Virus record (IMG/VR): IMGVR_UViG_3300044797_000318
Span: 74,672 to 138,671 of that record
DNA from: a virus
Length of the DNA: 64,000 bases
Strand: one strand, 5' to 3'
The notes below the pieces were generated by a model. That model made no database searches. It was not told the DNA's origin and saw nothing but the letters and a program-made list of their open reading frames with translations. The translations under genes were made by a program, and so were the position numbers. Of this stretch, positions 1-64,000 are shown piece by piece; positions within the stretch are counted from its first letter, which is position 1, and every line of letters starts with the position of its first letter.

Positions 1-1
1 C

Positions 2-466
2 CGACCCCAAGATTTTAGAAAAGAAAACATTAACATTGATGGTAAACACTGGCATACAGATTATAATGTAAGGTTATTAGATAAAAAAGTTTATGCTAAT
101 GATCACGATGATTTTCATTTAATGGTTATTTCGTGGGGCGCCGGTTGTTCTACGGAGTTTATTGAAACACCCATGGACCTTCCTAATAATTTAGAATTGA
201 AAGATTCTAAAGAGAAATGGGAATTGTGGGATAGTGCACTTTCTAAAAAATTAGGAGAACCACATAAAGTAATTAAAGCTCAGAAGAATCAAATGGCTGA
301 ATATACTGCTAGAGATTTACACAGAGCCGATGGTATCGTGCACTCTCACGGATTACGATTAATGATTGTGGCGTTTGATTGCGATAGTATTGATGGTAAT
401 GTTCGAATTTTGCCCAGTATTAGAGATATAGATAACGGAATCCCAACGCCAATTTATTCAAGGTAA
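2..466 (+). CDS. Probable 2OG-Fe(II) dioxygenase-like protein, 5' truncated by window edge
   Basis: Frame is open from base 2 (RPQDFRKENINIDGKHWHTDY...), so it extends the listed 122 ORF; HxD (WHTD), distal His (DLHRA) and a downstream Arg (GLRLMIV). Confidence 0.55.
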   Translation, partial: RPQDFRKENINIDGKHWHTDYNVRLLDKKVYANDHDDFHLMVISWGAGCSTEFIETPMDLPNNLELKDSKEKWELWDSALSKKLGEPHKVIKAQKNQMAEYTARDLHRADGIVHSHGLRLMIVAFDCDSIDGNVRILPSIRDIDNGIPTPIYSR

Positions 467-1099
467 TAGGATACCATTATTTTTCTTTAAAATTACATTT
501 AAAGATAATGGAATAGAATTTTTCCCCAACTCATTAGGTGGAAAAGCGTCGATGTTTTGAATAGAAAATAGATCACCAAACAGCGCCTTATAACCATACT
601 CAGAAAACCTCCAACAATCTGGAATAGGTCCATGAATTTTAAACATATAAGGCGTATTAACAAATAATAATGAGTTGTCATTGGTTATTTTATATAATTC
701 TTGTGGAACAAGAAAAACTTTTGGTACGTGCTCTATAATACCTATTAAAATAACTATATCAAATGTTTCAGTCATAAAAGATAAATCTTCTATACTGCCA
801 ATATAATCCGCCTTCGATGATTGATCAATATCTAAAGTTCGATAATATATGTTATTTCTTGCGCATGTTTCTTCTATGATAGAGGTGGAAAATTGAGGAA
901 ACTCTTCCTCAACATATAATTTTGAGGAAGGGCCAACCTCCAACACTTTGAGCGTGTTATTGTTTTTCAGAAAACAGCATATATTTTCCGCAAACTCAAA
1001 CATGTGTTTTCTATAAACGTAATAATCGTCATCTTGACTGAAAAATTTTTGCTTGCGACCAGGTGCAATTTCCCTGTCGAATTTGAAGTCTGTATTCAT
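458..1099 (-). CDS. Class I SAM-dependent methyltransferase
   Basis: VLEVGP motif I, LDID, FDIVILIGIIEHV, IHGPIPDCWRF. Confidence 0.8.
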   Translation of the reverse strand: MNTDFKFDREIAPGRKQKFFSQDDDYYVYRKHMFEFAENICCFLKNNNTLKVLEVGPSSKLYVEEEFPQFSTSIIEETCARNNIYYRTLDIDQSSKADYIGSIEDLSFMTETFDIVILIGIIEHVPKVFLVPQELYKITNDNSLLFVNTPYMFKIHGPIPDCWRFSEYGYKALFGDLFSIQNIDAFPPNELGKNSIPLSLNVILKKNNGILLP

Positions 1100-1142
1100 A
1101 TTTCACCGTTCTTATTGGATATATATCTTGCAAGGAAGTAAG

Positions 1143-1766
1143 ATGAAAAAAATTTGTATCTATGGGGCGGGTGGCTTTGCCCACGAGGTGTTCTGGCTTG
1201 CTCATCAATGTGGCTGTGAAGTTGATGCCTTCATTGACATTCATTCGGGCGAAGATTATCATGGAGCACCAGTCAAAAATGAAAGTTATTTCAATAAAGA
1301 AAAGCACTTAGCGGTGGTGGCCGTAGGCAATCCAAAAATTCGAGAAAAGATTGTTAAGCAGATTATTGATCGCCACGGTATGACGGCTTTCACAACACTA
1401 GTTTCGCCTACAGCCAATCTTATGGGCCCTAATATTGAAGTTGGTCACGGCTCAGTTGTGTGTGCCAACTGTATCTTGACTTGCGATATTCAACTAGGTT
1501 CTTTCTCGCAACTAAATTTATCTACCACTATTGGCCATGACACGACAACTGGTGATTTTTTTACCACGGCCCCTGGCGTGCATGTTAGCGGTAAAGTAAC
1601 AGTTGGCCAAAGGGTTTATTTGGGCACTAATGCCTCTACGGTAGAGGGCATTACCATTTGTGATGATGTGACGATTGGGGCGGCAGCCTGCGTATCAAAA
1701 GACATACTAGAGGGCGGAGTATACGTGGGTGTACCCGCTAAGAAATTGGAGAAGAAAAATGGCTGA
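1143..1766 (+). CDS. NeuD/PglD/PerB-family sugar acetyltransferase (hexapeptide repeat)
   Basis: IYGAGGFAHEV N-domain, TIGHD catalytic His, hexapeptide repeats, VGVPAK; ATG at 1143 preferred over 1053. Confidence 0.9.
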   Translation: MKKICIYGAGGFAHEVFWLAHQCGCEVDAFIDIHSGEDYHGAPVKNESYFNKEKHLAVVAVGNPKIREKIVKQIIDRHGMTAFTTLVSPTANLMGPNIEVGHGSVVCANCILTCDIQLGSFSQLNLSTTIGHDTTTGDFFTTAPGVHVSGKVTVGQRVYLGTNASTVEGITICDDVTIGAAACVSKDILEGGVYVGVPAKKLEKKNG

Positions 1767-2064
1767 CACAATTGGTTCACTCATAGATAAACTAGCAACA
1801 GTAAACCAGAAGATGTTTCTGGCACAAGAAGAGTTATACGTTATTCGCAAGATGACCTTTGAACAATTCAAAAAATCTTACGGCACTGAAGAAGGGCTTC
1901 ATAAACTTTATACTGCTTTTAAGAAATCAACTGACCTCAACGTTCAAAGGCAGGCTATGATTCTAGAAGTTGATAAAAAAATTGCAGAGGTAGTAGTAGC
2001 TACCATAAAAGGCGAAGACCTTAACAACGGAACTTTTATTCAAGACCAACACAAGACTTACTAA
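1759..2064 (+). CDS. DUF4254-like small helical protein
   Basis: MADTIGSLIDKL start and DLNVQR motif; paralogue of 4947..5216. Confidence 0.6.
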   Translation: MADTIGSLIDKLATVNQKMFLAQEELYVIRKMTFEQFKKSYGTEEGLHKLYTAFKKSTDLNVQRQAMILEVDKKIAEVVVATIKGEDLNNGTFIQDQHKTY

Positions 2065-2065
2065 A

Positions 2066-2884
2066 ATGATAATTTCAACAACTATACCTGTGGGCCTAGG
2101 AGACCTTATTTATGTTAAGGCTATGCTGGATCCTATTAAAAATAAATGTAGTGAAATTAAAATTGCCTATCATAGGGAACTGGTAAATGTGTTTCGAAAC
2201 AAAAGCACATCTTATAATAAACTATTAGATGACTTTGGGCAGCTATTTTTTTCTGAATCACCATATGTTTTGACAGAACAAGGAGGGGAATTTAGAGGGG
2301 TAATGCGATTATCGACTGATTATGGTATCCAGCTTCAAAAACCCGAATTATCACACCTACTGTGCAAGGGGGCTCCTCTTAATATAGCTGATGAATATAT
2401 AGTCTTAACTACAAAAGTCAGGTATGTACCAAGAACAATATTCAATGAAAAATCTACTGAATTTTGGAATATGATCAATCAACTATCTAATAAGTATAAA
2501 ATTATACTATTAGGTGAAAGAGTTGTGGAAATGAATGCAGAATATCTACATCATACCGCCGAACATATATATGGCATATATGACGATATCATGTGTCATG
2601 TTCCATCAGAAAAATTAATAGATCTCACTATTCCAGCTCTTGGAATTGTTAATTCTGATATAGAACAAATTCAACAAGACTGTTTGATTATGAAAAATGC
2701 TAAATTCGTTATCACTTTGGGAGTTGGTGGAAATTTTTGTATGGCAACTGCCGTAGCCAACACCATAGGTTTTAGGGCTGATAAACATGATATATTTGAA
2801 GTTATATTTAACAGAGATTACAATGGCGCCATAATCACTAAGGAATGGCCGCGATTCATTGCAATTTTAAAACAATATTTGTAA
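2066..2884 (+). CDS. Putative GT-B (GT9-like) glycosyltransferase, paralogue 1
   Basis: GLGD N-terminal motif, FVITLGVGGNFCMA C-terminal motif, sugar-cluster context. Confidence 0.55.
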   Translation: MIISTTIPVGLGDLIYVKAMLDPIKNKCSEIKIAYHRELVNVFRNKSTSYNKLLDDFGQLFFSESPYVLTEQGGEFRGVMRLSTDYGIQLQKPELSHLLCKGAPLNIADEYIVLTTKVRYVPRTIFNEKSTEFWNMINQLSNKYKIILLGERVVEMNAEYLHHTAEHIYGIYDDIMCHVPSEKLIDLTIPALGIVNSDIEQIQQDCLIMKNAKFVITLGVGGNFCMATAVANTIGFRADKHDIFEVIFNRDYNGAIITKEWPRFIAILKQYL

Positions 2885-2899
2885 TTTGCCAGGAGTAAG

Positions 2900-3730
2900 A
2901 TGAGAATTTATAAAGCAAATATTGCACAAGGGATTGGAGATAACATTATGGCAAAATGTTATGCCGATCAAGTCAAAGACCAGTATGATCAAATCTACTT
3001 CACTCATCACGCGCCCATCGTTCAGAGAGAAAAAAATAATTCACCACAATACTGGAATTTTTTACATGAAGTAGGGCAGTTATTTTTCACTGAACCTCCT
3101 TATGTATACAATCAGGGTGAACACCCGTTTCGTGATGCAGAGGGATTAATATCAGATTTTAATATCGTTCCACAAAAACCTCAGGTATCACAATACAAAC
3201 ATTTACTATGCAAGGGGACATCTCTAAATTTACCAGAAGAGTATATAGTATTAACTACTAAAATTAGATATGTTGAAAGATCATTTTTCAATCAAATAGA
3301 ACCTCAACTATGGCAAACAATTAAAGAACTTTCCAATAAATATAAAATAGTAATATTAGGCGAACGACAAGTAGAAATGTGCCAAGATTATTTATATCAT
3401 GGGATAAATCAGATATATGGTATTTATCCAGAAATAATCAAAAATGTTTCAGCCGATCGAGTGTTAGATTTAACTATACCTGCGCTTGGTATTACTAGTC
3501 CAACCTTATCTCAAATACAACAAGATTGTCTTATTATGAGTGAGGCAAAATTGGTTATTACATTGGGCCTTGGTGGTAATGTTTGTATGGCCATTGCAAC
3601 ATCTAATGTAGTTGGTTATAGAAGAGATAATATCAAATGTGCTAATGATATCTACGATCAAAAATATTCAGATGCTATGGTTAGTAAAGATTGGAACGAA
3701 TTTATTACAGCGATAAAGAGTTATCTATGA
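2900..3730 (+). CDS. Putative GT-B (GT9-like) glycosyltransferase, paralogue 2
   Basis: GIGD motif; long blocks shared with the previous ORF (EYIVLTTK, DLTIPALG, QIQQDCLIM). Confidence 0.55.
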   Translation: MRIYKANIAQGIGDNIMAKCYADQVKDQYDQIYFTHHAPIVQREKNNSPQYWNFLHEVGQLFFTEPPYVYNQGEHPFRDAEGLISDFNIVPQKPQVSQYKHLLCKGTSLNLPEEYIVLTTKIRYVERSFFNQIEPQLWQTIKELSNKYKIVILGERQVEMCQDYLYHGINQIYGIYPEIIKNVSADRVLDLTIPALGITSPTLSQIQQDCLIMSEAKLVITLGLGGNVCMAIATSNVVGYRRDNIKCANDIYDQKYSDAMVSKDWNEFITAIKSYL

Positions 3731-4947
3731 TAAAAAATCTTTTTAGTTTAGGCAGCTTATATGTATCTGATTTTGTCAGGAATGACGAGTCTCCCAGGGG
3801 AGATAAAACTGAATTAAAATTGATGATGACAAATGGCGGTAATGTTCGCCTAGAAAAAAGTGCGCCACTGGATACTATGTATGGTAAATATTGGTATCGA
3901 TCTGGCATCAATAACTCAATGAAACAGGAGTTAAAAAACATTGTTGATTCAATTTTAGCCGTCAAGCAACTCAAAGAAAATGATATTTGGCTAGACATTG
4001 CCTGTAATGATGGAACCCTCTTTACTTTTTTACCCAAAGAACTAATTAAAATAGGTATCGATCCTGTGGATGATTCTTTTAAAAAAGAATCTGAGAAACA
4101 CGCAGATATTATTGTGCAAGATTATTTCACTGCCAACGCTTTTAAATCTACTAAATTTGGACATTTGAAAGCAAAAGTGATTACTTCTATTGCTATGTTT
4201 TATGATTTGGAAGAACCAGAGCCTTTTATTAAAGATGTGTATGAGGTGTTGGACGACAATGGTTTGTGGGTTTTGCAATTAAGCTATACCCCCTTAATGT
4301 TAGAGCAACTTGCTTTTGATAATATCTGTCATGAACATATTTTTTATTATTCTCTTTTTAACTTGAAAAATCTATTGGAAATAAATGGCTTTCAAATCGT
4401 AGATTGTCAACTCAACGATACCAATGGGGGATCATTCAGAGTATATGCTATGAAAGATAGTGCTAATGTAAAAACTTTTGCCACACAACCTTATAGAGAT
4501 ATTGGGCGTTTCAGAGTTGCCTCTATTTTATCACATGAAAAAACATTACACTTATCCGATGTAGAAACCTGGCAGCACTTCTATGACAGAATTAATCGGT
4601 TAAAAGAACGAACAGTGTCATTCATTAAACAAGAAAAAGCTAACGGCAAAAAAATATGGGGTTATGGCGCTTCTACCAAAGGTAACACGCTACTACAATA
4701 TTTTGGACTTGATTATACTTTGATAGATGGAATTGCCGAAAGAAGTGTTCATAAATTTGGGCTCAAAACAGTAGGGACTAATATACCAATTTACTCGGAA
4801 GATGAAATGAGAAAAGCCAAACCAGATTATCTTTTGGTTTTGCCCTGGCATTTCATCAATGAGTTTTGCGAAAGAGAAAGAGAATTTCTTTCCAAGGGCG
4901 GAAAGTTTATTGTTCCTTGCCCCAAATTTGAAATAATAGGATTATAA
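3727..4947 (+). CDS. NDP-hexose C-methyltransferase
   Basis: YWYRSG, LDIACNDGT, FDNICHEH, GYGASTKGNTLL, LVLPWHF, GGKFIVPCP; ATG at 3727 overlaps the upstream stop. Confidence 0.9.
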   Translation: MIKNLFSLGSLYVSDFVRNDESPRGDKTELKLMMTNGGNVRLEKSAPLDTMYGKYWYRSGINNSMKQELKNIVDSILAVKQLKENDIWLDIACNDGTLFTFLPKELIKIGIDPVDDSFKKESEKHADIIVQDYFTANAFKSTKFGHLKAKVITSIAMFYDLEEPEPFIKDVYEVLDDNGLWVLQLSYTPLMLEQLAFDNICHEHIFYYSLFNLKNLLEINGFQIVDCQLNDTNGGSFRVYAMKDSANVKTFATQPYRDIGRFRVASILSHEKTLHLSDVETWQHFYDRINRLKERTVSFIKQEKANGKKIWGYGASTKGNTLLQYFGLDYTLIDGIAERSVHKFGLKTVGTNIPIYSEDEMRKAKPDYLLVLPWHFINEFCEREREFLSKGGKFIVPCPKFEIIGL

Positions 4948-5216
4948 TGGAAACCATAGGTAATTTAATTGATAAACTAACAATTGCTAACATACGAATT
5001 TGGATGGCAGAAAATATCAAGAGAGATAGCCGGGCCACCGATGAAGAGGTAGCTAAGGCCGCTCGAACAACAAACACAGTAAACCAACTACGCAATGATC
5101 TCATTCAAGAAATTGATGAAAAAATAAATCACATGGTTGAGACGGGTGAGTTACAAAAATTATACAAACAGGGCTCAACTAAAATGTATGGAAAAAGTAA
5201 TGAAAGTAAATCATGA
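4947..5216 (+). CDS. DUF4254-like small helical protein
   Basis: METIGNLIDKLTIANIRIW...NQLRNDLIQEID. Confidence 0.65.
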   Translation: METIGNLIDKLTIANIRIWMAENIKRDSRATDEEVAKAARTTNTVNQLRNDLIQEIDEKINHMVETGELQKLYKQGSTKMYGKSNESKS

Positions 5217-6325
5217 TTCCTATCTATAAGCCATACCTTCCATCAGGTTCTCTCAAATACGCACATGAAGCGCTAGATTCCACTTGGTTGTCTTCACAGG
5301 GTAAATATTTGCCCATGGTTCAGGAAAAATTACAGGAATTGTTAGCTACCAAATATGTGCTTCCACTCAATAATGGAACTAGTGCTTGCCATTTAGTTGC
5401 TAAATGTTTATCTAAATTACGTGAAAAAGCATATGTAATTGTTCCCGATAACGTTTATGTGGCAGCTTGGAATGCTTTTCTTTTTGATGGTACCTTCGAT
5501 CTAATTACTATCAAAACAGATTTACTTACTTGGAATTATGATATGAACGAGTTAGATCAAGCCATTACGGATCGCCCTGATGCTGCTGTTCTCATCGTTC
5601 ACAATGTTGGTAATATCATCAACGTCCCAGAACTACAAAGAAAATATCCGACCACGCTTTTTGTAGAAGATAATTGTGAAGGGTTTTTAGGAACCTATGA
5701 GGGCGCTTATTCTGGTGCAGCCAGCTATGCCTCCGCTATTTCTTTCTTTGGAAACAAACTTGTAACTTCGGGGGAAGGTGGTTGTTTTATTACTAATGAT
5801 GAAGAGGCGTATCTTTTTGCTAAATGCGTGCAAGGACAAGGGCAGTCCGCCAAACGTTTTGTTCACAATGAATTAGGCTACAATTATCGTATGACCAATA
5901 TCCAAGCCGCCATTTTATACGGTCAGCTAGAAATATTACCACAGATCATGGAGATGAAAGAAGAAATTTTCTACGATTATCGTTTGGCTTTGGAACACCG
6001 AGAAGATATATTGTTCCAAGCCGTAGATCCAAACACCAAACATTCTAACTGGATGTTTGGCATTAGGGTGCTTGGCAATCGTAATTACGAAGAAGCAGAG
6101 GCTTATTTCAAACAGGCGGGCATTGAAATACGCCCTATGTTTTATCCAATCGATACTCACCAACACTTAAATAACAATTACACCACTCACATAGGTGACA
6201 CCACCAACGCCCGACTACTCAACCAAGAATGTTTTATCTTGCCGAGCTACCCCGAACTAACCGTAGCAGAACAAGCCTATATCCTTGATACCCTCAATCA
6301 TTATGTCAAAAGCATCGCTATATAA
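5213..6325 (+). CDS. DegT/DnrJ/EryC1/StrS PLP aminotransferase (perosamine synthase-like)
   Basis: NNGTSACH, VEDNCE, SFFGNKLVTSGEGG (PLP Lys), GYNYRMTNIQAA, LPSYP. Confidence 0.92.
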   Translation: MIPIYKPYLPSGSLKYAHEALDSTWLSSQGKYLPMVQEKLQELLATKYVLPLNNGTSACHLVAKCLSKLREKAYVIVPDNVYVAAWNAFLFDGTFDLITIKTDLLTWNYDMNELDQAITDRPDAAVLIVHNVGNIINVPELQRKYPTTLFVEDNCEGFLGTYEGAYSGAASYASAISFFGNKLVTSGEGGCFITNDEEAYLFAKCVQGQGQSAKRFVHNELGYNYRMTNIQAAILYGQLEILPQIMEMKEEIFYDYRLALEHREDILFQAVDPNTKHSNWMFGIRVLGNRNYEEAEAYFKQAGIEIRPMFYPIDTHQHLNNNYTTHIGDTTNARLLNQECFILPSYPELTVAEQAYILDTLNHYVKSIAI

Positions 6326-6331
6326 ACAGTT

Positions 6332-7330
6332 ATGAACACCGCTTGCATCACCGGAATTACAGGACAAACCGGCTCCTATTTATGCGATTTATTACTCAGC
6401 AAGGGATACAAAGTCTACGGCTTGAAACGTCGTAGTAGCTCGCTTAATACAGAACGCGTAGATCATGTGTATACCGATCTGCACCATGAGCACAACTTCG
6501 AGATGATGTATGGCGATCTAGCCGATTACTCTTCATTGTCTAGTTGGATTGGCGATCTCAAACCAGATTTGTTTTTCAATATGGGGGCGCAAAGCCATGT
6601 TCGTGTCAGCTTCGACATTCCCGAGTACACCATGGATGTAACTGGCACAGGAGTGGTTAGAGTGTTAGAGGCGCTACGCAAAAACAGTCCCAAGACCAAA
6701 TTCCTGACCGCTTCCAGCTCAGAGATGTTTGGCTCCAGTCCTCCTCCGCAAAACGAACAAACGCCCTTTCATCCTCGTAGCCCATATGGCGTAGCCAAGG
6801 TGGCTGGCTATTTCACTACACTCAACTATCGTGAAGCTTATGATATGCATGCTTGCAATGCTATTTCTTTCAACCACGAAAGTCCAAGACGTGGTGAAAC
6901 TTTCGTCACTCGAAAAATTACTCGTGCCGCTACCCGTATCAAACTCGGTTTGCAGGACAAGCTGTATCTTGGAAATTTGAGCGCACAGCGCGACTGGTCT
7001 CACGCTGCTGACGTGGCCCAAGCAATGTATAAAATTATCACAGCGCCTACACCAGATGATTATGTGATAGCTAGCGGGCAAATGCATTCAGTGGAAGAGT
7101 TTGCCCAATTAGTTTTTAGTAAACTGGATTTAGATTACTCTCAATATGTAGAGTTTGATCCACGTTATCTGCGCCCTTCCGAAGTTGATGCACTATGTGG
7201 CGATCCATCCAAGATCAAAAACCAATTAGGATGGGAGCCAATTTATAGTTTTGAGAATTTAATTGATGAAATGATTGCGTCCGATATGGAATTAGCTAAA
7301 CGAGAAAAAATATTGAAGGAACACCAATGA
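6332..7330 (+). CDS. gmd: GDP-mannose 4,6-dehydratase
   Basis: ITGITGQTGSYL, AQSHVRVSF, PRSPYGVAK, FNHESPRRGETFVTRKI. Confidence 0.97.
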   Translation: MNTACITGITGQTGSYLCDLLLSKGYKVYGLKRRSSSLNTERVDHVYTDLHHEHNFEMMYGDLADYSSLSSWIGDLKPDLFFNMGAQSHVRVSFDIPEYTMDVTGTGVVRVLEALRKNSPKTKFLTASSSEMFGSSPPPQNEQTPFHPRSPYGVAKVAGYFTTLNYREAYDMHACNAISFNHESPRRGETFVTRKITRAATRIKLGLQDKLYLGNLSAQRDWSHAADVAQAMYKIITAPTPDDYVIASGQMHSVEEFAQLVFSKLDLDYSQYVEFDPRYLRPSEVDALCGDPSKIKNQLGWEPIYSFENLIDEMIASDMELAKREKILKEHQ

Positions 7331-8247
7331 AGTTATTGATAACAGGAGGTGGTGGTTTTTTAGGCAAACATGTCTTAAAAGAATTTAATAATCAAAACAT
7401 TGATTACCTAGCTCCTAAATCATCTGAACTAAACTTATTAGATTTCAATACTTTATGTGATTACTTACAATTACATCATCCCACCACTATTTTACATATG
7501 GCCGCTATCTGTGGTGGTATAGTTAAAAACTTACATATTCCCGCTGATTTTCTTCGAGAAAATACTCAATTAGCCCTCAACATTTACGAAGGGGCTCGTC
7601 AGTGCAATATTACCAATATCTATTCACTTGGTAGTGTGTGCATGTATCCGCTACACTGTCCAACACCATTTAAGGAGGACGATATTTGGAATGGGGCAGC
7701 GGAGCCCACTAACTTCCCGTATGGTCAAGCTAAAAGAACCTTAATGATGTTGGGGCAAACATATCGCACGCAATATGGTTTCACTGGGGCTCATTTAATT
7801 CCCGTTAATATGTATGGACCTCACGACTCGTTTGACGATCAAAAAAGTCATGTCATTCCTGCCCTAATCAAAAAATTTCTTCACGCCAAAGAAAACGAAC
7901 TGCCGCAAGTTGAATGCCTGGGCACTGGAAAAGCCACTCGTGAATTTCTTTATGCGGGTGATGCTGCCCAAGCTATTGTTAAGGCAGTAAATACTAATCT
8001 CAATTATGATTTACCTATTAATTTGGGGGTGGGTAAAGATATCACTATTAAAAACTTGGCACACCTAATTAGCGATTTAATTGGTTATCAAGGCAACATT
8101 ATTTTCAATGATGATGGTTTAGATGGGCAACCAAAAAGATTGTTGGATGTGTCGCGAGCCAAAGAAGTATTAGGTTGGACAGCACATACCTCTTTAACAG
8201 ACGGTCTTCATAAAACTATTAAGTGGTATCACCAAAACAAATCTTAA
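7327..8247 (+). CDS. fcl: GDP-L-fucose synthase-like epimerase/reductase
   Basis: TGGGGFLG, GSVCMYP, YGQAK, PVNMYGPHD, SHVIPALI, GTGKATREFLY. Confidence 0.92.
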   Translation: MKLLITGGGGFLGKHVLKEFNNQNIDYLAPKSSELNLLDFNTLCDYLQLHHPTTILHMAAICGGIVKNLHIPADFLRENTQLALNIYEGARQCNITNIYSLGSVCMYPLHCPTPFKEDDIWNGAAEPTNFPYGQAKRTLMMLGQTYRTQYGFTGAHLIPVNMYGPHDSFDDQKSHVIPALIKKFLHAKENELPQVECLGTGKATREFLYAGDAAQAIVKAVNTNLNYDLPINLGVGKDITIKNLAHLISDLIGYQGNIIFNDDGLDGQPKRLLDVSRAKEVLGWTAHTSLTDGLHKTIKWYHQNKS

Positions 8248-8426
8248 TCAAGTGCCACTAATGGTCGTCTTCTAATGACCACTACTTCTGGCTCAGCTTT
8301 GGCTTCCACTTCTATGCCAGCGGAAGTATGTCCGCATTTTTGGCATTTGGTTTTCTTGTTGATGGCATGATCGTTTCCGATAACATCCACCTCTCCCTGA
8401 CAGAGGGAACATTTTAACAACTTCAT
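8244..8426 (-). CDS. Small Zn-ribbon protein
   Basis: CxxC...CxxC; coupled to the upstream gene. Confidence 0.55.
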   Translation of the reverse strand: MKLLKCSLCQGEVDVIGNDHAINKKTKCQKCGHTSAGIEVEAKAEPEVVVIRRRPLVALD

Positions 8427-8428
8427 AT

Positions 8429-8953
8429 TTACCTTAATTCATCATTTTCTTGACAACAAATAATGAACCTGTCGTCAAGTATTTTTTCCACTACGGGCTT
8501 AACATCGCGATACCAATCTAGCCCACCGATACCGCTACCAAAACGAACTCCGGCCACTCCCATCAACTGAAAACGGTCTGCGAAGATTTTCATTTCTTCG
8601 GCAGACCGTTGGATAAGTTCTATTTTGGCTCCGTCCATCAAATCATCAATGGTGGGGAAACTGAAAATTAGACATTTGAATTTTCTTTCTTTAATCTTTT
8701 TGAGATTGGGTTCTAAATATTCACCCCGTTCATTTAACATCCCAATAATAAATGGAACGTTTGTTTGAAAGTTTTTGAGGCATTTACCGAGCCTGAAGGC
8801 AGTTTCGGGCCACCTATCTGCACATTGACGGGCGGAACCGCCACCCATACATGCTCTACCATCTTCGGTATATTGGGAGTTGGTGGTTATGCAGATCGCA
8901 TTAACCATAGGATCAGATATGCAGTCAAATAAGTCTCTTTTAATTTCCTTCAT
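8429..8953 (-). CDS. Macrodomain protein (Poa1p/phage-type)
   Basis: DLF start, ICITTN, MGGGSARQ, FPT, GSGIGGLDW. Confidence 0.85.
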   Translation of the reverse strand: MKEIKRDLFDCISDPMVNAICITTNSQYTEDGRACMGGGSARQCADRWPETAFRLGKCLKNFQTNVPFIIGMLNERGEYLEPNLKKIKERKFKCLIFSFPTIDDLMDGAKIELIQRSAEEMKIFADRFQLMGVAGVRFGSGIGGLDWYRDVKPVVEKILDDRFIICCQENDELR

Positions 8954-8978
8954 TCATCGACCTCACTTATCGTATGTT

Positions 8979-9785
8979 TTATGTATATGTATATTTACAT
9001 ACATAATCGTTATGACATATACTATATGCTTGACCAATAGTAATATTATACTTTTTAATAATTTCTGAATATGTCATTCCATTATTTCTGTCACTTTTAA
9101 TTAGTGCCTGCCATTCTCGCTTACGAATTATTTCCATAATTTTTACTATTTTTTCGCTAAAAGCAATATGTTTACGATTTAAATATAAATCTGAATTATC
9201 ATATAAATAATGATAGAGCTTAATTAATCTTGGGCCATCACTTACGCAAATACTATATAATGTATTTTTACGATTATTTTCATTCTTCTTATGAGTATGC
9301 AATTCAATATTTATACCCACCTCTTCATTAAGAATTTGTTTTATCCTATTTAAAAAATCTCTTGATCCACTTACTATACCCCATTGATCTTTAATAAACC
9401 AACCATCTCCATCATAAACTCCCCTAATAAAATCTCTATTAAAATTGGCGTCAATATTTGGATATTTTAATATCAAACTTTTTCTAGACGGGCAACCTAA
9501 AAGACTTAATTGATCGCATAGTGATTTAGAACATATACGAAAAGTAGCATCTTCACCATATAAATATATATTATGATCTGCTGCCATTGATGTTTTAAAT
9601 TTATCTAAAATTTCTCTATCTTTTGCACGTATTTTAATTTTAAACTGATATTTATCATGCGTCCCATCGGCACAAATAAATCCAAAATAATACGCCTTTT
9701 CTTTCGAATCTATTTTAGAAAAATAGTTTTTATCAAATTTTAAATTATTCGTATAAGGCATGATCTTATGGCACAATATTACCAA
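8979..9785 (-). CDS. Double-motif LAGLIDADG homing endonuclease
   Basis: YYFGFICADG and FIRGVYDGDG motifs, YLNRK. Confidence 0.9.
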   Translation of the reverse strand: MVILCHKIMPYTNNLKFDKNYFSKIDSKEKAYYFGFICADGTHDKYQFKIKIRAKDREILDKFKTSMAADHNIYLYGEDATFRICSKSLCDQLSLLGCPSRKSLILKYPNIDANFNRDFIRGVYDGDGWFIKDQWGIVSGSRDFLNRIKQILNEEVGINIELHTHKKNENNRKNTLYSICVSDGPRLIKLYHYLYDNSDLYLNRKHIAFSEKIVKIMEIIRKREWQALIKSDRNNGMTYSEIIKKYNITIGQAYSICHNDYVCKYTYT

Positions 9786-10486
9786 TTAGCAAAATTAGAT
9801 TTAAAATAAACTTCTTTGGCTAGAACCTGCACTATTTCCTCGGTTTCCAATACAAATGCAGTTAATTTATTTCCAAATACGCAGCCCGTATCAATTCCTA
9901 TACACATACTACCATCATCAAATCGATCTATTCTGGGCTCATTCCATACTTGATGACCATATACGATACGGTCATATCCAAAAGGCCCAAACTCTGTCCA
10001 AAAGATAGCGCCCAAGGCTTCCTTGCCAAACTTGTTGAGCTGTCTCAAAGAAATGAATTTGCGGTTAGCATCCGTATAACGAAGATACAAGAGATCATCA
10101 TCTCGTTGTTTGGAAACGGGAATGCCTGGCTTCAACCCAGCGTGAACAATAATGGTTTTGTCCAACTCGATATAGCTGGGCATATTGGCAATGTAAGTGA
10201 CATCCGCGTCCGATAACTGACCGTAATAATCCTTACGATCATAGACGTCCACTCGGGTGCCTTGACTGCGATACCATTTGAGGATTTTTCGATCATGATT
10301 TCCGCAGGTAGATAACAGATTTAGTTCTCTTGCCCTTCTAATAACTCCAAGACTTTCGGGACCGCGATCTGACAAATCACCCACCAAAATAATCTTGACA
10401 AGAGGTGATTTGTAATCTACTAATGTCAGTAATTCATTGAATTCGTCCAAACAACCATGAATATCACCTATTATGACTGTTCTCAT
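9779..10486 (-). CDS. Calcineurin-like metallophosphoesterase (ApaH/PrpE-like)
   Basis: GDIHG, GDLSDRG, GNHD, VHAG, YGH, IDTGCVFG. Confidence 0.92.
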   Translation of the reverse strand: MRTVIIGDIHGCLDEFNELLTLVDYKSPLVKIILVGDLSDRGPESLGVIRRARELNLLSTCGNHDRKILKWYRSQGTRVDVYDRKDYYGQLSDADVTYIANMPSYIELDKTIIVHAGLKPGIPVSKQRDDDLLYLRYTDANRKFISLRQLNKFGKEALGAIFWTEFGPFGYDRIVYGHQVWNEPRIDRFDDGSMCIGIDTGCVFGNKLTAFVLETEEIVQVLAKEVYFKSNFANW

Positions 10487-11340
10487 ATAAAATACCTAAT
10501 ATCATATAACTTTTCTTGGGAATCAATACCTCTTTTTAGAAGATATTTTAGACGATTATAAACAGTTTGTTTACTTCTATTTGTAAGAGTAGGAATAACT
10601 GATATTTTAGGAGTTTTAAATGTTTTAAGTGCTTTTTTCTCTCTAAAAAACAATAATATTTGAGAATCTTCTTCTCTGGTAAATTGGAGGTGCTTTTGTT
10701 CAGCTAAAAAACTGGAACTGATTATTAGCGTAGCTTCTTTCATTTTTCTATCTAATGATAAGCATTCTGGATAATATAAAATATTTGCCATATGAACCGC
10801 ATAACATCCAGCAATCGTTATGTTGAATTGCTCATCTCTTTTATTTCTATTACTATGATTTTTCGAATAAGATTGAAGAAACAAAAAATTTTCAAACACT
10901 CTGGCAATATATTCGCTACTTGTCGCTATACTAATAAATGGTTCTGGCTTATGTTTACCCTCTCTAAAACCTATGCTACCGTCCCCATCTATAAAACCGC
11001 GCCAATAATCTATTTCTAAATATATAACATCTGAGGGTGGACGAACTGTTTCTGATTTTTTGCCGAATGGAATAAAATCAATTATATTAACAATGGAAGA
11101 TTTATGAATTGCTAACGAACAGGAAGCGTAATCATCCTTAAAGTTGGTATCCCTAGTTCTTGTACGGACATTATTTATAACTGAAAATTCTATTCTGATC
11201 TTATCAAGAATATCCCTATCTTTAATAGATAACTCTATTTGAATTCCATTTGGATGTGTTAGTGATCTATGCCCATCTGATTGTAAAAATCCCAACAAAT
11301 ACGATTGGTTTTTATCAATAAAAGCCGTTCTTTCAATCAT
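10483..11340 (-). CDS. Double-motif LAGLIDADG homing endonuclease
   Basis: YLLGFLQSDG and YWRGFIDGDG motifs, SLDRK. Confidence 0.9.
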   Translation of the reverse strand: MIERTAFIDKNQSYLLGFLQSDGHRSLTHPNGIQIELSIKDRDILDKIRIEFSVINNVRTRTRDTNFKDDYASCSLAIHKSSIVNIIDFIPFGKKSETVRPPSDVIYLEIDYWRGFIDGDGSIGFREGKHKPEPFISIATSSEYIARVFENFLFLQSYSKNHSNRNKRDEQFNITIAGCYAVHMANILYYPECLSLDRKMKEATLIISSSFLAEQKHLQFTREEDSQILLFFREKKALKTFKTPKISVIPTLTNRSKQTVYNRLKYLLKRGIDSQEKLYDIRYFI

Positions 11341-11359
11341 TAATTACACCATACCAATT

Positions 11360-11575
11360 TCATTTTGGATCGTCCCAAACAATCTTTGTTGCTCCTTCAT
11401 GTCCATGAATGAATAGCAAGTCATCGATTGATCGGTAGATATTAATACTGGGGTGATCGCTTTCCCAATGTAAGGCAATTTGTCCGTCATCAAACAAAAC
11501 CCCCGTTGCCACAACTCCACAACCACTTACGCCAGATACGTCCATATTTCTTTCGAAATGAAAACGCTTTAACAT
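11360..11575 (-). CDS. Conserved small phage protein
   Basis: DVSGVSGxGVVAxGVxFxDG...HGHEG pattern; AAGGA SD; sigma70-like promoter upstream. Confidence 0.7.
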   Translation of the reverse strand: MLKRFHFERNMDVSGVSGCGVVATGVLFDDGQIALHWESDHPSINIYRSIDDLLFIHGHEGATKIVWDDPK

Positions 11576-11634
11576 ACAATTCCTTTTGTTCAGTTTATCT
11601 TCCTAACTTCACGCTCATATGTCTTGTTATTACC

Positions 11635-11663
11635 ACTATAAGGCGTGTTGTGAAAATCGTCAA
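11635..11663 (-). promoter_or_regulatory. Sigma70-like promoter TTGACG-N17-TATAGT
   Basis: Read directly upstream of 11360..11575. Confidence 0.55.
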
Positions 11664-12316
11664 GCATCCGTTTTAAGTTTATTTTTAATAATTTTATTAT
11701 GTGTCCAATGTTGATTTGTGTTAACGTGATTTTTTCTCACATTTTTTAATACACAATATTGAAACTCATCATCATTAAAACCACTCGCTACGCGAGCCAC
11801 GACACCCTCTCTTATACCGCCGCATGCTGATTGTTGCCCCATAAATGATTGTATAAGTTGTTGTAACTCATTTTTGGACTTTACCACGCCCTCCCATAAA
11901 ACGGGCACCGTAGGGACGCCTATCTCCTCGGCCCACATTTTTACTTCTTCCCAACTCAACCACTGATTACCAGTTCGAACCCCAAATAACAAAAAATAAC
12001 CCGGTAATTCGGAATATTCAATAGAATGCTTTGCATAACAATTCTCACCAAACAACTGATAGTCCATAGGTATTTTATGCTTGATAGTGGCATGCAAAAC
12101 TTTGATAAGATCAAAAGACGCATGCGTAGGTATGGACACGTGTGTGCGCGCATATACTCCGTTAGTTTCTAGGCTACAATTTCCTCCATCGAGTTTCTCG
12201 CTGCAAATGATAGGTACGCCAATTAACTTCTCTACAGACGTAGCTATCTTATCATCCGAAGAGGCTCCGGGCGAAAACGGAAAATGGAAGGTGCGATTAT
12301 ATTTAGGGGTGTCCAT
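11660..12316 (-). CDS. ATP-dependent RNA ligase family protein
   Basis: KYNRTFHFPFSPG, EKLDG (motif I), FGEN, FLLFGV, EGVV; likely start MDTPKY at 12316. Confidence 0.88.
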   Translation of the reverse strand: MDTPKYNRTFHFPFSPGASSDDKIATSVEKLIGVPIICSEKLDGGNCSLETNGVYARTHVSIPTHASFDLIKVLHATIKHKIPMDYQLFGENCYAKHSIEYSELPGYFLLFGVRTGNQWLSWEEVKMWAEEIGVPTVPVLWEGVVKSKNELQQLIQSFMGQQSACGGIREGVVARVASGFNDDEFQYCVLKNVRKNHVNTNQHWTHNKIIKNKLKTDA

Positions 12317-12896
12317 GGAACTTGCTCGAATTGCAATGATATAACTTACAAAAATAAAGAAGATCAATATCGGTAATGTGGGCGGAACCTAACTCCACCG
12401 AAGGAGACATCAGAGTAAAGAAACCATCGTCTCCTGTCAGGTGCTCCAATCCCAAAGCGTGCCCTATTTCGTGCATCACCACTTCGGTAGTCTCATCATT
12501 GGATAAACGCGACTTGACCACACCGATATAAGGGATGCCCCGCTTACCTTGAAAGAAGGCTAAGGTGTTGTAATGATTAGTATTATCTAGCATAATAACT
12601 TCTGGATAATCAGGAGTGACATTGAGAATGATGACAGCATCCGAGGGCATAACATCGGGTTGCGGCATCATTTTGATATCAAGTACTACTTGCCCGTTGG
12701 TGACTTCATTCCATTCCAAAGCTGCCGCCATAATATGCGACATTTCTTCATTGTCTATGCCTCGACCCAGATACAAAGTTTTATGCACTGGTAGAGTATA
12801 ATACATTTCTGGTGGCCGTATAATTGGCATAACTATTCTAGCAAAACCAATCAAAAAGATAATGGTAAATGCAAGAGGCCACAGAAATAATCGCAT
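12303..12896 (-). CDS. Membrane-anchored matrixin-like zinc metalloprotease
   Basis: N-terminal TM segment, HEIGHALGLEH, Met-turn (LMSP). Confidence 0.85.
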   Translation of the reverse strand: MRLFLWPLAFTIIFLIGFARIVMPIIRPPEMYYTLPVHKTLYLGRGIDNEEMSHIMAAALEWNEVTNGQVVLDIKMMPQPDVMPSDAVIILNVTPDYPEVIMLDNTNHYNTLAFFQGKRGIPYIGVVKSRLSNDETTEVVMHEIGHALGLEHLTGDDGFFTLMSPSVELGSAHITDIDLLYFCKLYHCNSSKFHGHP

Positions 12897-12904
12897 CTTA
12901 TTCC

Positions 12905-13294
12905 TTAATTAACTAATCTATTAGCGAGGGCAATTTTGACAAGTTGGTCAAATTTATCAGGGTGAGCCAAAGCTTCTGCCGCATATTTCCTAACATCAGG
13001 ACAGTATTGCTTGAAAGAACCGCCATGACCCAGATGTAAATGACACTCTTTGGTATCCATACACAAAGTAATAAGATTATTAGGAGCTAATTCTAATTCA
13101 GGAGTGAGGTGGAAGGGCCGCACGTGATGAACATTAAGTCTGTTTTTACTACCACAAGCGGCACAGCTAGGATGAGCTTCCCGAAAATGTTTTTCTACTG
13201 TGGGCCATTTAGAAGAACGTTTGGCACCAATTCCAACATCTCGGAGGGCGTGCCTGGCTAAATTATATCCGTGTTGAATGGTCTTTATGATCAT
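12905..13294 (-). CDS. HNH nuclease-family protein
   Basis: CAACG...VHHVRP...NLITLC...CH. Confidence 0.8.
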   Translation of the reverse strand: MIIKTIQHGYNLARHALRDVGIGAKRSSKWPTVEKHFREAHPSCAACGSKNRLNVHHVRPFHLTPELELAPNNLITLCMDTKECHLHLGHGGSFKQYCPDVRKYAAEALAHPDKFDQLVKIALANRLVN

Positions 13295-13308
13295 TCAATA
13301 ATGCATAA

Positions 13309-14004
13309 TTATACCATTAGTAAGAACTTCTTCATAGTAGACTTACGCACATATTTGGCAAACTTTTTTATCTCTTCACTATTATCACTATCTAATACAG
13401 ATTGTTCAATCTTATCAACATTAGCAAGTTTAATTTTCTCAGCAAATAATCTCATATAAGTAAATGATTTAGATTGAATGATTAGATTTTCTATTTGTTC
13501 TATTTCAGATTTAGAAGTAAGATGTTTGGCTAACTCAAAAAGATAACGCGGCTTTCCCGAGGCAATAATAATATCCTTAAACTTACTAATGTTAGTTCCC
13601 TTAACGTGTTTGACATACATATGAATGTATTTAACATTTTTAGATTTACTAATGAAATCTTCTAATGGTTTTTGGTCAGCTTTGGAAACGAAACAGGCAA
13701 ACCGGGTAATGTATTTGATTTTTTTAGAACCTAATACAATACCCTGCAATGCTTTAATATCAGCACCAGCGATATTCTGTGCGAAGAGATAAGCATACTT
13801 GGCATCTTTCTTATCAAGAATAACCTTCTGCATCAAATATGTTTTATATTGGAAATCAATAGCAAAGAAATAAGCAAAGGCTGCATCCGCCTTTTTGATT
13901 ATTTCCTCTTGTAAACTTTCCATCTCTGAAACAAAAGATATTTCACTACGCCCTAGCCATCTGACTAAGTCAGCAGAAATATCACTATTGGAATACAATA
14001 CCAT
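13309..14004 (-). CDS. Helical tandem-repeat protein (~29-aa repeats)
   Basis: Repeats of the form Y-x-x-x-FA...AD/N-I-x-x-L-E-x-x-I-x-x-S. Confidence 0.65.
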   Translation of the reverse strand: MVLYSNSDISADLVRWLGRSEISFVSEMESLQEEIIKKADAAFAYFFAIDFQYKTYLMQKVILDKKDAKYAYLFAQNIAGADIKALQGIVLGSKKIKYITRFACFVSKADQKPLEDFISKSKNVKYIHMYVKHVKGTNISKFKDIIIASGKPRYLFELAKHLTSKSEIEQIENLIIQSKSFTYMRLFAEKIKLANVDKIEQSVLDSDNSEEIKKFAKYVRKSTMKKFLLMV

Positions 14005-14026
14005 ACCTAAGTATATATCGTATACA

Positions 14027-15280
14027 CTAGTAATAAAACTTGGCTATCTCCAATATTTTATCAAGAAAGGAATTGCCCCAAGTACCATCTTTACGGTTCT
14101 TTTGGATGAAATCCTTCATGTCGACAGATTTACCATCGAACATATTGAAAAATGGAGCTGTCCATAGCTTACCATTTCGCAATTTAGCGACACCTTGAAC
14201 CGCGATGGCAAAGATCTTCTTGTCGCCAGCCTTGATGATTTGACATTCATTATAAATTGTTCGGAAAGCTAGATCATGATCTTGAATAGCTTTCACTAGT
14301 CCCACCTTGATCTTTTGCAGGTTCTTGACGATTTCCTCTGGTAGCATCGGGATAACATCGTCATCCTTCTCTGCCAAAATAATTTCAACAATATTGCGTT
14401 CCGAAGAAGCCAAAGCATCACGCACCTTATTGTAAGCTACATAAGATGGGTTTTTGAGTTTGATACGATTGAACTTAGCATCTCGAACCACTACACCTTC
14501 GTGTTCCATTGGATTGAGCGAAGAAACCCATTCTACTAAGGCTGGAATGGTGGTGTAGCTATGTGCTTGCACTTTGGGTATTCTGCCGTCCAAAGGAAGT
14601 CCCTCGAGCTCTGACTCGCTGAGAGTAAGCAAATTACGAGCAGATAATAGGGTTATACCATTATTTGGATAATAGACCACAATACGGTTGTAAGGAGTAG
14701 TTAGCTCAAAGCAATAAGTAAAATACTTATCCAAACCAGCAGTTAGTTCATCGAAGGTCATCCCGGTCGTTTCTTGGGCGGCCTTCTCGAATAAAGTTCG
14801 GAAGGTAAATAGATTATTATCCATAATCAGATCAGCCTCTGGCACAGATCGGGTTGCCACGCACCACTGTTCAGTAAATGGATCAAAATAGACAATGCAT
14901 AGAGTGCCGTCCAACTTTTCTAACACTTTGAGCTGAGGATCGCTCCAATTGATTTCAGCAGCTGATCCCTGACCGTGATTGAAAAACCTCTTCATTGGGT
15001 AAGCTAAGATGCGGGTTTTGCCTGGGGACAAATGATCATAGGAAGCTTTCTTACCAGGAACAGTAATGGACTGCGATGCCAATGAAGTTCCGTTCTCGCA
15101 AGCCAAGACTAGACCACGGCATTCTTGTGCCAAAGGATCGTGTTCCTTAGCTTCAATCTGATCATAATTGAGAGAGAACTTATGACCTGACTTGGAGAAG
15201 GATACATAGACCCCGTGATCGCGGGCCAAATCACCAAAGGTGTGGTTGGTCAAATAGTCTTGCACTAATAGCATAATCAA
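14027..15280 (-). CDS. T4 Rnl1-like RNA ligase
   Basis: ECRGLVL, KRFFN, EKLDGTL, ATRS, FELTTPYNRIVV, EGVVV, KLKN. Confidence 0.9.
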   Translation of the reverse strand: MIMLLVQDYLTNHTFGDLARDHGVYVSFSKSGHKFSLNYDQIEAKEHDPLAQECRGLVLACENGTSLASQSITVPGKKASYDHLSPGKTRILAYPMKRFFNHGQGSAAEINWSDPQLKVLEKLDGTLCIVYFDPFTEQWCVATRSVPEADLIMDNNLFTFRTLFEKAAQETTGMTFDELTAGLDKYFTYCFELTTPYNRIVVYYPNNGITLLSARNLLTLSESELEGLPLDGRIPKVQAHSYTTIPALVEWVSSLNPMEHEGVVVRDAKFNRIKLKNPSYVAYNKVRDALASSERNIVEIILAEKDDDVIPMLPEEIVKNLQKIKVGLVKAIQDHDLAFRTIYNECQIIKAGDKKIFAIAVQGVAKLRNGKLWTAPFFNMFDGKSVDMKDFIQKNRKDGTWGNSFLDKILEIAKFYY

Positions 15281-15283
15281 ACC

Positions 15284-15748
15284 TTACTTCTTGTAATATA
15301 TTTTTGGAATACTAAAACTCACTTGCTGGCGGAGAAAGTCCTCCGCATTTTTACGTCCTTCCTCCATAGCTGCCTCCAATTCTTCTTTTGAGATAGGTTT
15401 GACCCTATCTAACTCTTCTGGCGTGCAGGCCTCAAACTCCCAATGCTCACCATATTTATTTTTCATATAGGCCTCGAACTCTTCATCCGTCAAAGACGAT
15501 AAATAGCTGGCCGATTGTTTTTTATCTAATGCTATTTCTGAGATCAAATCTCCCACCAGTTGGCTAAGATGACTTTTCAATATCAGCAACTGATTGTGTG
15601 TCAAGGCTCGCACTTCGGGAGATGCTATTTTTTCCGACAAAGTATAATGTAATTGCTCAAATACTTTTTTGCCATAAAGAGAGAGGGTGCCGTCTTCCTT
15701 GAAGATTTTATACATGCTAATCCTTTGTAATAAGTAGACATAGAGCAC
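15284..15748 (-). CDS. Hypothetical protein
   Basis: ORF in the minus-strand gene run; true start probably MYKIFK near 15716. Confidence 0.6.
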   Translation of the reverse strand: MLYVYLLQRISMYKIFKEDGTLSLYGKKVFEQLHYTLSEKIASPEVRALTHNQLLILKSHLSQLVGDLISEIALDKKQSASYLSSLTDEEFEAYMKNKYGEHWEFEACTPEELDRVKPISKEELEAAMEEGRKNAEDFLRQQVSFSIPKIYYKK

Positions 15749-15959
15749 ATATAACGAGTGGTATGATGGTCGCCCAACTGATGGTAGTGTTGGTTCCCAG
15801 CGTCATAGCAATATGTCTGGTGTCTGGGACATTTTCCCATAACCACCAATGTGATAAGAAGGCAAAACCACAGAAGATAACGGCTCGAATCATCCACCCA
15901 AAAAACATATGGACAAAGACAATAGCGCATAACAAAATGATAGCTAAGGTAATGGTCAT
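15717..15959 (-). CDS. Small membrane protein
   Basis: Two to three hydrophobic segments; GGAGG SD; ATGA coupling. Confidence 0.65.
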   Translation of the reverse strand: MTITLAIILLCAIVFVHMFFGWMIRAVIFCGFAFLSHWWLWENVPDTRHIAMTLGTNTTISWATIIPLVICALCLLITKD

Positions 15960-16138
15960 AATAATTCCTCCGCCTCATTTTGTTTGAGTTGTCCTGAGAT
16001 TTCATTCAACCCAGCTTCAAGGCATAGGTTGATTATTTCTGATAAGGAAACCATATCCCCATCTATTTTGATTAGAGGTTGCACTTCTTCCAATTGCGAA
16101 AGAAGTTGTTCATCTAATGATATTTGATATTGTTTCAT
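15956..16138 (-). CDS. Small protein, possibly ribbon-helix-helix-like
   Basis: QISLDEQLL...SLSEIINLCL; directly downstream of a near-perfect promoter. Confidence 0.55.
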   Translation of the reverse strand: MKQYQISLDEQLLSQLEEVQPLIKIDGDMVSLSEIINLCLEAGLNEISGQLKQNEAEELL

Positions 16139-16161
16139 AGGGTGCCTATCCAGATACCTCT

Positions 16162-16189
16162 ATTATAATTTTTACAAATAGCCTGTCAA
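16162..16189 (-). promoter_or_regulatory. Sigma70 promoter TTGACA-N16-TATAAT
   Basis: Both hexamers match consensus exactly. Confidence 0.75.
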
Positions 16190-16193
16190 GGGT

Positions 16194-16442
16194 TTATCCT
16201 GAAAAATTAGGTGGCAGGATAAAATCAATGATAGCCACGCTATCCAAGGCACGCAAGCTATCGTAGGCTTCTTGCTGACGGTCGTCAGGAAACTCTACAA
16301 TTATTTGGGCCTTGGGCTCGAGGGTAGCGAGGATGACGATGAACGGCAATTTCTTGATTTCTCCTTGGAAGGCCGCGATAGCCTTAGCTCGGGAGGCAGG
16401 AGAATAATCGTAGTTGAGTTGAAGAAAAATCGTTCTTCTCAT
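16194..16442 (-). CDS. Hypothetical protein
   Basis: Coupled ORF (ATGA overlap). Confidence 0.55.
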   Translation of the reverse strand: MRRTIFLQLNYDYSPASRAKAIAAFQGEIKKLPFIVILATLEPKAQIIVEFPDDRQQEAYDSLRALDSVAIIDFILPPNFSG

Positions 16443-16681
16443 TTAGTTTTCTTGATCTGCAAGTGGTGCCCCAACTGACGCAATGTCTTAGCTGTCGTAT
16501 CAGAGGCTTTGACCACCACTCGATCAATGAGATTGAGCTCTTCCACGATGACTAACTCTTGCCCAACCAGTTTTCTGATGGGTAGAAAAAGATATTCCTC
16601 TACTAATTGGGCATGCTGTTCTGCGGTCAGGGGTGGACAGAAGTCCGTCTCAAAACCTAATTGAATGACATAAGTTTTCAT
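16439..16681 (-). CDS. Hypothetical protein
   Basis: Likely start MKTYVIQ after an AGGA SD. Confidence 0.5.
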   Translation of the reverse strand: MKTYVIQLGFETDFCPPLTAEQHAQLVEEYLFLPIRKLVGQELVIVEELNLIDRVVVKASDTTAKTLRQLGHHLQIKKTK

Positions 16682-16692
16682 ATTAGTTCCTA

Positions 16693-17658
16693 TCAAAAGT
16701 TTCCAGGAGCAACTTGAAAACAAGTTAACCCTTTGGAACGCCAATACTCAACCACCTGATCGCGATCGTCCAAAACGCAGAGTACGTTGTACTTACCTTC
16801 GATATGCTCTTGATAAATCTCTTCCTTGATAATGGCATCCTTACGAAAGTCATCCGTCTTGCGCATATACAACTGATACTGAATAGGATAAATAGTACCA
16901 CTATTGGCGACCATACAATACTTCTCAATAAACCTAATGGTCTCTGGTCGATACTTATCTTCACGGCCAGAACAAAAAATGATCTGACGACCAGCATTAT
17001 AGTGAGCTTTGATGGTCTCAATAACTGGAGCATTCGGCAAATCTTTCAGATCGCAATCGGTAGCATCGTAAGGGCTACGATTGTGGATCAAAGCTAAGGT
17101 GCCGTCTAAATCGCACAAGACTGCTTCGGGAGCTCCCGGAATTTCTTCTGGGCCATCAATAGTATTATTGACGTTGCCCTTTTGCTCTTGAAAGATTTCC
17201 ACACGCGGCTTATAGAATTTGTGCTGGGTTTTGCCAGACTCTTTCCACCACTTCTTGATGACATCATCCGGCACTCGGGCCGCACCTTCTCGCTTAGAGT
17301 TGCGTTCCAAAGCTTCTTCCAATTCCACATAGAAAGACTTTTCCATTACTTGAATGTCAGCATTGATAGACTTAGCAATCTTGCAGACATCATCGAAGTG
17401 GCGTCGGTTCAAGTTCAAGTTGTCTATAACAATATTCTTGCCTCTTTTTAGGCTATCTCGGATCAAATAATTACGAACGTCCGTAATGATCTTCTCGTAG
17501 TCTTGCGACCAAACGGAACCATTCATCATAGCTCGCAAATCATCATTGTTGATGCGAACCCAACTGTTCGGATCTTTGGCGACTAATTGTTTGGCATAAG
17601 TTGATTTGCCGCTGGCCGGTAAGCCAACTAATATTTCTACTCTAATCATTTGTTTCAC
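16693..17658 (-). CDS. pseT: Polynucleotide 5'-kinase / 3'-phosphatase (T4 PseT-like)
   Basis: GLPASGKST P-loop, RINNDDLR, HAD DLDGT, SGR, LDDRDQVV. Confidence 0.93.
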   Translation of the reverse strand: MKQMIRVEILVGLPASGKSTYAKQLVAKDPNSWVRINNDDLRAMMNGSVWSQDYEKIITDVRNYLIRDSLKRGKNIVIDNLNLNRRHFDDVCKIAKSINADIQVMEKSFYVELEEALERNSKREGAARVPDDVIKKWWKESGKTQHKFYKPRVEIFQEQKGNVNNTIDGPEEIPGAPEAVLCDLDGTLALIHNRSPYDATDCDLKDLPNAPVIETIKAHYNAGRQIIFCSGREDKYRPETIRFIEKYCMVANSGTIYPIQYQLYMRKTDDFRKDAIIKEEIYQEHIEGKYNVLCVLDDRDQVVEYWRSKGLTCFQVAPGNF

Positions 17659-17664
17659 CTATTA

Positions 17665-17994
17665 CTAAAGGAACGCTTTATTGTTAATGGCCTTTTCCAC
17701 TTCATCCAAAGTCTCAAATCGATGTCCATCTAAAAGAAAACCATTCTCATCATAACTCAAAGTTTTTTGGAACTGGGTCAACAAAAACTCATACCTCTTA
17801 CGCAAAACAAGATAATCAAAATCTTGATCAATCGCCTCTCTAAAATATGAGATATCCATATAATACCAAATATCATTGCTGATATTTGTATACAATGCAT
17901 AGAACGCAGAACCAATTTTAGATAGACTTCTATTCTGTGCGTAATGGTCTAAAACTTTATATTCTTCTTTGGGAAGAAGGGCTATCTTTTTCAT
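17665..17994 (-). CDS. Hypothetical protein ending ...KAINNKAFL
   Basis: Coupled ORF. Confidence 0.6.
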   Translation of the reverse strand: MKKIALLPKEEYKVLDHYAQNRSLSKIGSAFYALYTNISNDIWYYMDISYFREAIDQDFDYLVLRKRYEFLLTQFQKTLSYDENGFLLDGHRFETLDEVEKAINNKAFL

Positions 17995-18267
17995 TTAGTG
18001 AGGCCTTTTACCTTGTAAAAACTCTTCATAAGTAATAGCGGTGCCTGTCGGCCCAATACCAGTGGCTATAAAACTACCATTAGACAATCTTACCGTGTCT
18101 ATTCCAAAACGCTTTTTGAGCCCGGTAAAAGGGACATACTCAATTTCACGATGACCATTGCCCTTACAATTGAGACAGACAACACCCACTCCCTTAGGTT
18201 CCGCAAAACCACAGTAGATACCGGTGCCACCACAAGAAGAACATTCTGCTTTGACTACACTTTTCAT
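17995..18267 (-). CDS. DnaJ-type CxxCxGxG zinc-finger protein
   Basis: CSSCGGTG and CLNCKGNG. Confidence 0.7.
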   Translation of the reverse strand: MKSVVKAECSSCGGTGIYCGFAEPKGVGVVCLNCKGNGHREIEYVPFTGLKKRFGIDTVRLSNGSFIATGIGPTGTAITYEEFLQGKRPH

Positions 18268-18491
18268 TGAAATTTGACCTTGTCTTTAACTGAGAAATCA
18301 AAAATACGAGCTATATGAGCTTTAAATTCGTCGTATGACATATTACCCTTCATCCTATTACAGAGCCAACAACACGGAACCACATTATTTTTGTTGTGCG
18401 GAAAATTGTTATTTACCCTATCAAGTCCATTATAAGTAAAATAACCATCTCTTATTCTCTCCTCTTTATAGAATTCAAAATTGACGACAAA
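18264..18491 (-). pseudogene. 5'-truncated HNH homing endonuclease remnant
   Basis: Manual translation NGLDRVNNNFPHNKNNVVPCCWLCNRMKGNMSYDEF; no start codon before the motif; TGA overlaps the next ATG. Confidence 0.7.
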
Positions 18492-18494
18492 TTA

Positions 18495-19601
18495 TTATTT
18501 ATTGAATGTGACGCCTACACTCAAAGTTGTGAATAAGTCAAAAAATAATTTACATTGATAAAGTTTATGAATTTTTATTTGCTCAAAATCAAAGCTATTA
18601 TGGAGCCCCATCACTTGCATCTCCGTCTCTACTTTGTATTGATTGAAAAAATTGCACAAGTGTTCTAAATAAATAAATCTATTCTTGGACTTATCCGCGA
18701 ACACTTTCAGCTTGGCATGATAGCAAGCCGCTATCACGAAGACAATTTTTTCAGTAGGCACTAAGTCATCGAAGTTGAGGGACATCTGCCCGCGTTCAAT
18801 TAGGGAATGAACAAACGGCTCAAACTTACGATAGAACTCGTACCATAACTTGAACCTCAAACCAGCTTCGCTACCTACATAACCAGAAATAATTTGAGTG
18901 ACTGATTCGATATCAGGTATTTTGAGCTCTTTGGATTTGACCAAAGCCTGCGAGGCCCAAGTCCAACTACGAGGTGAGGGGGAGGCATAAGCGGTATCTT
19001 CTATGGAAGCGCAAGCAAATTGTGGATCGCTACGCAAAAATCCGATGATAAGATCGTGGACATTATTAGCTTTCGCCCAGTCAACCCAGCGTTCAAAATT
19101 GAAAGACAAAATATACTTAGCGCCCCTATCCAGTAAGGCAGAACTAAGTTGATTAGAGAAGGCTCCCTCATTGGGAAGGTTACCAGTCAGAATACAAGAG
19201 ATAGCATTGATAGGAACGCCATTGATTTTCTTGAATAATAAAATCTCCAATAGAGGGGCGGTCACTTCTGGCTGCACCTTATCTACTTCATCGAAAAGAA
19301 TGATGCTATCAGGTTTAGCATCACCTATTAGTTTGGGTAGAAAATGAGGAGACTTGAAATTGATAACATCCCCAGGAGAACTCATATCTGGATAGCCAGC
19401 CAAGTCGGGGCGTTCGATGACACTTAGATTTATATAATTGATTTTGAGCCTGCACTCTTTAGCGGCCTGAATTGCAATCTCTGTTTTACCCACACCTCTT
19501 TGCCCAAAAAGAAAACAGTTGTGCCCAGAACGAATGAAAAACTTAGTTAGATTGAGGGCTTGTTCTTGGTCGATCTCAGTTAAATTGAGGGCGTTGGGCA
19601 T
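18495..19601 (-). CDS. MoxR-like AAA+ ATPase, paralogue A
   Basis: GQRGVGKT Walker A, ILFDEVDK Walker B, LTGN, ALLDR, SPRSW. Confidence 0.88.
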   Translation of the reverse strand: MPNALNLTEIDQEQALNLTKFFIRSGHNCFLFGQRGVGKTEIAIQAAKECRLKINYINLSVIERPDLAGYPDMSSPGDVINFKSPHFLPKLIGDAKPDSIILFDEVDKVQPEVTAPLLEILLFKKINGVPINAISCILTGNLPNEGAFSNQLSSALLDRGAKYILSFNFERWVDWAKANNVHDLIIGFLRSDPQFACASIEDTAYASPSPRSWTWASQALVKSKELKIPDIESVTQIISGYVGSEAGLRFKLWYEFYRKFEPFVHSLIERGQMSLNFDDLVPTEKIVFVIAACYHAKLKVFADKSKNRFIYLEHLCNFFNQYKVETEMQVMGLHNSFDFEQIKIHKLYQCKLFFDLFTTLSVGVTFNK

Positions 19602-19644
19602 ATTTCCTTTGATATATCAAAAGGATATATATCCCAACTAACCA

Positions 19645-19872
19645 TTAGTTGAATAACGGTTTTTGCTCTTTTATCTCATTGACATATTCAGGAATATAAA
19701 AAACTGTCTCAAAAATCTGAATGGCAAACTGCGCTTCTTCGTTTCCGTCCAGTAGGGCTTGCTTTTTACATTCGCCCACTTCGTGATTGGCAGCCTCGGG
19801 AGAAATAGCTAATGATATGAGATGCCATTTGTTTTTTGGTCTGCTCTTGGTATAAATTCCATGAATCGTCAT
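19645..19872 (-). CDS. Hypothetical protein
   Basis: AAGGA SD; lies in gene run. Confidence 0.55.
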   Translation of the reverse strand: MTIHGIYTKSRPKNKWHLISLAISPEAANHEVGECKKQALLDGNEEAQFAIQIFETVFYIPEYVNEIKEQKPLFN

Positions 19873-19884
19873 ATAGTTCCTTTG

Positions 19885-20235
19885 TCAGACCGCGAAAGAT
19901 TTACCGCAGCCACAGGATGATTTTTCATTGGGATTGAGAAACTTGAAACCTCTTTTCAGGAGAGTTTGCTCCCAATCTAATGTGCACCCACTGAGATACA
20001 ATAAACTTTTGGGGTCTACAACAACATTGATGTCGTGGTATGAAAAGACTTTATCTGTCTCTTTGGGAGGCGCATCCTCAAACTGAATAACATAAGTAAA
20101 GCCTGAACATCCCCCACCTTTGAGACCCAATCTCAGATAAGCATAAGGAGTACCACGTTTTTCCAATTGTAGCTTAGCCTGCCCGGCCGCTTTGGGAGAC
20201 ACAAACACTTGTAATGTCTTTTCAGTTTCCATCAT
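19885..20235 (-). CDS. iscA: A-type Fe-S carrier protein (IscA/HesB)
   Basis: GGGCSGF and NPN...CGCGKSF. Confidence 0.93.
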   Translation of the reverse strand: MMETEKTLQVFVSPKAAGQAKLQLEKRGTPYAYLRLGLKGGGCSGFTYVIQFEDAPPKETDKVFSYHDINVVVDPKSLLYLSGCTLDWEQTLLKRGFKFLNPNEKSSCGCGKSFAV

Positions 20236-20816
20236 CAGTATGCGTCTTTATTGGTATTCTCTCGTAGCATATTGATGAATAGCTGCCCTTGTTCTATAGC
20301 ATCATCAAGAGCAATATGTGTATGCGGTGTGGCAGGGAACCAACGCTTAGGCATATTCTTTTTAGTAGATTGTCGATACTCCGTTCCCATCATAGCCATG
20401 GCATAAGTTTTGATATCAAGAGCAGAAAAAGAAAATGGACTATCATATCCGAAGTGAATAATATAATTATATACAAACATAAAATCGAAAGTAGCAGGAT
20501 ACCCCACAAATACCGGTTTGCCCTCTATTTTATTCACCCATGAAACAAACTGACCAATTGCTTGTCCAGCTTCTACTATATTTTGGCGAGTGGCTTCGTA
20601 AGCTGCTTTATTTTTATCCCACCATTCCATCGTATCTTTATTAGGTTTAGTTCCCACCACCTCTTCCAGATTGATAGAAAAAGTATCAATCAATTCACCA
20701 TTAGATGAAAAAGCCGCAGCGCCTAAACTAAGCATAGAGTTATCGCGTGGAATTGGCCCATTTACTTCAACATCTACGCTACAATACCATTCATTATTTT
20801 TCATTTGATCTATCAC
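20235..20816 (-). CDS. DEDDh 3'-5' exonuclease (Rv2179c-like exoribonuclease)
   Basis: SVDVEVNG, FD, HIALDDA. Confidence 0.85.
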   Translation of the reverse strand: MIDQMKNNEWYCSVDVEVNGPIPRDNSMLSLGAAAFSSNGELIDTFSINLEEVVGTKPNKDTMEWWDKNKAAYEATRQNIVEAGQAIGQFVSWVNKIEGKPVFVGYPATFDFMFVYNYIIHFGYDSPFSFSALDIKTYAMAMMGTEYRQSTKKNMPKRWFPATPHTHIALDDAIEQGQLFINMLRENTNKDAY

Positions 20817-21462
20817 TATCTAATAAGTTTTGTTTTGCTGATAATGGTCGTAAATTAGATAACGACCAACATTTTTGGAAACTCTCTTCTGCCATCGAAG
20901 AATAAAGCAATTCAGATTGTGGAATGATGTGATCTATATTCCATGTCCAAGTAGTAGGATCATTATCTATCCAAGTTTTTCGATTATATTTTCCATGATT
21001 GGTCCAATTCATCCAAGGCTCAAACTGAGCTTGTAAATGAATTCGTAGTTCTTCCATAGTATATGGAAGAAACTTCAATATTGAACCATTTTTGGTAGCA
21101 CCAGCTCTTTTTACTGCTTTGGCAACTGATTGTGATATTGAGCCACGCAACTTACGTTCTGGCTTAGTATTTCTCTTTGTTTTGGCCCACGCATTTTGTT
21201 GCGCCCTTATTACATCTTTGTTGTCTTCCCTGTATTGAAGATAATAATCTTTATTATTTTCGCGCCACTTTTTAGTGTATGAATTACATTTTTCTTTATT
21301 ATTTTTGCGCCACTTCTTACGATATTCGCCTAACTCCTCTTTGTGTTCTGCTTCATACTTGGCATTTTTTTCGGCATACTCTTTTTTATTCTCTTGGTAA
21401 TGTTTTTTGCTATACTGCTTATGATATTCTTTTCTTTCTTCCGGACTTTTATACGGCATCAT
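20794..21462 (-). CDS. HNH-type putative homing endonuclease with basic repeat N-terminus
   Basis: K/E/Y-rich repeats; WNIDHIIP...CWSLSNLRPLSAKQN. Confidence 0.8.
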   Translation of the reverse strand: MMPYKSPEERKEYHKQYSKKHYQENKKEYAEKNAKYEAEHKEELGEYRKKWRKNNKEKCNSYTKKWRENNKDYYLQYREDNKDVIRAQQNAWAKTKRNTKPERKLRGSISQSVAKAVKRAGATKNGSILKFLPYTMEELRIHLQAQFEPWMNWTNHGKYNRKTWIDNDPTTWTWNIDHIIPQSELLYSSMAEESFQKCWSLSNLRPLSAKQNLLDSDRSNEK

Positions 21463-21688
21463 GACCTCCGCAATAAATATATCAAGAGACTAAAAAGATC
21501 AATAGAAAATCAAAGCCCAAATTTCGCTTATCATAGCCAACTTTTCTTATTAGCTCTAATTTTTTTAGCCAATTTACGATCGGCCTCTCGCCTTCTTCTA
21601 TTACGTGGATCAATTATATCATACCAATTATGAATAATGAGCGGTATTATTATCGCTAAACATATACTTATAAAGATAGGTATGTTCA

Positions 21689-22804
21689 TCATTTATTTGC
21701 TCCTAAGGATTGTTCTACCAATCGAATACATAATTCATCTAACTTTTCTTTATCGGGTATCTTGGGTAAAGCCGTACTGGTTAGATACAATTCATTGATT
21801 TCTTTTTCTTCACGCTCAGCAAACTCAATCAACTGTTCATAAGACCAAGCCCCATTACGAATGGTTAATAGCTCTTCTCGATCAGGTCGTTTGACCAAAA
21901 CCTTACCTGTCGTAAGAATTTCTCGGCACATACGGATTAGCCTTACTAAGTGATAGGCGTGTTTAGTATCGTATCCGTATTTTTCTTCCAAAGCAGAACG
22001 AGCTTTATTACGATTGCTCTTCCATTCTTGATATTGATCCCACTCTCTCTTAGCGCCCGCATACTGTCGCTCTAACTTCATTACTTCAATAAAATTATCA
22101 CTCAATCCAATTTTACGGGAGGCGGCTTGCCAGTGTTGGTCGGCCGTAATTTTCAATTCAGACAACATGTCTGACATAATACCGCGCATAGCAATCTTCT
22201 GAGACTCTTCCAACCCTTCCATGAAATCCAGCTGAAACCTATCTAACTCCTTCTGCACCTCAGCATTAGCGGCCATCAACTGATCAGCGGGGATCACGGT
22301 CTGTTCCGGTAATCCCAAAGAAGCTCTGGTAGGTGGAGCGGACGGTGGATTGAGCAACCATTTTTTATGAGATTTTATTCTGTGTAATTGCGAAACGCTA
22401 TATCCCATAAAAGTGAACTTGATTTTCTTGGATAGAAAGTCGTCTTTATGAGCTAAAATCTCTTCTCCAATCGGAGATACCACAAAATGATCGGAGGGAT
22501 CCGTGTGCAGCACTTCAATAATATTAGGGTTGCAATCGGCTGCTAAATTGAAGAACTTGCGGATGTCATAGATAACTGCATCGGGATTGGGGGCTTTTAG
22601 CTCGGCTTGTTTGAAGACATGCAGTCCACCCAAAAAATATCTCCTGGTAGGGATAGCAATCCCCTTGAAGTCTTCATCGGAGGTAGGCGTGTTAGTTCCA
22701 TAAGCATGAGAACCATGTCGTACTAACAGGACAGTATTATCCTGTATCCATTCGAGGTGGGGGCTGTTCTTAGCTATAATATCTAATACTGGATGCTTAC
22801 TCAT
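21689..22804 (-). CDS. Pol-beta superfamily nucleotidyltransferase (RlaP-like)
   Basis: GSHAYGTNTPTSDED, NPNIIEVL, YDTKHAYHLVRL. Confidence 0.88.
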   Translation of the reverse strand: MSKHPVLDIIAKNSPHLEWIQDNTVLLVRHGSHAYGTNTPTSDEDFKGIAIPTRRYFLGGLHVFKQAELKAPNPDAVIYDIRKFFNLAADCNPNIIEVLHTDPSDHFVVSPIGEEILAHKDDFLSKKIKFTFMGYSVSQLHRIKSHKKWLLNPPSAPPTRASLGLPEQTVIPADQLMAANAEVQKELDRFQLDFMEGLEESQKIAMRGIMSDMLSELKITADQHWQAASRKIGLSDNFIEVMKLERQYAGAKREWDQYQEWKSNRNKARSALEEKYGYDTKHAYHLVRLIRMCREILTTGKVLVKRPDREELLTIRNGAWSYEQLIEFAEREEKEINELYLTSTALPKIPDKEKLDELCIRLVEQSLGANK

Positions 22805-22812
22805 AACTTACC

Positions 22813-23034
22813 TTATAACCACACTAATAAATGTCCGAATTCTTTGACGATCAATTTCATATCTCGCAAATTGACAGTGATAGGAAACATCCCTTCACTT
22901 ATGCCTACCCACTGATTGCCAGTACTATCACAACGACGATAAATCTGGCCATCATCACCTAAGCCCCAATACCAGTTGGTGCGAAATTCTCTGATACAGT
23001 AGTCTTCATCGTAAAATTCTTTGACGATCTTCAT
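22813..23034 (-). CDS. Hypothetical protein ending ...EFGHLLVWL
   Basis: ORF in gene run. Confidence 0.55.
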   Translation of the reverse strand: MKIVKEFYDEDYCIREFRTNWYWGLGDDGQIYRRCDSTGNQWVGISEGMFPITVNLRDMKLIVKEFGHLLVWL

Positions 23035-23051
23035 TATTTTCTGATATATAA

Positions 23052-23546
23052 TTGGGGGAGGATACTTGCATGACTAATGACAAAGAAAAACTTTACGCTT
23101 ATTTAGCCGGGTTTATTGACGCGGATGGATCAATAACTATTGTTAATGCTAAATATAAAGATAAAAAAGGCATTACCAGAATACAGTATAGAATAAAATT
23201 GAGTGCCCATAATTGTAAAATACAACCTATTCAAGTTTTACAAAAAGAATTTGGTGGCGGTAAACTTCGTAATACAAGAAGGGGTAAAATAAAATTGCAC
23301 CCAAATTGGAGGAGTTGTTATGAGTGGATAATAACTAATCATATGGCGGCCAATGCTATCAAATCAATGTTGCCATACCTTATTGTAAAGAAAGAACAAG
23401 CTTTGTTGTGCCTTGAAATGGACAGACTCAAAACAGAAACTAATGCTGCAATTAGAAGGTGGAACCCAGAATTAGGAAAAAAGATTACGAATCAATTTAT
23501 CGAACTAAAAACCAAGATAAATGTATTGAATAAACGAGGTCAGTAA
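23052..23546 (+). CDS. Single-motif LAGLIDADG homing endonuclease
   Basis: YLAGFIDADG, LPYLIVKKEQA; opposite strand to its neighbours; probable start MTNDKE at 23070. Confidence 0.9.
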   Translation: MGEDTCMTNDKEKLYAYLAGFIDADGSITIVNAKYKDKKGITRIQYRIKLSAHNCKIQPIQVLQKEFGGGKLRNTRRGKIKLHPNWRSCYEWIITNHMAANAIKSMLPYLIVKKEQALLCLEMDRLKTETNAAIRRWNPELGKKITNQFIELKTKINVLNKRGQ

Positions 23547-23863
23547 GATACGGACTTACCACAGCCACAACTTCCTGTGATTTTCGGGTCTTTGATCTTG
23601 AAGCCGCCACCAAAATCAGTATCTACATAATCAATAACTGATTCATCTATATACTGAAAAGAAAACTCATCAACTATTACTTTGACACCATCTAACTCAA
23701 AAACCTGATCCATCTCACTAATTTGATCATCGAAAAAAAGATCGTGAGTGAAACCGCTACATCCACCGGCTAAAATCTTGACCCTGACAATGTAATGACC
23801 AACACCATCTCCGTTGGAGATTTGTTCAATCATTTTGGCGGCTTTTTCGGTAAGATGGATCAT
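23540..23863 (-). CDS. A-type Fe-S carrier protein (IscA/ErpA/HesB), second copy
   Basis: GGCSGF and SCGCGKS. Confidence 0.92.
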   Translation of the reverse strand: MIHLTEKAAKMIEQISNGDGVGHYIVRVKILAGGCSGFTHDLFFDDQISEMDQVFELDGVKVIVDEFSFQYIDESVIDYVDTDFGGGFKIKDPKITGSCGCGKSVSY

Positions 23864-23891
23864 GTTCCCTTAGATAATCTATATCAGGATA

Positions 23892-24914
23892 TTACTCTAA
23901 CTCATCCTCGTAAGGATAATCTTCATTTTGACAGTTGCAGAACGCACCGGAGTAAATTATCTCTCCACAATAACTGCATTCATGTCTATCTTCGTCTTGA
24001 CACTCGCCAAGACAGTCGAGTTCATCACAATACTCACAGCTAGCTTCTTCATCTTGGCACTCTTCACAAAGACGATCGTCACCATAAACTTCCGCACCAC
24101 AATTCTCACACTCCTCTACTTCATCCTCGTCATTCAGATCGGAGTCGAATTGAGCTTGATTGATCACACGTAAAGCAACAGTGGGTTCGTAAGGCTGAGT
24201 TACCACGCCCAGAACTGTGTATCGACATACTCTCATCTTGGAATTATTATAGTCGGTGGGAATAGCCACCACATCGGCCGGATTGACTTCTACCTCCAAC
24301 ATTACATCGGTGTTAGGATTGGAGCTAACAAAGTGTGTGTGAGCATAGTCCCAGTTAGCTACATGCAGACCCTTACTACAAGTGCGGTTGGAATCTTCAT
24401 CTACTTCATTGCGATTGATGGACACAACATTTCCTACCGAGTTGTCAAAGGTATTAGAATGGATATCCTTGAAATTGTCTCGAACTCGTTTGTAAGCGAT
24501 GAAATTGCCGCTCTCTGTGATAGGGTGATCATTCTTCTCTAAGAATGTATATAGTTCCTGCACGGCTCGGAAAGAGGGGTTGTTGTTCAGGTTCTCAGCA
24601 AATCGAAGCAGAGGCTGAAAAGGCAAACCATCATTGGAGAAACGAATAATCTTATCGCTCAAAACCTGGGCAGCAGGAGAACCATTGACCTGTACCCGTC
24701 CATCGACTACTGTAAAAGCGCCCTTAGAAAAGGTCTCAATACGCTTGGCAGTAGAAACCAAACTAGGAATTTCACTTAGTCTGTTTTCTTTGAGAGCCTT
24801 GATAAGACGATCCCCCAAAGCATCGCTACGCTTGACGATATGCGTCTCATTATCATAATTGACAGTGATATTCTGATCTGTAATCAACCAACTTATTCTT
24901 TTTGACATCTTCAT
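23892..24914 (-). CDS. rIIB: rIIB-like protein with acidic Cys-rich C-terminal tail
   Basis: NPSFRAVQELY.FL, FIAYK, CSKGLHV, VNPADVVAIP.DY, MRVCRY; adjacent to rIIA. Confidence 0.88.
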   Translation of the reverse strand: MKMSKRISWLITDQNITVNYDNETHIVKRSDALGDRLIKALKENRLSEIPSLVSTAKRIETFSKGAFTVVDGRVQVNGSPAAQVLSDKIIRFSNDGLPFQPLLRFAENLNNNPSFRAVQELYTFLEKNDHPITESGNFIAYKRVRDNFKDIHSNTFDNSVGNVVSINRNEVDEDSNRTCSKGLHVANWDYAHTHFVSSNPNTDVMLEVEVNPADVVAIPTDYNNSKMRVCRYTVLGVVTQPYEPTVALRVINQAQFDSDLNDEDEVEECENCGAEVYGDDRLCEECQDEEASCEYCDELDCLGECQDEDRHECSYCGEIIYSGAFCNCQNEDYPYEDELE

Positions 24915-24921
24915 TCTCCTA

Positions 24922-27009
24922 TTAGATTTTATCTACCATATTGACATAATGAGCTACATGCTCTATAACTTGCGAGAGATTATACGTATTGATAGCTCCC
25001 AGCAACGGATATTTTTTAGTATACTCGGTATTTATTTTTTCGACATCCCAGTCGGGATTGTTCTGCACAAAAGTTTTTAGATCTGCCTCGGTAATTTCGC
25101 CCTTGATCAATTCATAAACATCTAATAATCCTTTGTCTTTGTCACTAAACTCTCTGATTTTTAGATGAAGTTTTAGGCGAGTTAGAAACAGGCTCGTGTT
25201 ATTTGTGATAAGTAAGTTGAACGCATCCAAATGATTGATCATTCGTTCATCTAACCCATAATGATGTTCGTGTGAGAATTTTATCTCGACAAAATTTATT
25301 GCTTTGTTATTCAGAACATTCTCGTCTATAAACTCATCTAAGCTCTTGAAATCAGAGAACTCCTCTTCCACCCTATCTTTATCTGTATTCTTATCCACAC
25401 CATAAAGAGAAATTTTCGGATGTCGAGCTAAAAGAGAAGTGATCGCATAGTTTGTCAACGATTTATTGCCAGCCAGAATAGGCAAACGAGGAGTGGGATA
25501 ATTGTCCCGATTTAGCAGACAGATCACTTTTTCGTTAGCGTCTCCTTCCATAAAATCATAACTGACCTGACGGAAGGCACTAGTCACACCATCAAACTTG
25601 AAAACTAAAAGGCGAGAGGCGGCCGGAGTATAAGCTCGGGCGGATGCCTTGGTAATAGCGGATAGCTTCTTGGGCAGCATTAGATCAAGATGGTGTTTTT
25701 TATTGAGATCATCTTCCGATTGCTTATCGGAAGGACACACCACCTGGATGTGATTGAGGGCGGGATCATCTTCGAAAGCTTTTTTGACATGGCGTGGGGT
25801 TGGTTCTTTGATGGGCAAATCATTGAAATACAATTGAGATTTCTCGTGAAAGTCCAAATTACGACCAATAGAACGAGTTAGTTTCTTGTCATCGCGGTCA
25901 GTTTTACGAGAATATTTGCCGCGCTCAAAACTATAAACCTTACAATCTAGTTCTACATAACCATTATTGAGAATATTACCCTTCCAACTCAATGGCCCCA
26001 TAAAGCTCAGGCCATTGAAAACTTGATTGAGTTCTTTACGATAATAGACATTAGCCATCCATAGATCGGGAAAAGAATCAATTTTAGTTTCCACCGAAGT
26101 TTTGAGCTCATTGGTAATCTGAAAGAGGCGAAGCTTGATTTTATCTTGGGTTGGTTTATCCAAAAAAATCTGCTCACGATTGGCGGATAAGCTGAGTTCT
26201 CCCACCCCATAATACATAACAAAAATGCCACGAGCCGCATCAATTATTTTAGGGTCGGCATATTTTCTGAGGGCATCCAATTCTAACGGATACTCAATAC
26301 CATCAATAACAATCTTGGCTGTTTTATTCCAGCTATCTTCATTAGAGACAATAGCCCATCTATCACCTTCAATAATCTTATTGAGAGTTTGCCACTGAAT
26401 AGTACTACCCGTAATAATGGGCTTAGTAGTCCAGTGACGACAAGCTTGCTCTGTCCATTGGCGGAAAAAATTGAAGTCAATGGGCTTGACTGGAATGGCA
26501 ATTTCCGTGCTGTTAGGCTCTTCCACGGATCGTTTGTTTAGAACAACCAATTTACCAACTTTGGTATCATCAATGGAACAAGCATAACTATACTTGATAC
26601 CATCAACAACCGTCGTCACCATAAAAGTATCACTGTAAGAGAATGGGGTCTTGGCACCCAAACCAAAACCACCTGTTTGTATATTATCATTGCGCTTGGT
26701 AGAAGCCGTATACTTGATGAAGATATTGAGCATACGGTCGGGACTAATACCGGGACCAAAATCTTTGACTCGATATTCAGGTTCCAAACCTACCGGCAAA
26801 TGAATATGGATGGGTAGCTCTGGCGTACCAACTTCTCGATGAGCATCACGAGCATTGCTGGTAATCTCACGACAAATAGCTAGGATAGGATTTGAGTACA
26901 TCTTGCTACGCAAGATATCAAAGATCATTCCTTGATCTTGAATAGAAAAGAAATGTTCTTCCAAATCTCCTGACGACTCGAAATATGGCTTGGCCTCATT
27001 TAGTTTCAT
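24922..27009 (-). CDS. rIIA: rIIA-like protein (GHKL ATPase N-domain)
   Basis: YSNPILAICREITSNARDA, DFGPGIS, STKR, GGFGLGAK, SANRE. Confidence 0.9.
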   Translation of the reverse strand: MKLNEAKPYFESSGDLEEHFFSIQDQGMIFDILRSKMYSNPILAICREITSNARDAHREVGTPELPIHIHLPVGLEPEYRVKDFGPGISPDRMLNIFIKYTASTKRNDNIQTGGFGLGAKTPFSYSDTFMVTTVVDGIKYSYACSIDDTKVGKLVVLNKRSVEEPNSTEIAIPVKPIDFNFFRQWTEQACRHWTTKPIITGSTIQWQTLNKIIEGDRWAIVSNEDSWNKTAKIVIDGIEYPLELDALRKYADPKIIDAARGIFVMYYGVGELSLSANREQIFLDKPTQDKIKLRLFQITNELKTSVETKIDSFPDLWMANVYYRKELNQVFNGLSFMGPLSWKGNILNNGYVELDCKVYSFERGKYSRKTDRDDKKLTRSIGRNLDFHEKSQLYFNDLPIKEPTPRHVKKAFEDDPALNHIQVVCPSDKQSEDDLNKKHHLDLMLPKKLSAITKASARAYTPAASRLLVFKFDGVTSAFRQVSYDFMEGDANEKVICLLNRDNYPTPRLPILAGNKSLTNYAITSLLARHPKISLYGVDKNTDKDRVEEEFSDFKSLDEFIDENVLNNKAINFVEIKFSHEHHYGLDERMINHLDAFNLLITNNTSLFLTRLKLHLKIREFSDKDKGLLDVYELIKGEITEADLKTFVQNNPDWDVEKINTEYTKKYPLLGAINTYNLSQVIEHVAHYVNMVDKI

Positions 27010-27054
27010 TGCTTATTGTCCTCGTTGAGTGGGCGTAGCTCGACCACCCTCCGC

Positions 27055-27082
27055 AATATATTCCTGCAAATTACGGCGTCAA
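27055..27082 (-). promoter_or_regulatory. Sigma70-like promoter TTGACG-N16-TATATT for rIIA
   Basis: Read directly; a divergent TTGACA-N16-TATATT lies at about 27102-27129. Confidence 0.6.
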
Positions 27083-27179
27083 GGGGCGGCAATTTTTTAG
27101 ATTGACATTTCCTAAAAAACGGTTATATTACAGCTAAAGTTCAATCTAAACGACTGATTTTACTACCTAATTTGGCATA

Positions 27180-27974
27180 TTGAAAATAACTGAGGATGTA
27201 ATGAGCGCAACCAAAGACGAACCTACCTTCATGTATTGCATCGAAAATATACTTAGTGGAAAATTATATATCGGATATTCAACAAGCCCCGATACTCGAT
27301 GGAGAGACCATCTGCGAACAGCTGTTGGTGGTAAAGAAAAATATCCTTCATACTCCTATATACATAAAGCTATCACCAAACACGGAAAAGAAAATTTCAT
27401 CTTTACTGTATTTGCTTGTTATCATAATGTGCAAGAAGCAAAAGAAGCTGAAAAATACTGGATAGCAGAATTGAAAAAACAATCTGTGCCACTATATAAT
27501 TTGACTAACGGTGGTGATGGTGCGGTAGGATATATACCAACAGAAATTACACGAAAAAGAATGAGTGTAGCACATACTGGCATAATGCATACAGAAGTAA
27601 GTAAAAAGAAAATGAGCAAAACAAGAAGAACAAAAAATTATAGTGGCGAACGTTCCTCTTTTTTCGGGAAACATCATACAGATGAAGCAAAGAAAAAAGT
27701 AAGTGAAGCAAATAAAGGAAACACAGCTTTTCTTGGCAAACAACATACTCAAAATACTATTGAGCTTATGAAATCCAATAGTAGGGGTGAGGGCAACAAT
27801 GCTGCGATAATCAATGAAGCCACAGTTATGGAAATACGCAATAAATATGCTACCGGCAACTATTCATACAAAAAGTTGGCGATTGAATATGGGTTGAAAA
27901 AACATCATGTTGGCGATATTATCAGGGGCACCATTTGGACACATTTACCAATCTATTATCAAAAGAATAGATAA
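27180..27974 (+). CDS. GIY-YIG homing endonuclease with NUMOD3 repeats
   Basis: FMYCIEN...YIG...RW..H, YNLT.GGDG, GKHHT and GKQHT repeats, C-terminal HTH. Confidence 0.9.
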   Translation: MKITEDVMSATKDEPTFMYCIENILSGKLYIGYSTSPDTRWRDHLRTAVGGKEKYPSYSYIHKAITKHGKENFIFTVFACYHNVQEAKEAEKYWIAELKKQSVPLYNLTNGGDGAVGYIPTEITRKRMSVAHTGIMHTEVSKKKMSKTRRTKNYSGERSSFFGKHHTDEAKKKVSEANKGNTAFLGKQHTQNTIELMKSNSRGEGNNAAIINEATVMEIRNKYATGNYSYKKLAIEYGLKKHHVGDIIRGTIWTHLPIYYQKNR

Positions 27975-28067
27975 TCAATGCTTGGACAAATTATAATAAA
28001 GTCCAATGGTAAGAATAATATCTAACACGATCCATCCAATTATAGTCATCTGTATAATGTGTAAAAT

Positions 28068-28367
28068 TTAGCTGAAAACAATTAGAAGCCGTAATCTATC
28101 TCTGGTGATATTGAAAGGTGGATCGAAAGTTAGTTTCCTAAAAGTCGAGTCAATCCATCTCACTTCCGAAGGCCCCTCACTCGACCACCACACTTCACCT
28201 CCGTCAAAATAGCGTCTCAAAAAATAACGATTTCCATCGTCTAGAAAAGCTATTTGACATGTATCATAGTTGTCGCAACCAACTGCACCAAGCACCTTTT
28301 GTTTACTAAGATAACGGCCCCATCCACCTCCGCATAACGGGCAATACTGAGGCCTCTGTGTAAGCAT
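28068..28367 (-). CDS. Small Cys-containing protein ending ...RLRLLIVFS
   Basis: CPLC N-terminus; coupled to the VWA gene. Confidence 0.65.
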   Translation of the reverse strand: MLTQRPQYCPLCGGGWGRYLSKQKVLGAVGCDNYDTCQIAFLDDGNRYFLRRYFDGGEVWWSSEGPSEVRWIDSTFRKLTFDPPFNITRDRLRLLIVFS

Positions 28368-30103
28368 TACGCCCTCAGATCGAAAGCTCTACCAAATGGA
28401 GGGTTGAAAGCGCTGCCGCTGGTAATCAACCAAATGACGTCTATTCCGGGATGTTTCATTTCTGCTATGTCGGAATCCAAAAGAAATCCGTCCGAAACAA
28501 CAATCAGAAAATCGCATTTGCCAATGTGTTGTTCATAGTCAGTAAAGAACTCAGCATACTTAGTTCCACCGCGACCAACTACCTTGACTTTGGAAATTGA
28601 CTCGGCATCTGCTTTCTTGACCTTAGTAGCGTCTTCCCAATAAATATCAGCATCAGCTGGGACGATAGTGCCTTCCGAACGCTCATCCAAGGAAGTTAGT
28701 TGAGAGAGACCAAATGCCATATCGTCTTTGCTCATAGAACCCGAGGTATCCAGCAAACAACCGAAGTGAGCATAATAGTTTTTTCTCTTAGGCACCAAAA
28801 GACCGGAGAACATAGGTCGAGTCCTAAAACGAGTCCAATCATTGCGACCATTGCCAGCTCTTGCTCTGAGCAACCTAGTGCGGATAATATCCTGCCAAGT
28901 CACCTTGGGAGCAGTTAGTTTTCCAAGCTCATCTTCCAAAGCTGCTGGAACGTGGCCTGCTAATTTACGAGCCGCTTCCATTGCATCAGAAATTCTCTTG
29001 GCCAACTTCTCTTCCGATTCTTCAGAATCCATGTGATCATCCACTGTGCCACCCAGCCCAAAGATATCTACGCCACCTCCGCAGCTATCGCATGGCTGAT
29101 CGCCATTGCAGCTTTGACCTTGACCATTCCCAGGTTGTTGTCCATGTTGCCCTTGATCTCCACAATCACAAGGTTGATCACCGCCGTGATTATGTTGGTC
29201 TCCTGGCTTTTGCCCTTGACCATCTTGCTTGTCCTGACCATCTCCTGGCTGTGGTTTCTCGCCTTGTTGGCCTTGACCTTCTTGCTTATCTTGACTTTGT
29301 TTGTCCTGCTTGCCTTGTCCAGGTTGAGACTTAGATCCCTTCTTGTCGGGCTTCTTATATATTCCCAGGCGACCACACTTAGGGCACTTTGGTAGAAGCT
29401 TATAGAGAAGATCGTAAATCTTTTCTGGCCTCTTCATATCCTCTTCGAGAGCTGGATCTCCATAATAGAACTTGACACCCTTCTCTCGCTTTTCTAATAG
29501 CTTACGCTCAGCAGGAGTCAATTCACGATCCTCATTGGGAGCGGGTAATTCCACTTGCGGTGCGTTGGGGTCTTCAATAGTAGGATTGAGATCCTCAAAG
29601 CCCGGAATCTTAGCAAAGGGATCCTTGATTAGTTCACAGAAATTAGAAAGCGTCATATAGCGGCCCAAGTTCTTAGTGAACTCAACGGCCGGGTCTTTCT
29701 TACGAGTCTTGAAATCTTCCATCACTGTGCCATTGACAATATAGTCTACGGCAATATTCCACAGCTTTGGATTTCTAGATCCTCTTCTAGAAGGATGCAT
29801 ATAGAGGGCATGCCATGCTTCGTGTCCACAAACAATTCTTAGACCTTTGATAGAATGTTTGAGAACAAATTTGGGGTTCCAATAAAACCTCTTGCCATCG
29901 GTAGCGGCAGTGGGTATGTTCATGGTACAAACATGATCTACTGGATACATCAGTGAGAAGACCAATGGATCCCCTCCTAGGCCACTTCCCACATGCTCAT
30001 TGTCGTATCTAACTCCTAGCTCTAGGAAAACCTTCCCAAGTTTGGATTCAGCCTCAGCCACTAATTTCGCATCGATCTTACCGACTACTCTCGAGAACTT
30101 CAT
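28367..30103 (-). CDS. DUF2201-type metallopeptidase (HExxH) plus VWA domain protein
   Basis: TAATDG, HEAWH, WNIAVD, DTSGSM MIDAS, GRGGT, SDG; Q/G-rich linker. Confidence 0.9.
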   Translation of the reverse strand: MKFSRVVGKIDAKLVAEAESKLGKVFLELGVRYDNEHVGSGLGGDPLVFSLMYPVDHVCTMNIPTAATDGKRFYWNPKFVLKHSIKGLRIVCGHEAWHALYMHPSRRGSRNPKLWNIAVDYIVNGTVMEDFKTRKKDPAVEFTKNLGRYMTLSNFCELIKDPFAKIPGFEDLNPTIEDPNAPQVELPAPNEDRELTPAERKLLEKREKGVKFYYGDPALEEDMKRPEKIYDLLYKLLPKCPKCGRLGIYKKPDKKGSKSQPGQGKQDKQSQDKQEGQGQQGEKPQPGDGQDKQDGQGQKPGDQHNHGGDQPCDCGDQGQHGQQPGNGQGQSCNGDQPCDSCGGGVDIFGLGGTVDDHMDSEESEEKLAKRISDAMEAARKLAGHVPAALEDELGKLTAPKVTWQDIIRTRLLRARAGNGRNDWTRFRTRPMFSGLLVPKRKNYYAHFGCLLDTSGSMSKDDMAFGLSQLTSLDERSEGTIVPADADIYWEDATKVKKADAESISKVKVVGRGGTKYAEFFTDYEQHIGKCDFLIVVSDGFLLDSDIAEMKHPGIDVIWLITSGSAFNPPFGRAFDLRA

Positions 30104-31020
30104 ATGCGTGTCCTTATGGTTATGACATTATTATTGTATGGATCCGTGTCTTTGACAATGGAACCATCGTCAAGGTAAGGTTGAAGAAACTTGTTAAGCA
30201 TCTTGTAATCTGTCTTTCCGTTATACTCAAGACCTAGTTCTCGGGCTAATACTTTCATTGTAATTGGTAGGCGATCCCTGATAATTTTGTCAATAATAGC
30301 TTTTCTTTTGCTAGCTAACTGACCGATATTTGTTTGCCTCTTTGGCTGGTCCGTGTAAAATCTGCTCTCGGGCTTGTCCCAAATCCTTTTGCGACCCATC
30401 TTGAAGAAGACATCAATATCAGCAAACATGGCTCGACAACCACTATCATAAACCTTGATGATGTAGTAGGTTTTTCCTTTCCTATGTTTGGGTCTGACCA
30501 AAAAATTTTCTTGGTATCTTTCATTGAGAAGACTAGCTAAATACTGAACCTCCTCTTGGGAAAAACCGTGAGTAGAGATCTCGGTCCTCAGCCTATATGG
30601 CAATTTATTGTAGTCTATACTGCCATCATCAGCAAGCCAGTGTGCAATGATTTGAGCATTCAATTCAACAACTGACGGAACTACCTTTTTATATGTGCCT
30701 TCTATAGGTTTATACCAAAGCGTATGATACGCGGTAAGCGAAGGAGAAGCAACCGTAACAAAACTACAGCCAGCCCTAGCTGCACCAGTCCTTTTATCCA
30801 CCGATCTGTTGTAGTATATTTGCCCATTCTGGTGGGCTGGTGGAAGAAAATTGTCGAAAATACTCATTTCATAACGAAGATACTCTTCGTCTTTGACGGC
30901 ACGACCCACCATCAATTTGGCATTGATGTTATTTGCTGCTATCGACAAATGTCCGTCCCCCAGCATTAGGCCAGTAAGAGCGTTATGTTGTTCTTGTGTT
31001 AGCGGAACAAAATTGTGCAT
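30100..31020 (-). CDS. LAGLIDADG_2 homing endonuclease
   Basis: GLMLGDG and AHWLADDG motifs; inserted between the AAA and VWA genes. Confidence 0.88.
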   Translation of the reverse strand: MHNFVPLTQEQHNALTGLMLGDGHLSIAANNINAKLMVGRAVKDEEYLRYEMSIFDNFLPPAHQNGQIYYNRSVDKRTGAARAGCSFVTVASPSLTAYHTLWYKPIEGTYKKVVPSVVELNAQIIAHWLADDGSIDYNKLPYRLRTEISTHGFSQEEVQYLASLLNERYQENFLVRPKHRKGKTYYIIKVYDSGCRAMFADIDVFFKMGRKRIWDKPESRFYTDQPKRQTNIGQLASKRKAIIDKIIRDRLPITMKVLARELGLEYNGKTDYKMLNKFLQPYLDDGSIVKDTDPYNNNVITIRTRI

Positions 31021-31033
31021 ACTATTCCATATA

Positions 31034-32173
31034 TCATTGATCTACTTCTTTATTGATCCTGCCCAATACCTGAGACCAATCGGGGTGCTCGTCGAGATTG
31101 TGTTTGACTAAACGCTCAATCTGAATTTGACTTCTAACAGCCACTAGCACATTTTCATGGGCCACCTTATTCAAGAACTTACCCACATATTTGACAGATG
31201 GTGGGAGTTCCCCCTCCGTTTGATCTAATTGAGTGGCAAAGCGAGCACAAGCAATCATGCAAGCCACTAATCTCTTAGAGGGCTCCAAGGTAGCATATTG
31301 TGAGGAAATATCCTTGCCGGCATACATACTTTCCACCATAGGTAAGAGCTCCATGTAATGCTCGTAGTAATGCGAGTATTGCATACCAGCCTGTTTACCT
31401 ACGCAGCCACATACTTTCTTGTTGAGCAAGTAGTGGTTCCATCCAAATGCCTCTCCCTTGAAGAGAATTTGAGAAGCACGATCCCAACCACGAGGAGATG
31501 GGTCTGCATATCTATCATCAGGGTCTACATCTCCAAACAAATCCTTGGGATGATCATTGATGTAAGCAGAAACGGAAGGATGAATGCGGCCTGACTTACC
31601 AGCCCAATCCAACCAAGAGTGAACGTCAGCTTCCACCAAGAATTTTTCCGCTCTATCGAGAAGAGGTAAACTGGGACGAGAGCCACCCTCCGAAATCAAA
31701 TTACCCGTCATAATGATTGCTTGCAGTTTCGGTAATTGCTTAGAGTTGATGCTTCTAAACTGAGTGAATTCTAGCAAGGGAGCCCACAAGCTTGGGTCAG
31801 CCTTATCCACTTCATCCAAAAGGGCTACTACTGGCTTATTGCCATCAATCATTTGTTCGTAAAAATGAGGGAGTAAAAAGTCAACATATTTCTTTTGTTG
31901 AGCCGAGGCCATAATATTTGGATATCCACCCAAGTCTACTCTTTCCATAACGGATAAGTTGATGTAGACTTCTTGCATATCAGCTTTTCTAATTTCGTGC
32001 TTGGCAATTTCTGTCTTGCCAGTGCCTCTCCTTCCAAAGACAGCAATGTTACCACCCATTTTGATAGAGGCGGTAAAATGTTCTGATAAATCTTTGGTGT
32101 TGAGTTTTTCTAGATTGAAATCTGAGGAGGTTAGGGTCGGTGTTTTAGTTGGCATGTAAATCCTTCCTTGCAA
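31034..32173 (-). CDS. MoxR-like AAA+ ATPase, paralogue B
   Basis: GRRGTGKT, LLDEVDK, MTGN, PLLDR, SPRGW. Confidence 0.88.
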   Translation of the reverse strand: MQGRIYMPTKTPTLTSSDFNLEKLNTKDLSEHFTASIKMGGNIAVFGRRGTGKTEIAKHEIRKADMQEVYINLSVMERVDLGGYPNIMASAQQKKYVDFLLPHFYEQMIDGNKPVVALLDEVDKADPSLWAPLLEFTQFRSINSKQLPKLQAIIMTGNLISEGGSRPSLPLLDRAEKFLVEADVHSWLDWAGKSGRIHPSVSAYINDHPKDLFGDVDPDDRYADPSPRGWDRASQILFKGEAFGWNHYLLNKKVCGCVGKQAGMQYSHYYEHYMELLPMVESMYAGKDISSQYATLEPSKRLVACMIACARFATQLDQTEGELPPSVKYVGKFLNKVAHENVLVAVRSQIQIERLVKHNLDEHPDWSQVLGRINKEVDQ

Positions 32174-32272
32174 TTTAGCGAATACGTAATAAACATAGGC
32201 ACGCTGAGTTTATTGTCAACGGACCATAAAGAAAAAAAATGCAGCGACTTGAAGCAAATGTAAAAATAATTT

Positions 32273-32644
32273 TCAAGAAAATACGAGATAAATTTTGAGT
32301 TTATTATATAATTTATTTTTGTCGGAAAAATCTATTGTAAAATATGGAATAGTGGTAATAAACCATCTATGTTGATCAAAAATAGAAAAATTACATAAAT
32401 TATAATTATAAGATATAAAACAATCATTACAACTAAAAGCAAAACCAGTATGCTTGGTCTCTCCGATACTATTCTGAGAATAATAAATTAGAAACCTTTC
32501 TTCACAAAAACGACAAGTCAAAGCCTCTACATCCGATCTTGTTCCATTTGCAAGATCTGACGAGCTTGTATGAGAGAAATCAATATCTCCTTCACAATAA
32601 AGGCATCTAGGGTTATCCATATTAATCAGCTCATGCATCATCAA
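32273..32644 (-). CDS. Zn-finger-like protein ending ...KLKIYLVFS
   Basis: CLYC...CRFC. Confidence 0.65.
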   Translation of the reverse strand: MMMHELINMDNPRCLYCEGDIDFSHTSSSDLANGTRSDVEALTCRFCEERFLIYYSQNSIGETKHTGFAFSCNDCFISYNYNLCNFSIFDQHRWFITTIPYFTIDFSDKNKLYNKLKIYLVFS

Positions 32645-32946
32645 TTTTGATCTTTCTCGGGCTCAAACTCTAATGTTCCGTCCACAAAGCGATCATATAT
32701 TTCTTGATGAATACTCCACGGATCTTTCCGCCCAAATGATAAAGCACCACCAGTATACATCATCCTTCCGATAAGAACTTCATCACATCGCAACTCTGTT
32801 AGCTTATCGCATAAATATTGGCCTGCATAACATACCTCTCGAATAATAGGGTTTTGCGCCAAATTGACTGGCATTTTTGGATCATTATCAATTTTTTCTG
32901 ACCAACGAAGAATATCTTCGTTCGTCACTGAATTAGGTCTTGGCAT
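32641..32946 (-). CDS. Hypothetical protein
   Basis: AAGGA SD; coupled. Confidence 0.6.
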   Translation of the reverse strand: MPRPNSVTNEDILRWSEKIDNDPKMPVNLAQNPIIREVCYAGQYLCDKLTELRCDEVLIGRMMYTGGALSFGRKDPWSIHQEIYDRFVDGTLEFEPEKDQN

Positions 32947-32956
32947 TTATTCCTTA

Positions 32957-33184
32957 TCACTTGAAAACTTGTAGTCTGGCTTTTCTCATTTCATCAGCCA
33001 TTTTATAGGCCACCATCGCTATGCGCTCTTGGCGTGCCTTGGATCTCTTTTGATAATCCTCATCCCACATTTCATTATCAATAATGTTGGAACAAGTTCC
33101 TTCTTTGGTTATCAAGGCTTGCATGGCAGCGATAGCAAATTGATCCCGCAAACGCAATTCCTTCTCATCATCTTCCACTGACAT
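32957..33184 (-). CDS. Phage protein of the RDxFAxxAMQ...AYxxADxM type
   Basis: Motif visible; ATG at 33184 after a GAGGA SD; the listed longer ORF runs through the ncRNA. Confidence 0.7.
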   Translation of the reverse strand: MSVEDDEKELRLRDQFAIAAMQALITKEGTCSNIIDNEMWDEDYQKRSKARQERIAMVAYKMADEMRKARLQVFK

Positions 33185-33200
33185 TTTATTCCTCATCAAT

Positions 33201-33433
33201 TTTGGGTAATGCCGGCTTTCTCCCCGGCTTTGGTACACTTTTCCACAGGTGCAAAAGGGTTCTTGCGAACCGTCTGGGGCTGGGCGTGAGGAGTTCCTAC
33301 GGAACCGCTCTGGTGTCAATTCACCTCGTCAAAGGAGGTATTCTTCCTCCTACCACAGCTCTACTAACGAATCGGCTAGCTCACTTTTAGATTATTGCTA
33401 ACCTCAGCTAAATTAGTAGAGGGATTACCCAAA
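33201..33433 (-). ncRNA. Unidentified ~233-nt highly structured RNA
   Basis: 10-bp terminal helix (UUUGGGUAAU/AUUACCCAAA), 9-bp CUCUACUAA/UUAGUAGAG, two GCAA tetraloop hairpins, several more hairpins; G-U pairs favour the minus strand. Confidence 0.7.
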
Positions 33434-33579
33434 TCTTATTCTTCATTTGCTATAAAAACAAAAATAGCTTCTTATCAAAATAAGAAGCGTGCGATGGTGA
33501 TACATCCAACAATAATGGTGTCTAACCAAATAACAAGGCCTAAGGCGGCAAGAAAGTCTTTCATCTTTATCTTCCTGTA

Positions 33580-33654
33580 TGGTATCCCCAACTGGAATCG
33601 AACCAGTACTGTTTGTTTCGAAGACAAACGTGATATCCGTTTCACTATGGAGAC
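33580..33654 (-). tRNA. tRNA-Arg(UCG)
   Basis: Cloverleaf GTCTCCA/TGGGGAT, anticodon loop CTTCGAA, TTCGATT, encoded CCA. Confidence 0.93.
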
Positions 33655-33665
33655 ATATACTTACT

Positions 33666-33750
33666 TGGTGCGCCTGGTAGGAGTCGAACCTACTATGGGT
33701 TTCCCCGCTTGTTTCGTAGACAAGGGCCTTATCCGTTAGACTACAGGCGC
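33666..33750 (-). tRNA. tRNA-Arg(ACG) with long variable arm
   Basis: GCGCCTG/CAGGCGC, loop CTACGAA, variable arm GGG-GAAA-CCC, CCA. Confidence 0.9.
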
Positions 33751-33761
33751 ATTTTCTTACT

Positions 33762-33840
33762 TGGTATTCCCGGTCCGATTCGAACGGACATCGATCCAAT
33801 TACGGTGCTCAGAGGTAGAAGCTCTGTCCGATACGGGAAC
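33762..33840 (-). tRNA. Atypical tRNA-Arg(UCU) lacking a canonical D-arm
   Basis: GTTCCCG/CGGGAAT acceptor, CAGAG-CTTCTAC-CTCTG, perfect T-arm, CCA; only 7 nt at the D-arm position. Confidence 0.8.
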
Positions 33841-33849
33841 ATACTTACT

Positions 33850-33924
33850 TGGTGATCCTAATGAGGGTCGAACTCATTCCTGAACCTTGAGAGGGTTCCG
33901 ACCTAGCCGGTAGTCGATAGGACC
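33850..33924 (-). tRNA. tRNA-Glu(CUC)
   Basis: GGTCCTA/TAGGATC, loop CTCTCAA, CCA. Confidence 0.93.
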
Positions 33925-33969
33925 ATCGTGTATATTATATCACGATATTAGTTGATCTAAAATCAATTA

Positions 33970-34452
33970 TTAGGGTCTGCCGTCTTCACAACCTGCCTTG
34001 TCGGACGGACAATACATAGTTTGCAGAGTTTCGGGCTCTACCAACATAACACAATAGTTGAGGGAAGAACCGCATCTTTTCAGGGCCGATCTTTCTTTAC
34101 CAGTAAAAGCGGCATAATTGATGCTGGTACCACCCGCTTGCAGTGGGCCGGAACAAACTTGACGGCTTTGCGCAATAGGTAGTCCGCCTTCCTCAGCATA
34201 GAAGGTTATACGAACGCAAGAGTTAGCGGTGCTTTTCCCAGCAATAGCCGGCCATTGATTGATAAAACCACAACGAACCCACACTAACTTGTCATTGACT
34301 TCTTCATCTGTGCAAGACCAAGAGTTGACGCCATTAGTGCCTCGAGCTACAAACATAGTTCGATGTTGTGGATTTTCAATAGCAGTCGGTGCTTGCCGCG
34401 TTTGAGCGCCACAACCTGCCAACAATAGAAGTGTGAATAATAGATATTTCAT
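33970..34452 (-). CDS. Predicted lipoprotein
   Basis: Signal peptide with LAGC lipobox; several Cys. Confidence 0.75.
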   Translation of the reverse strand: MKYLLFTLLLLAGCGAQTRQAPTAIENPQHRTMFVARGTNGVNSWSCTDEEVNDKLVWVRCGFINQWPAIAGKSTANSCVRITFYAEEGGLPIAQSRQVCSGPLQAGGTSINYAAFTGKERSALKRCGSSLNYCVMLVEPETLQTMYCPSDKAGCEDGRP

Positions 34453-34526
34453 GATCTTACCTTATAAAAAAGAAAATTATTGAACCCAGTTCAGCGTGTG
34501 TTATATTGCACAGCAGAGGTTCAATT

Positions 34527-35213
34527 ATGAAAAACATAGAACAGTGTAAAGCCAAAGAATTACGAAGTCAAGGAATGTCCATCAAGACAATTGCCAAAGA
34601 ATTAGGTGTGTCAGCCGGCTCGGTTAGCGTATGGGTGAGAGATATCGAATTATCGCCGGAACAAATTGAAACCCTCAAATCACAGAACGCCATTTACGAT
34701 AATCAACATAAAGGAGCCAAGGCTCGTCAATTACAAGCTAGACAACAAAGATTACGATATCAGGAAGAGGGCAGAATAAAAGCGAGAGAAAAAGATCCGC
34801 TACATATGGCAGGATGTATGTTGTATTAGGCAGAAGGGTCCAAGAAAAGAGTAAGTTGTGAATTTTCTAATTCAGAACCGCATATGCTAAAAATGTTTTT
34901 ACAATTTCTATATCAGTGTTATGGTATAACCAAAGAACAAATAAAAATACATATAAATTGCTATACAACCAACGGTATTAGTGTAGAGGAGATAGAAAAA
35001 TATTGGGCAGACAATCTAGATATTCCTAAAAGTTGTTTTGGCAAAACCACTACCGATAACCTATCAAAATATTCTTTACAAAAGAAAGCTAAAAACAAAC
35101 TTCTATATGGAACTGTAAAAATCAAAGTTTTCAAAAGTGTATGGCTCGTCCAAAATATATTTGGAGCTATTCAAGAATATGCTAATTTCAATTCAGAATA
35201 TTGTGTTGATTGA
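34527..35213 (+). pseudogene. HTH + LAGLIDADG-like protein (LYWxEGxK type) interrupted by an in-frame TAG at 34827-34829
   Basis: Two listed ORFs are in one frame: ...GCMLY*AEGSKKR..FSNSEP..MLKMFL; TAG sits at the expected Trp (TGG) position. Confidence 0.75.
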
Positions 35214-35217
35214 TATT

Positions 35218-35291
35218 TGGTGACCCGTAACGGTTACGATCCGATGTTCAAGAGTTGAAAACACTTTGTCCTACCATTAGACGAACGGGCC
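35218..35291 (-). tRNA. tRNA-Glu(UUC), atypical T-loop
   Basis: GGCCCGT/ACGGGTC, loop TTTTCAA, T-loop ATCGTAA, CCA. Confidence 0.85.
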
Positions 35292-35295
35292 ATTA

Positions 35296-35372
35296 TGGGG
35301 TGTCGTACGAGTTTTGATCTCGTCAAAGAATGAGTCACAGTCATCCGGGTTCGCCAGCTCCCTCACGACACC
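35296..35372 (-). tRNA. tRNA-His(GUG) with encoded G-1, atypical T-loop
   Basis: G-GTGTCGT/ACGACAC-C-CCA, loop CTGTGAC, T-loop ATCAAAA. Confidence 0.88.
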
Positions 35373-35429
35373 ATATGGTAATATTATTGCTTACTTATTA
35401 GTATATATCATCCTAACCACAGAGGTTTC

Positions 35430-36644
35430 ATGCCTTACACCGCAGAACAATTGCTAAAAATTAGCCATAACTATGAAAAGATAGGAACAAATTCTTTGGT
35501 GTCAAGTGCTAAGGGAAAAGAAAAGAAAAAATTAGACCCCCACGCCAAAGTTCGCAATAGAGGATATGTGTGCGTTCCAGCTGAAAAAGCACTTGATCAT
35601 AAGGATCATTTTCCGGCAAATGATGAAGCTCAGGCTCGTAATGCCTTAGCCCGTGTGCACCAATATAGCAGTGCCCCCTCGTGGTATAAGGGAAGTCTCA
35701 AAGGTTTGCAAGATTTAATTAGTCGTAAAGTACATTCTAAATATCCAGGCATCAGCAAAGATAAGAAATCTAAAAAATCTTCTGTGGAAATAAGTGACGT
35801 CTTGTTGAACAAATATTCACAAACGGCTACCCCCACTGTCAATGTAGAAGATTTACCTAAGGCTTCTGCCCCGACCAAAGCACAATATCCTACTATCGAC
35901 AAAACATTCCAAGTTATATTGGGTGTGGATCCCGATGGATCTTTGGGGCCGATCACTCAAAAAGCCTTGGATGCTTATAAAGCAAAAGTAAATCCTAATA
36001 ACCCTACTATGAATAATCAATTGGCATTCGAGTTTCTCAAAAGAGAGCCACAATACCAAACTAAACAACTTTTACCAGCCAACCAATCTTCGATAACTAA
36101 TGCTGCAACTCAATCTATTCAATTATTAGAGTCTATCGCCCAAGTATTTGCACGAGTTGGAAGCAACGGATTAGGCGAACAAGACAAGCAAATCATCAAC
36201 ACCTTTATCGAACAATATAGCGGATTGCGAGAACAATTGGGTAGAGAGCAGTTGAGCATCAAAGATACTGATCAAAACGCCTTCAATCAAGCCGAAGGCA
36301 CTCTTTTTCAAGCATATAAAATGATCAAAGAATTAGCTCAAATGTCGGGAATAGCTTGGGGAGGAAACTCTATTTCTAGAACTAATCGTACTGCCACCAG
36401 TGTAGATAATTTGATCGCTAAATACGCGTCAGTAAGCGAAATAACAAGTTTATTGAATAGATATGAAGGTACCGGAGCTTTTTTGAGAGACTTGGCCAAA
36501 GCACAGTTTGAATTGGTGGGATTGGACCAAAACCAGGAACCCGAAGAAAATTGGAAGACCGAATACGAAAGTTCCAAGAAGCTTCACGATATGATTATGG
36601 CATTTGCCGATCAAGTGGAAGCTGAAGAATCTAAGTATTGGTGA
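35430..36644 (+). CDS. Modular protein with a putative peptidoglycan-binding motif (possible virion protein)
   Basis: LGVDPDGSLGPITQKAL (DGxxGPxT); HFP...ARNALAR module. Confidence 0.6.
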   Translation: MPYTAEQLLKISHNYEKIGTNSLVSSAKGKEKKKLDPHAKVRNRGYVCVPAEKALDHKDHFPANDEAQARNALARVHQYSSAPSWYKGSLKGLQDLISRKVHSKYPGISKDKKSKKSSVEISDVLLNKYSQTATPTVNVEDLPKASAPTKAQYPTIDKTFQVILGVDPDGSLGPITQKALDAYKAKVNPNNPTMNNQLAFEFLKREPQYQTKQLLPANQSSITNAATQSIQLLESIAQVFARVGSNGLGEQDKQIINTFIEQYSGLREQLGREQLSIKDTDQNAFNQAEGTLFQAYKMIKELAQMSGIAWGGNSISRTNRTATSVDNLIAKYASVSEITSLLNRYEGTGAFLRDLAKAQFELVGLDQNQEPEENWKTEYESSKKLHDMIMAFADQVEAEESKYW

Positions 36645-36668
36645 TTGGGTAGGAATTGCACTTTCATT

Positions 36669-36750
36669 TGGTAGTGGTAGAGGGACTTGAACCCCCACGG
36701 TTTCCCGCTCGACCCTAAATCGAGTGCGTCTGCCATTCCGCCATACCACC
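36669..36750 (-). tRNA. tRNA-Leu(UAG)
   Basis: GGTGGTA/TACCACT, loop TTTAGGG, variable arm, CCA. Confidence 0.93.
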
Positions 36751-36752
36751 AT

Positions 36753-36836
36753 TGGTCTCATCGGAGAGAGTCGAACTCTCACACCTTTCGGCATATGCAC
36801 CTCAAGCATACGTGTCTGCCATTCCACCACGATGAG
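36753..36836 (-). tRNA. tRNA-Leu(GAG)
   Basis: CTCATCG/CGATGAG, loop TTGAGGT, variable arm, CCA. Confidence 0.93.
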
Positions 36837-36839
36837 CTG

Positions 36840-36916
36840 TGGTGCGCGAGATGGGAGTCGAACCCACAAAACTTATTTTTTGAGAATAATACGTATGCCT
36901 ATTCCGTCACCCGCGC
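36840..36916 (-). tRNA. tRNA-Leu(CAA) with short variable loop
   Basis: GCGCGGG/CTCGCGC, loop CTCAAAA, 5-nt variable region, CCA. Confidence 0.9.
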
Positions 36917-36936
36917 GCTCTAATATATCCTGTTAT

Positions 36937-37404
36937 TCACAGATGTTTTTTCTTTACATCATAGAACTTACTATAAAAATGATAGCTAGCATTATCCCAA
37001 GGCCCTATACAAAAAGTATCCTCTTTGACTATTTTTTGAGCGGCCTGAAAAATTTCGGAGGCAATTCCCCGTCTTCGATGTCCAGGCTCAATGAACACTT
37101 GAAATAAGTAGCCGTCTTGTTTTCTAAAAACGGAATCAAGAGAACCCTCAGTAAACTCAAAATTGCTATCTTCTTTGGATAAAAGACCCCATCCTACCAA
37201 ACTTCGGAAGCGATAGGCCAAAAACACTTTACAATCGAGATGGCGAGTTATGGCTTCTTTCAACATCCAATCTAATTCGTAATTGAGGCCCGAAGTAGGG
37301 CCAAGAGTCAATAAGCGAAGTTTTCCTATAAGATCTGGTTGGTTGGCCACTAAATTGAAATCTACAACTCGAATTGTTAGCGTCAACCAATTTATTAGGT
37401 TCAT
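36937..37404 (-). CDS. GNAT-family acetyltransferase
   Basis: VFIEPGHRRRGIAS acetyl-CoA motif, FY.K. Confidence 0.82.
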   Translation of the reverse strand: MNLINWLTLTIRVVDFNLVANQPDLIGKLRLLTLGPTSGLNYELDWMLKEAITRHLDCKVFLAYRFRSLVGWGLLSKEDSNFEFTEGSLDSVFRKQDGYLFQVFIEPGHRRRGIASEIFQAAQKIVKEDTFCIGPWDNASYHFYSKFYDVKKKHL

Positions 37405-37431
37405 AGCTTATATAATATGAATAAGAAGATT

Positions 37432-37515
37432 TGGTAGGAACGATCGGACTTGAACCGATAAACCCGAAGGCGAGCACTTTTAAGGAGCTTGTGTTTGCCA
37501 TTTCACCACGTTCCC
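37432..37515 (-). tRNA. tRNA-Leu(UAA)
   Basis: GGGAACG/CGTTCCT, loop CTTAAAA, variable arm, CCA. Confidence 0.92.
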
Positions 37516-37552
37516 ATGCGATACATTATATATCGCACCTTATTAGTAGGTT

Positions 37553-38068
37553 TTACTTACCGCAACTGGCAGAACAAGCTGTATTGTCAGCCTGACACTT
37601 ATCGAAAGCCGTTTGACATTCGCAAAGACAAGCTGCACGATCCTTCTCTTCACATTGAGAAGTGTCATTGCAGAAAGCCTCACAAACACATTTTTGTGCA
37701 TTGCAATCTTGTGGCTGGCAAGCATCGGGCTCTGCATGAGAGTCGGAACCGGGGTTAGAATCGACAGGTGGATTAGAGTCCACAGGTGGTTTGGTGTCAG
37801 TGGGCGGGGCCGTATCTTTGACCGTTACCACATCATCGTTGATATTGCTATCGCTGTGATTATCACAATCCGCCTGATCATTACCATCGGTATTGTTACT
37901 GGAATCAACAGTCCCTGTTTCTGGGTTGCTGTTGGTATCTTCCAGACCTGAATCAGTAGTTCCGACATTAGCATCATCGTCGGTAGGAGGAATGATATCA
38001 GCTGAGGAGCCACATCCTGCCATCAGGCCAGTGACTAAGATCAATTTGATCAATGTTTGAGTTCGCAT
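37553..38068 (-). CDS. Lipoprotein with D/T/P-rich linker and Cys-rich C-domain
   Basis: MAGC lipobox, PPVDSN repeats, about 10 Cys in the C-terminus. Confidence 0.75.
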   Translation of the reverse strand: MRTQTLIKLILVTGLMAGCGSSADIIPPTDDDANVGTTDSGLEDTNSNPETGTVDSSNNTDGNDQADCDNHSDSNINDDVVTVKDTAPPTDTKPPVDSNPPVDSNPGSDSHAEPDACQPQDCNAQKCVCEAFCNDTSQCEEKDRAACLCECQTAFDKCQADNTACSASCGK

Positions 38069-38100
38069 GTTTTTATTTCCTTGTATAATAGTTGTTTGGT

Positions 38101-39165
38101 TTAGTTGGTTGCATCAACAGAAGAGAAGGTGACCACGAACTCTACTCGACGATTACGCTCACGACCTTCTTTAGTCGTATTAGGGGCGGACGGATGAGCA
38201 ATGCCCATTGGGGCGCCCACCAATCGAGCAGCATCGACACCATGATCCACCAGATATTGTTTGACCGCAACGGTGCGTTGGGCAGATAATACCTCATTGT
38301 GAGCTAGTTGACCCTCAGAAGATGCGTGACCCTCAACCTTCATAGCCAACTTAGGATGAGCTTGGAATTGTTTGACCACCACATCCAACTTATCACGAGA
38401 TTCCCAACGTAGAGTGGCCTTATCAAAATCGAAATAGACCTTCTCAATTAGATTGAGTTGATCTACTTCCTTGGTAGCCACCGGAGTAGGGCAAGGTTTG
38501 TCATCGTCATGCACGTCCACAAAAGAGACAGTATTGACATTGTGCGTCTTTACCCTTGGGGTAGTTGGAGCATCAAAGGAGAAGGAAAGACCAACCTGCA
38601 ACAAGTTGACATCGCTTCGATTGAGCTCAATATTACCGAATGCGTTCTCATTGGTGTTGTCAGCGGTTTGGAAAACGTGAGTATAACGCACGAAAGGACC
38701 TAACCAGAAAATATGATTCTGATCCAGAGGCATCTCACCACCAATTCCAACATCACCTGCTGGTAGCACTAGGCCACCAGTATCGGCTGCCATCAAATCC
38801 ACGTCAACCCAAGGAGAGAATTCCCCGAGAAATCGATTATGGTAAGAAGCTCGACGATCTGTTTGCAATCGTACGGAACCACCGAACTGCCACAGTACGC
38901 CCGCATTCTGCCCATTATCAGTGGCACGTGGTAGATACATAGTAGAAACAGAGGGACCAATAGCAAGGTTAGGAATCAAGGTAAACATCCCCTTAGCTCC
39001 TAAAGCCAAACCAGGATCATAAATACCGCTTTGTGGAGAAGATAGCGGAATGACTACACCGGGTTCCAAATGTAAACTGAAGGAGTTGTCCGCAGAAGCG
39101 GTACCAGTAATAGTTGTGAGAAGGGCAGCGGTTGTTGCTGCTAAAATAGAGAAATGTCTTATCAT
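38101..39165 (-). CDS. OmpA-family protein (beta-barrel plus C-terminal PG-binding domain)
   Basis: Signal peptide; VYFDFDK, VEGHA, N..LS..R..AV..YL, NRRVEF. Confidence 0.92.
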   Translation of the reverse strand: MIRHFSILAATTAALLTTITGTASADNSFSLHLEPGVVIPLSSPQSGIYDPGLALGAKGMFTLIPNLAIGPSVSTMYLPRATDNGQNAGVLWQFGGSVRLQTDRRASYHNRFLGEFSPWVDVDLMAADTGGLVLPAGDVGIGGEMPLDQNHIFWLGPFVRYTHVFQTADNTNENAFGNIELNRSDVNLLQVGLSFSFDAPTTPRVKTHNVNTVSFVDVHDDDKPCPTPVATKEVDQLNLIEKVYFDFDKATLRWESRDKLDVVVKQFQAHPKLAMKVEGHASSEGQLAHNEVLSAQRTVAVKQYLVDHGVDAARLVGAPMGIAHPSAPNTTKEGRERNRRVEFVVTFSSVDATN

Positions 39166-39207
39166 TGAAAATCCTTATAATGTGAGGTTGAAAAATTCCT
39201 GAAAAAT

Positions 39208-39697
39208 CTAAACACGAAACGAAGAACCGTCAAGGCGGGGGTCAACAAAAATAATTTCACGACCCACATTTTTGGCGTATTCCACGCAGTTAGCTGTGCC
39301 GCCTTTCGATCCATCCCATACGGCAATCAATTTATCGCAATGGTCAACCATCCACTCATTACGAATTTGCATTTTATAAGCAGCATAACCGCCATCACTA
39401 ACAATAACTTCTTCGGAGGCTAGCTTGCGTAAAAGCCGATATGTTTTTTGACTGACCTCGGGCCACGCCATCTCTTGCCCCTCAAAAGGAATGCAAGCTA
39501 CTAATGGAATACGAAGTTTGAGGCAAACACTGGCAAAATATTGATCGGTACCTAAGGCCATACCCGACAAACATTTTTCGGGTTTCATTTCCAATAATAG
39601 CCTCTCAATTTCTCGGCAAATTTTATTATAGGTTGGATTAGGTAATTTGTATCCACCGATTTTTTGTCGGCCTGGATCCCGTGATTGCTATTATCAT
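39208..39697 (-). pseudogene. YspA/DUF1273 SLOG-family protein with a +1 frameshift in an A6 run
   Basis: MIIAITGSRPTK then IGGYKLPN in another frame...SGMALGTDQ...RNEWMVD...AVWDGSKGGT. Confidence 0.75.
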
Positions 39698-39969
39698 TTT
39701 TGTATGGTTACTTGTTCGTGTGCTTGCATCTCTTCCGCCTCAATCAATTGCATAAACTCATCGTGAATTTCTTGCGACTCGTTGTTGCGCTGAATGTAAA
39801 ACAGACCTACCGATTGCTCGCCTAACAAACCCAAGAACTCATACTTGACTTTGACCTTGCCAACAATAATGGTGTTGATAGCGGAGGCGAAACTAGCCAT
39901 TTCATCTTCACTTTGGAAGAGGTGAGCGGCTGGTAGATTGACTAATATTTCCTTGGGTTTGATTTTCAT
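39694..39969 (-). CDS. Hypothetical protein
   Basis: Likely start MKIKPKE after a GGAGG SD. Confidence 0.6.
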   Translation of the reverse strand: MKIKPKEILVNLPAAHLFQSEDEMASFASAINTIIVGKVKVKYEFLGLLGEQSVGLFYIQRNNESQEIHDEFMQLIEAEEMQAHEQVTIQK

Positions 39970-39970
39970 C

Positions 39971-40615
39971 TTACACCTCCACAACAACAGGCAAATTTTC
40001 TGGTTTATAATAATCGGTGCAGACAGCAGCATTGATAAACTTGACGCCATCTCGCTCAACCATTTTACCACCATCACGATGTAAGTGTCCAAAGATATGA
40101 ACTTTGAGATTAGTTAGTTGCGGCAATCTCTTGGCCAACAATTCACAACCCTGACTACCAGCTTGAATGGTGTCATCCAAGATACCATAAGGGGGACAAT
40201 GAGTAATCAAGATATTAGTGTCCTCGGGGATCATATCCCATTTTTGAGATAGTTCATCACCATTTCGTGGTAAGTTCCACTCCCAATCATGAAATGCCGG
40301 TTGCCAAGGAGAACCATAGAAGTAAAAATTATTTATTCTTGCACTCTTATCTTCAAGATAAAAAGATCCAGTATCATCAAACATTTGAAGGGCAATGTTT
40401 CTCTTTTGTTCATTACGAATGCCAAGCTCATGATTACCACAAACAATTATTTTATTCTTGTGTGGTAATTCTTTCCACCAATTACAAAAATCGGCAATAA
40501 TTTCTAATTCACCTCTCCAAGTAATATCGCCCGCATGAACCAAAATATCACCGTCAGGAACAATAATATTACGATGATATGAGTGTGTATCGGAGATTGC
40601 TACTATTGTTGTCAT
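39971..40615 (-). CDS. Metallophosphoesterase (MPPED/239FB-like)
   Basis: ISDTH, HAGD, GNHE, ITHCPP, FGHLH. Confidence 0.9.
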   Translation of the reverse strand: MTTIVAISDTHSYHRNIIVPDGDILVHAGDITWRGELEIIADFCNWWKELPHKNKIIVCGNHELGIRNEQKRNIALQMFDDTGSFYLEDKSARINNFYFYGSPWQPAFHDWEWNLPRNGDELSQKWDMIPEDTNILITHCPPYGILDDTIQAGSQGCELLAKRLPQLTNLKVHIFGHLHRDGGKMVERDGVKFINAAVCTDYYKPENLPVVVEV

Positions 40616-40815
40616 TCTAATTCCGTTTTTATTGAGATTCCATCTACTACTGGCGAAACAAGTTTTCTAATTTTATTATCTATTTGATGGGCCATCATAA
40701 CGATACCAAAACCGTCATCCGTAGAAATAACCACACTGGAACTATACCAAGCATATTGGGAATACTTCATCTTCAATTTCAGGCGAACTTGATTGGCTTC
40801 CTTGAAAGTAGACAT
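40612..40815 (-). CDS. Hypothetical protein
   Basis: AGGAG SD; coupled. Confidence 0.6.
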   Translation of the reverse strand: MSTFKEANQVRLKLKMKYSQYAWYSSSVVISTDDGFGIVMMAHQIDNKIRKLVSPVVDGISIKTELE

Positions 40816-40825
40816 AGCAGCTCCT

Positions 40826-41431
40826 TCAACTAAAAAGTATATAGGTTTTTATTTTATCTATCAGACTATCTTGATCAGAATAATCCCAAGTGGTTAGTGG
40901 CAACTTCAATACTAATTTTCGAGGGGTATAATCATCAAGTTTGTATATCACAGTAACATCTTGGAAAAAATCTAAAGTAATTTGATATTCAGGAATATCT
41001 CGCCGAAACAACGAGATACATTCTTGTTCTAACCCAGTATTGAATATATTTCCATTAACTGACTCAAACTCTACATCTAGGGTCGATACCCAAGTATGAT
41101 GACAATTTTGACAACTAGCATTGATCCAAAAATAAAAATAACGACTTGTGTCCTCATTTGGATTTATTGTTACACAATGATCGGGATACGGCCGATCTTT
41201 TATCTCAACTTGATACGTGTTATTATCACAGTTGATCTGATATATTGGTAAGCAATTTTTCTTTTTGTTTCGACATTGAATTGTTAGTAAGTGGTTTTCT
41301 TTTAGGAAACCAAGGCACTCAAAATTTGGATCAGGTCCCACCGATAAGTCTATGGTTCTAGTATCTTTTTGACACAGAGGACAAAATAAACAATGATCCC
41401 AAAGTTCTTGAAGTGTATTGAATATTTTCAT
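40826..41431 (-). CDS. Cys-rich protein ending ...KIKTYILFS
   Basis: CPLC...CQNC. Confidence 0.65.
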   Translation of the reverse strand: MKIFNTLQELWDHCLFCPLCQKDTRTIDLSVGPDPNFECLGFLKENHLLTIQCRNKKKNCLPIYQINCDNNTYQVEIKDRPYPDHCVTINPNEDTSRYFYFWINASCQNCHHTWVSTLDVEFESVNGNIFNTGLEQECISLFRRDIPEYQITLDFFQDVTVIYKLDDYTPRKLVLKLPLTTWDYSDQDSLIDKIKTYILFS

Positions 41432-41966
41432 ATTACTCTGGATGCCAATGAAATATCAAAAAATCTTAGACATGGTCGAAAAATTCGTCGTTTTAGCTCA
41501 GGTCAAAACGGTGATCGTCAATAATCCTATATCCGGTCACGATACGGTGGATAAAGCATATGAGGAGCGACAACATAAGCTACAAGAGTTTTCTAATCTT
41601 TTCAAGCGTAATCTAACGGCCGTAATCAATGAAATGAGCGGAGATATGATCACCCTCAAAGAACGAGGCTTTGATCATAAAATGATGTCTTTATTAGCCA
41701 AAGTTCAACACGATCTTATTGAAATAAACAAGGAAATTGAAGACATCAATCCTTATATTGCTGCTCAAAAATTAGTCAATTTTGTTTCAGAAAGACCTAA
41801 CAAGCCTATAATTGACAACTTAGAGTTTTTAGCCACGCATCATCTCAAACAAACCAACGAGGGAATAAATCTCTCTAAGTATTTGGGGTATCCCAGATTT
41901 CATAGTATAGAAACACTTAGGGCATTAGCTACACAACTTCATCTTTACATAGAGAAAAATCTGTAA
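41418..41966 (+). CDS. Hypothetical helical protein
   Basis: Long ORF; probable start MPMKYQ at 41442. Confidence 0.6.
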   Translation: MNIFILLWMPMKYQKILDMVEKFVVLAQVKTVIVNNPISGHDTVDKAYEERQHKLQEFSNLFKRNLTAVINEMSGDMITLKERGFDHKMMSLLAKVQHDLIEINKEIEDINPYIAAQKLVNFVSERPNKPIIDNLEFLATHHLKQTNEGINLSKYLGYPRFHSIETLRALATQLHLYIEKNL

Positions 41967-42491
41967 TTACTTGGTTGGGAATAAAGAAGGTTGCTTCTGA
42001 AACAAATCATCCCACAGAGTTCTAGCCGTAGGTAAGGGAACGACAGGAGCAGGGGTTGACATTGAAGTATTGATGGCGGCTGCTAATGCCGTAGCTGATA
42101 CATTGACGATGGGTGGTGGTACTGGTGCAGAAGCGCGAGCAGCTTGCGCTGCCACTACCACAGTTTGCGCTCTTGCCATAGGACGTAGGGAAGATTGGGC
42201 TCGTTTTTGGATTGTATATTTACTATCCAAGTCCCAAGAAGCTGTGAGTGGATGGTAAAGTAAGGCCTCTGCTGTGGTTCCATTTCCTAAGGTGACGGTA
42301 ATAGGCGTGCGAGCCCAGCCCTCATTTTCGATATTAGTAGTAAATATACTACGGACTACATCGCGCACCTCTCTATGACGTGCGTGCGGCATAACCGTTT
42401 TGACTTCGTTGCTAACATCTAATGCTGTGAAAAGCACCTCTCTATTGATGAAATCTTCCACTACTGCGAGAACTGTGTCTTGTAAATTCAT
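41967..42491 (-). CDS. Hypothetical protein with A/P-rich tail
   Basis: AAGGA SD; FTALDVS motif. Confidence 0.65.
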   Translation of the reverse strand: MNLQDTVLAVVEDFINREVLFTALDVSNEVKTVMPHARHREVRDVVRSIFTTNIENEGWARTPITVTLGNGTTAEALLYHPLTASWDLDSKYTIQKRAQSSLRPMARAQTVVVAAQAARASAPVPPPIVNVSATALAAAINTSMSTPAPVVPLPTARTLWDDLFQKQPSLFPTK

Positions 42492-42496
42492 TGTTA

Positions 42497-43048
42497 TTAT
42501 CCTTTATGCATGAATGATTCTAAATCGATAAATTTGAGCGCGCCTTTTTTATTTTGCATGATATTCCATTCGTGGAAATCATAGTATGTGTATTTTATTT
42601 TGCGAGCGTGTGTGATAAAAGTTTTGACCTTAGAAGTCATATATCTTTCATATTGCTTGATGTATTCTTTATTCTCTGGAAAGTATAAGGCTGTTTCGAT
42701 AGCCGAAACCTTACTTTCTCGTAAGCCAATAGGTATCAGTTTGAGTTTATCCATTACATAATAGTAATATTTTTGCTCGACCGACTTTCCTTCAACTCGA
42801 CGAATGGCAGTGAATGATCCTATTTTATATAATTTGACTATGGCTGGATTTTTAGAATTCATAATATATTCTAAAATACCTAAACTATTGAACCTATTAC
42901 GATGATTTTCGGCAATCTTGACCACACGATTAGGGTATTTATCGAGACGATAAATGCATCCATCACCTCGGTAAATTCTTCTACCAAGTTTCAATCCTGA
43001 ATGATTTTGGAATTCCCGCTGTTCGGGCGTTAGTTTTTTGGAGGGCAT
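42497..43048 (-). CDS. Minimal protein-kinase-like (PKL fold) protein
   Basis: GDGCIY, VVK, YVMDKL, DFHEWNIM catalytic loop, FID. Confidence 0.75.
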   Translation of the reverse strand: MPSKKLTPEQREFQNHSGLKLGRRIYRGDGCIYRLDKYPNRVVKIAENHRNRFNSLGILEYIMNSKNPAIVKLYKIGSFTAIRRVEGKSVEQKYYYYVMDKLKLIPIGLRESKVSAIETALYFPENKEYIKQYERYMTSKVKTFITHARKIKYTYYDFHEWNIMQNKKGALKFIDLESFMHKG

Positions 43049-43102
43049 GCTAACAACCTAAAAATTATAAATAAAAAGTCAAGGGCGGGGATAATTTTTT
43101 CG

Positions 43103-43534
43103 CTATTCACCTTTCAACTCTTCCCTTATCTCCATCAATATTTGACCCAGTTCATTCCTACCGTTTCCATCTTTGCCACAACCCCACCAACTATCCACGG
43201 GCAAGTCTTCTATCAATTCTTCGGTGCCAGTTTCCATTAGTTGCTTACGCAAATCGGCGTGTTGCAAAAACTTAGCCAAACAACATTCTTTCATGACAGT
43301 GCGCTTGATCTGATCCCAATCGGGGATCATGGTTACTGTCTGACCTAAGTCTCTGGCTTGCATCGGTTTGGTAGCTTCCCAGATCAATTTCTTCTCAGCC
43401 AGATTGTAGGTCTTTTGAGATTGATAGGGGGCCTCGATCCAGTTCCACCACTGCCCATAGATATACATTCTGGCTTTCCAGAAGTTGCCTAAGAAGCCTC
43501 CTGGGTCTTTGATACGATAAAATTTGAGTGCCAT
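43103..43534 (-). CDS. NADAR (YbiA/DUF1768) family hydrolase
   Basis: FLGNF, E..YQSQK, AKFLQH..L...L..TG...LIE, D.WWG, G.N.LG.ILM.IR. Confidence 0.92.
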   Translation of the reverse strand: MALKFYRIKDPGGFLGNFWKARMYIYGQWWNWIEAPYQSQKTYNLAEKKLIWEATKPMQARDLGQTVTMIPDWDQIKRTVMKECCLAKFLQHADLRKQLMETGTEELIEDLPVDSWWGCGKDGNGRNELGQILMEIREELKGE

Positions 43535-44016
43535 TATTCGTCTCCCTCACGACGGTAAATTCGCACTTTGACATCCTGCTCGCCAACATAGTTGGCAAAA
43601 TTGTTGATAATTCCAAGGTAATGTTCCCAATCGCCCCCACCAAGTCCGCAGCCCACTCTCCACGGAAATCCTACACTTTCCAGATCAGGTAGTTGAGCGA
43701 CACGCAATAATCCTCTATAAAAATATTTCTCTCGAGCAGCCAGACCATCTAAACTTGAAAGTGGATACCTACATCGACCCGGATAAATTTGCCCGTGTAA
43801 ATTAATAATAAGCCGTTTATCTATGCCATTACCACGTATATCAATTGTTCCCGCAATACTTTGCTCGATTCGATCGGCATAGCAATTAGCATAAGGATAC
43901 TTATCGAAAATTGCACGAGCAATTCCTGCCGCCCCACCATTAGAGATAGTGTTGGTCTGATGAATAATGTATTTCTCTTTGGCTTCTAAAAGATTGCCCG
44001 TAATTATTTCAATCAT
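43534..44016 (-). CDS. Macrodomain protein
   Basis: ITGNLL, IIHQTN, GAAGIARAI, FPWRVGCGLGGGDW. Confidence 0.9.
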   Translation of the reverse strand: MIEIITGNLLEAKEKYIIHQTNTISNGGAAGIARAIFDKYPYANCYADRIEQSIAGTIDIRGNGIDKRLIINLHGQIYPGRCRYPLSSLDGLAAREKYFYRGLLRVAQLPDLESVGFPWRVGCGLGGGDWEHYLGIINNFANYVGEQDVKVRIYRREGDE

Positions 44017-44022
44017 ACTAAT

Positions 44023-44184
44023 TCACCCACTATTTTGTCTATCTATCCATGGCACAACCCGAACGTTCTTGACACCTTCGTAACCAGCGATGTCATCCAT
44101 CTGATAGTAAACTTCCGTTTCAGAGTAAGGGCCAGCCTTCTGGGTTCCTGGAAACCCTTCAACTTCGTATTCTACAAAATACAT
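44023..44184 (-). CDS. Small hypothetical protein
   Basis: Likely start MYFVEY immediately after the upstream stop. Confidence 0.55.
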   Translation of the reverse strand: MYFVEYEVEGFPGTQKAGPYSETEVYYQMDDIAGYEGVKNVRVVPWIDRQNSG

Positions 44185-44185
44185 T

Positions 44186-44659
44186 CTAAAACCACCAATC
44201 AGGCACATTTCGTTTTGTCCATTTCGCGATATAAGCTTTGTCGCCTTTGTAATAATTACGGTAAGATTGCACGGGGTCATCCACCTTGTATTGATCGGGC
44301 ATACACTTTACGAAAGGCGCAAGGCCGATATTAGGGATAGATAACTTAGAAGCGTCCGAGTAAAAATTACTTAGAATTGATTGACACTTATGTGTCTTAC
44401 TATATCTATATGTATACTCTTCACATAAGGCCAAGCCAAGATTTAGCAACCAACCGAAATTCTCTCTTGACTGACTTGCCCAGATAGAAGCCGGATGATT
44501 CTTATGTGTCTGGCGATACACAGGAACATAAGATTTGTCGTAAGTAATCAGTGCGTTGTTAAGAAGCTGCGTGGTTTCAAGGATCATTTTGATACAATGT
44601 TTATCAACATGATATTGAGCAGCCTTCTTTACATCTGCATCTAAAACAAAGATGTTCAT
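44186..44659 (-). CDS. Pyrimidine-dimer DNA glycosylase (DenV)-like family protein
   Basis: MNIFVLD...DKH..KMILE..QLL, THKNHP..IW, EY..RY.K.H, YR.YY...K, WTKR..P.W. Confidence 0.75.
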   Translation of the reverse strand: MNIFVLDADVKKAAQYHVDKHCIKMILETTQLLNNALITYDKSYVPVYRQTHKNHPASIWASQSRENFGWLLNLGLALCEEYTYRYSKTHKCQSILSNFYSDASKLSIPNIGLAPFVKCMPDQYKVDDPVQSYRNYYKGDKAYIAKWTKRNVPDWWF

Positions 44660-46155
44660 CTTACTTGCGTCTCAAATTCGATTATATATTTTATGGCGTG
44701 TTGCTGATTTGGTCCCGTGGCATGGTAAGTAATCATTTCATCATTTATAACTCCACCTTGACCGGCTTTTGCCCATACGCTGTGATATGGTTTGATATTG
44801 GTGGCATTATAGTAGTGTGAGCCGGTAGCCATTTTTTGGTTTCCAAAAGCCACATCACATAAAAATAAATAAGCTGTTTTGTTATTTCCCTGTGCCCAAT
44901 ATGACCCCCTAACATCACAGTAATTAATTGATTTTGACGAAGATGAAGCAAAATAACAGCCATCTCCAAACATACTGCCGGCGTGAATAACTCCAGAAGG
45001 ACGAATCAAAAGTCCCTTGGTCGTGATACCAATCATGTTAGCACGGCGAGTGCCGTGCCAACCTGGCAACACATTAGCCCTTTGGTAAATCTCTTGCAAA
45101 GCCTTGGGAACATCAGGGCGTCTCTTGACCAAATTAGCATACACTTCGGAAGGAACCCATTTACCGCATTCTTTGGCAATGCGCTGAGCATTCTCAATGA
45201 AATTTTTATCTTCACTATGACGATTGACACGGAAGATTTTATGAGTTTTGAGCTTGCCTAAACCGCTATGGTTGCTGGCTCGGGTCTCCAAAACCATAGT
45301 GTCAATCCATTTCCAAGTAGGATCACTGGGATCTATGAATTCTAACTCAGCATTGAGTGTGGTATACTGCGAATCCACCGCACTCTTCTTAGAGATAACG
45401 GCTTGCACATTTTTCGCATCACTAAACACATCCATAATATCAAAAGCCCGATCGAGCTTATCATCGGTATCCAAACGCAAAGCGTCTGCATCCAATCGAC
45501 GATAGCCAAAGTTGTGAGGAATATTGGAGTAATAGAGGTTAGTCAGTTTATTTAGCTCTTGTTGATCTGGCTTGCCGTGGATGAGTTTACGGGCCTCTTC
45601 CAAAATATCACGACCTTTGGTTAGCTGATCCAAGGAAAGCTGTCCAAGAGGGCATTTGGCTGTGTCTAAGTTCATTTCAATGAACTCTTGCGTGACACCG
45701 AACCAAGTTCTAACCAAGTCTTGCACTTCTGCATGCAACTTACTAACAGTAGCTGGCTCTTCCTTGACCGTCACACCAGCTTTTTTGAGGGCCTCTACAG
45801 AGACAGCGGTGTTATCCACCTTAGATTTACCTACCTCGGAACCCACATCAGCTCGCACCAGCTTGACTTCTTGATAACCCTTCTTGATTTTAGCTTTGAT
45901 AATCTTATCAGCTTCTGCCTCCGCATGAGAAGCCGAATCAGCCATACGATATTCTCGTGCTGCTGTGCCACCTACTCGACCATATTGAGTGAATATACGC
46001 GCTTCACCAGTCTTGGCAACTTGCACTTCAGCGTTGTAATACTTGTTATTGTTATTGATTACATCAGTGAAATTGAGAGTTACCCTCTTAGTCACATCAT
46101 AATTGTTCGGAAACGCAGGTTCTGAACCTGCGTCATAAGATTTTAGTGCTGCCAT
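44656..46155 (-). CDS. Poly(ADP-ribose) polymerase: WGR + helical regulatory + catalytic domains
   Basis: NNNKYY..QYGRVG (WGR); PLGQLS, YYSNIPH (regulatory); WHGT, GSMFGDGCYFA, KSINY, NDEMITY (H-Y-E triad). Confidence 0.93.
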   Translation of the reverse strand: MAALKSYDAGSEPAFPNNYDVTKRVTLNFTDVINNNNKYYNAEVQVAKTGEARIFTQYGRVGGTAAREYRMADSASHAEAEADKIIKAKIKKGYQEVKLVRADVGSEVGKSKVDNTAVSVEALKKAGVTVKEEPATVSKLHAEVQDLVRTWFGVTQEFIEMNLDTAKCPLGQLSLDQLTKGRDILEEARKLIHGKPDQQELNKLTNLYYSNIPHNFGYRRLDADALRLDTDDKLDRAFDIMDVFSDAKNVQAVISKKSAVDSQYTTLNAELEFIDPSDPTWKWIDTMVLETRASNHSGLGKLKTHKIFRVNRHSEDKNFIENAQRIAKECGKWVPSEVYANLVKRRPDVPKALQEIYQRANVLPGWHGTRRANMIGITTKGLLIRPSGVIHAGSMFGDGCYFASSSSKSINYCDVRGSYWAQGNNKTAYLFLCDVAFGNQKMATGSHYYNATNIKPYHSVWAKAGQGGVINDEMITYHATGPNQQHAIKYIIEFETQVR

Positions 46156-46267
46156 ATGTCCTCTTATCTTATTCGGATGACTATTATAAGTCAGTTTGAT
46201 TATTCGATAGACAATCCCGAAGGATTATAATTTCTAATACTAATAAACGATCTTTTTCTCGACAAAA

Positions 46268-46522
46268 TCAATTTTCAGGAACAAACTTTATGACGATACT
46301 GCCACTCTCATCACCTATGTCATTGAAGGCGGCAAAAGTGCAAATCATAAGCTTATCCTTATAGGGCCAACAACAGTTGGAACCATCACTATATTGGCCT
46401 GAATAACAACTAAGTTGTTGATCTCGACTTTTATAAAGAAAGCGATGACCAGCAGGTGTCAAAATAAGATTTCCACCACAACTTGTGAGTAATAACAATA
46501 TAATCAACCAGTAGTATTTCAT
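46268..46522 (-). CDS. Small predicted lipoprotein
   Basis: LLTSC lipobox-like sequence. Confidence 0.6.
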   Translation of the reverse strand: MKYYWLIILLLLTSCGGNLILTPAGHRFLYKSRDQQLSCYSGQYSDGSNCCWPYKDKLMICTFAAFNDIGDESGSIVIKFVPEN

Positions 46523-46535
46523 ACTGAGAAATATA

Positions 46536-46841
46536 TCACTTAGGCTCTCGATGTAAATAGAGGAGCAGTCCGTCTATTATAAGACAGACAGTACCGCCCG
46601 TCAAGGCCCAACAGATAGCCCAGCCCAATTTATAGGGTTCTTGCGTCAGAAAATAGACCACCAACCCCGCCCAACAGCCAGTGCAGAAATAGCAATCTAA
46701 TAACTTGAAGATTACCACGCCCACCCACGGAAGGCGGAATAGAAGATTTCGTAAATGCCCCATCATATTCCAAGGGCCATCCGTCTCTTTGATGGCAAAA
46801 GCTAAACCAAAAATAGCTAGCAGGGCAATTAGTGTATTCAT
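46536..46841 (-). CDS. DUF1360-like membrane protein
   Basis: Three TM segments, CYFCTGCW; start MNTLIA overlaps the upstream stop. Confidence 0.65.
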   Translation of the reverse strand: MNTLIALLAIFGLAFAIKETDGPWNMMGHLRNLLFRLPWVGVVIFKLLDCYFCTGCWAGLVVYFLTQEPYKLGWAICWALTGGTVCLIIDGLLLYLHREPK

Positions 46842-47071
46842 AATATCTCGCGCAAAAGTTTCAAGATATGTCCGGCATTCTTTCCGTGCCATACCAGACA
46901 AGAAGTGTCGATAGCACAAATAGGAATTTCTTTTTGCTGGACAAGTTTATTCAATTCATTACCGCTAAGTTCTATTCGTAATAGTTTGCCTTGAACATCT
47001 GGGAAAACCTGGCCAATAGTAAAAGAATAATTGATATCTTGTTTATTGTGATTGGTAAATATTTTCAACAT
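46838..47071 (-). CDS. Hypothetical protein
   Basis: ORF in gene run. Confidence 0.55.
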   Translation of the reverse strand: MLKIFTNHNKQDINYSFTIGQVFPDVQGKLLRIELSGNELNKLVQQKEIPICAIDTSCLVWHGKNAGHILKLLREIL

Positions 47072-47074
47072 TGT

Positions 47075-47674
47075 TCATTCTAAATAAAAATAAGGAGCTC
47101 CCGTATATCGTCTAATATAAGCTAACAATCTCAATGAAGCTTGCAAATTATATTGCGATATCAATGATAAGGCTTGTTGAGCTATTTCCATAGGAAACAG
47201 ATTGGGCTCAAAGACAATATCTAACTGATTGCTGGCAATGGTAGCAGCAAACCCAGCATCTACAATAGTTCCCGTATCCAAACGATAACCTACCGCATCC
47301 AAATTGAAGAAAACGGTTTGTGGCAGTATGTTGAGGCTAGCTTCCTGAGCAAAAGTATTACTTTGGATAATAGCCCAAGTAGCATCCAAGTTCCAAATAG
47401 TAAATTGTGTGCCACTGATGGAAAACTGATAACCCGTCACATTGTTTTGATTGAGCTGAACACCATCATATGTGCTAAACACATACAAAGAACTGGCTGG
47501 ACAATCTATTACAATATTGATATTGGCGGGACTTTCACCATAATACCACTCTCGAACGGCTGATCCAAGAATAAGGACAGTCCCTAAACTATTGACTATG
47601 GTAAATAGTTGAGCAATTTGAGGGTCTGCCTGTAAAGCAGTTAGACTATTTTGGACAACCGTAGATAAAGTCAT
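47075..47674 (-). CDS. Degenerate Pol-beta/CCA-adding-head nucleotidyltransferase-like protein
   Basis: LGSAVRE (cf. GGAVRD), PANINIV (cf. PKDIDIV), FNLDAVGY. Confidence 0.6.
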   Translation of the reverse strand: MTLSTVVQNSLTALQADPQIAQLFTIVNSLGTVLILGSAVREWYYGESPANINIVIDCPASSLYVFSTYDGVQLNQNNVTGYQFSISGTQFTIWNLDATWAIIQSNTFAQEASLNILPQTVFFNLDAVGYRLDTGTIVDAGFAATIASNQLDIVFEPNLFPMEIAQQALSLISQYNLQASLRLLAYIRRYTGAPYFYLE

Positions 47675-48135
47675 CTATGTCCGCCATGACCACCGTGGCC
47701 ACCACCTACACGACCACCGCCATGGAAACCACCGCCACCATGAAATCCACCACGACCACCATTCCAATGAGCGCCATAATGACCACCTCGATACCCTCGG
47801 TAAAAACCATGACCGTGATAGAAGCCGCCATAACGAGCTACATAACCAGGATAATAACCTCGAAACCAGGCATTATTGTAAAAATAGAAACCACCCCCAG
47901 CCCAAATATGGAAATATGAATCCCAATAGACAACGCCCGCACTGGTAACATAATACGAAGTATCGCAAACTTCTCTTTCACCATAAGCGTTTTCATCAAT
48001 GAAACAACCATAGCTAACCTGTGGTGCCACTGGATCGGCGTATGCTACGCTTTCTACACAGCCCATCAAGCCAAACAAACTAAGGCACGTCATCAAACTA
48101 AATAGTAACTTCTTCATAGGAAACCTCTTCATCAA
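47671..48135 (-). CDS. Predicted lipoprotein with Gly/His/Tyr-rich tail
   Basis: LMGC lipobox; GGFHGGG repeats. Confidence 0.7.
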   Translation of the reverse strand: MMKRFPMKKLLFSLMTCLSLFGLMGCVESVAYADPVAPQVSYGCFIDENAYGEREVCDTSYYVTSAGVVYWDSYFHIWAGGGFYFYNNAWFRGYYPGYVARYGGFYHGHGFYRGYRGGHYGAHWNGGRGGFHGGGGFHGGGRVGGGHGGHGGHR

Positions 48136-48932
48136 ATATAAATCAAATCTTTATCCGAAACATGTAGATAAGAACCTTTGCCTACCCTACATTCCGCATT
48201 ACGTGCAATTTGGACGGTCATCGACTCGTGAGTATGACCGCTTAGAACACACATGTGTCTTTTCTTATGCTTTTCCATTACCTTTTCCAGCTCCACACCT
48301 AAACTACAATTGATGTGGTAAGGAGCCCAAAAGGCTTCGCTAAATATTCCTTTGGCACGATTGGCTTCTGCGTGAGACGGAAAATGCGTCATTACATACA
48401 CCATCTTATATCCATCCAAAGCTTCTTCTAGTCTAAGGGCCAAAGTTTGAGCACTCTTCTTTGCCATCTCCCTCATCAGCTCCAAACGAGCCTTCATATT
48501 GGGAAGTTGTCGGAATTCTTTGACTAAAAACCAGTCAAAAGTATATTTTATGTATTCAGGGTTACCTATTCCAGCATCATACCAACCTTCCGTTCCAATG
48601 AGTGCCGTTCGTTCATTGAGAGGGACAATCCCTGCATCGGTCATCCAAATTAGATTTTTATATTGAACACATAACTGACGAATGCCGGCATGAACTTTCT
48701 CGAAAGAAGAGAACCATAATTCGTGATTGCCATGCACAAAATAGAGGGGGCGCCCAATGCGTTTGCCCAAAAACTCTAAATCGGAGAGGAAAGTAGGCCC
48801 TTCGGAAATATCACCCGTCAAAAATACTCCATGAGGGTGTTGATCCAGAATAGTATTGAGTAACTTATAACGCCCAAATATCTTGATATGCGGGTCGGTT
48901 ATCCATACATATCGTTTTCTTTTAGAGATCAT
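48132..48932 (-). CDS. Metallophosphoesterase (Icc-like)
   Basis: TDPH, TGDI, GNHE, THFP, GHTH. Confidence 0.9.
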   Translation of the reverse strand: MISKRKRYVWITDPHIKIFGRYKLLNTILDQHPHGVFLTGDISEGPTFLSDLEFLGKRIGRPLYFVHGNHELWFSSFEKVHAGIRQLCVQYKNLIWMTDAGIVPLNERTALIGTEGWYDAGIGNPEYIKYTFDWFLVKEFRQLPNMKARLELMREMAKKSAQTLALRLEEALDGYKMVYVMTHFPSHAEANRAKGIFSEAFWAPYHINCSLGVELEKVMEKHKKRHMCVLSGHTHESMTVQIARNAECRVGKGSYLHVSDKDLIYI

Positions 48933-48958
48933 ATATAATTACTCAATTATGAATAGCT

Positions 48959-50830
48959 TTATGCAATCAAATCTAAAAATTGCGTTTCATTGATAAGGGC
49001 CGTTCCCATTTTACGGGCGGCCTGTGCTTTACTACTGGTAGATTGTGGATCGGCAATTATCAGATAACTAAGATTTTTACCAACGCTGTTTTTTACCTCT
49101 CCACCATTCTCTGTAATCATTTTTTCAATTTCTGCACGCTTGATTGAAAGCGTTCCCGTTACTGCAAAACTTTTACCACTCAATTTACCATTGATAATTT
49201 CTTTGATCTTGACACCATTGACAAGTAAGTCGAGAATAAGTTGCTGATTATTTTTGAGGCCATCAGCTAAAAATTGCGCTTTCACCGGCCCCACCCCAGA
49301 TACTTGCTCGAATTGTGCGGCTCCTAACTGCCCAAACTTTTCTAATGTGTTGCAGCCATCTTTCATTATTGCTTTTATTGTTGATTGTCCTATGGTAGGT
49401 ATTGATAAACCGCCCAGAAGCACTTCCAGAGGAACTTCTTTGGCTGCCCACAGGTTGTCATAGCACTTCTGCGCTGACTTCTTACCCATACGATCGATAT
49501 CGGCCAGCTGATCTACTGTCAGAGTATAAAGATCAGCCACCGTCATGACCTTACCAGTTTGCACCAGCTTCTCTATCAGAGTGTCTCCCCATTCTAAGAT
49601 ATTGATTTCTTTGATCCAATTTTTGATGTGACCAATCACTTGGGAAATACACTTGTTAGTATTGAGGCAAACAAGGTTCTCACCCTGAAATACTACTTGA
49701 TCACCACAATCAGGGCAATCCGTAGGTGGCTCAGCAATGGTTCCAGTGCCTTTGACTAACTCCTCAATACGGGGGATGACGTCATTAGCACGGGCTACCA
49801 GCACCTTAGCACCGATATCCAATCCCAACTCTTCGATATAACCAATGTTATACAAGCTGGCACGAGTAACAGTAGCACCTACTAACACTACTGGATCCAC
49901 TACTGCCACAGGGGTCAATCGACCACTATTGCCCACTTGCCAAATGATATCTCGAATTACACTCTCACGAGTTTCATTATCAAACTTGAAAGCCATAGCT
50001 CCCAGAGGTCGGAGGTCTTTATCACCCAAAGCCATCTGCTTATCAAAGTCATTGATGCGAACTACCAAACCATCGATATCATAGTTGAGCAAATCGCGCT
50101 CAGTGTCTTGATAAGTGCGCCAGTGTGTATTGACATCATCGATATTCTTGAAAGTCCAATAAGAGGGAACGCTAATATTGTTGTCTTTCATCCACTCGAA
50201 CTGATCCTCTTCTGAGGAAAAATCCAGATCGCCCAATACTTGATAGAAAAGAATATTGAGTTTATCAACCCCCACTCCATCCAAACGCTTGGAAACACCC
50301 GAAGCAGCATTGCGCGGATTAGCCTTTTCAGGGAAATCCTGCTTCCAGACCGATTTCTGCATAATGATTTCACCACGAAGAGAACCATTGAAATCAGTAT
50401 TGAGGTCATTATTGACCCCACCCATACGAGTCACATTGACAGTAATATCCTCACCAGTGATACCATCACCTCGGGTAATAGCCTGCACTAGCTTACCATG
50501 CTCATACACTACTTCGATAGAGATACCATCCAACTTTTGAGTGACGAACCAGGACTGACAATTCTTATCCTTGGCCCAATCAGCCATCTCAGTAGGGGTA
50601 TTGACTTTGTTGAGAGAGCCCATTGGGATCTGGTGCTTAGCTTTCTGCCATTCAGAAGGCCCCACAGGGGCTCCCACAGCTGTCAAAGCAGGATGATTAG
50701 CATCCAAAGTGCGCAGCTCATCTGACCAAGCATCAAAGACGCTGTCTTTTATCTTTGTCTCACCATTATAGTAATCATTACGAGCCTGCGTAATCTTATC
50801 CGCTAACTCTTGAATACGAACTTTCGACAT
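48959..50830 (-). CDS. ligA: NAD-dependent DNA ligase
   Basis: PMGSL, KLDG, TRGDG..GEDIT, RGE, ANPRNAA, DGLVVR, OB fold, Zn finger, HhH, BRCT. Confidence 0.97.
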   Translation of the reverse strand: MSKVRIQELADKITQARNDYYNGETKIKDSVFDAWSDELRTLDANHPALTAVGAPVGPSEWQKAKHQIPMGSLNKVNTPTEMADWAKDKNCQSWFVTQKLDGISIEVVYEHGKLVQAITRGDGITGEDITVNVTRMGGVNNDLNTDFNGSLRGEIIMQKSVWKQDFPEKANPRNAASGVSKRLDGVGVDKLNILFYQVLGDLDFSSEEDQFEWMKDNNISVPSYWTFKNIDDVNTHWRTYQDTERDLLNYDIDGLVVRINDFDKQMALGDKDLRPLGAMAFKFDNETRESVIRDIIWQVGNSGRLTPVAVVDPVVLVGATVTRASLYNIGYIEELGLDIGAKVLVARANDVIPRIEELVKGTGTIAEPPTDCPDCGDQVVFQGENLVCLNTNKCISQVIGHIKNWIKEINILEWGDTLIEKLVQTGKVMTVADLYTLTVDQLADIDRMGKKSAQKCYDNLWAAKEVPLEVLLGGLSIPTIGQSTIKAIMKDGCNTLEKFGQLGAAQFEQVSGVGPVKAQFLADGLKNNQQLILDLLVNGVKIKEIINGKLSGKSFAVTGTLSIKRAEIEKMITENGGEVKNSVGKNLSYLIIADPQSTSSKAQAARKMGTALINETQFLDLIA

Positions 50831-50912
50831 TCTATCACCTTTTTTGACTTGGGTAAATGCGATCGAGGTAAAGATTTGAGGGAAGACGCACCACTCCCAC
50901 CAGCACCTCTAC

Positions 50913-50940
50913 ATCGTAAGGCTGCGGTGCAGCTTGTCAA
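50913..50940 (-). promoter_or_regulatory. Sigma70-like promoter TTGACA-N16-TACGAT for ligA
   Basis: Read directly. Confidence 0.55.
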
Positions 50941-51175
50941 GAATGCCGTAATTTATTAAATTGCTTAGTGTCGGCTTTTCGTCGTTTATCAAAAAAAGCG
51001 CGCACAGTACTAAAAATTGTCAATACTCCGGATCCAACACTAATTACTTCTATTATTTCTATAACCATTTTATCATCAATAAGTCCTACGCCCAATAGCA
51101 CACCCCCTCTTGCCGGAACCGCCCCATTGTAGATGTTGAAATTAGTAAGTCAAGCTGAACCGAAAATTTATTATT

Positions 51176-51739
51176 TTACCTTCTTTTGGCCGGCTTCTTC
51201 TTGATTTCACCAGCTAGTCTAAGGATAACGAAAGGTGGTGCAACCCCAGCTGAGAAAGTGGCAGCTGCGGAGAGAGCTATATTGAGCCTATCTTCTGGCT
51301 TCATTTTCTCCGTAGCAAACATAGCACCTAGGGCCAGATCAGCTCCACACCCCAGTGCGTCAAAAGTGGCGTGAAGCTTACCCACCTGATAATCCCGCTC
51401 TACATTATACAGATTTCCCTTGTATCCTACTAAAAAATTACCACCCAAGGTAGCATCTTTATCACCAAAACCATTGATAGAAAAACATTGTCGAACTGCA
51501 TCCACGAAGCTGGTAACCATATATTCCATATCGTTTTGATGCACGGTTTGTGCAGGAGGGGCAAATTTGTATCTAAGTAGTTGGCCCATACGAAATGATT
51601 GCGTGAAACCCATCAAAAATGGCCCGTTGCCAAACACTTTCTCATCAGCCCTAATAGAAAGGGATGATCCAGCTACCCCCGCACTATCTCCACCAATGTA
51701 TACATCGCCTTTGTCTACGAGCCCTATTACACATGTCAT
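51176..51739 (-). CDS. HslV/proteasome-type Ntn protease subunit
   Basis: N-terminal M-T-C (Thr1 nucleophile), GGDS, EKVF, LGCGADLALGA. Confidence 0.8.
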   Translation of the reverse strand: MTCVIGLVDKGDVYIGGDSAGVAGSSLSIRADEKVFGNGPFLMGFTQSFRMGQLLRYKFAPPAQTVHQNDMEYMVTSFVDAVRQCFSINGFGDKDATLGGNFLVGYKGNLYNVERDYQVGKLHATFDALGCGADLALGAMFATEKMKPEDRLNIALSAAATFSAGVAPPFVILRLAGEIKKKPAKRR

Positions 51740-51757
51740 ATGATCTCCTAAAATGGC

Positions 51758-52384
51758 TTATGGTTTTTCTTGCAGCTCTATGATTGTACTATATCGCTCC
51801 ACTAATCTTTTGATTTCGTCTTTCACCAAAGGTATTTTAGGAAAAAAGTTGATGGGGGCGAGTGTTACCATCTTATCGAAGATCGGAAAATACTTTTCTT
51901 TGGTTTCTTGTATTTGCTTTTTCTGAAATTCCAAAGTAGTGCCAGGGATCATCAGAGATCGTAAATTATCTAATCGATCACAGGCCTTGATGGCCAGGAT
52001 TTTCCAATCGTGGCAACTAGATAAACGCTCAATATAGCCTTCTTTGGGGACTTTGCTCAGTGTCTTGATCATATAAGGCACATCCTGGCCAAAACAATGT
52101 TCCAATAATTCAGGGGTTAGATCGTGGGTGTCTTCTATCGAGTCATGCAAAATGGCCGTAATAATCATATCACGATCGATAATTCCCATTTCGTCCATCA
52201 ATATAATAGCTACTCTGCGACAATGCTCGAAATAACGGGTGGGCTTCCCATCTTCCGTCAGTTCTTTTCTGGTTTGGGCTCGATGCCCAAACTTAGCCAA
52301 GCAATAAGCTAGCTTGACGTCCAGCTGTTGAGAAGGCGCAAAGAAAGGGGCAATGCGAGCTTGAAAGGTTTCTTTATTCTCCAT
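51758..52384 (-). CDS. Stand-alone RelA/SpoT-type HD hydrolase (small alarmone hydrolase/Mesh1-like)
   Basis: H..Q.RK, YFEH...VA, AILHDSIEDT, K.CDRLDNLR. Confidence 0.9.
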   Translation of the reverse strand: MENKETFQARIAPFFAPSQQLDVKLAYCLAKFGHRAQTRKELTEDGKPTRYFEHCRRVAIILMDEMGIIDRDMIITAILHDSIEDTHDLTPELLEHCFGQDVPYMIKTLSKVPKEGYIERLSSCHDWKILAIKACDRLDNLRSLMIPGTTLEFQKKQIQETKEKYFPIFDKMVTLAPINFFPKIPLVKDEIKRLVERYSTIIELQEKP

Positions 52385-52640
52385 AATGGATCCTATATAA
52401 TTCTATGGCTTGCTCTCGCATTATCTTGAAATGACCCAGAAGAAAATTCAATAAATCTTCATCTTTTATCACTTCAAGACGACATATGCAACAAGTTGCT
52501 CCATCGTTTCCACCTTCGTCTTCTTGATTAGCACAAATCGGAGAACAAAAACATCCCCCACAATCACACCAAGTGGCATCACGACTAACATCTGGAAAAT
52601 TACACCTACAATGACTACAAGTATAATAATCAACACTCAT
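52374..52640 (-). CDS. Cys-rich small protein
   Basis: Multiple CxxC motifs. Confidence 0.6.
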   Translation of the reverse strand: MSVDYYTCSHCRCNFPDVSRDATWCDCGGCFCSPICANQEDEGGNDGATCCICRLEVIKDEDLLNFLLGHFKIMREQAIELYRIHYGE

Positions 52641-53704
52641 CTTATTATTACTCCTAATTCTGAGACTAATCTCTCTATAATAGACTTCTGAATTTTATTG
52701 ACTTCCACATTACGCAGCGTTCCTTCCATAGAACGATACATTACCCTATAACACTGCGAGGTGTGTCCTTTCAGCTGAAACTCGTCGATCAGGGTGACGG
52801 ACTCGATCAAGTTTTTGGTATCCACATCACGAGCGATAGAACATAAATCATTGTATGAAAACTTCTCACTAACAAAGAAGGAAACATCCTTATAGCAAGC
52901 CTCATATTTAGAGTAAGGTTGGAACTTAGTAATCTGGCCCGGAGTAAATTGACTGAGAAAACGCCTATCGGTCGACCAAAACAGTCTAATATCGGGGATA
53001 TCGAACATGACCATAGCCAATCGTTCTAATCCTAAACCGAAGGCCCAGGCTTTTTTATGTCCTAAGCCCAAATCATTCATAATATCGGGGTGAACAGTGC
53101 CAGCTCCCAAGATTTCTAATTGACGATCTTTGCCGTTTTCATCGGTCAAAGTAATGCTAATTTCCAGAGAATCCACTGTGAAGGGGAAATATACCTCTTC
53201 GTGTTCTGAGCCTTCTAAAAATTGATATTGGATTTTGTCGCCAAATAGGTGTTTGACCAATCCACTCAGTTTTTCTCGAAGGTGTTGCTTGACATCCACT
53301 CCATCATCCACAATATGGAAAGCATCCATTTGGTGGAAGACTGGGTAATGTGTGGAATCGATAGCATCTTTGCGATAGACATCACCACAAGTAATGTATT
53401 TGAGGACACTGTTGCCAGTAGCAGATTTTCCCAATGGATACAGATAGCAAGTCATATGAGTGCGAAGGCAAATCTCTTCATTCTTGTAATAGGTATCGGA
53501 CGGGCTTCGGGAAGGATGATCCTTAGGAACACGTAGTCTATCGAAGTTGTATTCAATGGGAACATAAGGATTATCTATTTCAATTTTAGTCAAATCATCG
53601 AAATAACTAAATACCTTCTCCTTGACAATACACAGAGGATGCTCCTCCGTTTTGTAGAGAACACGATCGATTTTCATTTCGATACTGGGGGTAATGTTGT
53701 GCAT
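52637..53704 (-). CDS. Monomeric organellar-type phenylalanyl-tRNA synthetase (catalytic + FDX-ACB)
   Basis: NFD.L..P.DHPSR..SDTYY, LRTH, GDVYRKD.ID..HYPVFHQ, FPFT..SLE, WAFGLGLERLAM..F.IPDIRLFW, C-terminal FDX-ACB; probable start MHNITP. Confidence 0.93.
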   Translation of the reverse strand: MHNITPSIEMKIDRVLYKTEEHPLCIVKEKVFSYFDDLTKIEIDNPYVPIEYNFDRLRVPKDHPSRSPSDTYYKNEEICLRTHMTCYLYPLGKSATGNSVLKYITCGDVYRKDAIDSTHYPVFHQMDAFHIVDDGVDVKQHLREKLSGLVKHLFGDKIQYQFLEGSEHEEVYFPFTVDSLEISITLTDENGKDRQLEILGAGTVHPDIMNDLGLGHKKAWAFGLGLERLAMVMFDIPDIRLFWSTDRRFLSQFTPGQITKFQPYSKYEACYKDVSFFVSEKFSYNDLCSIARDVDTKNLIESVTLIDEFQLKGHTSQCYRVMYRSMEGTLRNVEVNKIQKSIIERLVSELGVIIR

Positions 53705-53981
53705 AATATTCTTTATTGAGTTTTCGTCTGTCAAACCAAGCATCCCTGCCACGAGAATGATTGCATGGACGACAAGCTAATGTGATATTACTAATGTCAT
53801 TGGTTCCACCTAGACATAGTGGAATTATGTGTTCTAGTGTCAAATCATCAACTAAAAAAGCTTTCTTGCAGTAATAGCAAGGTGCCAAATATAAATCTTT
53901 GATTAGTTTCTTTCTAAGTTTATAGCTTTTACTTCTTTGTTTTTGGCGTTTCTTTCTTCGCAGCCTTTTGTCAGCGCTCAT
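53607..53981 (-). CDS. HNH endonuclease
   Basis: CYYC, TLEHIIP...GG.N...N...AC.PCN..R; 3' end overlaps the PheRS start. Confidence 0.8.
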   Translation of the reverse strand: MSADKRLRRKKRQKQRSKSYKLRKKLIKDLYLAPCYYCKKAFLVDDLTLEHIIPLCLGGTNDISNITLACRPCNHSRGRDAWFDRRKLNKEYYAQHYPQYRNENRSCSLQNGGASSVYCQGEGI

Positions 53982-53984
53982 TGT

Positions 53985-54431
53985 TTATAAAACTTGAAGT
54001 CTTTTGATAGTTTTAGAAATTTTACTACGATATTGTGGCCACAAACAAATTACAGTTTCTGATCCTGATGGAATTTCCGTAAGCCCAGCATCAATTATCA
54101 GAACACAATCGGGAAATTCTGATTTTATTTTAGCCCACTCTTTATCATCAGCTTTCAAAACAATTTTTCTAATAGAAGAATTTAGCCATTCACCCATAAT
54201 AGATATTTTACGAGATAACTCAGTATATCTACTTTTATCAACTGACGTTGGACCTGGCGTAATGCGATAGTCTGCCATTAGTTTATGCAATTTTCTAGAT
54301 TCTTCTTTGAGATCAAAATATTGCATCATCAATGTCTGGCAGGCGTGTCCAACCTGAGCACAAGATTTACCAACACTCATGCCGAGAGTTTCCCTGACAA
54401 CAATATATACGACTATGGGATCTTCATTCAT
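53985..54431 (-). CDS. pth2: Peptidyl-tRNA hydrolase Pth2 (archaeal/eukaryotic type)
   Basis: IVVR..L.MS.GK..AQ.GHA, KIVLK, DAGLTEI..GS.TV. Confidence 0.92.
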   Translation of the reverse strand: MNEDPIVVYIVVRETLGMSVGKSCAQVGHACQTLMMQYFDLKEESRKLHKLMADYRITPGPTSVDKSRYTELSRKISIMGEWLNSSIRKIVLKADDKEWAKIKSEFPDCVLIIDAGLTEIPSGSETVICLWPQYRSKISKTIKRLQVL

Positions 54432-54501
54432 TATGACTGTCTCCGTGATTATACACTAATCATTGCCAGCTCAAAGTCAAGCCCCACAAATATTGTATAA
54501 A

Positions 54502-55770
54502 TTACATGCCAGGAGGCGGTGGAACTGGCGGTGGTGTAGGTGGTGGGCTCAAAGAAAAATCACTTTGCCAGTAGGGGAAGCAAAGTGCTTCATATGGATT
54601 GTTTATATTGTTATTGGCTGGAAGTAATACGCGCGTAATAGTGCCATAGGCCATCACCGTGGCATCGTAAAAATTATATTTCAGCTGTTGATTGCAAGCG
54701 AAAATAGCCGATTCGCCACTACCACCAAATAGCCATATGCGATCATAAATGATAGCTATCTGTGAGTGAGACAATACCCCACGCACCGTTTGCATAGTAT
54801 CTTGAAAAACACTGGGAGCAGCTAGATCGCACTGGATAATAGGAGTAAATCCGGTGGGGGCTGCACCCACCATCGGCCCAATAATGTATCCACTAGCACC
54901 AACCGTCACGAACTTGCCGAAAGAGGTAGGATATGGCAAATAGCCATCCAATGCCCATACAGTGGGGTCATTGATAGAAGCTGACCAAATAGCACTGGTA
55001 GACACTTCGGGAGATATTTGTCCGCCAAATATCATCCAGTGGCCATCGATCTGCGCAAAGACCGACCCATAAATAGGCACAGGTATTTGGAACCCAGAAT
55101 TACTCCACGCCAAGGGATTAGTAGTGGAGGCTTGGTAGATAACATTGGAGGCGTTATAGCCATCTTGACCACCAAAAAGATTTAGGTGGGTATTATACAT
55201 TCCCAAATTAGAATATTGCAGGGGGCCAGGTAAAGTGCTGCCAGTATTAGTCCAGTTCAATGGATTGCTAACAGGGGCAGAGAAAATGGTATTGACCGTT
55301 TCCGTCCCGCTATTACCACCAAATAGATAAATAGTGTTGTTGATAATAGCTAAGGAGGCACCATAAAGCGGGGTAGGGAGAGTAGCCCCAGTCTCTGTCC
55401 AGTCGGCTGGGTTATCGACACTGGCCATATAAATGGCATTCGTAATCTTGCCACCAAACATATACACATATCCGTCAATAACGGCTAGCTGTGCATCCTC
55501 AACATCGGCCGGCAGAACTTTATAAATTGGATAGTCCCGCACTATTTCTGATGGGAACGGCGACCAACTAGCTGGTAAAGGAAGATTGAAATCAGCAATA
55601 ACACTTGGATCGTTGATCGCATAAGCAGAGATATCTGTTAGGGTATTATTGCCCGACTTGCTACCATAATAGTATTGAGCACCAAAATCTGGGAAATTGG
55701 CGACTATCCAAGTGCGATATTGTGTGGGGTTGGAATTGACATCCCTGGCCAACATTTTGTAGAGAACCAT
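54502..55770 (-). CDS. Kelch-repeat beta-propeller protein with poly-Pro tail
   Basis: Repeated YxFGG...W...LP units. Confidence 0.85.
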   Translation of the reverse strand: MVLYKMLARDVNSNPTQYRTWIVANFPDFGAQYYYGSKSGNNTLTDISAYAINDPSVIADFNLPLPASWSPFPSEIVRDYPIYKVLPADVEDAQLAVIDGYVYMFGGKITNAIYMASVDNPADWTETGATLPTPLYGASLAIINNTIYLFGGNSGTETVNTIFSAPVSNPLNWTNTGSTLPGPLQYSNLGMYNTHLNLFGGQDGYNASNVIYQASTTNPLAWSNSGFQIPVPIYGSVFAQIDGHWMIFGGQISPEVSTSAIWSASINDPTVWALDGYLPYPTSFGKFVTVGASGYIIGPMVGAAPTGFTPIIQCDLAAPSVFQDTMQTVRGVLSHSQIAIIYDRIWLFGGSGESAIFACNQQLKYNFYDATVMAYGTITRVLLPANNNINNPYEALCFPYWQSDFSLSPPPTPPPVPPPPGM

Positions 55771-55800
55771 ACAAAGAATGCTGGATTATGACGATACTAT

Positions 55801-57282
55801 TTAGAATGTCTTGATTGCTTTTCTAGCCAAATATAGTTTCGATTTGGCACGAGTGAAAGCGACATATTTTATATTGAGCTCTTCTTCATTAGAGGCACGA
55901 AGAGTATCCGCTAACACAAAAACGATATCTGCTTCTTTCCCTTTGATTTTGTGGATACTTGAAAATAGGACAATGCTTTTTTCATCATTATCCTTGAATA
56001 AATTAGCAATATTCTCTTTTACCTCTTCCAAAGAGACGGCATCTTCGCACAACATATTGATGCACTCTGCTTTATCTGCAATAAAATCCGTATTAGCTTT
56101 GGGGTATTTGATCAAGAGATTTTCTTTCTCTTGTTTTTCCCATTCCACCACCCATTTTAGCAAATCGCTAACTTTCTTTTTCTCGGACTTCTTAATCAAA
56201 TATAAAAGACCATTACCAATATCTCTACCTAAAATATTGGCAGGAATACTATTTTTGAGAAAACGCATACAATGTTTGATCAGGGGTGCATTGGTGCGGC
56301 TCAACACATAGGAGCCTGGTTTGGCATACTTTTGCAAGTTTTCAATATCAATCTCGATGATTTCACCTTCGAGCGATTTTTCATACGGCATAATATCGGG
56401 CACGATAGTTTGTGCCAAGGCCACCACACTCTTAGGACATCGATAGCAAATAGGTAAGGCCAATTCTTTCGGACTAAACCTACTCTTGAAGTTCTCTAAC
56501 ACCTTAGTATCAGCTCCTCGCCAGGAGTAAATAGCTTGGCGAGGATCCAAAACAGCAATTATTCTACCATCAATTTTGGAAGCTGAAAGAGCCAATTCTA
56601 TTTGTGCCTTGGATAAATCCTGAGCCTCATCGATAAAGACATAGTCGTATTTACCAACATTGATACGATATACGAAGGGGAACCATATCATATCATTGAA
56701 GTCAATAATGTTGGTTTTTTCTTTGCAAAGTCTAAGCGCTTGGCAGACATGTTTGATAAAAGTCTCTGGTGGAGTTTCACACAAATCAATATCATATTGA
56801 CAGATCAACTCCTCTATTTGAGACGGGGTATCTACCAAATTGGATTTGCAAAAGTCGACCGTCTGGCAGATATTATCTATCAAATCGAAATTGTTGCCCA
56901 CTATTTCTTCAACAATATTCCAACATTTGTCGTTATCTAATTCCACATTACCAAATCTTTGTTTGATGCCTCGAAACCCCAGGGAATGTAAAGTCAGACA
57001 TTCTATGTAGCTACCCAAACGAAGTTTGAGTTCTTCTTGAATGTGCTTATTGAAGGCACAAAACAAAGACTTCTTGCCCTTGGGAATATATTTGGAGCCC
57101 TCTACCAAGGAAGAAGTTTTGGCGGAACCTGCCCTGGCAATGACCACCGTGTGCCCAGTTCCCTTAGAAATGTCTCTGAAAATTTCTTTTTGATAGTCAG
57201 ACCAATCCCTTTTGGGCTGAGCCTTGAAAGTAAGAACTTCTGGTTTCTTGGGCGGAAATTTCGTCCATTTTTTGTCAGGCAT
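55801..57282 (-). CDS. UvrD/Rep-like SF1 helicase
   Basis: ARAGSAKT, AFN, TLHS, IDEAQD, D.RQAIY.WRGA, YRC, SIHKIKGKE, YVAFTRA. Confidence 0.92.
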   Translation of the reverse strand: MPDKKWTKFPPKKPEVLTFKAQPKRDWSDYQKEIFRDISKGTGHTVVIARAGSAKTSSLVEGSKYIPKGKKSLFCAFNKHIQEELKLRLGSYIECLTLHSLGFRGIKQRFGNVELDNDKCWNIVEEIVGNNFDLIDNICQTVDFCKSNLVDTPSQIEELICQYDIDLCETPPETFIKHVCQALRLCKEKTNIIDFNDMIWFPFVYRINVGKYDYVFIDEAQDLSKAQIELALSASKIDGRIIAVLDPRQAIYSWRGADTKVLENFKSRFSPKELALPICYRCPKSVVALAQTIVPDIMPYEKSLEGEIIEIDIENLQKYAKPGSYVLSRTNAPLIKHCMRFLKNSIPANILGRDIGNGLLYLIKKSEKKKVSDLLKWVVEWEKQEKENLLIKYPKANTDFIADKAECINMLCEDAVSLEEVKENIANLFKDNDEKSIVLFSSIHKIKGKEADIVFVLADTLRASNEEELNIKYVAFTRAKSKLYLARKAIKTF

Positions 57283-57292
57283 TTTTTCCTTC

Positions 57293-57859
57293 TTAGATAG
57301 TCAATTCCCCAAAATTGACCAGAGAGACAACTTTGTATTGGTTGCCCAACCAAGGGTCTTTATTGGCACGACGATCTACTACTGCCAAAACGCCTTTGAC
57401 ATCAAACTGGGCTTTTCGTAAAGTTTCAGCTGCCTTGAAAGCAGATTGTCCAGTGGTTAGGACATCTTCTAATATAACCACGTGTTGCAGCCAGGTGTGC
57501 TGCGCTCCCTCAATCAAGCTTTTGGTCCCGTGTTCTTTGGCTTTGTCTCGAACATAAACCACATTGATACCAAGAGGATGCTCCATAGCTACGATAGAGA
57601 CTAAATGACATCCACCTAATACCACTCCCGCTACCGCTTCCACCATCCCAAACTCTTGCACCATCTTCTCACAGAGAAGTTTAGCTAAAAGCTTACAGGA
57701 CATTCTGCTCATAGCAGTCTTTTTGACATCCACATAGACATTGGATGTCTGCTCAGAAGAGAGAGTGAATTCTTCGCCCACTCTAACACTATAAAGATTG
57801 AGCCAATCAATTAGCTGTTCGCGTTCAGTCCTGTTGCTCATCGTCCTCTTCTTTATCAT
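57293..57859 (-). CDS. Orotate phosphoribosyltransferase-like type I PRTase
   Basis: FTLSS...S..YVD, KEHGT...IEG, VVILEDVLTTGQS, VVDR. Confidence 0.88.
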   Translation of the reverse strand: MIKKRTMSNRTEREQLIDWLNLYSVRVGEEFTLSSEQTSNVYVDVKKTAMSRMSCKLLAKLLCEKMVQEFGMVEAVAGVVLGGCHLVSIVAMEHPLGINVVYVRDKAKEHGTKSLIEGAQHTWLQHVVILEDVLTTGQSAFKAAETLRKAQFDVKGVLAVVDRRANKDPWLGNQYKVVSLVNFGELTI

Positions 57860-58133
57860 GATCTAATCGACCCAAAGTCGTTCTAATGGTATTGTCGCAC
57901 ATAAACTCACCATAGCGGGCAGGATCATCCTCTTCTTTGCTTTCATCTTCTGGCCCGTGATAGTGAAAACTAACGGCAGTAATATCGCCCTTTTCTTCCC
58001 TTTCACGATATTCCATCCATTGCCAATAATCCTGTTCGCCAGCTTCACATAACCACACGGCAAAATGATGAGCCGCCTCTTCATTTGCGAAAATAATCTT
58101 GATCGTTGTCTCTTTGTCTTTATTCTTTTTCAT
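57825..58133 (-). CDS. Hypothetical acidic protein
   Basis: Coupled to the ARH gene (ATGA). Confidence 0.6.
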   Translation of the reverse strand: MKKNKDKETTIKIIFANEEAAHHFAVWLCEAGEQDYWQWMEYREREEKGDITAVSFHYHGPEDESKEEDDPARYGEFMCDNTIRTTLGRLDHDKEEDDEQQD

Positions 58134-59080
58134 GATGACCTCATCAAAAAACTACCATTCGACCTATTGTAAAGTTGGCTATCCAAAGTCATTAGCTTAC
58201 TACTATCTTCCACTTGGCTAACCCAATATGGAAGTATGTTTTGCACACCGCTTTTAGCACCAAATAGAGCCCCAACAATGCTGGCGGTGGTATCAGTGTC
58301 ACCACCTGCTTTGATAGCGGCCAACACTGCTTCTCGGTAGTTATCAAATCGCAGGAAACAATATAAAGTCGCCGGAACAGTCTCTCTAACATCGGCTTTG
58401 GTGCCGAGAGCTCGTAAAGCCATTTCGGAGGAAATCTTGGGATTTCCCAACAAAGCATCCAGACTATGAAGTGTAGTCTTGACTTTACTATCGGGCAAAT
58501 GAGGCACTATTTTTTCTATCAGATTATCGGTATCACCGTTAGTAGCATAGGCTGCCGCTAAGGCGATAGCAATAGATCCCGCAATGGCCTCGTCAGAAGC
58601 GTGAGTGATTTGAGCATCCACACGACAAGCCTCTATCAGAGTTTTGAGATCATGACGGAGATAGATGCCGAAAGGAGCGGCCCTCATCGCAGTGCCGTTG
58701 CCCCATGATCCAGCCATTCCCGACTCGGAATAATGCTTACCTTGAATGAGGTTAGCAATGGCCAAGAAGGTAGTGGTGCCATAACCACGAATAGTATTGG
58801 AAGTAAATAATTCCACATAGCGTTTGGCCAAATCTACTGGGTCAAAGCCATTGTTGTCGATCAATGAACCCGCTACTGCCAAGCTCATCATCGTATCATC
58901 GCTATACTGCCCTGGCAATAATTTGTGATGCTCGCTGCCTAAAAAGCTTTCCTGATCCCAAGCTAATAGCAGTGGGTTGCTGGCAGGTTTGGACTCGAAA
59001 GGAACACCAAGGGCATCGCCTATCGCCCCACCTAAAAGTGTATTAGTCATTTCAGTATTTCTCCATTCCTGCGGGAACAT
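58130..59080 (-). CDS. ADP-ribosylglycohydrolase (DraG/ARH family)
   Basis: GAIGDALG, YSDDT, GNGTAMR, ITH, GGDTDT; probable start MTNTLL at 59050. Confidence 0.95.
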   Translation of the reverse strand: MFPQEWRNTEMTNTLLGGAIGDALGVPFESKPASNPLLLAWDQESFLGSEHHKLLPGQYSDDTMMSLAVAGSLIDNNGFDPVDLAKRYVELFTSNTIRGYGTTTFLAIANLIQGKHYSESGMAGSWGNGTAMRAAPFGIYLRHDLKTLIEACRVDAQITHASDEAIAGSIAIALAAAYATNGDTDNLIEKIVPHLPDSKVKTTLHSLDALLGNPKISSEMALRALGTKADVRETVPATLYCFLRFDNYREAVLAAIKAGGDTDTTASIVGALFGAKSGVQNILPYWVSQVEDSSKLMTLDSQLYNRSNGSFLMRSS

Positions 59081-59501
59081 ATGATAATTCTAGTTGAATT
59101 ACTTGTTTATATAAATCGGGATTTTTATTTTTCAGACTGCTATGAAGTTTCTGAATCCACGCCTCATAAGAGGGATATTTGCGAGGATTGGGCTTCCAAG
59201 TTTCTTCCACGCCCTCATCGCTAAGAATGGCATTCGTCATTTTACCTAATTCGTTTCGGAACACTACTCCCACATAATCCATCCACATTCCATGAGGATG
59301 TTTGACACCTAATTTTCTGGGAGAAACGTGATTGAAATCTAATCCATCCCAATTTCCTGGGTATTCTACTATCCACCAATTATTTTGGGTGGAAATAGAT
59401 AACTTTCCGCCAAATCTCTTCTGATTGATTTTCTGAAATAAAAGTGGCAAGTCATACGATTTGATCCATTTTTTGGTGGTCAAATAAGAAATATTACTCA
59501 T
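59052..59501 (-). CDS. Hypothetical protein
   Basis: Coupled ORF. Confidence 0.6.
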   Translation of the reverse strand: MSNISYLTTKKWIKSYDLPLLFQKINQKRFGGKLSISTQNNWWIVEYPGNWDGLDFNHVSPRKLGVKHPHGMWMDYVGVVFRNELGKMTNAILSDEGVEETWKPNPRKYPSYEAWIQKLHSSLKNKNPDLYKQVIQLELSYVPAGMEKY

Positions 59502-59820
59502 CAGTTATAATCTCCACTGCTATTGTTATTTCTCCGACATCCGTGAGGTAAATCTTCTCAAAATCCATTCCATTGCACATATAGCGTCTTTTCTCTACAA
59601 AAAACTGAGCCGCCTCCGACAAAGAAGAGAAACATCTTTCATACTCAAAAAGAACATTCTCATCCTCTTCTTCCCAATCCACCGCCCAGTTAGTGGGAGG
59701 GCTACCCTCATCCATTGGACGAATTTGCAGAGTGCCGCTTACCCCTACATCAAAACCAGCTGGGTGGGATAGGAAGGTAATGAGGTGAGCAATCTCATCT
59801 TCGATTGACATTAGGGTCAT
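59494..59820 (-). CDS. Hypothetical acidic protein
   Basis: Coupled ORF. Confidence 0.6.
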   Translation of the reverse strand: MTLMSIEDEIAHLITFLSHPAGFDVGVSGTLQIRPMDEGSPPTNWAVDWEEEDENVLFEYERCFSSLSEAAQFFVEKRRYMCNGMDFEKIYLTDVGEITIAVEIITDE

Positions 59821-60383
59821 GGCAAATATCCCTCCAACAACATAGCAATCACAAAAGCGTGGCCCATTTTTCTATCGGGAGCGTTGATGACTTCCTCATA
59901 AGATAAATTGCACATCTTATGATTATAGCCATCGAAATCCCATAAGTAAAGGTCTTGCTCCTCTTCGTGCATCTTTTTCAATTTCTCAAAGGCAGAAGTT
60001 TTTTTGACCGCCTCGGAATACAAAGGAATATAGATTTTCTTGCGTGCCTCTATATAAGATAATTGTTGACCATCCCAATAAGAAAACTTAGGAAAAACAC
60101 CTTTCCCCATCGGATAACGATGAGCTTTGATATCATTCCAGCCATCCTGCGCCCACTTGAAATATCGTTCTCCTACCGAGCCATCCTCCTCCAAATAGTA
60201 TTCATACACTTTGGAAAATTGCCAAGCGTTTTCTACATTCTTAGAACGATATGTGCCATATAAATCTACCGGGCCACAAAAGAAGGGGCTCAGCCCTCTG
60301 CCCCAAGTATTAGATCTAGAAGTAGTATTGATTTCCACTGCCCCTTCGGGAGTTTTATGACCAGGGCCAATAACGTGGATCAT
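59817..60383 (-). CDS. DUF6939-like protein (possibly NADAR-related)
   Basis: TSR...LSPF, VENAWQFSKV, L.YIEARKKIYIPLY, L.DFD, GH. Confidence 0.65.
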   Translation of the reverse strand: MIHVIGPGHKTPEGAVEINTTSRSNTWGRGLSPFFCGPVDLYGTYRSKNVENAWQFSKVYEYYLEEDGSVGERYFKWAQDGWNDIKAHRYPMGKGVFPKFSYWDGQQLSYIEARKKIYIPLYSEAVKKTSAFEKLKKMHEEEQDLYLWDFDGYNHKMCNLSYEEVINAPDRKMGHAFVIAMLLEGYLP

Positions 60384-60388
60384 TTGAT

Positions 60389-60712
60389 TTAGGACATTCC
60401 TTTGTCATCATCTTGCCAAGGTGCCCCTACTGTATTTTCCCATTGCACAGACGACCCAGGAGTTGTGCCTTTGGATGACTTATTCTTAGCTTGTAGTCTT
60501 ACTGCCTTGGGAATATTTTTCGCTGTCAGATTTTTTATCTTATGGCAGATGGGGCACTCTACATCATAGTTTTCATATGAGGGATCTCTGCAATCCCCCG
60601 GATAATATTTGTATCTGACATCAGCTGCCGCAGCTTCTAATTCGGAATCGCATTCATCACAGGTAAATCTACAAGACCAAAGAGAAGTATCTGCTTGTTT
60701 GATAATTTTCAT
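60389..60712 (-). CDS. Zn-ribbon protein
   Basis: CDEC...CPIC. Confidence 0.65.
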   Translation of the reverse strand: MKIIKQADTSLWSCRFTCDECDSELEAAAADVRYKYYPGDCRDPSYENYDVECPICHKIKNLTAKNIPKAVRLQAKNKSSKGTTPGSSVQWENTVGAPWQDDDKGMS

Positions 60713-60727
60713 TTGATACTAATCTCC

Positions 60728-62119
60728 CTATAAATTAGCTCTGGCGCGAATAGTGTCAAAAGTCTCATCCACCAAAACAAGACCATCTTCATAGAAGGTT
60801 CTCATTTCCGAATCAGATTGAGCGCTCTGCCCATCTGCCAATTTCACGGTAAGATAGCCGCTTCCATATTTGAGAAGAAGATCTAGTCTGCCAGACTTAC
60901 TCTTTTTACCATGATCAGTGATCGGATCTTTTGAGACATCTCGTGTTTCACCATCCACAATTACCTGCGAACACTTTATCGCCATCTTGAAAGTATCTCT
61001 ATCAACTTTTTGTAAACTTCCGCCCCCTTGACCAAAAGCTAAATTAGTCGTAGAAAATCCTTTTGAATTGATACGATCTAAAATCTGTTTGATAGAGTTG
61101 ATATTGATACCATCTCCCTGAATTAGACGAACATTGTTCAACACCTTATACTTTTTAGTATTAGGAAACGAGCCAAACTTTTCGTCGAGAATGTGTAGGC
61201 ATTTAGAAACCACTTCCACCGGGTCACCGCTATCTGGGCGAATAACCACAGTGGCTCCTGATTTGATTACCTCTTCTCGAAGGTTTTCTCCCCATAAATG
61301 TCCGCAAGCATTATAAATATCATTACTGTCTGAGACGCAAGCAAAGATAGCTCCCGGCTTACCAAACTCTTGTAGCATATGTCGAAAAGCATCCTCTTCA
61401 CGATCTTTACCATAAGAGATAATAGTGGAATGTTCTGAGGCGGGAATAGAAAATCCACATACATCAGAGTTGTAATACTCCATCGCACACAGAATACCAG
61501 CTACCGTATCCGTTCCCTTAGAAAACAGAAGTTCGGCAGCCCCACCTATACCGGCACTTTCACAGCTGCTAACACCGCGATAACCAAAAGAGTGATGCTT
61601 GAAATCTATTTCTAATTCTGGGGCATCGGCCGTCTTCTGTAAACTCTCCAAAATCAACTGTCGCACATAATAAGAGCGAGTAGCTACGGTAATTGGATAC
61701 CAGATTTGCATCAATAAAGTCTCAAAATGACCGGGTAGCCAAGCCACTTTGGGATCGGTACTTTCAATAGTCATCATCACATTATGTGTGGGCACAAGCG
61801 TGCCTTCTGGCACTGCCCTAATCCTGAGGGGCAACTTACCCTTCAAGGTAGTGGCAATATACATCCATTGGTCTTTGGCAAAAGGGACACCATGCAATTT
61901 ACAAAATTGTGCCGCCTCTTCCACATCGCTAACTGCGATGGGCTTACTGAAATGCTTTTTGAGGATATACTGCAATCCAAAAAATACCGTAGCTGGATAA
62001 TCTCCACCACGACTTTCCAGGTAATTGTGCATATACGTCAGCCCTTTCTCAAAGATAAAGGGGTGTGAAAACTTATAACTGTCAGTTTTTAGAACTAAAT
62101 TATCATTACTAAATTTCAT
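60728..62119 (-). CDS. nadV: Nicotinamide phosphoribosyltransferase (NAMPT/NadV)
   Basis: TDSYKFSH, FFGLQ, EG, FGYRG, PASEHS, IRPDSG, QGDG, KDPITD..K.SK.G. Confidence 0.95.
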   Translation of the reverse strand: MKFSNDNLVLKTDSYKFSHPFIFEKGLTYMHNYLESRGGDYPATVFFGLQYILKKHFSKPIAVSDVEEAAQFCKLHGVPFAKDQWMYIATTLKGKLPLRIRAVPEGTLVPTHNVMMTIESTDPKVAWLPGHFETLLMQIWYPITVATRSYYVRQLILESLQKTADAPELEIDFKHHSFGYRGVSSCESAGIGGAAELLFSKGTDTVAGILCAMEYYNSDVCGFSIPASEHSTIISYGKDREEDAFRHMLQEFGKPGAIFACVSDSNDIYNACGHLWGENLREEVIKSGATVVIRPDSGDPVEVVSKCLHILDEKFGSFPNTKKYKVLNNVRLIQGDGININSIKQILDRINSKGFSTTNLAFGQGGGSLQKVDRDTFKMAIKCSQVIVDGETRDVSKDPITDHGKKSKSGRLDLLLKYGSGYLTVKLADGQSAQSDSEMRTFYEDGLVLVDETFDTIRARANL

Positions 62120-62120
62120 T

Positions 62121-62160
62121 ATACTCTCCGTATGTTATTCATCTTCTCTCTCCGAGAAGA
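62121..62160 (-). promoter_or_regulatory. Twin hairpin leader element before NAMPT
   Basis: UCUUCUC-GGAGA-GAGAAGA and AUAC-GGAGA-GUAU, the second ending 1 nt before the AUG. Confidence 0.65.
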
Positions 62161-62162
62161 GT

Positions 62163-63179
62163 TTATTTTGTAAAAGGTGATCCAACAAAAAAATCTGCTA
62201 TATGGTAATGATCCTCAAAGAATTCCTCTTCCCTATTATAGAATTCATCTATTGGCATCCACCACGCCTTATCAGCATCATCCGAACCCTTGACTTTTGG
62301 CAAAGCACCCATTCCTAAGTCTAGAAGAAAAGCGGTAGTAATAGTTCTTCCACGTTCCGATCTTTCCACTAAATCAAAAGTATGTTCATCTTTGATATGT
62401 TTATCAAGTTCATCTTTACTTAGTGCAATAGCCGTCTCTTCTTTTAGTTCTCTGATCACCCCGGTGCGAATACGCTCCTTAGCTTCAAGAAAACCACCAG
62501 GAAGAGCAATCAGCCCACCACCATAAGCTTTACCTCTACGGACACAAAGTACATGTCCCGACTTTATAACGACTGCATCAACGGTGTGAAAAATAGGCTC
62601 GAAGGGAGCGCCCTCCCAAGCTCGCTTAGTTTCTCTAAGTGCATCAAAATAAGATTTGATCGCCTTGAATTTAGGGGTTTTCTTGAATTCCTCTAAATAT
62701 TCAACGGTCTTGGCAGGAACGAATGTCTTATAACGGATATCATGGGTGAAATACAAATAACGAATTTCAGCGGCCTCCGGCATAGTTTTGATGTTTGGAA
62801 GCACAAACTTTTCCCATTGTGGGAAGGCTTTCATATATTCCGAATGTTCGTGCCCCACTATAATAATGGACTCCGAATCGTCAGTAAGTTCGCTGACTTT
62901 GCTCGATACATCTGCTAACCACAAATGGTTCTTATAAAGATAATCTCGCACAAAAACAAACTTGATACAAGTATTTTCTTCGGGCGTCAATGCTGCACGG
63001 ATCATCGCCTCACGCTCTTCACCAGACCAAGGTTTCTTGGGGGAAGGGGATCTTTTATAACTACCCACTACGATAATAACTGTTTCGGCCTGATTGATAG
63101 CCTCTTGTACGAGCTGATATTGAGTTGAATAAAATGGTTGAAAATTACCTACAACAATAGCAAATTTATGATTTTTCAT
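62163..63179 (-). CDS. NadM-Nudix fusion (NMNAT-like domain with degenerate HxGH + ADP-ribose pyrophosphatase)
   Basis: GNFQPFYSTQ (cf. GRFQPFHxGH), VGS, PWS..ER; Nudix box GGF.E..E......RELKEET, DDA, FEDH; ATG at 63179. Confidence 0.9.
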   Translation of the reverse strand: MKNHKFAIVVGNFQPFYSTQYQLVQEAINQAETVIIVVGSYKRSPSPKKPWSGEEREAMIRAALTPEENTCIKFVFVRDYLYKNHLWLADVSSKVSELTDDSESIIIVGHEHSEYMKAFPQWEKFVLPNIKTMPEAAEIRYLYFTHDIRYKTFVPAKTVEYLEEFKKTPKFKAIKSYFDALRETKRAWEGAPFEPIFHTVDAVVIKSGHVLCVRRGKAYGGGLIALPGGFLEAKERIRTGVIRELKEETAIALSKDELDKHIKDEHTFDLVERSERGRTITTAFLLDLGMGALPKVKGSDDADKAWWMPIDEFYNREEEFFEDHYHIADFFVGSPFTK

Positions 63180-63180
63180 T

Positions 63181-63223
63181 TTCACTCTCCGTGAAGTTAG
63201 TAACTAGAACCCTCTCTGGGTTC
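63181..63223 (-). promoter_or_regulatory. Twin hairpin leader element before NadM-Nudix
   Basis: GAACCC-AGAGA-GGGUUC and UUCAC-GGAGA-GUGAA, the second ending 1 nt before the AUG. Confidence 0.65.
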
Positions 63224-63248
63224 ACAAGTAAATATATCAATATGCCCA

Positions 63249-63455
63249 CTATTCTTGCGTGGGAGGTCGGGCTGTCAAACGCTTAGAGATTGCCCACAGT
63301 CCGTATAGGGCGCAGCCAAGACTAATAACTCCGCTAATACTGGGCCATAGAGTTATCGCATAATAGCCGTTCGCAATCGTAATGAGAATCCAAAAGAAAA
63401 GCATGTGAATTTCCCTTTCTGGTTGACAAGGTAATTTATACGATAGGCTTGTCAA
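63249..63455 (-). CDS. Small membrane protein
   Basis: Two TM segments; probable start MLFFWI at 63404; promoter TTGACA-N16-TACCTT at 63428-63455. Confidence 0.55.
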   Translation of the reverse strand: MTSLSYKLPCQPEREIHMLFFWILITIANGYYAITLWPSISGVISLGCALYGLWAISKRLTARPPTQE

Positions 63456-63465
63456 GGGGCATCCT

Positions 63466-63502
63466 AAATAAAAAACGGAATGAAGTTGCCCTCATTCCGT
63501 TT
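63466..63502 (-). terminator. Rho-independent terminator
   Basis: AAACGGAAUGAG-GGCAAC-UUCAUUCCGUUU followed by a U-run. Confidence 0.8.
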
Positions 63503-63525
63503 CGCATTCTAGGGTTGATAAATAA

Positions 63526-63999
63526 TTAAACCCTATCAAATACCTGACGTACTGGTTCAGTAGTTCGATGGACAGAAGAACCAATTCTTGGAGTTCCCTT
63601 CAAGTCGATATTCTTTTTCTTGTCGCCTGGGAAACCAGAAGGTTGAGCTTGTGCTGCGGTAGCGGTACGAAGTTTAGCAACCAACTCATCCCACCAAAGA
63701 TAACGAACTCTAACTGTCTCAGTAAAGATGGGCTTGATCAAACCAGATACATAAGTAATCTTTTGATCCACATGCTGTCCTGCACCTACGGAAACTAATG
63801 TTTCTAATCCTGCGGATGCTGCTACTGGGCCACTATCTGAAATATCAGTAGAAAAATAGCAACTATCAAGACTAGCGGGGCCGAAGGACTGTACGCTGGT
63901 ATTTTGGACGCTATTACTGGTGCAGTTATTTAGGACAACATTGTTTCCGAGAAGATAATCTCCGCTATTACTGCTGTTTTGATAAATCCAAACTGGCTC
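63526..63999 (-). CDS. Hypothetical protein, 5' truncated by window edge
   Basis: Frame is open from the window end to the stop at 63526 (...SVGAGQHVDQKI...VRVRYLWW). Confidence 0.65.
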   Translation of the reverse strand, partial: EPVWIYQNSSNSGDYLLGNNVVLNNCTSNSVQNTSVQSFGPASLDSCYFSTDISDSGPVAASAGLETLVSVGAGQHVDQKITYVSGLIKPIFTETVRVRYLWWDELVAKLRTATAAQAQPSGFPGDKKKNIDLKGTPRIGSSVHRTTEPVRQVFDRV

Positions 64000-64000
64000 G

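Follow-up and report, generated by a model that had tools for sequence, protein, structure and literature searches.

Tail-bearing genes and their neighbours

Three small genes in the window (i.e., the 64,000-nucleotide stretch of the viral record IMGVR_UViG_3300044797_000318 analysed here) encode proteins with nearly the same C-terminal ending, and they were found with the coordinates and ends given in the first-pass annotation, all on the minus strand. Two of them belong to an operon with genes for a MoxR-like AAA+ ATPase and a metallopeptidase-VWA protein, and the third lies away from this operon, beside a 67-aa gene and a metallophosphoesterase gene. The features are as follows:

28068..28367, minus strand: class-3 protein, 99 aa, ending DRLRLLIVFS (ORF, orthologues, weak hhalign)
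28068..28097, minus strand: last nine codons and stop of the 99-aa protein (codon inspection)
28367..30103, minus strand: zincin-like metallopeptidase (HExxH) and VWA protein, 578 aa (PF13203, E 8e-25; PF09967, E 7e-9)
30100..31020, minus strand: LAGLIDADG homing endonuclease between the AAA and VWA genes (PF03161, E 2e-21)
31034..32173, minus strand: MoxR-like AAA+ ATPase, 379 aa (phrog_1297, E 5e-40; weak AAA_22)
32273..32644, minus strand: short-class family member, 123 aa (class range 122-123 aa), ending NKLKIYLVFS (ORF, alignment, AF2)
32273..32302, minus strand: last nine codons and stop of the 123-aa protein (codon inspection)
32641..32946, minus strand: conserved gene of about 101 aa opening the module (synteny; no Pfam, PHROGs, or NCBIfam match)
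39971..40615, minus strand: calcineurin-like metallophosphoesterase, downstream of the 67-aa gene (PF00149, E 8e-13; synteny)
40612..40815, minus strand: 67-aa gene following the long-class gene (synteny; no Pfam, PHROGs, or NCBIfam match)
40826..41431, minus strand: long-class family member, 201 aa, ending DKIKTYILFS (ORF, profile search, AF2)
40826..40855, minus strand: last nine codons and stop of the 201-aa protein (codon inspection)

The operon holds a MoxR/VWA pair, i.e., an AAA+ ATPase adjoining a VWA protein whose MIDAS motif (DxSxS...T...D) is complete, and residues H94, E95, H98, D452, S454, S456, T514, and D538 of the latter were invariant in 30 sequences. The homing endonuclease gene inserted between the two is missing at the same place in most relatives and is outside the system. 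The pair is flanked by two tail-bearing genes, as had been claimed, with the 123-aa gene upstream of the AAA gene and the 99-aa gene starting on the VWA stop codon, and the ~101-aa gene, whose end runs into the start of the short-class gene, is kept in relatives even where no tail gene is present.

The ending was counted across all 138,671 bp of the record, in which 207 genes were called greedily. A hydrophobic-x3-F-S (hhhFS) ending was C-terminal in three genes versus 0.022 expected, and internal five times versus 4.6 expected; the strict form, [KR]h[KR]xhhhFS, was C-terminal in three genes versus 0.0001 expected and never internal, and none of the 207 called genes beyond these three ends in FS. 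Because the C-terminal counts exceed expectation and the internal counts do not, the ending is enriched at C-termini specifically, so that the check proposed in the first-pass annotation (C-terminal versus internal counts) came out in its favour. The serine codon of the ending differs among the three genes (AGC, TCT, and AGT), and the conservation is therefore at the level of the protein and not of a DNA element; the ending is under strong protein-level selection. Genes at 17665, 22813, and 13309 had also been listed as having looser ends, but a tail HMM (E<0.05) found the three strict ORFs only (E 3e-12, 2e-11, and 0.011 for the 201-, 123-, and 99-aa proteins, respectively), and no recurring or family ending was found at 22813 or 13309.

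A protein family with two constant ends

The three proteins had been described as unrelated, with an N-terminal CxxC and dissimilar bodies. The CxxC is present in all three and the bodies are strongly divergent, but the 201-aa and 123-aa proteins share one family, in which the N-terminal helix with its CxxC and about 54 C-terminal columns are homologous. A profile search recovered 127 cluster representatives at E<1e-3, of which 43 passed E<1e-10, and nearly every match covered the full length. The family consists of a long (~200 aa) and a short (~125 aa) class, and in both an N-terminal helix with CxxC is combined with a C-terminal module that closes with K-h-K-T-h-h-h-F-S. Homology between the classes extends across 54 C-terminal columns (hhalign 97.6%, E 2.9e-12), and pairwise BLASTP similarity extends over 31 residues rather than nine (E 5e-6). 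The 201-aa protein, with CPxC at its N-terminal helix and one more CxxC, is predicted to form 13 strands and a C-terminal helix that closes with KIKTYILFS; the 123-aa protein, a CxxC...CxxC zinc ribbon, is predicted to form seven strands and a C-terminal helix that closes with KLKIYLVFS. Both carry the full module P..hDFS[DN]..K...K-h-K-T-h-h-h-F-S at their extreme end. The 99-aa protein has CPLC near its N-terminus and the tail RLRLLIVFS on a C-terminal module seven residues shorter. Its hhalign probabilities against the family (10% and 6%) are non-significant, although one alignment spans 86 columns from the CxxC to the end, and it is probably a minimal, very diverged member. The nine shared end residues are thus best explained by a common family for the 201-aa and 123-aa proteins, and probably for the 99-aa protein.

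Orthologues keep the tail while their bodies drift: P0002 is 71% identical to the 201-aa protein overall, with the last 29 residues identical, and P0005 is a 44% orthologue of the 123-aa protein with the tail kept. Orthologues of the 99-aa protein were found as P0004, P0006, and L014:6688-6999. The codons of the tail differ between paralogues, and these observations speak for descent of the tail rather than transfer.

Among 132 proteins, 110 end in FS, 13 in variants (LS and FG three times each, FK twice, and FT, FY, FQ, FV, and LF once each), and nine are fragments that lack the module. Of 122 full-length representatives, 118 have Phe as the penultimate residue, and the module stands invariably at the extreme C-terminus, with no representative running past the residue after this Phe. 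Polar positions are conserved as well: of 110 sequences, 109 have K/R at -9, 100 have K/R at -7, and 91 have T at -6, and Lys is conserved at -13, -9, and -7. At the other end, C17 and C20 never vary among 73 long-class rows, nor do C13 and C16 among 26 short-class rows. Conservation is highest at the two termini (2.9-3.3 bits per column versus means of 1.85 and 2.36), in alignments whose rows, also used for folding, were picked for an FS end, so that the last two columns are invariant by construction.

AF2 predicts both classes with high confidence (pLDDT of 93.4 for the 201-aa and 93.9 for the 123-aa protein). The terminal helix spans residues 187-200 and 108-121, respectively (block pLDDT 97/91 and 93/82), and the apparent tag is, in these models, the end of a confidently predicted, ordered terminal helix of the domain; judging solely by pLDDT, this helix may be buried. 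Comparison with solved structures found no fold matching the family, with a best Z of 6.0 over 48 residues (noise level) and a weak partial similarity to Pur-alpha repeats (Z 5.5 with 47 residues aligned; Z 5.2 with 39). The three window proteins had no above-threshold match in Pfam-A, PHROGs v4, or NCBIfam 20, and tblastn of the three against 50,697 phage records gave zero matches. With no Pfam, PHROGs, or NCBIfam entry and no solved fold, the family is undescribed.

Synteny and expansion in relatives

The relatives examined (with greedy ORF calls at their loci) were selected via the VWA gene, and co-occurrence with VWA therefore proves nothing. The position of the tail genes at the AAA/VWA-peptidase operon is conserved in them: an FS-ending gene adjoins the module in 20 of 36 VWA loci, and in 7/7 loci a short-class gene is found upstream of the AAA gene. 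After the VWA gene, two other body classes occur. One is the 99-aa type, whose slot is also filled in L014 and L024; the other is a 145-188-aa protein (class 2), which likewise overlaps the VWA stop codon and ends P-[KR]-[LI]-K-[LT]-Y-x-[LV]-F-S in 8/8 sequences. The family likeness of the latter is confined to the tail, i.e., the last 16 columns (hhalign 44%); its body looks helical from sequence and had no match in Pfam or NCBIfam, the two databases scanned. Some FS endings thus sit on bodies that could not be linked to the family, namely the 145-188-aa class and the 99-aa class at its 6-10%. The long class has a neighbourhood of its own, with the 67-aa gene found within two genes downstream at all 10 loci with downstream sequence.

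Of the endings tallied for 885 distinct proteins from related loci, FS was the most frequent (35 versus 17 for the next), and the tail pattern occurred 2, 4, 1, 1, and 9 times in five large relatives, compared with 0 in a reversed control. In a complete 480-kb relative, 24 family-type genes of 107-213 aa stand in tandem and overlap. A CxxC occurs among the first 30 residues of all 24; F stands at -2 in 23, and FS is the ending of 15, with FL, FG, FA, FT, and FI also occurring. Of the 24, 16 match family HMMs at E<=1e-3. When the last 12 residues were removed, the 24 array genes fell into 22 BLASTP clusters. The family is therefore an expanded and hypervariable one. Very large phages carry many genes without assigned function, and among these it forms one fast-evolving set (127 representatives, up to 24 tandem copies).

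What the conserved ending may do

The reading that we favour, with somewhat better than even confidence, is that these are undescribed, phage-restricted, rapidly diversifying small zinc-ribbon proteins, of which the three window proteins are paralogues with a mainly inherited tag. Such proteins would have two constant parts, i.e., an N-terminal short helix followed by the CxxC, and a C-terminal strand, turn (h-D-F-S-D), and 14-residue helix that stops at the last residue with K-h-K-T-h-h-h-F-S, and between them a beta-rich body so variable that whole proteins range from about 100 to 210 aa and sequence likeness is no longer recognisable. The tag would be mainly inherited and not a peptide added to unrelated proteins, since it closes the terminal helix that AF2 predicts to be an ordered part of the domain. 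The conserved termini may form one constant face and the variable sheet a specificity surface. The operon order is [101-aa gene]-[short class]-[MoxR-like AAA]-[metallopeptidase-VWA]-[class 3], with two lineages fixed there and the 99-aa class coupled translationally to the VWA gene, and these two lineages may have an accessory role for the chaperone/protease, whether as specificity factors, cofactors, or clients. Conversely, conservation extends to every one of the nine tail positions, polar ones among them, and the stop is fixed; a core helix would normally need less, which points to a partner. Were the helix structural only, this would be an ordinary though large new family.

A MoxR AAA+/vWA pair with an N-terminal metallopeptidase has been described in group 2.2 jumbo phages, with a role proposed in virion assembly and structural-protein processing (Iyer et al. 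2021, PMC7824862). The window matches that arrangement (31034-32173 for the AAA protein, then 28367-30103 for the HExxH peptidase and VWA with an intact MIDAS), but here the operon also has as conserved parts the 101-aa gene and as many as three genes with the tail, and small accessory proteins are absent from the description of the pair in that paper. The role of this machine in jumbo phages has so far been guessed at; the family members are built into its operon and are therefore the first candidates for its clients or specificity factors.

Alternatively, the tail may be a putative docking motif (basic-x-basic, hydrophobic run, penultimate Phe, and free carboxylate) that plugs variable small proteins into one phage or host hub, which we consider possible but doubtful. 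Candidate hubs would be the MoxR-like AAA/VWA-metallopeptidase (e.g., its VWA metal site or peptidase groove), the HslV-like protease at 51176-51739, or the phage ClpP pair with an unfoldase. The idea stays alive because the same 9-mer occurs on the different-looking 145-188-aa protein, in the very slot that the 99-aa gene fills in the window. Three body classes gather at the operon, the VWA MIDAS is intact, and the phage encodes many proteostasis genes; the conserved polar positions with their fixed stop, the commonness of FS endings in related loci, and the recurrence of the pattern in large relatives all agree with docking, as does the array, where the tail is the sole recognisable likeness of most members. 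Against this, AF2 places the tail in an ordered domain helix rather than a free peptide, the last residue varies in the array, and the long class and the 24-gene array adjoin no hub. The HslV-like gene is present in 4/5 large relatives with tail proteins but missing from one that is 97% complete, and the co-occurrence with VWA is uninformative, as noted above.

Docking tails of AAA+ partners include the HslU tail that enters HslV, the HbYX motif of proteasome activators, and the SspB C-terminal peptide that binds ClpX. The ending resembles these in being a short hydrophobic C-terminal peptide with a penultimate aromatic residue and a free carboxylate, and SspB in particular carries its peptide on an adaptor with a separate substrate-binding body; it differs in having Phe instead of Tyr, in a predicted folded helix end, and in standing on small proteins, not on the ATPase. 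A motif of HbYX or HslU type would have a penultimate Tyr (HbYX) or an HslU-like end on a flexible C-terminal tail and would bind pockets of a proteasome-type protease; the penultimate Phe and the predicted helical, ordered tail do not agree with the first of these features. An ssrA-like degradation tag, i.e., an unstructured tail that closes with L-A-A or another short non-polar end, was rejected, as the proteins end h-F-S after K-x-K in a predicted helix.

In its most specific form, the docking idea holds that K-h-K-x-h-h-h-F-x-COOH is a putative phage docking code for hypervariable zinc-ribbon adaptors, with the MoxR-like AAA/VWA-metallopeptidase as the most plausible hub and the HslV-like or ClpP proteases as the next; we judge this rather unlikely, a little more so than docking in general. 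If true, it would reveal how a phage can direct a single machine against many targets, and huge phages could programmably capture, remodel, or destroy many host proteins with an adaptor repertoire of three in the fragment and at least 24 in the complete relative. Poxvirus ankyrin/PRANC (F-box-like) proteins similarly join a variable target-binding part to a short, unchanging C-terminal region by which they dock into a degradation machine, and the family could be a bacterial-virus counterpart to such viral adaptors; this is an analogy only, as folds and domains of life differ and no link to degradation was seen here. The near-invariant ending offers a simple experimental handle.

An improbable further alternative is that the family comprises expanded small zinc-ribbon nucleic-acid binders (specific transcription factors or DNA/RNA binders), with the helix lysines facing phosphate and no hub. 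The conserved Lys at -13, -9, and -7 and the weak Pur-alpha similarity would fit, and a precedent exists in Bacillus phage G, where a zinc-ribbon expansion of ~35 copies was proposed to act as transcription factors or structural DNA-binding proteins (Iyer et al. 2021, PMC7824862). Both cases show many paralogous small zinc-ribbon proteins of unassigned function in one very large phage genome, but the conserved F-S-ending C-terminal helix, at least two size classes, overlapping tandem arrays, and MoxR/VWA-operon members set the present family apart from phage G as described there. However, no fold match rises above noise, scans of Pfam and NCBIfam revealed neither a helix-turn-helix nor another known DNA-binding family, and the fixed operon positions and the hydrophobic F-x end would be left unexplained. 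Chance or spurious ORFs, for which the small ORF size and nothing else speaks, are refuted for practical purposes by the C-terminal counts, the orthologues and 127 representatives, the confident folds, and the empty reversed control.

A second recurring ending, ..KAFW/KAFL, was also observed; the gene at 17665-17994 (..NNKAFL) carries it, as do three further genes of the record outside the window and genes of relatives.

A C-terminal ending shared by three genes

The window is the final 64 kb of the 138,671-bp virus record, and three of its ORFs end in a common C-terminal motif (consensus K-h-K-T-h-h-h-F-S; hereafter the FS tail). All three were present with the positions, endings, and N-terminal CxxC that the first-pass annotation had described:

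28068–28367, minus strand, 99-aa ORF ending DRLRLLIVFS, N-terminal CxxC
32273–32644, minus strand, 123-aa ORF ending NKLKIYLVFS, N-terminal CxxC
40826–41431, minus strand, 201-aa ORF ending DKIKTYILFS, N-terminal CxxC

Across the entire record, for which greedy calling gave 207 genes, FS endings occurred in 3/207, exactly these three ORFs. Three hydrophobic residues followed by FS were observed three times at C-termini (0.022 expected) and five times internally (4.6 expected), and the strict tail pattern was found three times at C-termini (0.0001 expected) and never internally, so that the enrichment is real and confined to C-termini. The Ser codon of FS is AGC, TCT, or AGT across the three genes, and the remaining tail codons differ as well, which points to selection on the protein rather than on a common DNA element and rules out a 3′-end DNA element or gene conversion. 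A membrane tail-anchor was also ruled out, as the tail contains only about five hydrophobic residues. The "looser ends" that had been grouped with the motif (17665, 22813, and 13309) were rejected by a tail HMM search and do not belong to the FS-tail family.

Family definition, expansion, and predicted fold

The proteins had been described as unrelated apart from a nine-residue tag, which proved wrong for at least two of the three: BLASTP similarity extends over 31 residues (201-aa versus 123-aa protein, E 5e-6; 123-aa versus 99-aa protein, E 0.03), and the family was recovered by profile search. A word-indexed database search returned an orthologue of the 201-aa protein (P0002; 71% identity, final 29 residues identical), an orthologue of the 123-aa protein that retained the tail (P0005; 44% identity), and two matches to the 99-aa protein (P0004 and P0006). 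When 1.84 billion representatives were searched exhaustively by profile, 127 family proteins passed E<1e-3, of which 43 also passed E<1e-10. Almost all were matched along their full length, and the hits divide into a long class (~200 aa, with an N-terminus resembling MKIFNTLQELWDYCLFCPICQ) and a short class (~125 aa, N-terminus MLHELIDREDPKCLYCNS). Among 132 family proteins, 110 ended in FS, 13 carried a variant (LS ×3, FG ×3, FK ×2, FT, FY, FQ, FV, and LF), and nine were N-terminal fragments. The C-terminal module, with consensus P(-24)...h-D(-19)-F-S-[DN]..K(-13)...K(-9)-[IL]-K(-7)-T-h-h-h-F-S, lies at the extreme protein end in every case. Profile–profile comparison of the long and short classes aligned 54 columns (probability 97.6%, E 2.9e-12), using 73 and 26 rows, respectively; only FS-ending rows were aligned, with the 13 variants and the fragments excluded, and the invariance of the final two columns is thus by construction. 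The search for loci related to the long class used a 12-row alignment, as the 73-row alignment had no sufficiently conserved stretch.

Scanning viral contigs with the tail as a DNA pattern revealed more ORFs with novel-looking bodies, all with an N-terminal CxxC and the P...helix end. In five large relatives (354–481 kb, four of them with a completeness of 92–100% according to the tool), the pattern occurred 2, 4, 1, 1, and 9 times (reversed control, 0), and 16 of these 17 matches terminated ORFs of at least 85 aa. One family profile (A2) had suggested that tail proteins were absent from two near-complete relatives; since the DNA pattern was positive where the profile was negative, this apparent absence was a sensitivity failure. 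One complete relative carries the family as a tandem array:

G008:C1:405594–417156, plus strand, 24-gene array (L125) in a complete 480,838-bp relative, genes of 107–213 aa

Stop and start codons of adjacent array genes mostly overlap. All 24 products have CxxC within the first 30 residues and 23/24 have F at position -2; the last two residues are FS in 15/24, and in the others FL ×4, FG, FA, FT, FI, and LS. Family HMMs matched 16/24 at E<=1e-3, and removal of the last 12 residues left 22 BLASTP clusters (1e-3) among the 24 genes. Without the tail, almost all array bodies are mutually unrecognisable by BLASTP, and a single ending on dissimilar bodies is thus what this family normally shows.

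AlphaFold2 modeled both classes with high scores: the long class (pLDDT 93.4, pTM 0.88) has a helix at 7–15, thirteen strands, and a helix at 187–200, and the short class (pLDDT 93.9) has seven strands and a helix at 108–121. The FS tail forms the second half of the terminal helix (block pLDDT 97/91, long; 93/82, short), and, judging from these pLDDT values, the helix may be buried. The N-terminal 20 and C-terminal 20–25 residues are the best-conserved parts of both classes, which fits one constant unit built from both ends. Taken together, the most likely reading, in which we place moderate confidence, is a diversifying zinc-ribbon protein family whose ending is inherited as part of the fold; two of its lineages would have been recruited as accessory genes of a MoxR/VWA-peptidase operon.

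Searches beyond the family returned little. No match to the three window proteins was obtained by tblastn in 50,697 phage records, no relative was confirmed in 185,579 bacterial and archaeal species genomes scanned with long-class patterns, and Pfam, PHROGs, and NCBIfam held no family for the window proteins. No solved structure was hit significantly by sequence profile A3, A8, or A6, and the ESM Atlas gave no lead for the long-class protein or for the class-2 protein described below. Neither class matched a known solved fold: Foldseek against the PDB had no match at E<=1e-3, and the best hits of a wide VIA-align search (long model, Z 6.0, rmsd 1.9, 48 residues aligned; short model, Z 5.6, rmsd 4.2, 77 residues) were at a level the tool calls common, the short-model matches being curved-sheet proteins such as LolA and nitrobindin. 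In BFVD, a set of predicted viral structures, six proteins matched at E<=1e-3, each of them uncharacterised and from an uncultured phage. No published description was found in full text, where the motif is not searchable and which did not cover the supplements of PMC7824862; the family appears undescribed in the family libraries and full texts searched.

The AAA/VWA operon and a possible docking role

Two of the three window genes adjoin an AAA/VWA operon:

31034–32173, minus strand, MoxR-like AAA+ ATPase (phrog_1297, E 5e-40)
30100–31020, minus strand, LAGLIDADG endonuclease gene (Pfam) inserted between the AAA and VWA genes
28367–30103, minus strand, 578-aa metallopeptidase-VWA protein (zincin-like domain PF13203, VWA domain PF09967)
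51176–51739, HslV-like gene (phrog_1040, E 2e-18), lying apart from the operon

The HExxH and complete MIDAS motifs of the VWA-peptidase are invariant in 30 sequences, and in phage records it had only distant partial tblastn matches, every one below 60% identity. Group 2.2 jumbo phages are known to carry a pair of this kind, MoxR plus vWA with an N-terminal peptidase, which was proposed to act in virion assembly and in the processing of structural proteins (Iyer et al. 2021, PMC7824862); the passages on it name no small partner proteins, whereas here tail genes adjoin the pair. The order [about 101 aa][short class][AAA][VWA-peptidase] was kept in 7/7 loci found with the short class. Among 36 VWA loci, some of them near-duplicates, an FS-ending gene lay just upstream of the AAA gene in 12, no more than two genes downstream of the VWA gene in 11, and in at least one of these positions in 20. 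The 101-aa gene is kept even in loci lacking any tail gene, so that the tail genes are optional extras on a core of three genes.

The main rival, which we consider unlikely, takes the FS tail as a true docking code for a hub such as the AAA/VWA-peptidase, the HslV-like protease, or ClpP. In its favor, 145 distinct FS-ending proteins stripped of their last 12 residues formed BLASTP clusters of 129 (long and short classes together), 8, and 4, plus four singletons. The cluster of 8 is a 145–188-aa "class-2" protein whose gene, like the 99-aa gene of the window, overlaps the stop codon of the VWA gene; its body, probably helical judging from sequence, shows no alignment to the family, the hhalign match (44%) being confined to 16 columns. 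The protein has no Pfam or NCBIfam entry, and its end, P-[KR]-[LI]-K-[LT]-Y-x-[LV]-F-S, is conserved in 8/8. The cluster of 4 is the 99-aa type, with profile probabilities against the family of only 10% and 6%, and one weak alignment that extends from its CxxC through to its C-terminus and is in register with the long class's second half. Polar tail positions are conserved and no protein extends past the residue after F, which argues for a partner. Against docking, however, the models show the terminal helix as ordered and integral to the domain, the final residue varies in the 24-gene array, most family copies are distant from any candidate hub (the long class is located away from the AAA/VWA operon), and the HslV-like gene is missing from one 97%-complete relative with tail proteins. 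Co-occurrence counts with hub genes are not independent, because all relatives were reached via the VWA gene or the family itself. A second rival, that the expansion serves nucleic-acid binding, seems improbable.

Other endings and neighboring genes

A second recurring ending, ..[KR]-x-[LN]-K-A-F-[WL], occurs on small proteins, two with zinc ribbons, and resembles the FS tail in its basic residue and penultimate Phe:

17665–17994, minus strand, protein ending ..NKAFL
record 7899–8117, 63276–63500, and 68182–68370, three genes outside the window
L003:1286–2100 and L009:1387–2112, loci of relatives

This second ending also occurs in the 480-kb relative, where a 146-aa gene (..RLDRLKAFL) is embedded in the 24-gene array but read from the other strand. 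In the window, the ..NKAFL protein comes third in order after two genes:

18495–19601, minus strand, second MoxR-like AAA+ gene (phrog_1297, E 6e-43), without a VWA partner
17995–18267, minus strand, 90-aa protein with CxxCxGxG-like zinc-finger motifs

A 67-aa gene follows the long-class gene in 10/10 loci, and a metallophosphoesterase usually comes after it. The long-class gene is surrounded by an ADP-ribose/NAD-related set, SLOG (YpsA-like), NADAR, and PARP-like with WGR and regulatory domains (39208–39594, 43103–43534, and 44656–46155), and the same neighbors recur in relatives. Directly downstream of the AAA/VWA module, in the window and most relatives, are rIIA-like and rIIB-like genes (23892–27009, minus). 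Conserved gene orders are broken by homing-endonuclease-type genes at 30100–31020 (minus), 23052–23546 (plus), and 27180–27974 (plus), the latter two judged to be of this type from their sequences. An eight-tRNA cluster (33580–37515, minus; Arg ×2, Glu, His, Leu ×4) spans a stretch in which many called ORFs are probably spurious. Two IscA/HesB-type iron-sulphur assembly proteins (PF01521) are encoded at 19885–20235 and 23540–23863, both minus; in addition, a NifU-like gene lies outside the window. Outside the window, the record is unusually well supplied with proteostasis and translation genes (loci L100–L103), namely full-length DnaJ, trigger factor, two ClpP paralogues, a further AAA protein, peptide deformylase, IF3, and PTH2, together with NifU and quinolinate synthase.

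What the first reader, a model, noticed from the sequence alone, without database searches (positions are those of the whole stretch)
33201..33433. Unidentified ~233-nt multi-helix RNA at the 3' end of the tRNA array
Seen on the minus strand: a closing helix UUUGGGUAAU/AUUACCCAAA; a long arm CUCUACUAA...UUAGUAGAG enclosing UAGCU/AGCUA and AGGUUA-GCAA-UAAUCU; then hairpins GGAGG/CCUCC, GGUG/CACC, GGUUCC-GUA-GGAACU, GGUUC-GCAA-GAACC, UGCAC/GUGUA and GCCGG/CCGGC. It is GC-richer than its flanks, with GNRA loops and G-U pairs on one strand. GGAGGAAG and AGAAAGCCGGCAUUA faintly echo RNase P CR-I and CR-V, but I could not build P4. It has no tmRNA, SRP or group I hallmarks. Inference: a possibly new phage ncRNA or ribozyme co-transcribed with tRNAs.
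Basis: partly seen in the sequence, partly recalled or inferred. Interest (0 to 1): 0.8.

Follow-up and report, generated by a model that had tools for sequence, protein, structure and literature searches.

The report
Undescribed structured RNA in jumbo phages
A real, roughly 233-base folded RNA that matches no known RNA family sits as a self-contained cassette among the tRNA and tRNA-synthetase genes of a few soil and peat giant phages, and what it does is still unknown.

Summary
Window 33433..33201 (minus strand) encodes a 233-nt RNA with seven helices closed by a 10-bp terminal helix. I found five sequences in four lineages, all from one clade of soil/peat jumbo phages. Across them 95.5% of pair cells stay paired, against 33-47% when partners are slid. 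21 of 71 pairs show compensatory changes. No Rfam family matches, even at E<=10, in any of four homologues. The RNase P echo fails: both look-alike strings lie in local, covarying hairpins.

The context is new. In three of four lineages the RNA lies directly or almost directly upstream of a phage tyrosyl-tRNA synthetase gene. An ORF starts 14-17 nt after its 3' end in all four. However, RNA and synthetase occur without each other within the clade. The RNA is a clean presence/absence cassette, and I found no T-box features or expression platform.

My best reading (0.45) is an autonomous, single-copy RNA module embedded in a polycistronic message. The main rival (0.3) is a cis-acting leader of the ORF75/tyrS operon. 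There is no expression evidence and no ribozyme evidence. The same stretch had been flagged once before from another window of this genome (e1-6152150); the scan found no look-alike on other DNA.

The parts
33201..33433 (-). Whole structured RNA, 233 nt (235 nt in relatives)
   Evidence: CM R1 scores 241 bits here and 235-269 bits in the 4 other sequences
33424..33433 (-). P1 5' strand (UUUGGGUAAU); pairs with 33201-33210
   Evidence: helix 1: 10 pairs, 98% of cells paired, one pair G-C to A-U in 2 of 5 sequences
33201..33210 (-). P1 3' strand (AUUACCCAAA)
33359..33421 (-). P2 long arm: outer helix, internal loop, inner helix (GGUUAGC/GCUAGCC), and a 16-17-nt apical loop with conserved ..AAUGGUGAG (AAAAGUGAG in the window)
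   Evidence: (helices 2-4: 9 pairs with compensatory changes)
33327..33357 (-). P3 arm with an invariant 3x3 internal loop (GGU/UUG) and a GGAGG/CCUCC top; holds the invariant GUGGUAGG and UACC strings
   Evidence: helix 6 (98% of cells paired); for the invariant columns
33312..33325 (-). P4 hairpin GGUG-AAUUGA-CACC, invariant in all five sequences
   Evidence: helix 7 never varies
33288..33310 (-). P5 hairpin, variable in sequence and covarying
   Evidence: helix 8: 4 of 9 pairs compensatory
33243..33283 (-). P6 arm: three stacked helices with conserved internal loops (CCAGACG, CCUUUUGCACC) and a variable tetraloop
   Evidence: helices 9-10: 5 pairs compensatory, 100% of cells paired
33229..33242 (-). 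J6/7, a conserved unpaired strand (AAAAGUGUACCAAA; AAACGUGNACCAAA in two relatives, ending ..CCACU in L023)
33211..33228 (-). P7 hairpin GCCGG-GGAGMAAG-CCGGC
   Evidence: helix 11: one compensatory change (GCCGA/UCGGC in L025) and one G-U
32957..33200 (-). 16-nt spacer with GAGGA, then a 75-aa ORF (ATG at 33184). A homologous ORF follows the RNA in L023 and precedes tyrS there and in L022
   Evidence: PHROG families of unknown function
33467..33488 (-). Terminator-like hairpin plus U-run, 33 nt upstream of the RNA, at the end of a 29-aa ORF (ATG at 33564, read; one search lists the longer GTG-start frame 33475-33645)
33580..33654 (-). tRNA-Arg(UCG), the last tRNA of the array, 146 nt upstream of the RNA

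Best explanation
This is an undescribed, single-copy RNA of 233-235 nt. It has seven helices closed by a 10-bp terminal helix, and just over half of the 233 window positions are invariant across the four distinct sequences of alignment A2 (the nearly identical L072 was not in it), about half of those outside predicted helices. One clade of soil/peat jumbo phages carries it as a discrete cassette in the variable tRNA / aminoacyl-tRNA-synthetase region.

Shown:
- The fold is under selection at the RNA level on the gene strand.
- The cassette is gained or lost cleanly at the ends of P1.
- It is independent of which gene follows it.

Inferred:
- It is transcribed inside a polycistronic message. 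The upstream stop codons lie 3 nt before it, or inside its first 22 nt.
- It folds on its own and acts as an autonomous RNA module. Most likely it is a stable RNA whose paired ends let it be cut out of, or insulated within, the message, as the neighbouring tRNAs are.
- It works with host or core-phage translation or tRNA machinery, not as a switch dedicated to one gene.

The partner and the chemistry are unknown.
For: Structure:
- 95.5% of 354 pair cells form standard pairs, against 33-47% when partners are slid by 1-3 columns.
- 21 of 71 pairs have changes on both sides, and 0 of 500 shuffles reach the observed values.
- 46 of 338 paired cells are G-U.
- All six frames carry stops in each of the 5 sequences.

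Autonomy within the 9-row ATPase clade (support 100/99):
- RNA and tyrS together: 3 lineages (L023/L024, L025, L028).
- tyrS without the RNA: 3 lineages (L022, L026, L037).
- RNA without tyrS: the window and L072.
- Neither at the locus: L021.
- The 75-aa ORF dissociates from the RNA in the same way.

Clean cassette:
- L025 reads TrpRS stop, 3 nt, RNA, 17 nt, TyrRS. L060 reads TrpRS stop, 20 nt, TyrRS.
- In the L028/L037 sister pair, homology stops at the first base of the RNA. A 256-aa HAD-like ORF takes the RNA's place.

No expression platform:
- The 3' spacer is an ordinary unconserved Shine-Dalgarno linker.
- No shared alternative pairing hides the SD or AUG, which are predicted mostly open in 3 of 4 sequences.
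- No terminator follows the RNA.

Other points:
- There is one copy per genome in 4 of 4 RNA-bearing records searched.
- The window-lineage variant (L072, also in runs X4 and X5) has 4 changes in 233 nt (1.7%) against 2.4-3.6% in the three adjacent ORFs. Three of the 4 changes lie in helices and keep the pair.
- The same region interleaves tRNA genes and small ORFs on one strand. RNA genes excised from mRNA-like transcripts are therefore already the local rule.
Against: - No transcript evidence. The one RNA library laid (X23) covers only 32765-32897, not the RNA.
- The RNA sits in the same syntenic slot in every lineage, so its independence from its neighbours is shown only by gene loss and gain inside that slot.
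- In 4 of 4 lineages an ORF starts 14-17 nt after P1, and in 3 of 4 tyrS is the next or next-but-one gene. That is what a leader would look like.
- The lower substitution rate in the tyrS-less lineage is not statistically meaningful (4 of 233 against 26 of 906).
- No protein co-varies with the RNA. Only 2 of 277 ORFs shared by two RNA-bearing genomes are missing from both RNA-less genomes, and neither is informative.
- The family is small (5 sequences, 4 lineages). The alignment used for pair counts was fitted to the model.
Confidence: 0.45

Rival explanations
1. The RNA is a cis-acting 5' leader or operator of the downstream operon (ORF75 - tyrS - ORF102 ...). It would stand where T-box leaders stand in bacterial tyrS genes. 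It would bind tRNA-Tyr, TyrRS or a metabolite and control ribosome entry at the start codon 14-17 nt after P1.
For: - The RNA is on the same strand as the next ORF and 14-17 nt upstream of it in 4 of 4 lineages. The SD starts 4-6 nt after P1.
- tyrS is the next gene in L025 and L028 and the next-but-one in L023.
- No terminator separates the RNA from the ORF.
- Among the 80 bacterial tyrS loci kept as best relatives of the phage TyrRS (44-49% identity, mostly Clostridia; the sample is biased by the search patterns), 6 of the 8 that I scanned carry a T-box leader of 200-260 nt ending about 65-200 nt upstream of tyrS.
- The RNA has many invariant unpaired nucleotides, as aptamers do.
Against: - RNA and tyrS occur without each other inside the clade (3 lineages with both, 3 with tyrS only, 1 with RNA only, 1 with neither).
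- The window has neither TyrRS nor TrpRS in its 64 kb, and no TyrRS in the 139 kb held, yet it keeps the RNA intact.
- No conserved alternative pairing with the SD or AUG was found.
- There is no RF00230 match at E<=10 in 4 homologues.
- No conserved Tyr codon lies in an internal loop of the long arm.
- The only invariant UAC and UGGU strings lie about 12 nt apart in one arm. That is too close to contact both the anticodon and the 3' end of one tRNA (inference from tRNA geometry).
Confidence: 0.3
2. The RNA is a ribozyme. It could be a much reduced RNase P-like tRNA-processing RNA, or a self-cleaving element that cuts the polycistronic transcript.
For: - The size, the number of helices and the density of invariant unpaired nucleotides are in the range of small ribozymes.
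- The genome is rich in tRNAs, carries a tmRNA, and by an earlier scan note not checked here (e1-6152147) RNA-repair genes.
Against: - No RNase P, group I, hammerhead, twister, HDV or other ribozyme model matches at E<=10 in 4 homologues.
- The CR-I-like and CR-V-like strings are local hairpins with compensatory changes, so P4 cannot form.
- The RNA is absent from sister phages that keep the same tRNA arrays, so it is not needed for their tRNA processing.
Confidence: 0.07
3. The RNA is a selfish or nearly neutral structured insert, such as a mobile RNA-level or DNA-level cassette with 10-bp terminal inverted repeats, that confers no function on the phage.
For: - Clean presence/absence at the P1 boundaries.
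- Patchy distribution that needs at least 3 gains or losses on the ATPase tree.
- The P1 strands form a perfect 10-bp inverted repeat.
Against: - One copy per genome, and always in the same slot.
- Strong strand-specific RNA covariation and G-U pairs.
- Just over half of the positions are invariant across the four distinct sequences at 71-79% identity. Meanwhile the adjacent 75-aa ORF keeps only about 41% amino-acid identity.
- No transposase, homing endonuclease or reverse transcriptase is consistently adjacent.
Confidence: 0.08
4. The region codes for protein, either as the antisense 51-68-aa ORF or as an N-terminal extension of the 75-aa ORF. Alternatively it acts at the DNA level.
For: - A plus-strand ORF at 33202-33390 (62 aa) has look-alikes in the relatives.
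- A TTG-started extension of the 75-aa ORF reaches 33319.
Against: - Every frame has at least one stop in every homologue.
- Single-base indels shift the antisense frame between homologues. In L025 the C-terminal half reads in another frame.
- The tblastn similarity is explained by nucleotide conservation.
- The G-U pairs would be A-C mismatches on the other strand.
Confidence: 0.02

Closest known systems
T-box leader of tyrS (Rfam RF00230; founding example Bacillus subtilis tyrS, recalled)
   Same: It is about 200-260 nt, multi-helix, on the gene strand, and lies in front of a tyrosyl-tRNA synthetase gene. Of the 8 bacterial tyrS loci I scanned, out of the 80 kept as best relatives of the phage TyrRS, 6 carry one. 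It shares two hexamers with the T-box consensus printed (UGGUGA, GUGGUA).
   Different: There is no RF00230 match at E<=10, no specifier codon, no antiterminator/terminator or SD sequestrator, and no one-sided UGGN bulge. The whole fold is closed by a terminal helix, which T-boxes lack. The RNA also occurs without tyrS, and tyrS without it.
Small stable RNAs of phage tRNA regions: T4 RNAC and RNAD (roles unknown; passage read in PMC3014915)
   Same: It is a phage-encoded, non-tRNA RNA in the tRNA gene region, on the same strand as the tRNAs, and its function is unknown.
   Different: There is no sequence similarity to any of 50,697 phage records. The T4 RNAs are smaller (recalled). A discrete transcript has not been shown here. 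In relatives the RNA is embedded among protein genes 1.2-2.3 kb from the last tRNA.
RNase P RNA, including reduced forms (Rfam bacterial A/B, archaeal and type T models)
   Same: It has a terminal helix joining the 5' and 3' ends, a multi-helix core, a tRNA-rich setting, and two short strings that resemble CR-I and CR-V.
   Different: No model matches. The two strings are in separate local hairpins supported by compensatory changes, so the defining P4 pseudoknot cannot form. Sister phages with the same tRNA arrays lack the RNA.
Large phage-borne orphan RNAs found beside tRNA genes (GOLLD, ROOL; recalled, both in Rfam)
   Same: It is a complex-folded RNA of unknown function in phage genomes near tRNA genes, with a patchy distribution.
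   Different: It is two to three times shorter and has no Rfam match. It is known so far from only 5 sequences.
Escherichia coli thrS operator (synthetase autoregulation through tRNA mimicry; recalled)
   Same: It is a structured RNA just upstream of the SD of a synthetase gene, where a bound protein could block the ribosome without any alternative RNA pairing.
   Different: No loop resembles the tRNA-Tyr anticodon loop. The 7-8-nt P3 loop ends in UA but is otherwise variable. Binding was not tested.

Membership tests
RNase P RNA | Match to an Rfam RNase P covariance model | tested here: not met
   No RNase P match at gathering score or at E<=10 in the window and 3 homologues
RNase P RNA | P4 long-range helix between CR-I and CR-V | tested here: not met
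   GGAGG pairs locally with CCUCC (A-U to G-C in 2 of 5). GCCGG pairs locally with CCGGC (GCCGA/UCGGC in L025). One search, helices 6 and 11
RNase P RNA | Cleaves pre-tRNA 5' leaders | not testable with these tools
   Needs an in vitro assay
T-box leader (RF00230) | Match to the T-box covariance model | tested here: not met
   No match at E<=10. Positive control: 6 of 8 bacterial tyrS loci match at 93-131 bits
T-box leader (RF00230) | Specifier codon (UAC/UAU for Tyr) in a conserved internal loop of Stem I | tested here: not met
   The 3' internal loop of the long arm differs in all four lineages, and only L025 has UAC there (alignment)
T-box leader (RF00230) | T-box sequence with a one-sided UGGN bulge, in an antiterminator competing with a terminator or SD sequestrator | tested here: not met
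   GUGGUA is present but lies in a symmetric 3x3 internal loop. There is no terminator after the RNA and no shared SD-sequestering helix
T-box leader (RF00230) | Located in the leader of an aminoacyl-tRNA synthetase or amino-acid gene | tested here: inconclusive
   Next to tyrS in 3 of 4 lineages, but not in the window or L072. tyrS has no RNA in L022, L026, L037 and L064
Riboswitch (generic) | Expression platform: conserved alternative pairing that hides a terminator or anti-terminator, or the SD/AUG | tested here: not met
   Folding the RNA with its flanks shows no shared alternative. The SD is mostly unpaired in 3 of 4. Thermodynamic prediction only
tmRNA | tRNA-like ends plus a tag reading frame | tested here: not met
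   ARAGORN finds no tmRNA here. It does find one elsewhere in the genome
Group I intron | Match to the Intron_gpI model; interrupts a gene; terminal G | tested here: not met
   No match at E<=10. It lies between genes, and the last base is A in all five
Y RNA / YrlA with Rsr (Ro60) | Co-occurring TROVE-domain protein and a match to the Y-RNA models | tested here: not met
   No TROVE match in the 139 kb held; controls ring in 2 of 14 genomes. No Rfam match. The genome is only 32% complete
Stable RNAs of phage tRNA clusters (T4 RNAC/RNAD type) | A discrete stable transcript processed from the tRNA-region transcript | not testable with these tools
   The only RNA library laid does not cover the RNA
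Stable RNAs of phage tRNA clusters (T4 RNAC/RNAD type) | Sequence relatedness to the T4 RNAs | tested here: not met
   No blastn match (word size 11) in 50,697 phage records

The most novel reading that the evidence does not exclude
The RNA is a new class of tRNA-binding or synthetase-binding RNA. It would have taken the place of the T-box leader in front of a phage-borne tyrS and would sense tRNA-Tyr charging or TyrRS level through an architecture unrelated to T-boxes. Equally new, it could be a compact catalytic or RNP-forming RNA that jumbo phages add to their private translation toolkit.
Probability: 0.2. Interest if true: 0.8.

Novelty: new variant of a known kind. Interest (0 to 1): 0.5.

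Why it matters
Jumbo phages carry large private sets of translation genes: tRNAs, tmRNA and synthetases (PMC7162821, passages read). Their non-tRNA RNAs, however, are almost unexplored. That paper's text contains none of the words riboswitch, RNase P or noncoding.

This RNA is well folded and highly conserved, and it matches no known family. It sits exactly where bacterial tyrS genes keep their T-box. If it is a leader, it would be a second, independent RNA solution for controlling a synthetase. If it is a free RNA, it joins the long-unexplained stable RNAs of phage tRNA regions, such as T4 RNAC and RNAD.

Its small size (235 nt) and clear helices make it tractable for probing, binding assays and structure work. 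Its weakness is the tiny family and an uncultured host.

Tried and rejected
Searches for more homologues that found none beyond the five:
- blastn and megablast against 50,697 phage records.
- Three motif scans of viral contigs. The new stretches were chance: nhmmer and R1 found nothing in them.
- One scan of metagenome contigs. It gave 2 stretches, of which one (L072) was new and nearly identical to the window.
- One motif scan of genome contigs, with 0 matches.
- R1 on 28 related loci, on 5 whole related records, on 13 TyrRS loci where only the 2 known ones hit, on 80 bacterial tyrS loci, and on 10 further ORF101 loci.

Other negative results:
- Expression: the look-up of sequencing runs listed one RNA library, with a share of 0.07. 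When laid, its single contig covers only 32765-32897, so it says nothing about the RNA. A part without cover is no evidence of absence.
- Protein partner: of 700 ORFs of at least 60 aa in G007, 277 have a tblastn hit in G006. Only 2 of those 277 lack a hit in both RNA-less genomes G002 and G010, and neither is informative. This comparison covers 2 RNA-bearing records against 2 RNA-less ones, out of the 11 records to which the searches gave a handle. Note also that G006 and G007 are only 59-62% complete.
- Pseudoknots: several invariant complementary strings exist, such as UGGU/ACCA and GUAGGAGG/CCUUUUGC. Five sequences cannot test them, so I make no claim.
- Weak Rfam matches are scattered and never recur between homologues: snoRNA and lncRNA models, purD at E 0.36, and mir-8510 at E 9.7. 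I rejected them as chance.
- The 75-aa, 101-aa and 123-aa neighbours have no Pfam family, and only PHROGs of unknown function.

- Four searches found no description of this RNA.
- PMC10690425 reports 8,495 unnamed candidate structured RNAs predicted from IMG/VR (passages read). I therefore cannot exclude that this motif is listed there without a name.
- The fifth search only located PMC7162821.

Full report
WHAT IS THERE

The window is the 3' part of a 138.7-kb IMG/VR virus record that CheckV rates as 32% complete. Its relatives are 250-480-kb jumbo phages. Runs that hold near-identical DNA are labelled peat and soil metagenomes.

Alone it folds to -82.6 kcal/mol with z = -4.66, and 0 of 200 shuffles fold as well. 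The plus strand reaches z = -2.52. GC is 0.49-0.51 inside the element and 0.37-0.42 beside it.

Rfam 15 gives only tRNAs in the window at gathering score (7 matches, none here). At E<=10 it gives nothing but scattered snoRNA and lncRNA noise. The same holds for three homologues. ARAGORN sees 9 tRNAs in the window and no tmRNA.

HOMOLOGUES AND STRUCTURE

I anchored on the MoxR-like ATPase 1 kb downstream and fetched 20 related loci. blastn and nhmmer found the RNA in 4 of the 39 loci then held (L023, L024, L025, L028), at 71-79% identity. L023 and L024 are identical in this stretch.

Motif scans, a covariance model (R1) and further anchor genes added only L072. This is a 4-kb metagenome contig 96% identical to the window over 2 kb. 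Every other search was negative. The family therefore stands at five sequences in four lineages, with one copy per genome.

On the model-guided alignment A3:
- 95.5% of 354 pair cells are standard pairs, against 33-47% with partners slid by 1-3 columns.
- 21 of 71 pairs have changes on both sides.
- 0 of 500 column shuffles reach the observed values.

Two caveats apply. There are only five related sequences, and the alignment was fitted to the model.

46 of 338 paired cells are G-U, which fixes the strand. All six frames have stops in every homologue, and single-base indels break the antisense ORF's frame.

The consensus fold is as follows (RNA positions; window coordinate = 33434 minus position):
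- P1: 1-10 with 224-233.
- P2: 13-75, a long arm with a 16-17-nt apical loop.
- P3: 77-107, with an invariant internal loop.
- P4: 109-122, an invariant hairpin.
- P5: 124-146, variable and covarying.
- P6: 151-191, three stacked helices with invariant internal loops.
- J6/7: an invariant 14-nt strand.
- P7: 206-223.

The remaining helices are supported, except the invariant GGUG/CACC, which cannot be tested. The GNRA loops are not conserved.

CONTEXT

This is the new information.

- In L028 and L025 the RNA ends 17 nt before the ATG of a 397-aa tyrosyl-tRNA synthetase (PF00579 at 1.3e-69, plus the SYY C-terminal domain).
- In L023 it is followed by a 75-aa ORF and then TyrRS.
- In the window and L072 it is followed by the homologous 75-aa ORF (spacer 16 nt) and then directly by the conserved 101-aa gene. 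No TyrRS or TrpRS lies anywhere in the 64-kb window, and no TyrRS in the 139 kb held.
- Upstream, a stop codon lies 3 nt before P1 in L025 (TrpRS) and L023. In L028 a DUF4326 gene runs 22 nt into the RNA.
- In the window a 29-aa ORF and a terminator-like hairpin precede the RNA.
- The last tRNA is 146 nt away in the window, but 1.2 kb away in L023 and 2.3 kb away in L028.

The RNA is thus an intercistronic module on the gene strand. It is not the tail of the tRNA array.

DISTRIBUTION

On an ATPase tree all RNA-bearing rows fall in one 9-row clade (support 100/99). The label needs 3 changes.

Within that clade the locus holds:
- RNA and tyrS in three lineages (L023/L024, L025, L028).
- tyrS without the RNA in three (L022, L026, L037).
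- RNA without tyrS in one (the window).
- Neither in one (L021).

L064 also has tyrS without the RNA.

The presence/absence is clean. L025 reads TrpRS, 3 nt, RNA, 17 nt, TyrRS, whereas L060 reads TrpRS, 20 nt, TyrRS. Between the sisters L028 and L037, homology ends at the first base of the RNA, and a HAD-like ORF replaces it.

Only 2 of 277 ORFs shared by two RNA-bearing genomes are missing from both RNA-less genomes. Neither suggests a partner.

WHAT IT IS NOT

RNase P: no model matches, and the CR-I-like and CR-V-like strings are local covarying hairpins.

T-box: the phage TyrRS resembles clostridial enzymes (44-49% identity, in a sample biased by the search patterns). 6 of 8 such bacterial genes carry a T-box that ends about 65-200 nt upstream of tyrS. 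The phage RNA, however, gives no T-box score. It has no conserved specifier, no one-sided UGGN bulge, and no terminator or sequestrator.

There are also no tmRNA, group I or Y-RNA features.

HOW IT MOST LIKELY WORKS

Shown: an RNA fold under selection, a clean cassette, and independence from the identity of the following gene.

Inferred: it is transcribed within the operon message, and P1 brings its ends together. It then acts as a self-contained RNA. It is either released like the neighbouring tRNAs or insulated in the message, and it works with host or core-phage components. I give this 0.45.

The main rival, at 0.3, is a leader or operator for the ORF75/tyrS operon that blocks the ribosome sterically when a ligand is bound. 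The constant 14-17-nt distance to a start codon and the tyrS neighbourhood speak for it. Three things speak against it: tyrS and the RNA occur without each other, the RNA is intact in a tyrS-less phage, and there is no expression platform.

The other readings are a ribozyme (0.07), a selfish or neutral insert (0.08), and a coding or DNA-level element (0.02). The remaining 0.08 is unassigned.

There is no expression evidence. The one RNA library laid covers only 32765-32897.

NOVELTY

I found no description in four literature searches. T4 RNAC and RNAD are the nearest precedent, and their roles are unknown (PMC3014915, passage read).

A catalogue of 8,495 unnamed IMG/VR candidates exists (PMC10690425, passages read), but its lists are in supplements I could not open.

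I rate this as a new architecture within known kinds (a phage structured RNA or a synthetase-operon leader), not as a proven new kind. My interest score is 0.5. The RNA is real, clean and tractable, but the family is tiny, the host is uncultured and the function is open.

Noticed in passing
G000:C1:61584-61658 (complement), upstream of the window: ARAGORN calls a tRNA with anticodon CUA (it labels it 'Pyl'). This would be an amber-suppressor-type tRNA and might mean that TAG is read through in part of this phage's genes.
   Followed up: no
G000:C1:65196-65545 (complement), upstream of the window: A phage-encoded tmRNA with tag peptide ANDNAAPMALAA lies next to three tRNA-Thr genes.
   Followed up: no
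window 35221-35291 (minus): Rfam scores a tRNA here at 44.9 bits, directly beside tRNA-His(GUG) at 35296-35371. ARAGORN does not call it.
   Followed up: no
window 33580-33868: The tRNA genes differ sharply between the window and its 96%-identical relatives: 14 of 75 positions in tRNA-Arg(UCG) against 1.7-3.6% in the surrounding genes. One contig replaces 33666-33849 by 388 other letters. The tRNA array is therefore a hotspot of exchange even between close strains.
   Followed up: partly
L028:1318-2292 and 3395-4588; L025; L022; L026; L037: Relatives carry adjacent TrpRS and TyrRS genes between the tRNA-Arg array and the conserved 102-aa gene. The window has lost both. It keeps about 19 nt upstream of the RNA that match the 3' end of the DUF4326 gene of L028.
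   Followed up: partly
window 34506-34829 and 34884-35213 (plus strand): Two adjacent ORFs of 107 and 109 aa lie on the opposite strand between tRNA genes. The first has a helix-turn-helix-like stretch by eye. They may be the two halves of a split homing-endonuclease-like gene.
   Followed up: no
RNA positions 78-85 with 176-183; 79-82 with 200-203 (window 33356-33349 with 33258-33251; 33355-33352 with 33234-33231): Two invariant long-range complementarities exist: GUAGGAGG with CCUUUUGC (8 pairs, which would compete with P3 and P6) and UGGU with ACCA in J6/7. They could be an alternative state or a pseudoknot, but five sequences cannot test them.
   Followed up: partly

Follow-up and report, generated by a model that had tools for sequence, protein, structure and literature searches.

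In the 64,000-nucleotide stretch of phage DNA analysed here (the window), we found a tRNA-like gene on the minus strand (33840-33762; 76 nt plus CCA, 79 nt in all) which, judging from comparison with its relatives, is very probably a functional phage elongator tRNA-Arg(UCU) that reads AGA and belongs to a widespread family with an internally permuted core. We read its organization as that of a tRNA whose segment 10-21 now lies between nucleotides 47 and 48, so that the segments follow one another as 1-9, 22-47, 10-21 and 48-76 and no canonical part is lost. This mapping onto canonical numbers, like the L-shape discussed below, is proposed by analogy with known tRNA crystal structures. A search of the openly accessible literature, main articles only, turned up no published description of this layout; an earlier description is possible. 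Outside animal mitochondria, the cloverleaf is generally taken to be universal.

Read 5′ to 3′, the gene runs GTTCCCG / TATCGGA / CAGAG[CTTCTAC]CTCTG / AGCACCGTAATTGGATCGAT and continues GTCCG[TTCGAAT]CGGAC / CGGGAAT / ACCA. The reverse complement of 33762-33840 agrees letter for letter with the layout given in a first-pass annotation of this DNA, which had recognized a tRNA-Arg(UCU)-type gene with a D-loop string 3′ of the anticodon arm and with its remaining stems intact; both features are present in the sequence, and all the pairs of the acceptor, anticodon and T stems form. The 5′ strand of the acceptor stem (GUUCCCG, RNA nt 1-7, 33834-33840) pairs with 33766-33772, the G1-U75 pair being a G-U wobble. 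Only 7 nt separate the acceptor and anticodon stems. They begin with the linker UAU (nt 8-10, 33831-33833), which would correspond to U8, A9 and a first D-stem-like layer equivalent to U22, and whose U8 and A9 are invariant among the aligned relatives (25/25 and 65/65). The CGG that follows (nt 11-13, 33828-33830) is the 5′ strand of a three-base-pair helix, here called helix P, and we read it as the equivalent of D-stem strand 23-25; a lone A at 33827, equivalent to position 26, separates it from the anticodon stem. The anticodon arm (CAGAG / CUUCUAC / CUCUG, 33810-33826) carries the anticodon UCU at 33817-33819 as well as U33 and A37.

Downstream of the anticodon arm, the linker AGCA (33806-33809), equivalent to variable-loop positions 44-47 and with a G in second place that is conserved in at least 90% of relatives, leads to the 3′ strand of helix P (CCG, nt 36-38, 33803-33805), the equivalent of D-stem strand 10-12. 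Next comes the relocated D-loop-like segment UAAUUGGAUCGAU (nt 39-51, 33790-33802), which may be read as U13, A14, A15, U16, U17, G18, G19, A20, three further nucleotides, A21 and U48. Its TAATTGGAT string is the D-loop of the canonical tRNA-Arg(UCU) of another phage locus, L089. The T arm (GUCCG / UUCGAAU / CGGAC, 33773-33789) and the acceptor 3′ strand CGGGAAU with discriminator A and encoded CCA (33762-33772) complete the gene. The first-pass annotation had also considered the D-arm missing: there is indeed no D hairpin before the anticodon arm, but the stem is re-formed by the strands that flank this arm.

Standard tools do not recognize the window gene. ARAGORN, run in four modes including the mitochondrial one, did not call it, and the Rfam tRNA model RF00005 gave no match at 33765-33840, either at its gathering score or at E values up to 10. 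When RF00005 was applied to relatives in five other records, these scored only 27.6-44.1 bits for a cut-off of 29, while the best canonical tRNA in those same records reached 65-75 bits. We defined the core-permuted family by models of its own (R1 and R2), in which the 5′ part consists of the acceptor strand, UAY, a 3-bp helix P strand, 1 nt and the anticodon arm, and the 3′ part of 4-8 nt, the other helix P strand, a 12-14-nt GG-containing loop, the T arm and the acceptor strand. The window gene shows this layout in full. R2, a covariance model built from 65 relatives with the window copy left out, matched it over its full length (positions 1-76) with 86.9 bits and an E value of 6.5e-24, while the next best R2 match in the 64-kb window scored 25.2 bits.

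Covariation within the family supports four helices. In a first MAFFT alignment of 25 hand-picked sequences, which were chosen by their acceptor and T stems and carry the corresponding selection bias, the share of paired cells is 96.8%, compared with 60.2% after shuffling, both-side changes occur at 19 of 20 pairs, and RNAalifold on its own predicts the same structure. In the set of 65 sequences from which the window copy was omitted this share is 98.4%, and among 64 distinct sequences 433 cells are changed on both sides against 114.5 in shuffles. All seven pairs of the acceptor stem covary, as do all five of the anticodon stem, where U33 and A37 are invariant in 65/65; in the T stem four of five pairs covary, the fifth being an invariant G-C. 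As for helix P, which encloses the anticodon arm, 97.9% of its cells are paired in the 65 sequences and all three of its pairs covary, which bears out the CGG/CCG pairing suggested in the first-pass annotation. The 25-sequence alignment contains CGG/CCG in 12 members, CUC/GAG and CAG/CUG in 3 each, CAC/GUG and CCC/GGG in 2 each, and imperfect combinations in 3. Members from one database scan (55 of 58, see below) add nothing to this covariation, since that scan fixed the CGG strand. Outside the helices, conservation across the family extends to U8, A9, U33, A37, the GG and the T-loop bases, and the columns resembling R15-Y48 hold AU in 61 sequences, GC in 3 and GU in 1, with none unpaired. The bases that would make the tertiary contacts of core and elbow, namely U8-A14, R15-Y48 and the docking of G18-G19 on the T loop, are present and conserved.

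Two competing pairings were rejected. The longer alternative proposed in the first-pass annotation, ATCGG with TCGAT, pairs in only 73.4% of cells (65 sequences); its middle pair is broken in 44/60, and the partner strand does not follow changes in the 5′ strand. The minimum free energy (MFE) structure of the window sequence contains a hairpin, CCG(UAAU)UGG (33803-33805 with 33796-33798), which pairs in 79% of cells with 0 both-side changes and breaks when its 5′ strand changes. Nearest-neighbour thermodynamics of the window sequence alone disfavour helix P: the proposed fold has −21.0 kcal/mol against −22.2 for the MFE structure, the pair probability in the window sequence is about 0.15 for helix P against about 0.7 for the CCG/UGG hairpin, and the fold z-score of the window sequence is only −0.58.

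The gene lies in register inside a minus-strand tRNA array, as one of a four-tRNA unit. It is preceded by a canonical tRNA-Glu(CUC) (33850-33924) and followed by canonical tRNA-Arg(ACG) (33666-33750) and tRNA-Arg(UCG) (33580-33654), the last gene of the unit. An AGTAAG spacer comes directly after the ACCA end of the window gene, of tRNA-Glu(CUC) and of tRNA-Arg(ACG); the terminal tRNA-Arg(UCG) shares the ACCA only. A promoter-like site (TTTAGA, 16 nt, TATAAT with TG; 33934-33961, minus strand), a consensus match of a kind found twice against 1.8 expected, precedes the unit's first tRNA gene by about 9 nt, and a terminator-like hairpin with a T run (33467-33488, minus strand), one of three such sites against 0.6 expected in shuffles, lies downstream of the unit. 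In soil relatives of the window phage, the stretch with the gene is replaced by other DNA. Pfam searches of the 17 neighbouring ORFs found no tRNA-processing, tRNA-repair or known defence-related families, and no ArgRS gene (PF00750) was found in the phage record, which covers about a third of the genome. Prompted by the presence of a CUA suppressor tRNA, we also looked for stop-codon recoding and saw no clear gain for TAG read-through.

Homologues with the same arrangement, which the first-pass annotation had proposed to search for, proved to be numerous. Three pattern scans of IMG/VR returned members in 3 of 43 stretches, 31 full-length members among 107 and 55 among 58, which together make up 64 distinct sequences from uncultured phage contigs; cultured phages carry the family too. 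Close relatives occur in Felix O1, phi92 and Agrobacterium phage Atu_ph04. BLAST gave 242 matching phage records, of which Felix O1, phi92 and SSBI34 were those checked with the models; the copies in Atu_ph04, DC31, SOVA965 and Alishewanella phage Slicko01, found by other queries, were confirmed with R1 or R2. Only when other members of the family served as queries were these cultured-phage relatives detected; a direct blastn of 701 nt around the window gene against cultured phages matched the tRNA-Glu alone, in 4 records. The phages concerned infect Alpha-, Beta- and Gammaproteobacteria, and some are small (SOVA965, DC31 and Felix O1, 46-86 kb). The family is essentially restricted to phages: we obtained 2 matches in the genomes of 185,579 species, both on MAG contigs carrying tRNA genes, and 0 in 5,426 complete E. 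coli genomes. In phi92, the copy encodes its CCA and has TTGACA, 17 nt and TATAGT just upstream. A rearranged tRNA-Ile(GAU), an offshoot of the Arg layout, exists as well. A strict structural scanner run over 397 kb of DNA found no isotype beyond Arg, and a relaxed version added one Ile(GAU), with 0 matches in shuffles; a search space of this small size gives little information on further isotypes. In public phage records the gene is unannotated or labelled "tRNA-Undet", "tRNA-OTHER" or even "tRNA-Ser", and in one paper (PMC6630229) it is reported among the tRNAs with the remark that its "anticodon is undetermined".

What the gene might do is suggested by the company it keeps. All 64 distinct members have Arg anticodons (UCU 58, CCU 2, UCG 2, ACG 1 and GCG 1), the anticodon having been left free only in the scan that gave the 31 full-length members. 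Of the 13 phage records whose tRNA sets were compiled, 11 use the rearranged gene for an Arg anticodon that their canonical tRNAs leave uncovered; counted by gene, 15 of the 17 rearranged Arg genes in these records have no canonical counterpart with the same anticodon. The window phage, for example, has canonical CCU, UCG and ACG genes and UCU only in rearranged form. The complete genome G006, with its 40-odd tRNAs, combines canonical CCG and CCU with rearranged UCU and ACG, and Felix O1 combines canonical ACG with rearranged UCU. In phi92 and SSBI34 no other Arg tRNA accompanies the rearranged gene, which is likewise the sole Arg tRNA of DC31, SOVA965 and G005, and the sole tRNA of any kind in Atu_ph04. 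In phage rV5, which belongs to the subfamily of SSBI34, tRNA-Arg(UCU) is present in canonical form and the rearranged gene is absent. AGA is the commonest Arg codon of the window phage (338 of the 1194 counted over 86 long ORFs), and since the corresponding anticodon slot is otherwise empty, a working AGA decoder is the most likely role. The E. coli ArgRS recognizes C35 in an Arg anticodon, an A20-type D-loop base and A or G at position 73. The window gene has the UCU anticodon, discriminator A and, in the relocated loop, GGA, so that an A follows G19.

The analysis gave no support to the two roles that the first-pass annotation had entertained, resistance to anticodon nucleases and action as a decoy, and the slot filling in 11 of 13 records points to ordinary decoding rather than to a decoy. 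Still, two phages (G003 and G007) keep the rearranged gene beside a canonical tRNA-Arg(UCU), so it is not always the sole decoder. One could imagine a tRNA mimic acting outside translation, as a decoy, sponge, inhibitor or diverting substrate for a defence nuclease or for a tRNA-modifying or surveillance enzyme; the near confinement of the family to phages and the retention of the gene beside a canonical one in G003 and G007 speak for it, and the occurrence of only Arg anticodons among members retrieved with Arg-type patterns would suit a decoy with a specific target. We consider this unlikely, though it is the most serious of the alternatives. The anticodons are spread over the Arg boxes (UCU, CCU, UCG, ACG and GCG) as expected of decoders, most of the rearranged Arg genes, including those of G006, supply an anticodon otherwise absent from the phage set, and a rearranged tRNA-Ile(GAU) exists. 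Moreover, the family has kept its acceptor stem and discriminator as well as CCA, U33 and A37, and no defence or counter-defence gene is linked to the gene in the window.

A second possibility is that the RNA is cut and rejoined after transcription into a normal cloverleaf, as permuted and split tRNA genes of algae and archaea are repaired at the RNA level or as tRNA introns are removed, and an RNA ligase could lie in the unseen two thirds of the window phage genome. However, the acceptor strands are already at the gene ends, with spacing and CCA as in the normal neighbours, and the RNA would have to be cut twice and ligated twice internally to recover the canonical order. The gene is carried by the small phages mentioned above, and only the unrepaired order of segments contains the covarying helix P, all of which makes repair very improbable. 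Slightly less probable still is decay, in which a local rearrangement would have scrambled a tRNA-Arg gene and left it to drift as a non-functional remnant. Rejection of the window gene by standard tRNA finders and one visibly decayed relative would fit a remnant. This decayed copy (loci L080 and L184, which are the same contig) adjoins a canonical tRNA-Arg(UCU), indicating that the rearranged gene can be dispensable. However, the compensatory changes that keep the four helices in 64 distinct sequences, the invariant loop motifs and the presence of the gene in phages of three proteobacterial classes argue against a drifting relic, and the first-pass view that intact stems speak against decay is strengthened by a conserved, covarying family of this size. 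Finally, although the record is an uncultured, incomplete contig (CheckV completeness 32%), an assembly or chimera artefact is hardly conceivable: a 445-nt contig from a second, independent peat-metagenome run spans 33424-33868 with 0 differences, making the local misassembly against which the first-pass annotation had cautioned unlikely, and the layout recurs in the genomes of isolates, those of Felix O1 and phi92 among them.

Among known systems, the rearranged gene resembles canonical bacterial and phage elongator tRNA-Arg as represented by RF00005, L089 and rV5. It shares with these the 7-bp acceptor stem, the A or G discriminator, CCA and a total of 76 nt, the 5-bp anticodon stem with a 7-nt loop containing U33 and A37, the T arm with a UUCGA loop, the D-loop string TAATTGGAT (as in L089), the setting in a tRNA array and the filling of an Arg anticodon slot. 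It differs in having no D hairpin (stem 10-13/22-25) between nt 9 and 26: where the canonical molecule has a four-way junction, the rearranged one has a three-way junction, with the D-stem strands flanking the anticodon arm and the D loop preceding the T arm. The D-armless tRNAs of metazoan mitochondria (tRNA-Ser(AGY) and the 'minimal' tRNAs of nematodes and mites) likewise have a short connector between acceptor and anticodon stems and are non-cloverleaf adaptors. These have lost the D loop, usually together with the elbow contacts, and are shortened, whereas the gene described here, from a bacterial virus, keeps a G18G19-type loop, a consensus T loop and 76 nt. We rejected a mitochondrial-type identity on the basis of the conserved GG loop and UUCGA T loop, the length of 76 nt and the fact that ARAGORN finds nothing in its -mt mode.

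Circularly permuted tRNA genes (Cyanidioschyzon merolae, Thermofilum pendens) and split archaeal tRNAs also have a non-canonical segment order for which an origin by duplication and deletion is plausible. In permuted genes the 3′ half comes first, and the transcript is processed back into a normal tRNA. Here the permutation is internal (module 10-47) and could not be reversed by circularization; with acceptor strands at both gene ends and flanks matching those of the normal neighbours, we excluded a circularly permuted gene. The 20-nt segment between the anticodon and T stems recalls the class II tRNAs (Leu, Ser and Tyr), whereas the anticodons of the phage family read Arg (Ile in one offshoot). 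A class II tRNA was rejected as well, for the segment has no covarying hairpin of its own and some of its bases pair with the other side of the anticodon arm. A functional parallel is the engineered D-armless 'mini HisT' that evolved E. coli uses (Edelmann et al. 2024, PMC11551756), which demonstrates that a tRNA lacking the canonical D arm can be acceptable to a bacterial synthetase, EF-Tu and the ribosome. This tRNA is synthetic, lacks the D arm wholly and needed a host pnp mutation (PMC11551756), while the phage family is natural, occurs in wild phages and keeps its D elements in a new place.

The working AGA decoder that we favour would be built as follows. A long arm, in which an internal loop separates the 3-bp D-stem-like helix from the 5-bp anticodon stem, would meet the acceptor stem and the T arm in a three-way junction, and a D-loop-like single strand of 13 nt, UAAUUGGAUCGAU, would join the long arm to the T arm. 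As in ordinary tRNAs, the D-stem-like helix would stack on the anticodon stem; the relocated loop would dock on the T loop through its G18-G19, A15 would pair with U48, and the usual L-shape would result. Such a molecule could be accepted by RNase P, by ArgRS (via A20, C35 and U36), by EF-Tu and by the ribosome. As for its origin, duplication followed by loss of the outer parts is a classic route to circular permutation, and the rearranged core may have arisen by tandem duplication of the 10-47 module and a similar loss.

Why phages should keep such a form invites a more tentative proposal. It is possible, though we would not favour it on present evidence, that these genes are a natural class of translationally active non-cloverleaf tRNAs (Arg and occasionally Ile) with a circularly permuted D/anticodon core, used by virulent phages as different as Felix O1, phi92 and the huge phages of soil, and that the rewiring is kept as a shield against whatever acts on host tRNA-Arg at its canonical D-arm/variable-loop face, for instance a host tRNA-directed defence or a depletion of host tRNA induced by the phage, while RNase P, ArgRS, EF-Tu and the ribosome still accept the molecule. 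If this were true, bacterial translation would not require the cloverleaf and the tRNA repertoires of phages would have been systematically under-counted.

In either case, a conserved and covarying family of non-cloverleaf tRNAs appears to sit in the tRNA operons of hundreds of sequenced phages, including classic laboratory phages such as Felix O1 and phi92 as well as phages of E. coli K-12. Should its members prove to be charged and to decode, tRNA finders would need a new model and a natural scaffold would be ready for orthogonal-tRNA engineering. Bacterial translation would then tolerate a permuted tRNA core in nature, and the reason why phages keep the rearranged form would become a directly testable question.

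The candidate, a 79-nt tRNA-Arg(UCU)-type gene with a rearranged core, lies at window 33762-33840 (-), and the sequence read for it in the first-pass annotation is the exact reverse complement of this stretch: GUUCCCG UAU CGG A CAGAG CUUCUAC CUCUG AGCA CCG UAAUUGGAUCGAU GUCCG UUCGAAU CGGAC CGGGAAU A CCA. It stands between tRNA-Glu(CUC) (33924-33850) and tRNA-Arg(ACG) (33750-33666), the latter followed by tRNA-Arg(UCG) (33654-33580) as the last gene of the unit, all on the (-) strand; a promoter-like site upstream (33961-33934) and a terminator-like hairpin downstream (33488-33467) are consensus matches only. Since the candidate shares with tRNA-Glu(CUC) and tRNA-Arg(ACG) an ACCA end followed by an AGUAAG spacer (tRNA-Arg(UCG) has ACCA alone), it lies in register with these neighbours. 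ARAGORN called 9 tRNAs in the window, the candidate not among them, and nothing in the excised stretch under four modes, including the mitochondrial one. Rfam's canonical tRNA model (RF00005) gave 7 matches in the window, none at the candidate, and no match there in a 501-nt stretch at E up to 10. Folded on its own, the sequence is not unusually stable (-22.2 kcal/mol, z -0.58), and 55 of 200 shuffles do as well.

The adjoining tRNA-Arg(ACG), 82 nt plus CCA, has a 14-nt variable region, CGGGGAAACCCAUA, in which a short stem is possible, a class II-like arm that is unusual in an arginine tRNA. At window 35221-35291 (-) Rfam finds a tRNA (44.9 bits) that ARAGORN misses, its anticodon loop reading UUC (Glu) by eye and its T loop, UCGUAAC, being off consensus. 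The tRNA-Leu(CAA) at 36840-36916 (-) is just 77 nt long and so lacks the long variable arm of the three adjoining Leu tRNAs. The 79-nt tRNA-Lys(UUU) called by ARAGORN at 39627-39705 (+), with the anticodon at position 36, lies on the strand opposite to all other tRNAs of the region; Rfam does not confirm it, so the call may be false, or the tRNA may be a further odd one.

The window's IMG/VR record (138,671 bp, 39% G+C, CheckV completeness 32%) probably represents part of a very large phage genome, and the candidate is its only strong copy of the family. Local misassembly, a possibility raised at the outset, is contradicted by a 445-nt contig of an independent peat run that repeats the layout over window 33424-33868 with 0 differences. 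In three soil runs, relatives ~90-95% similar have window 33666-33849 swapped for other DNA, which in one contig is 388 nt long. The replaced stretch comprises tRNA-Arg(ACG) and the rearranged tRNA, and the flanking tRNAs are retained; the tRNA cassette thus varies between strains. Amber-suppressor-type tRNAs (anticodon CUA) occur in the window's phage outside the window (G000:C1:61584-61658) and in two other phages bearing rearranged tRNAs (L238:6114-6188 of record G006, L254:241-317 of record G001). A crude ORF-length test found no clear sign of TAG recoding in the window's record.

Three pattern scans of IMG/VR bear on the size of the family. The first, constrained by nothing but the anticodon loop and nine D-like-string bases, returned 43 stretches, 3 of which share the candidate's layout with different stems, the remainder being chance-like. 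The second fixed ten D-like-string bases and five T-loop bases and left the anticodon free; its 107 stretches yielded 31 with a full-length member and one with the 3' part only. The third, on the 5' half with the CGG strand fixed, found a member in 55 of 58 stretches. The total of 96 matches comprises 64 distinct sequences with the candidate's layout, and the candidate scores 86.9 bits (E 6.5e-24) against a covariance model from which the window copy was left out. Some members reach 89 nt through insertions (L236:2586-2674 (-); L167 and L190:245-333 (-)), and in the L236 copy (anticodon ACG) the relocated D-like segment contains a small hairpin with a GCAA tetraloop.

In a MAFFT alignment of 25 members, picked by an acceptor and T-stem pairing filter and by eye, standard pairs fill 96.8% of cells against 60.2% in shuffles, the pairing of these two stems being partly selected for because they entered into the choice of sequences. 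Sliding the partners by 1-3 columns lowers pairing to 32-46%, both sides change at 19 of 20 pairs, and RNAalifold, unaided, returns four helices identical to those proposed. The new one is helix P, a 3-bp D-stem-like helix in which three bases 5' of the anticodon arm pair with three bases 3' of it. Among the 25 it reads CGG/CCG in 12, CUC/GAG in 3, CAG/CUG in 3, CAC/GUG in 2 and CCC/GGG in 2, and is imperfect in 3; over 65 sequences, with the window copy left out, 3 of 3 pairs covary and 97.9% of cells are paired, although members from scan 3 add nothing here because that scan fixed CGG. A separate alignment, A3, was fitted to the model. The CGG/CCG pairing put forward in the first-pass annotation is therefore borne out, whereas its alternative, ATCGG/TCGAT, fails the same covariation test and is rejected. 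A local hairpin, CCG/UGG, is favoured by thermodynamics and was rejected on the same test. Under the nearest-neighbour model the proposed fold lies 1.2 kcal/mol above the MFE, and helix P has a probability of only ~0.15.

The layout can be read as an internal permutation. From the known tertiary structure of tRNAs we infer the following correspondence with standard numbering: RNA nt 1-7 (GUUCCCG) would be acceptor stem 1-7, nt 8-9 (UA) U8 and A9, nt 10-13 (UCGG) D-stem strand 22-25, nt 14 (A) position 26, nt 15-31 the anticodon arm (27-43), nt 32-35 (AGCA) 44-47, nt 36-39 (CCGU) D-stem strand 10-13, nt 40-50 (AAUUGGAUCGA) the D loop from A14 to A21 with G18, G19 and A20, nt 51 (U) position 48, nt 52-68 the T arm (49-65), nt 69-75 (CGGGAAU) acceptor stem 66-72, and nt 76 (A) discriminator 73. 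All canonical segments would then be kept, at the canonical length of 76 nt, and the order alone changed to [1-9][22-47][10-21][48-76], which would be a circular permutation of internal module 10-47. The canonical L-shape sets 9 against 22-23, 45 against 10-25 and 21 beside 48, so all three new junctions would join spatial neighbours, as a viable permutation would require.

Three observations fit the permutation reading. A canonical tRNA-Arg(UCU) adjoining a family member (locus L089) also has the string TAATTGGAT as its D loop. U8, A9, the A14- and A21-like bases, the GG and the T-loop bases vary little or not at all, even in columns that the search patterns left unfixed. The columns equated with 15 and 48 seem to behave like a Levitt pair (A-U 61, G-C 3, G-U 1, unpaired 0 of 65), the G-C cases probably reflecting few events. 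The structural idea of the first-pass annotation is essentially right, and can be made more precise as an internal permutation that re-forms the D stem.

The candidate resembles an ordinary elongator tRNA-Arg in its predicted working, but it lacks the D hairpin between nt 9 and 26, one of the features by which a cloverleaf is defined. Unlike mitochondrial D-armless tRNAs it has lost nothing; unlike circularly permuted tRNA genes it has normal termini, its permutation being internal and not repairable by circularisation; and unlike in class II tRNAs its long segment lacks an independent hairpin. According to a 2024 NAR abstract, all known bacterial tRNAs are cloverleaves, and an engineered D-armless tRNA is usable by the E. 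coli machinery (PMC11551756). We found no description of the rearranged layout in open-access papers or bioRxiv, and an earlier account elsewhere is possible.

All 64 distinct members have arginine anticodons (UCU 58, CCU 2, UCG 2, ACG 1, GCG 1), though scan 2 alone could have found others. AGA is the commonest arginine codon of the window's phage (338 of 1194, counted over 86 ORFs with 180 codons or more). Among the 14 canonical tRNAs that ARAGORN finds in its record, those for arginine have the anticodons CCU, UCG and ACG; UCU, the anticodon of the rearranged gene, is missing. Over 13 records with 17 rearranged Arg genes, taken from complete tRNA sets or all RF00005-positive regions, the rearranged gene fills an anticodon missing from the canonical set for 15 of 17 genes, in 11 of 13 records. 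Fragment G001 has canonical UCG and rearranged UCU, CCU and ACG; G002 (79% complete), canonical CCU, UCU and CCG and rearranged GCG and UCG; G006 (complete, with terminal repeats and 40-odd tRNAs), canonical CCG and CCU and rearranged UCU and ACG; Salmonella phage Felix O1, canonical ACG and rearranged UCU. A rearranged UCU occurs with no canonical Arg tRNA in G005 (84% complete), Limnohabitans phage DC31, Stenotrophomonas phage SOVA965, Salmonella phage SSBI34, E. coli phage phi92 and Agrobacterium phage Atu_ph04, where it is the sole tRNA of any kind. The exceptions, each with a rearranged UCU, are fragment G003 (canonical UCU x2 and UCG) and the complete G007 (canonical UCG and UCU). The rearranged and canonical forms look interchangeable, since rV5, a phage of SSBI34's subfamily, carries tRNA-Arg(UCU) in canonical form only; the tRNAs listed in its paper include Arg-AGA (PMC3606486).

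The phi92 copy encodes CCA and has a promoter-like site (TTGACA, 17 nt, TATAGT) just upstream. At L080:263-333 and L184:295-365 a decayed member, with the T-stem 3' strand deleted, precedes an intact canonical tRNA-Arg(UCU) by ~30 nt, which looks like replacement in progress. This decayed copy and the absence from the soil relatives are evidence against an indispensable role. Judged on sequence, the best explanation is that the candidate most probably encodes a functional tRNA-Arg whose core is rearranged and which decodes AGA; a decoy role or evasion of nucleases is speculation.

The contig behind G001 holds a further gene of rearranged layout with anticodon GAU (Ile) and a different relocated loop (UAGCUGGUUGCAY). 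A pattern search for it gave 11 matches, 3 of them real, on three phage contigs (L219:688-764 (-); L228:282-358 (+); L234:282-358 (+)), compensatory stem changes setting the L228 copy apart from the other two. The architecture thus has no strict tie to ArgRS.

Blastn with the SSBI34 copy matched 249 cultured-phage records, 242 of them over at least 80% of the 82-nt query, including Felix O1 and other Felixounavirus, phi92 and other Justusliebigvirus, Vequintavirinae, Klebsiella phages, ~355-kb coliphages and several BASEL phages. Seven cultured copies were confirmed with family covariance models R1 or R2 (Atu_ph04, DC31, SOVA965, Felix O1, phi92, SSBI34 and Alishewanella phage Slicko01), BLAST coverage being the sole basis for the others. 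The enterobacterial version also occurs in INPHARED MG065639, MG065645, MG065656 and MG065689 ('Campylobacter phage', ~146 kb) and in OK283618 ('Listeria phage LPML1', 87 kb); the host labels of these five records, of phi92-like or Felix O1-like sizes, may be wrong. HNH homing-endonuclease genes (L160:1957-2493; L244:1597-1956; L248:2551-2943) directly adjoin members in SOVA965, SSBI34 and Felix O1, and in L083 (-) an HNH-like ORF takes the place of the tRNA's entire 5' half, the 3' part lying at 286-332. The rearranged tRNA gene may be a preferred target of homing or insertion, or may contain an intron.

The commonest family motif had 2 matches over 185,579 species (one genome each), both in MAG contigs with tRNA genes, and 5,426 complete E. 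coli genomes gave no family match; cellular genomes almost lack the family. Among the phage matches listed, the gene is mostly unannotated, or else labelled "tRNA-OTHER", "tRNA-Undet" or "tRNA" or overlapped by a called CDS, and in Alishewanella phages it carries the label "tRNA-Ser". One paper (PMC6630229) gives a phage a single tRNA whose "anticodon is undetermined", and this tRNA is a copy of the rearranged gene. The family is real, widespread and overlooked by annotation, and it is directly testable in E. coli K-12 phages.
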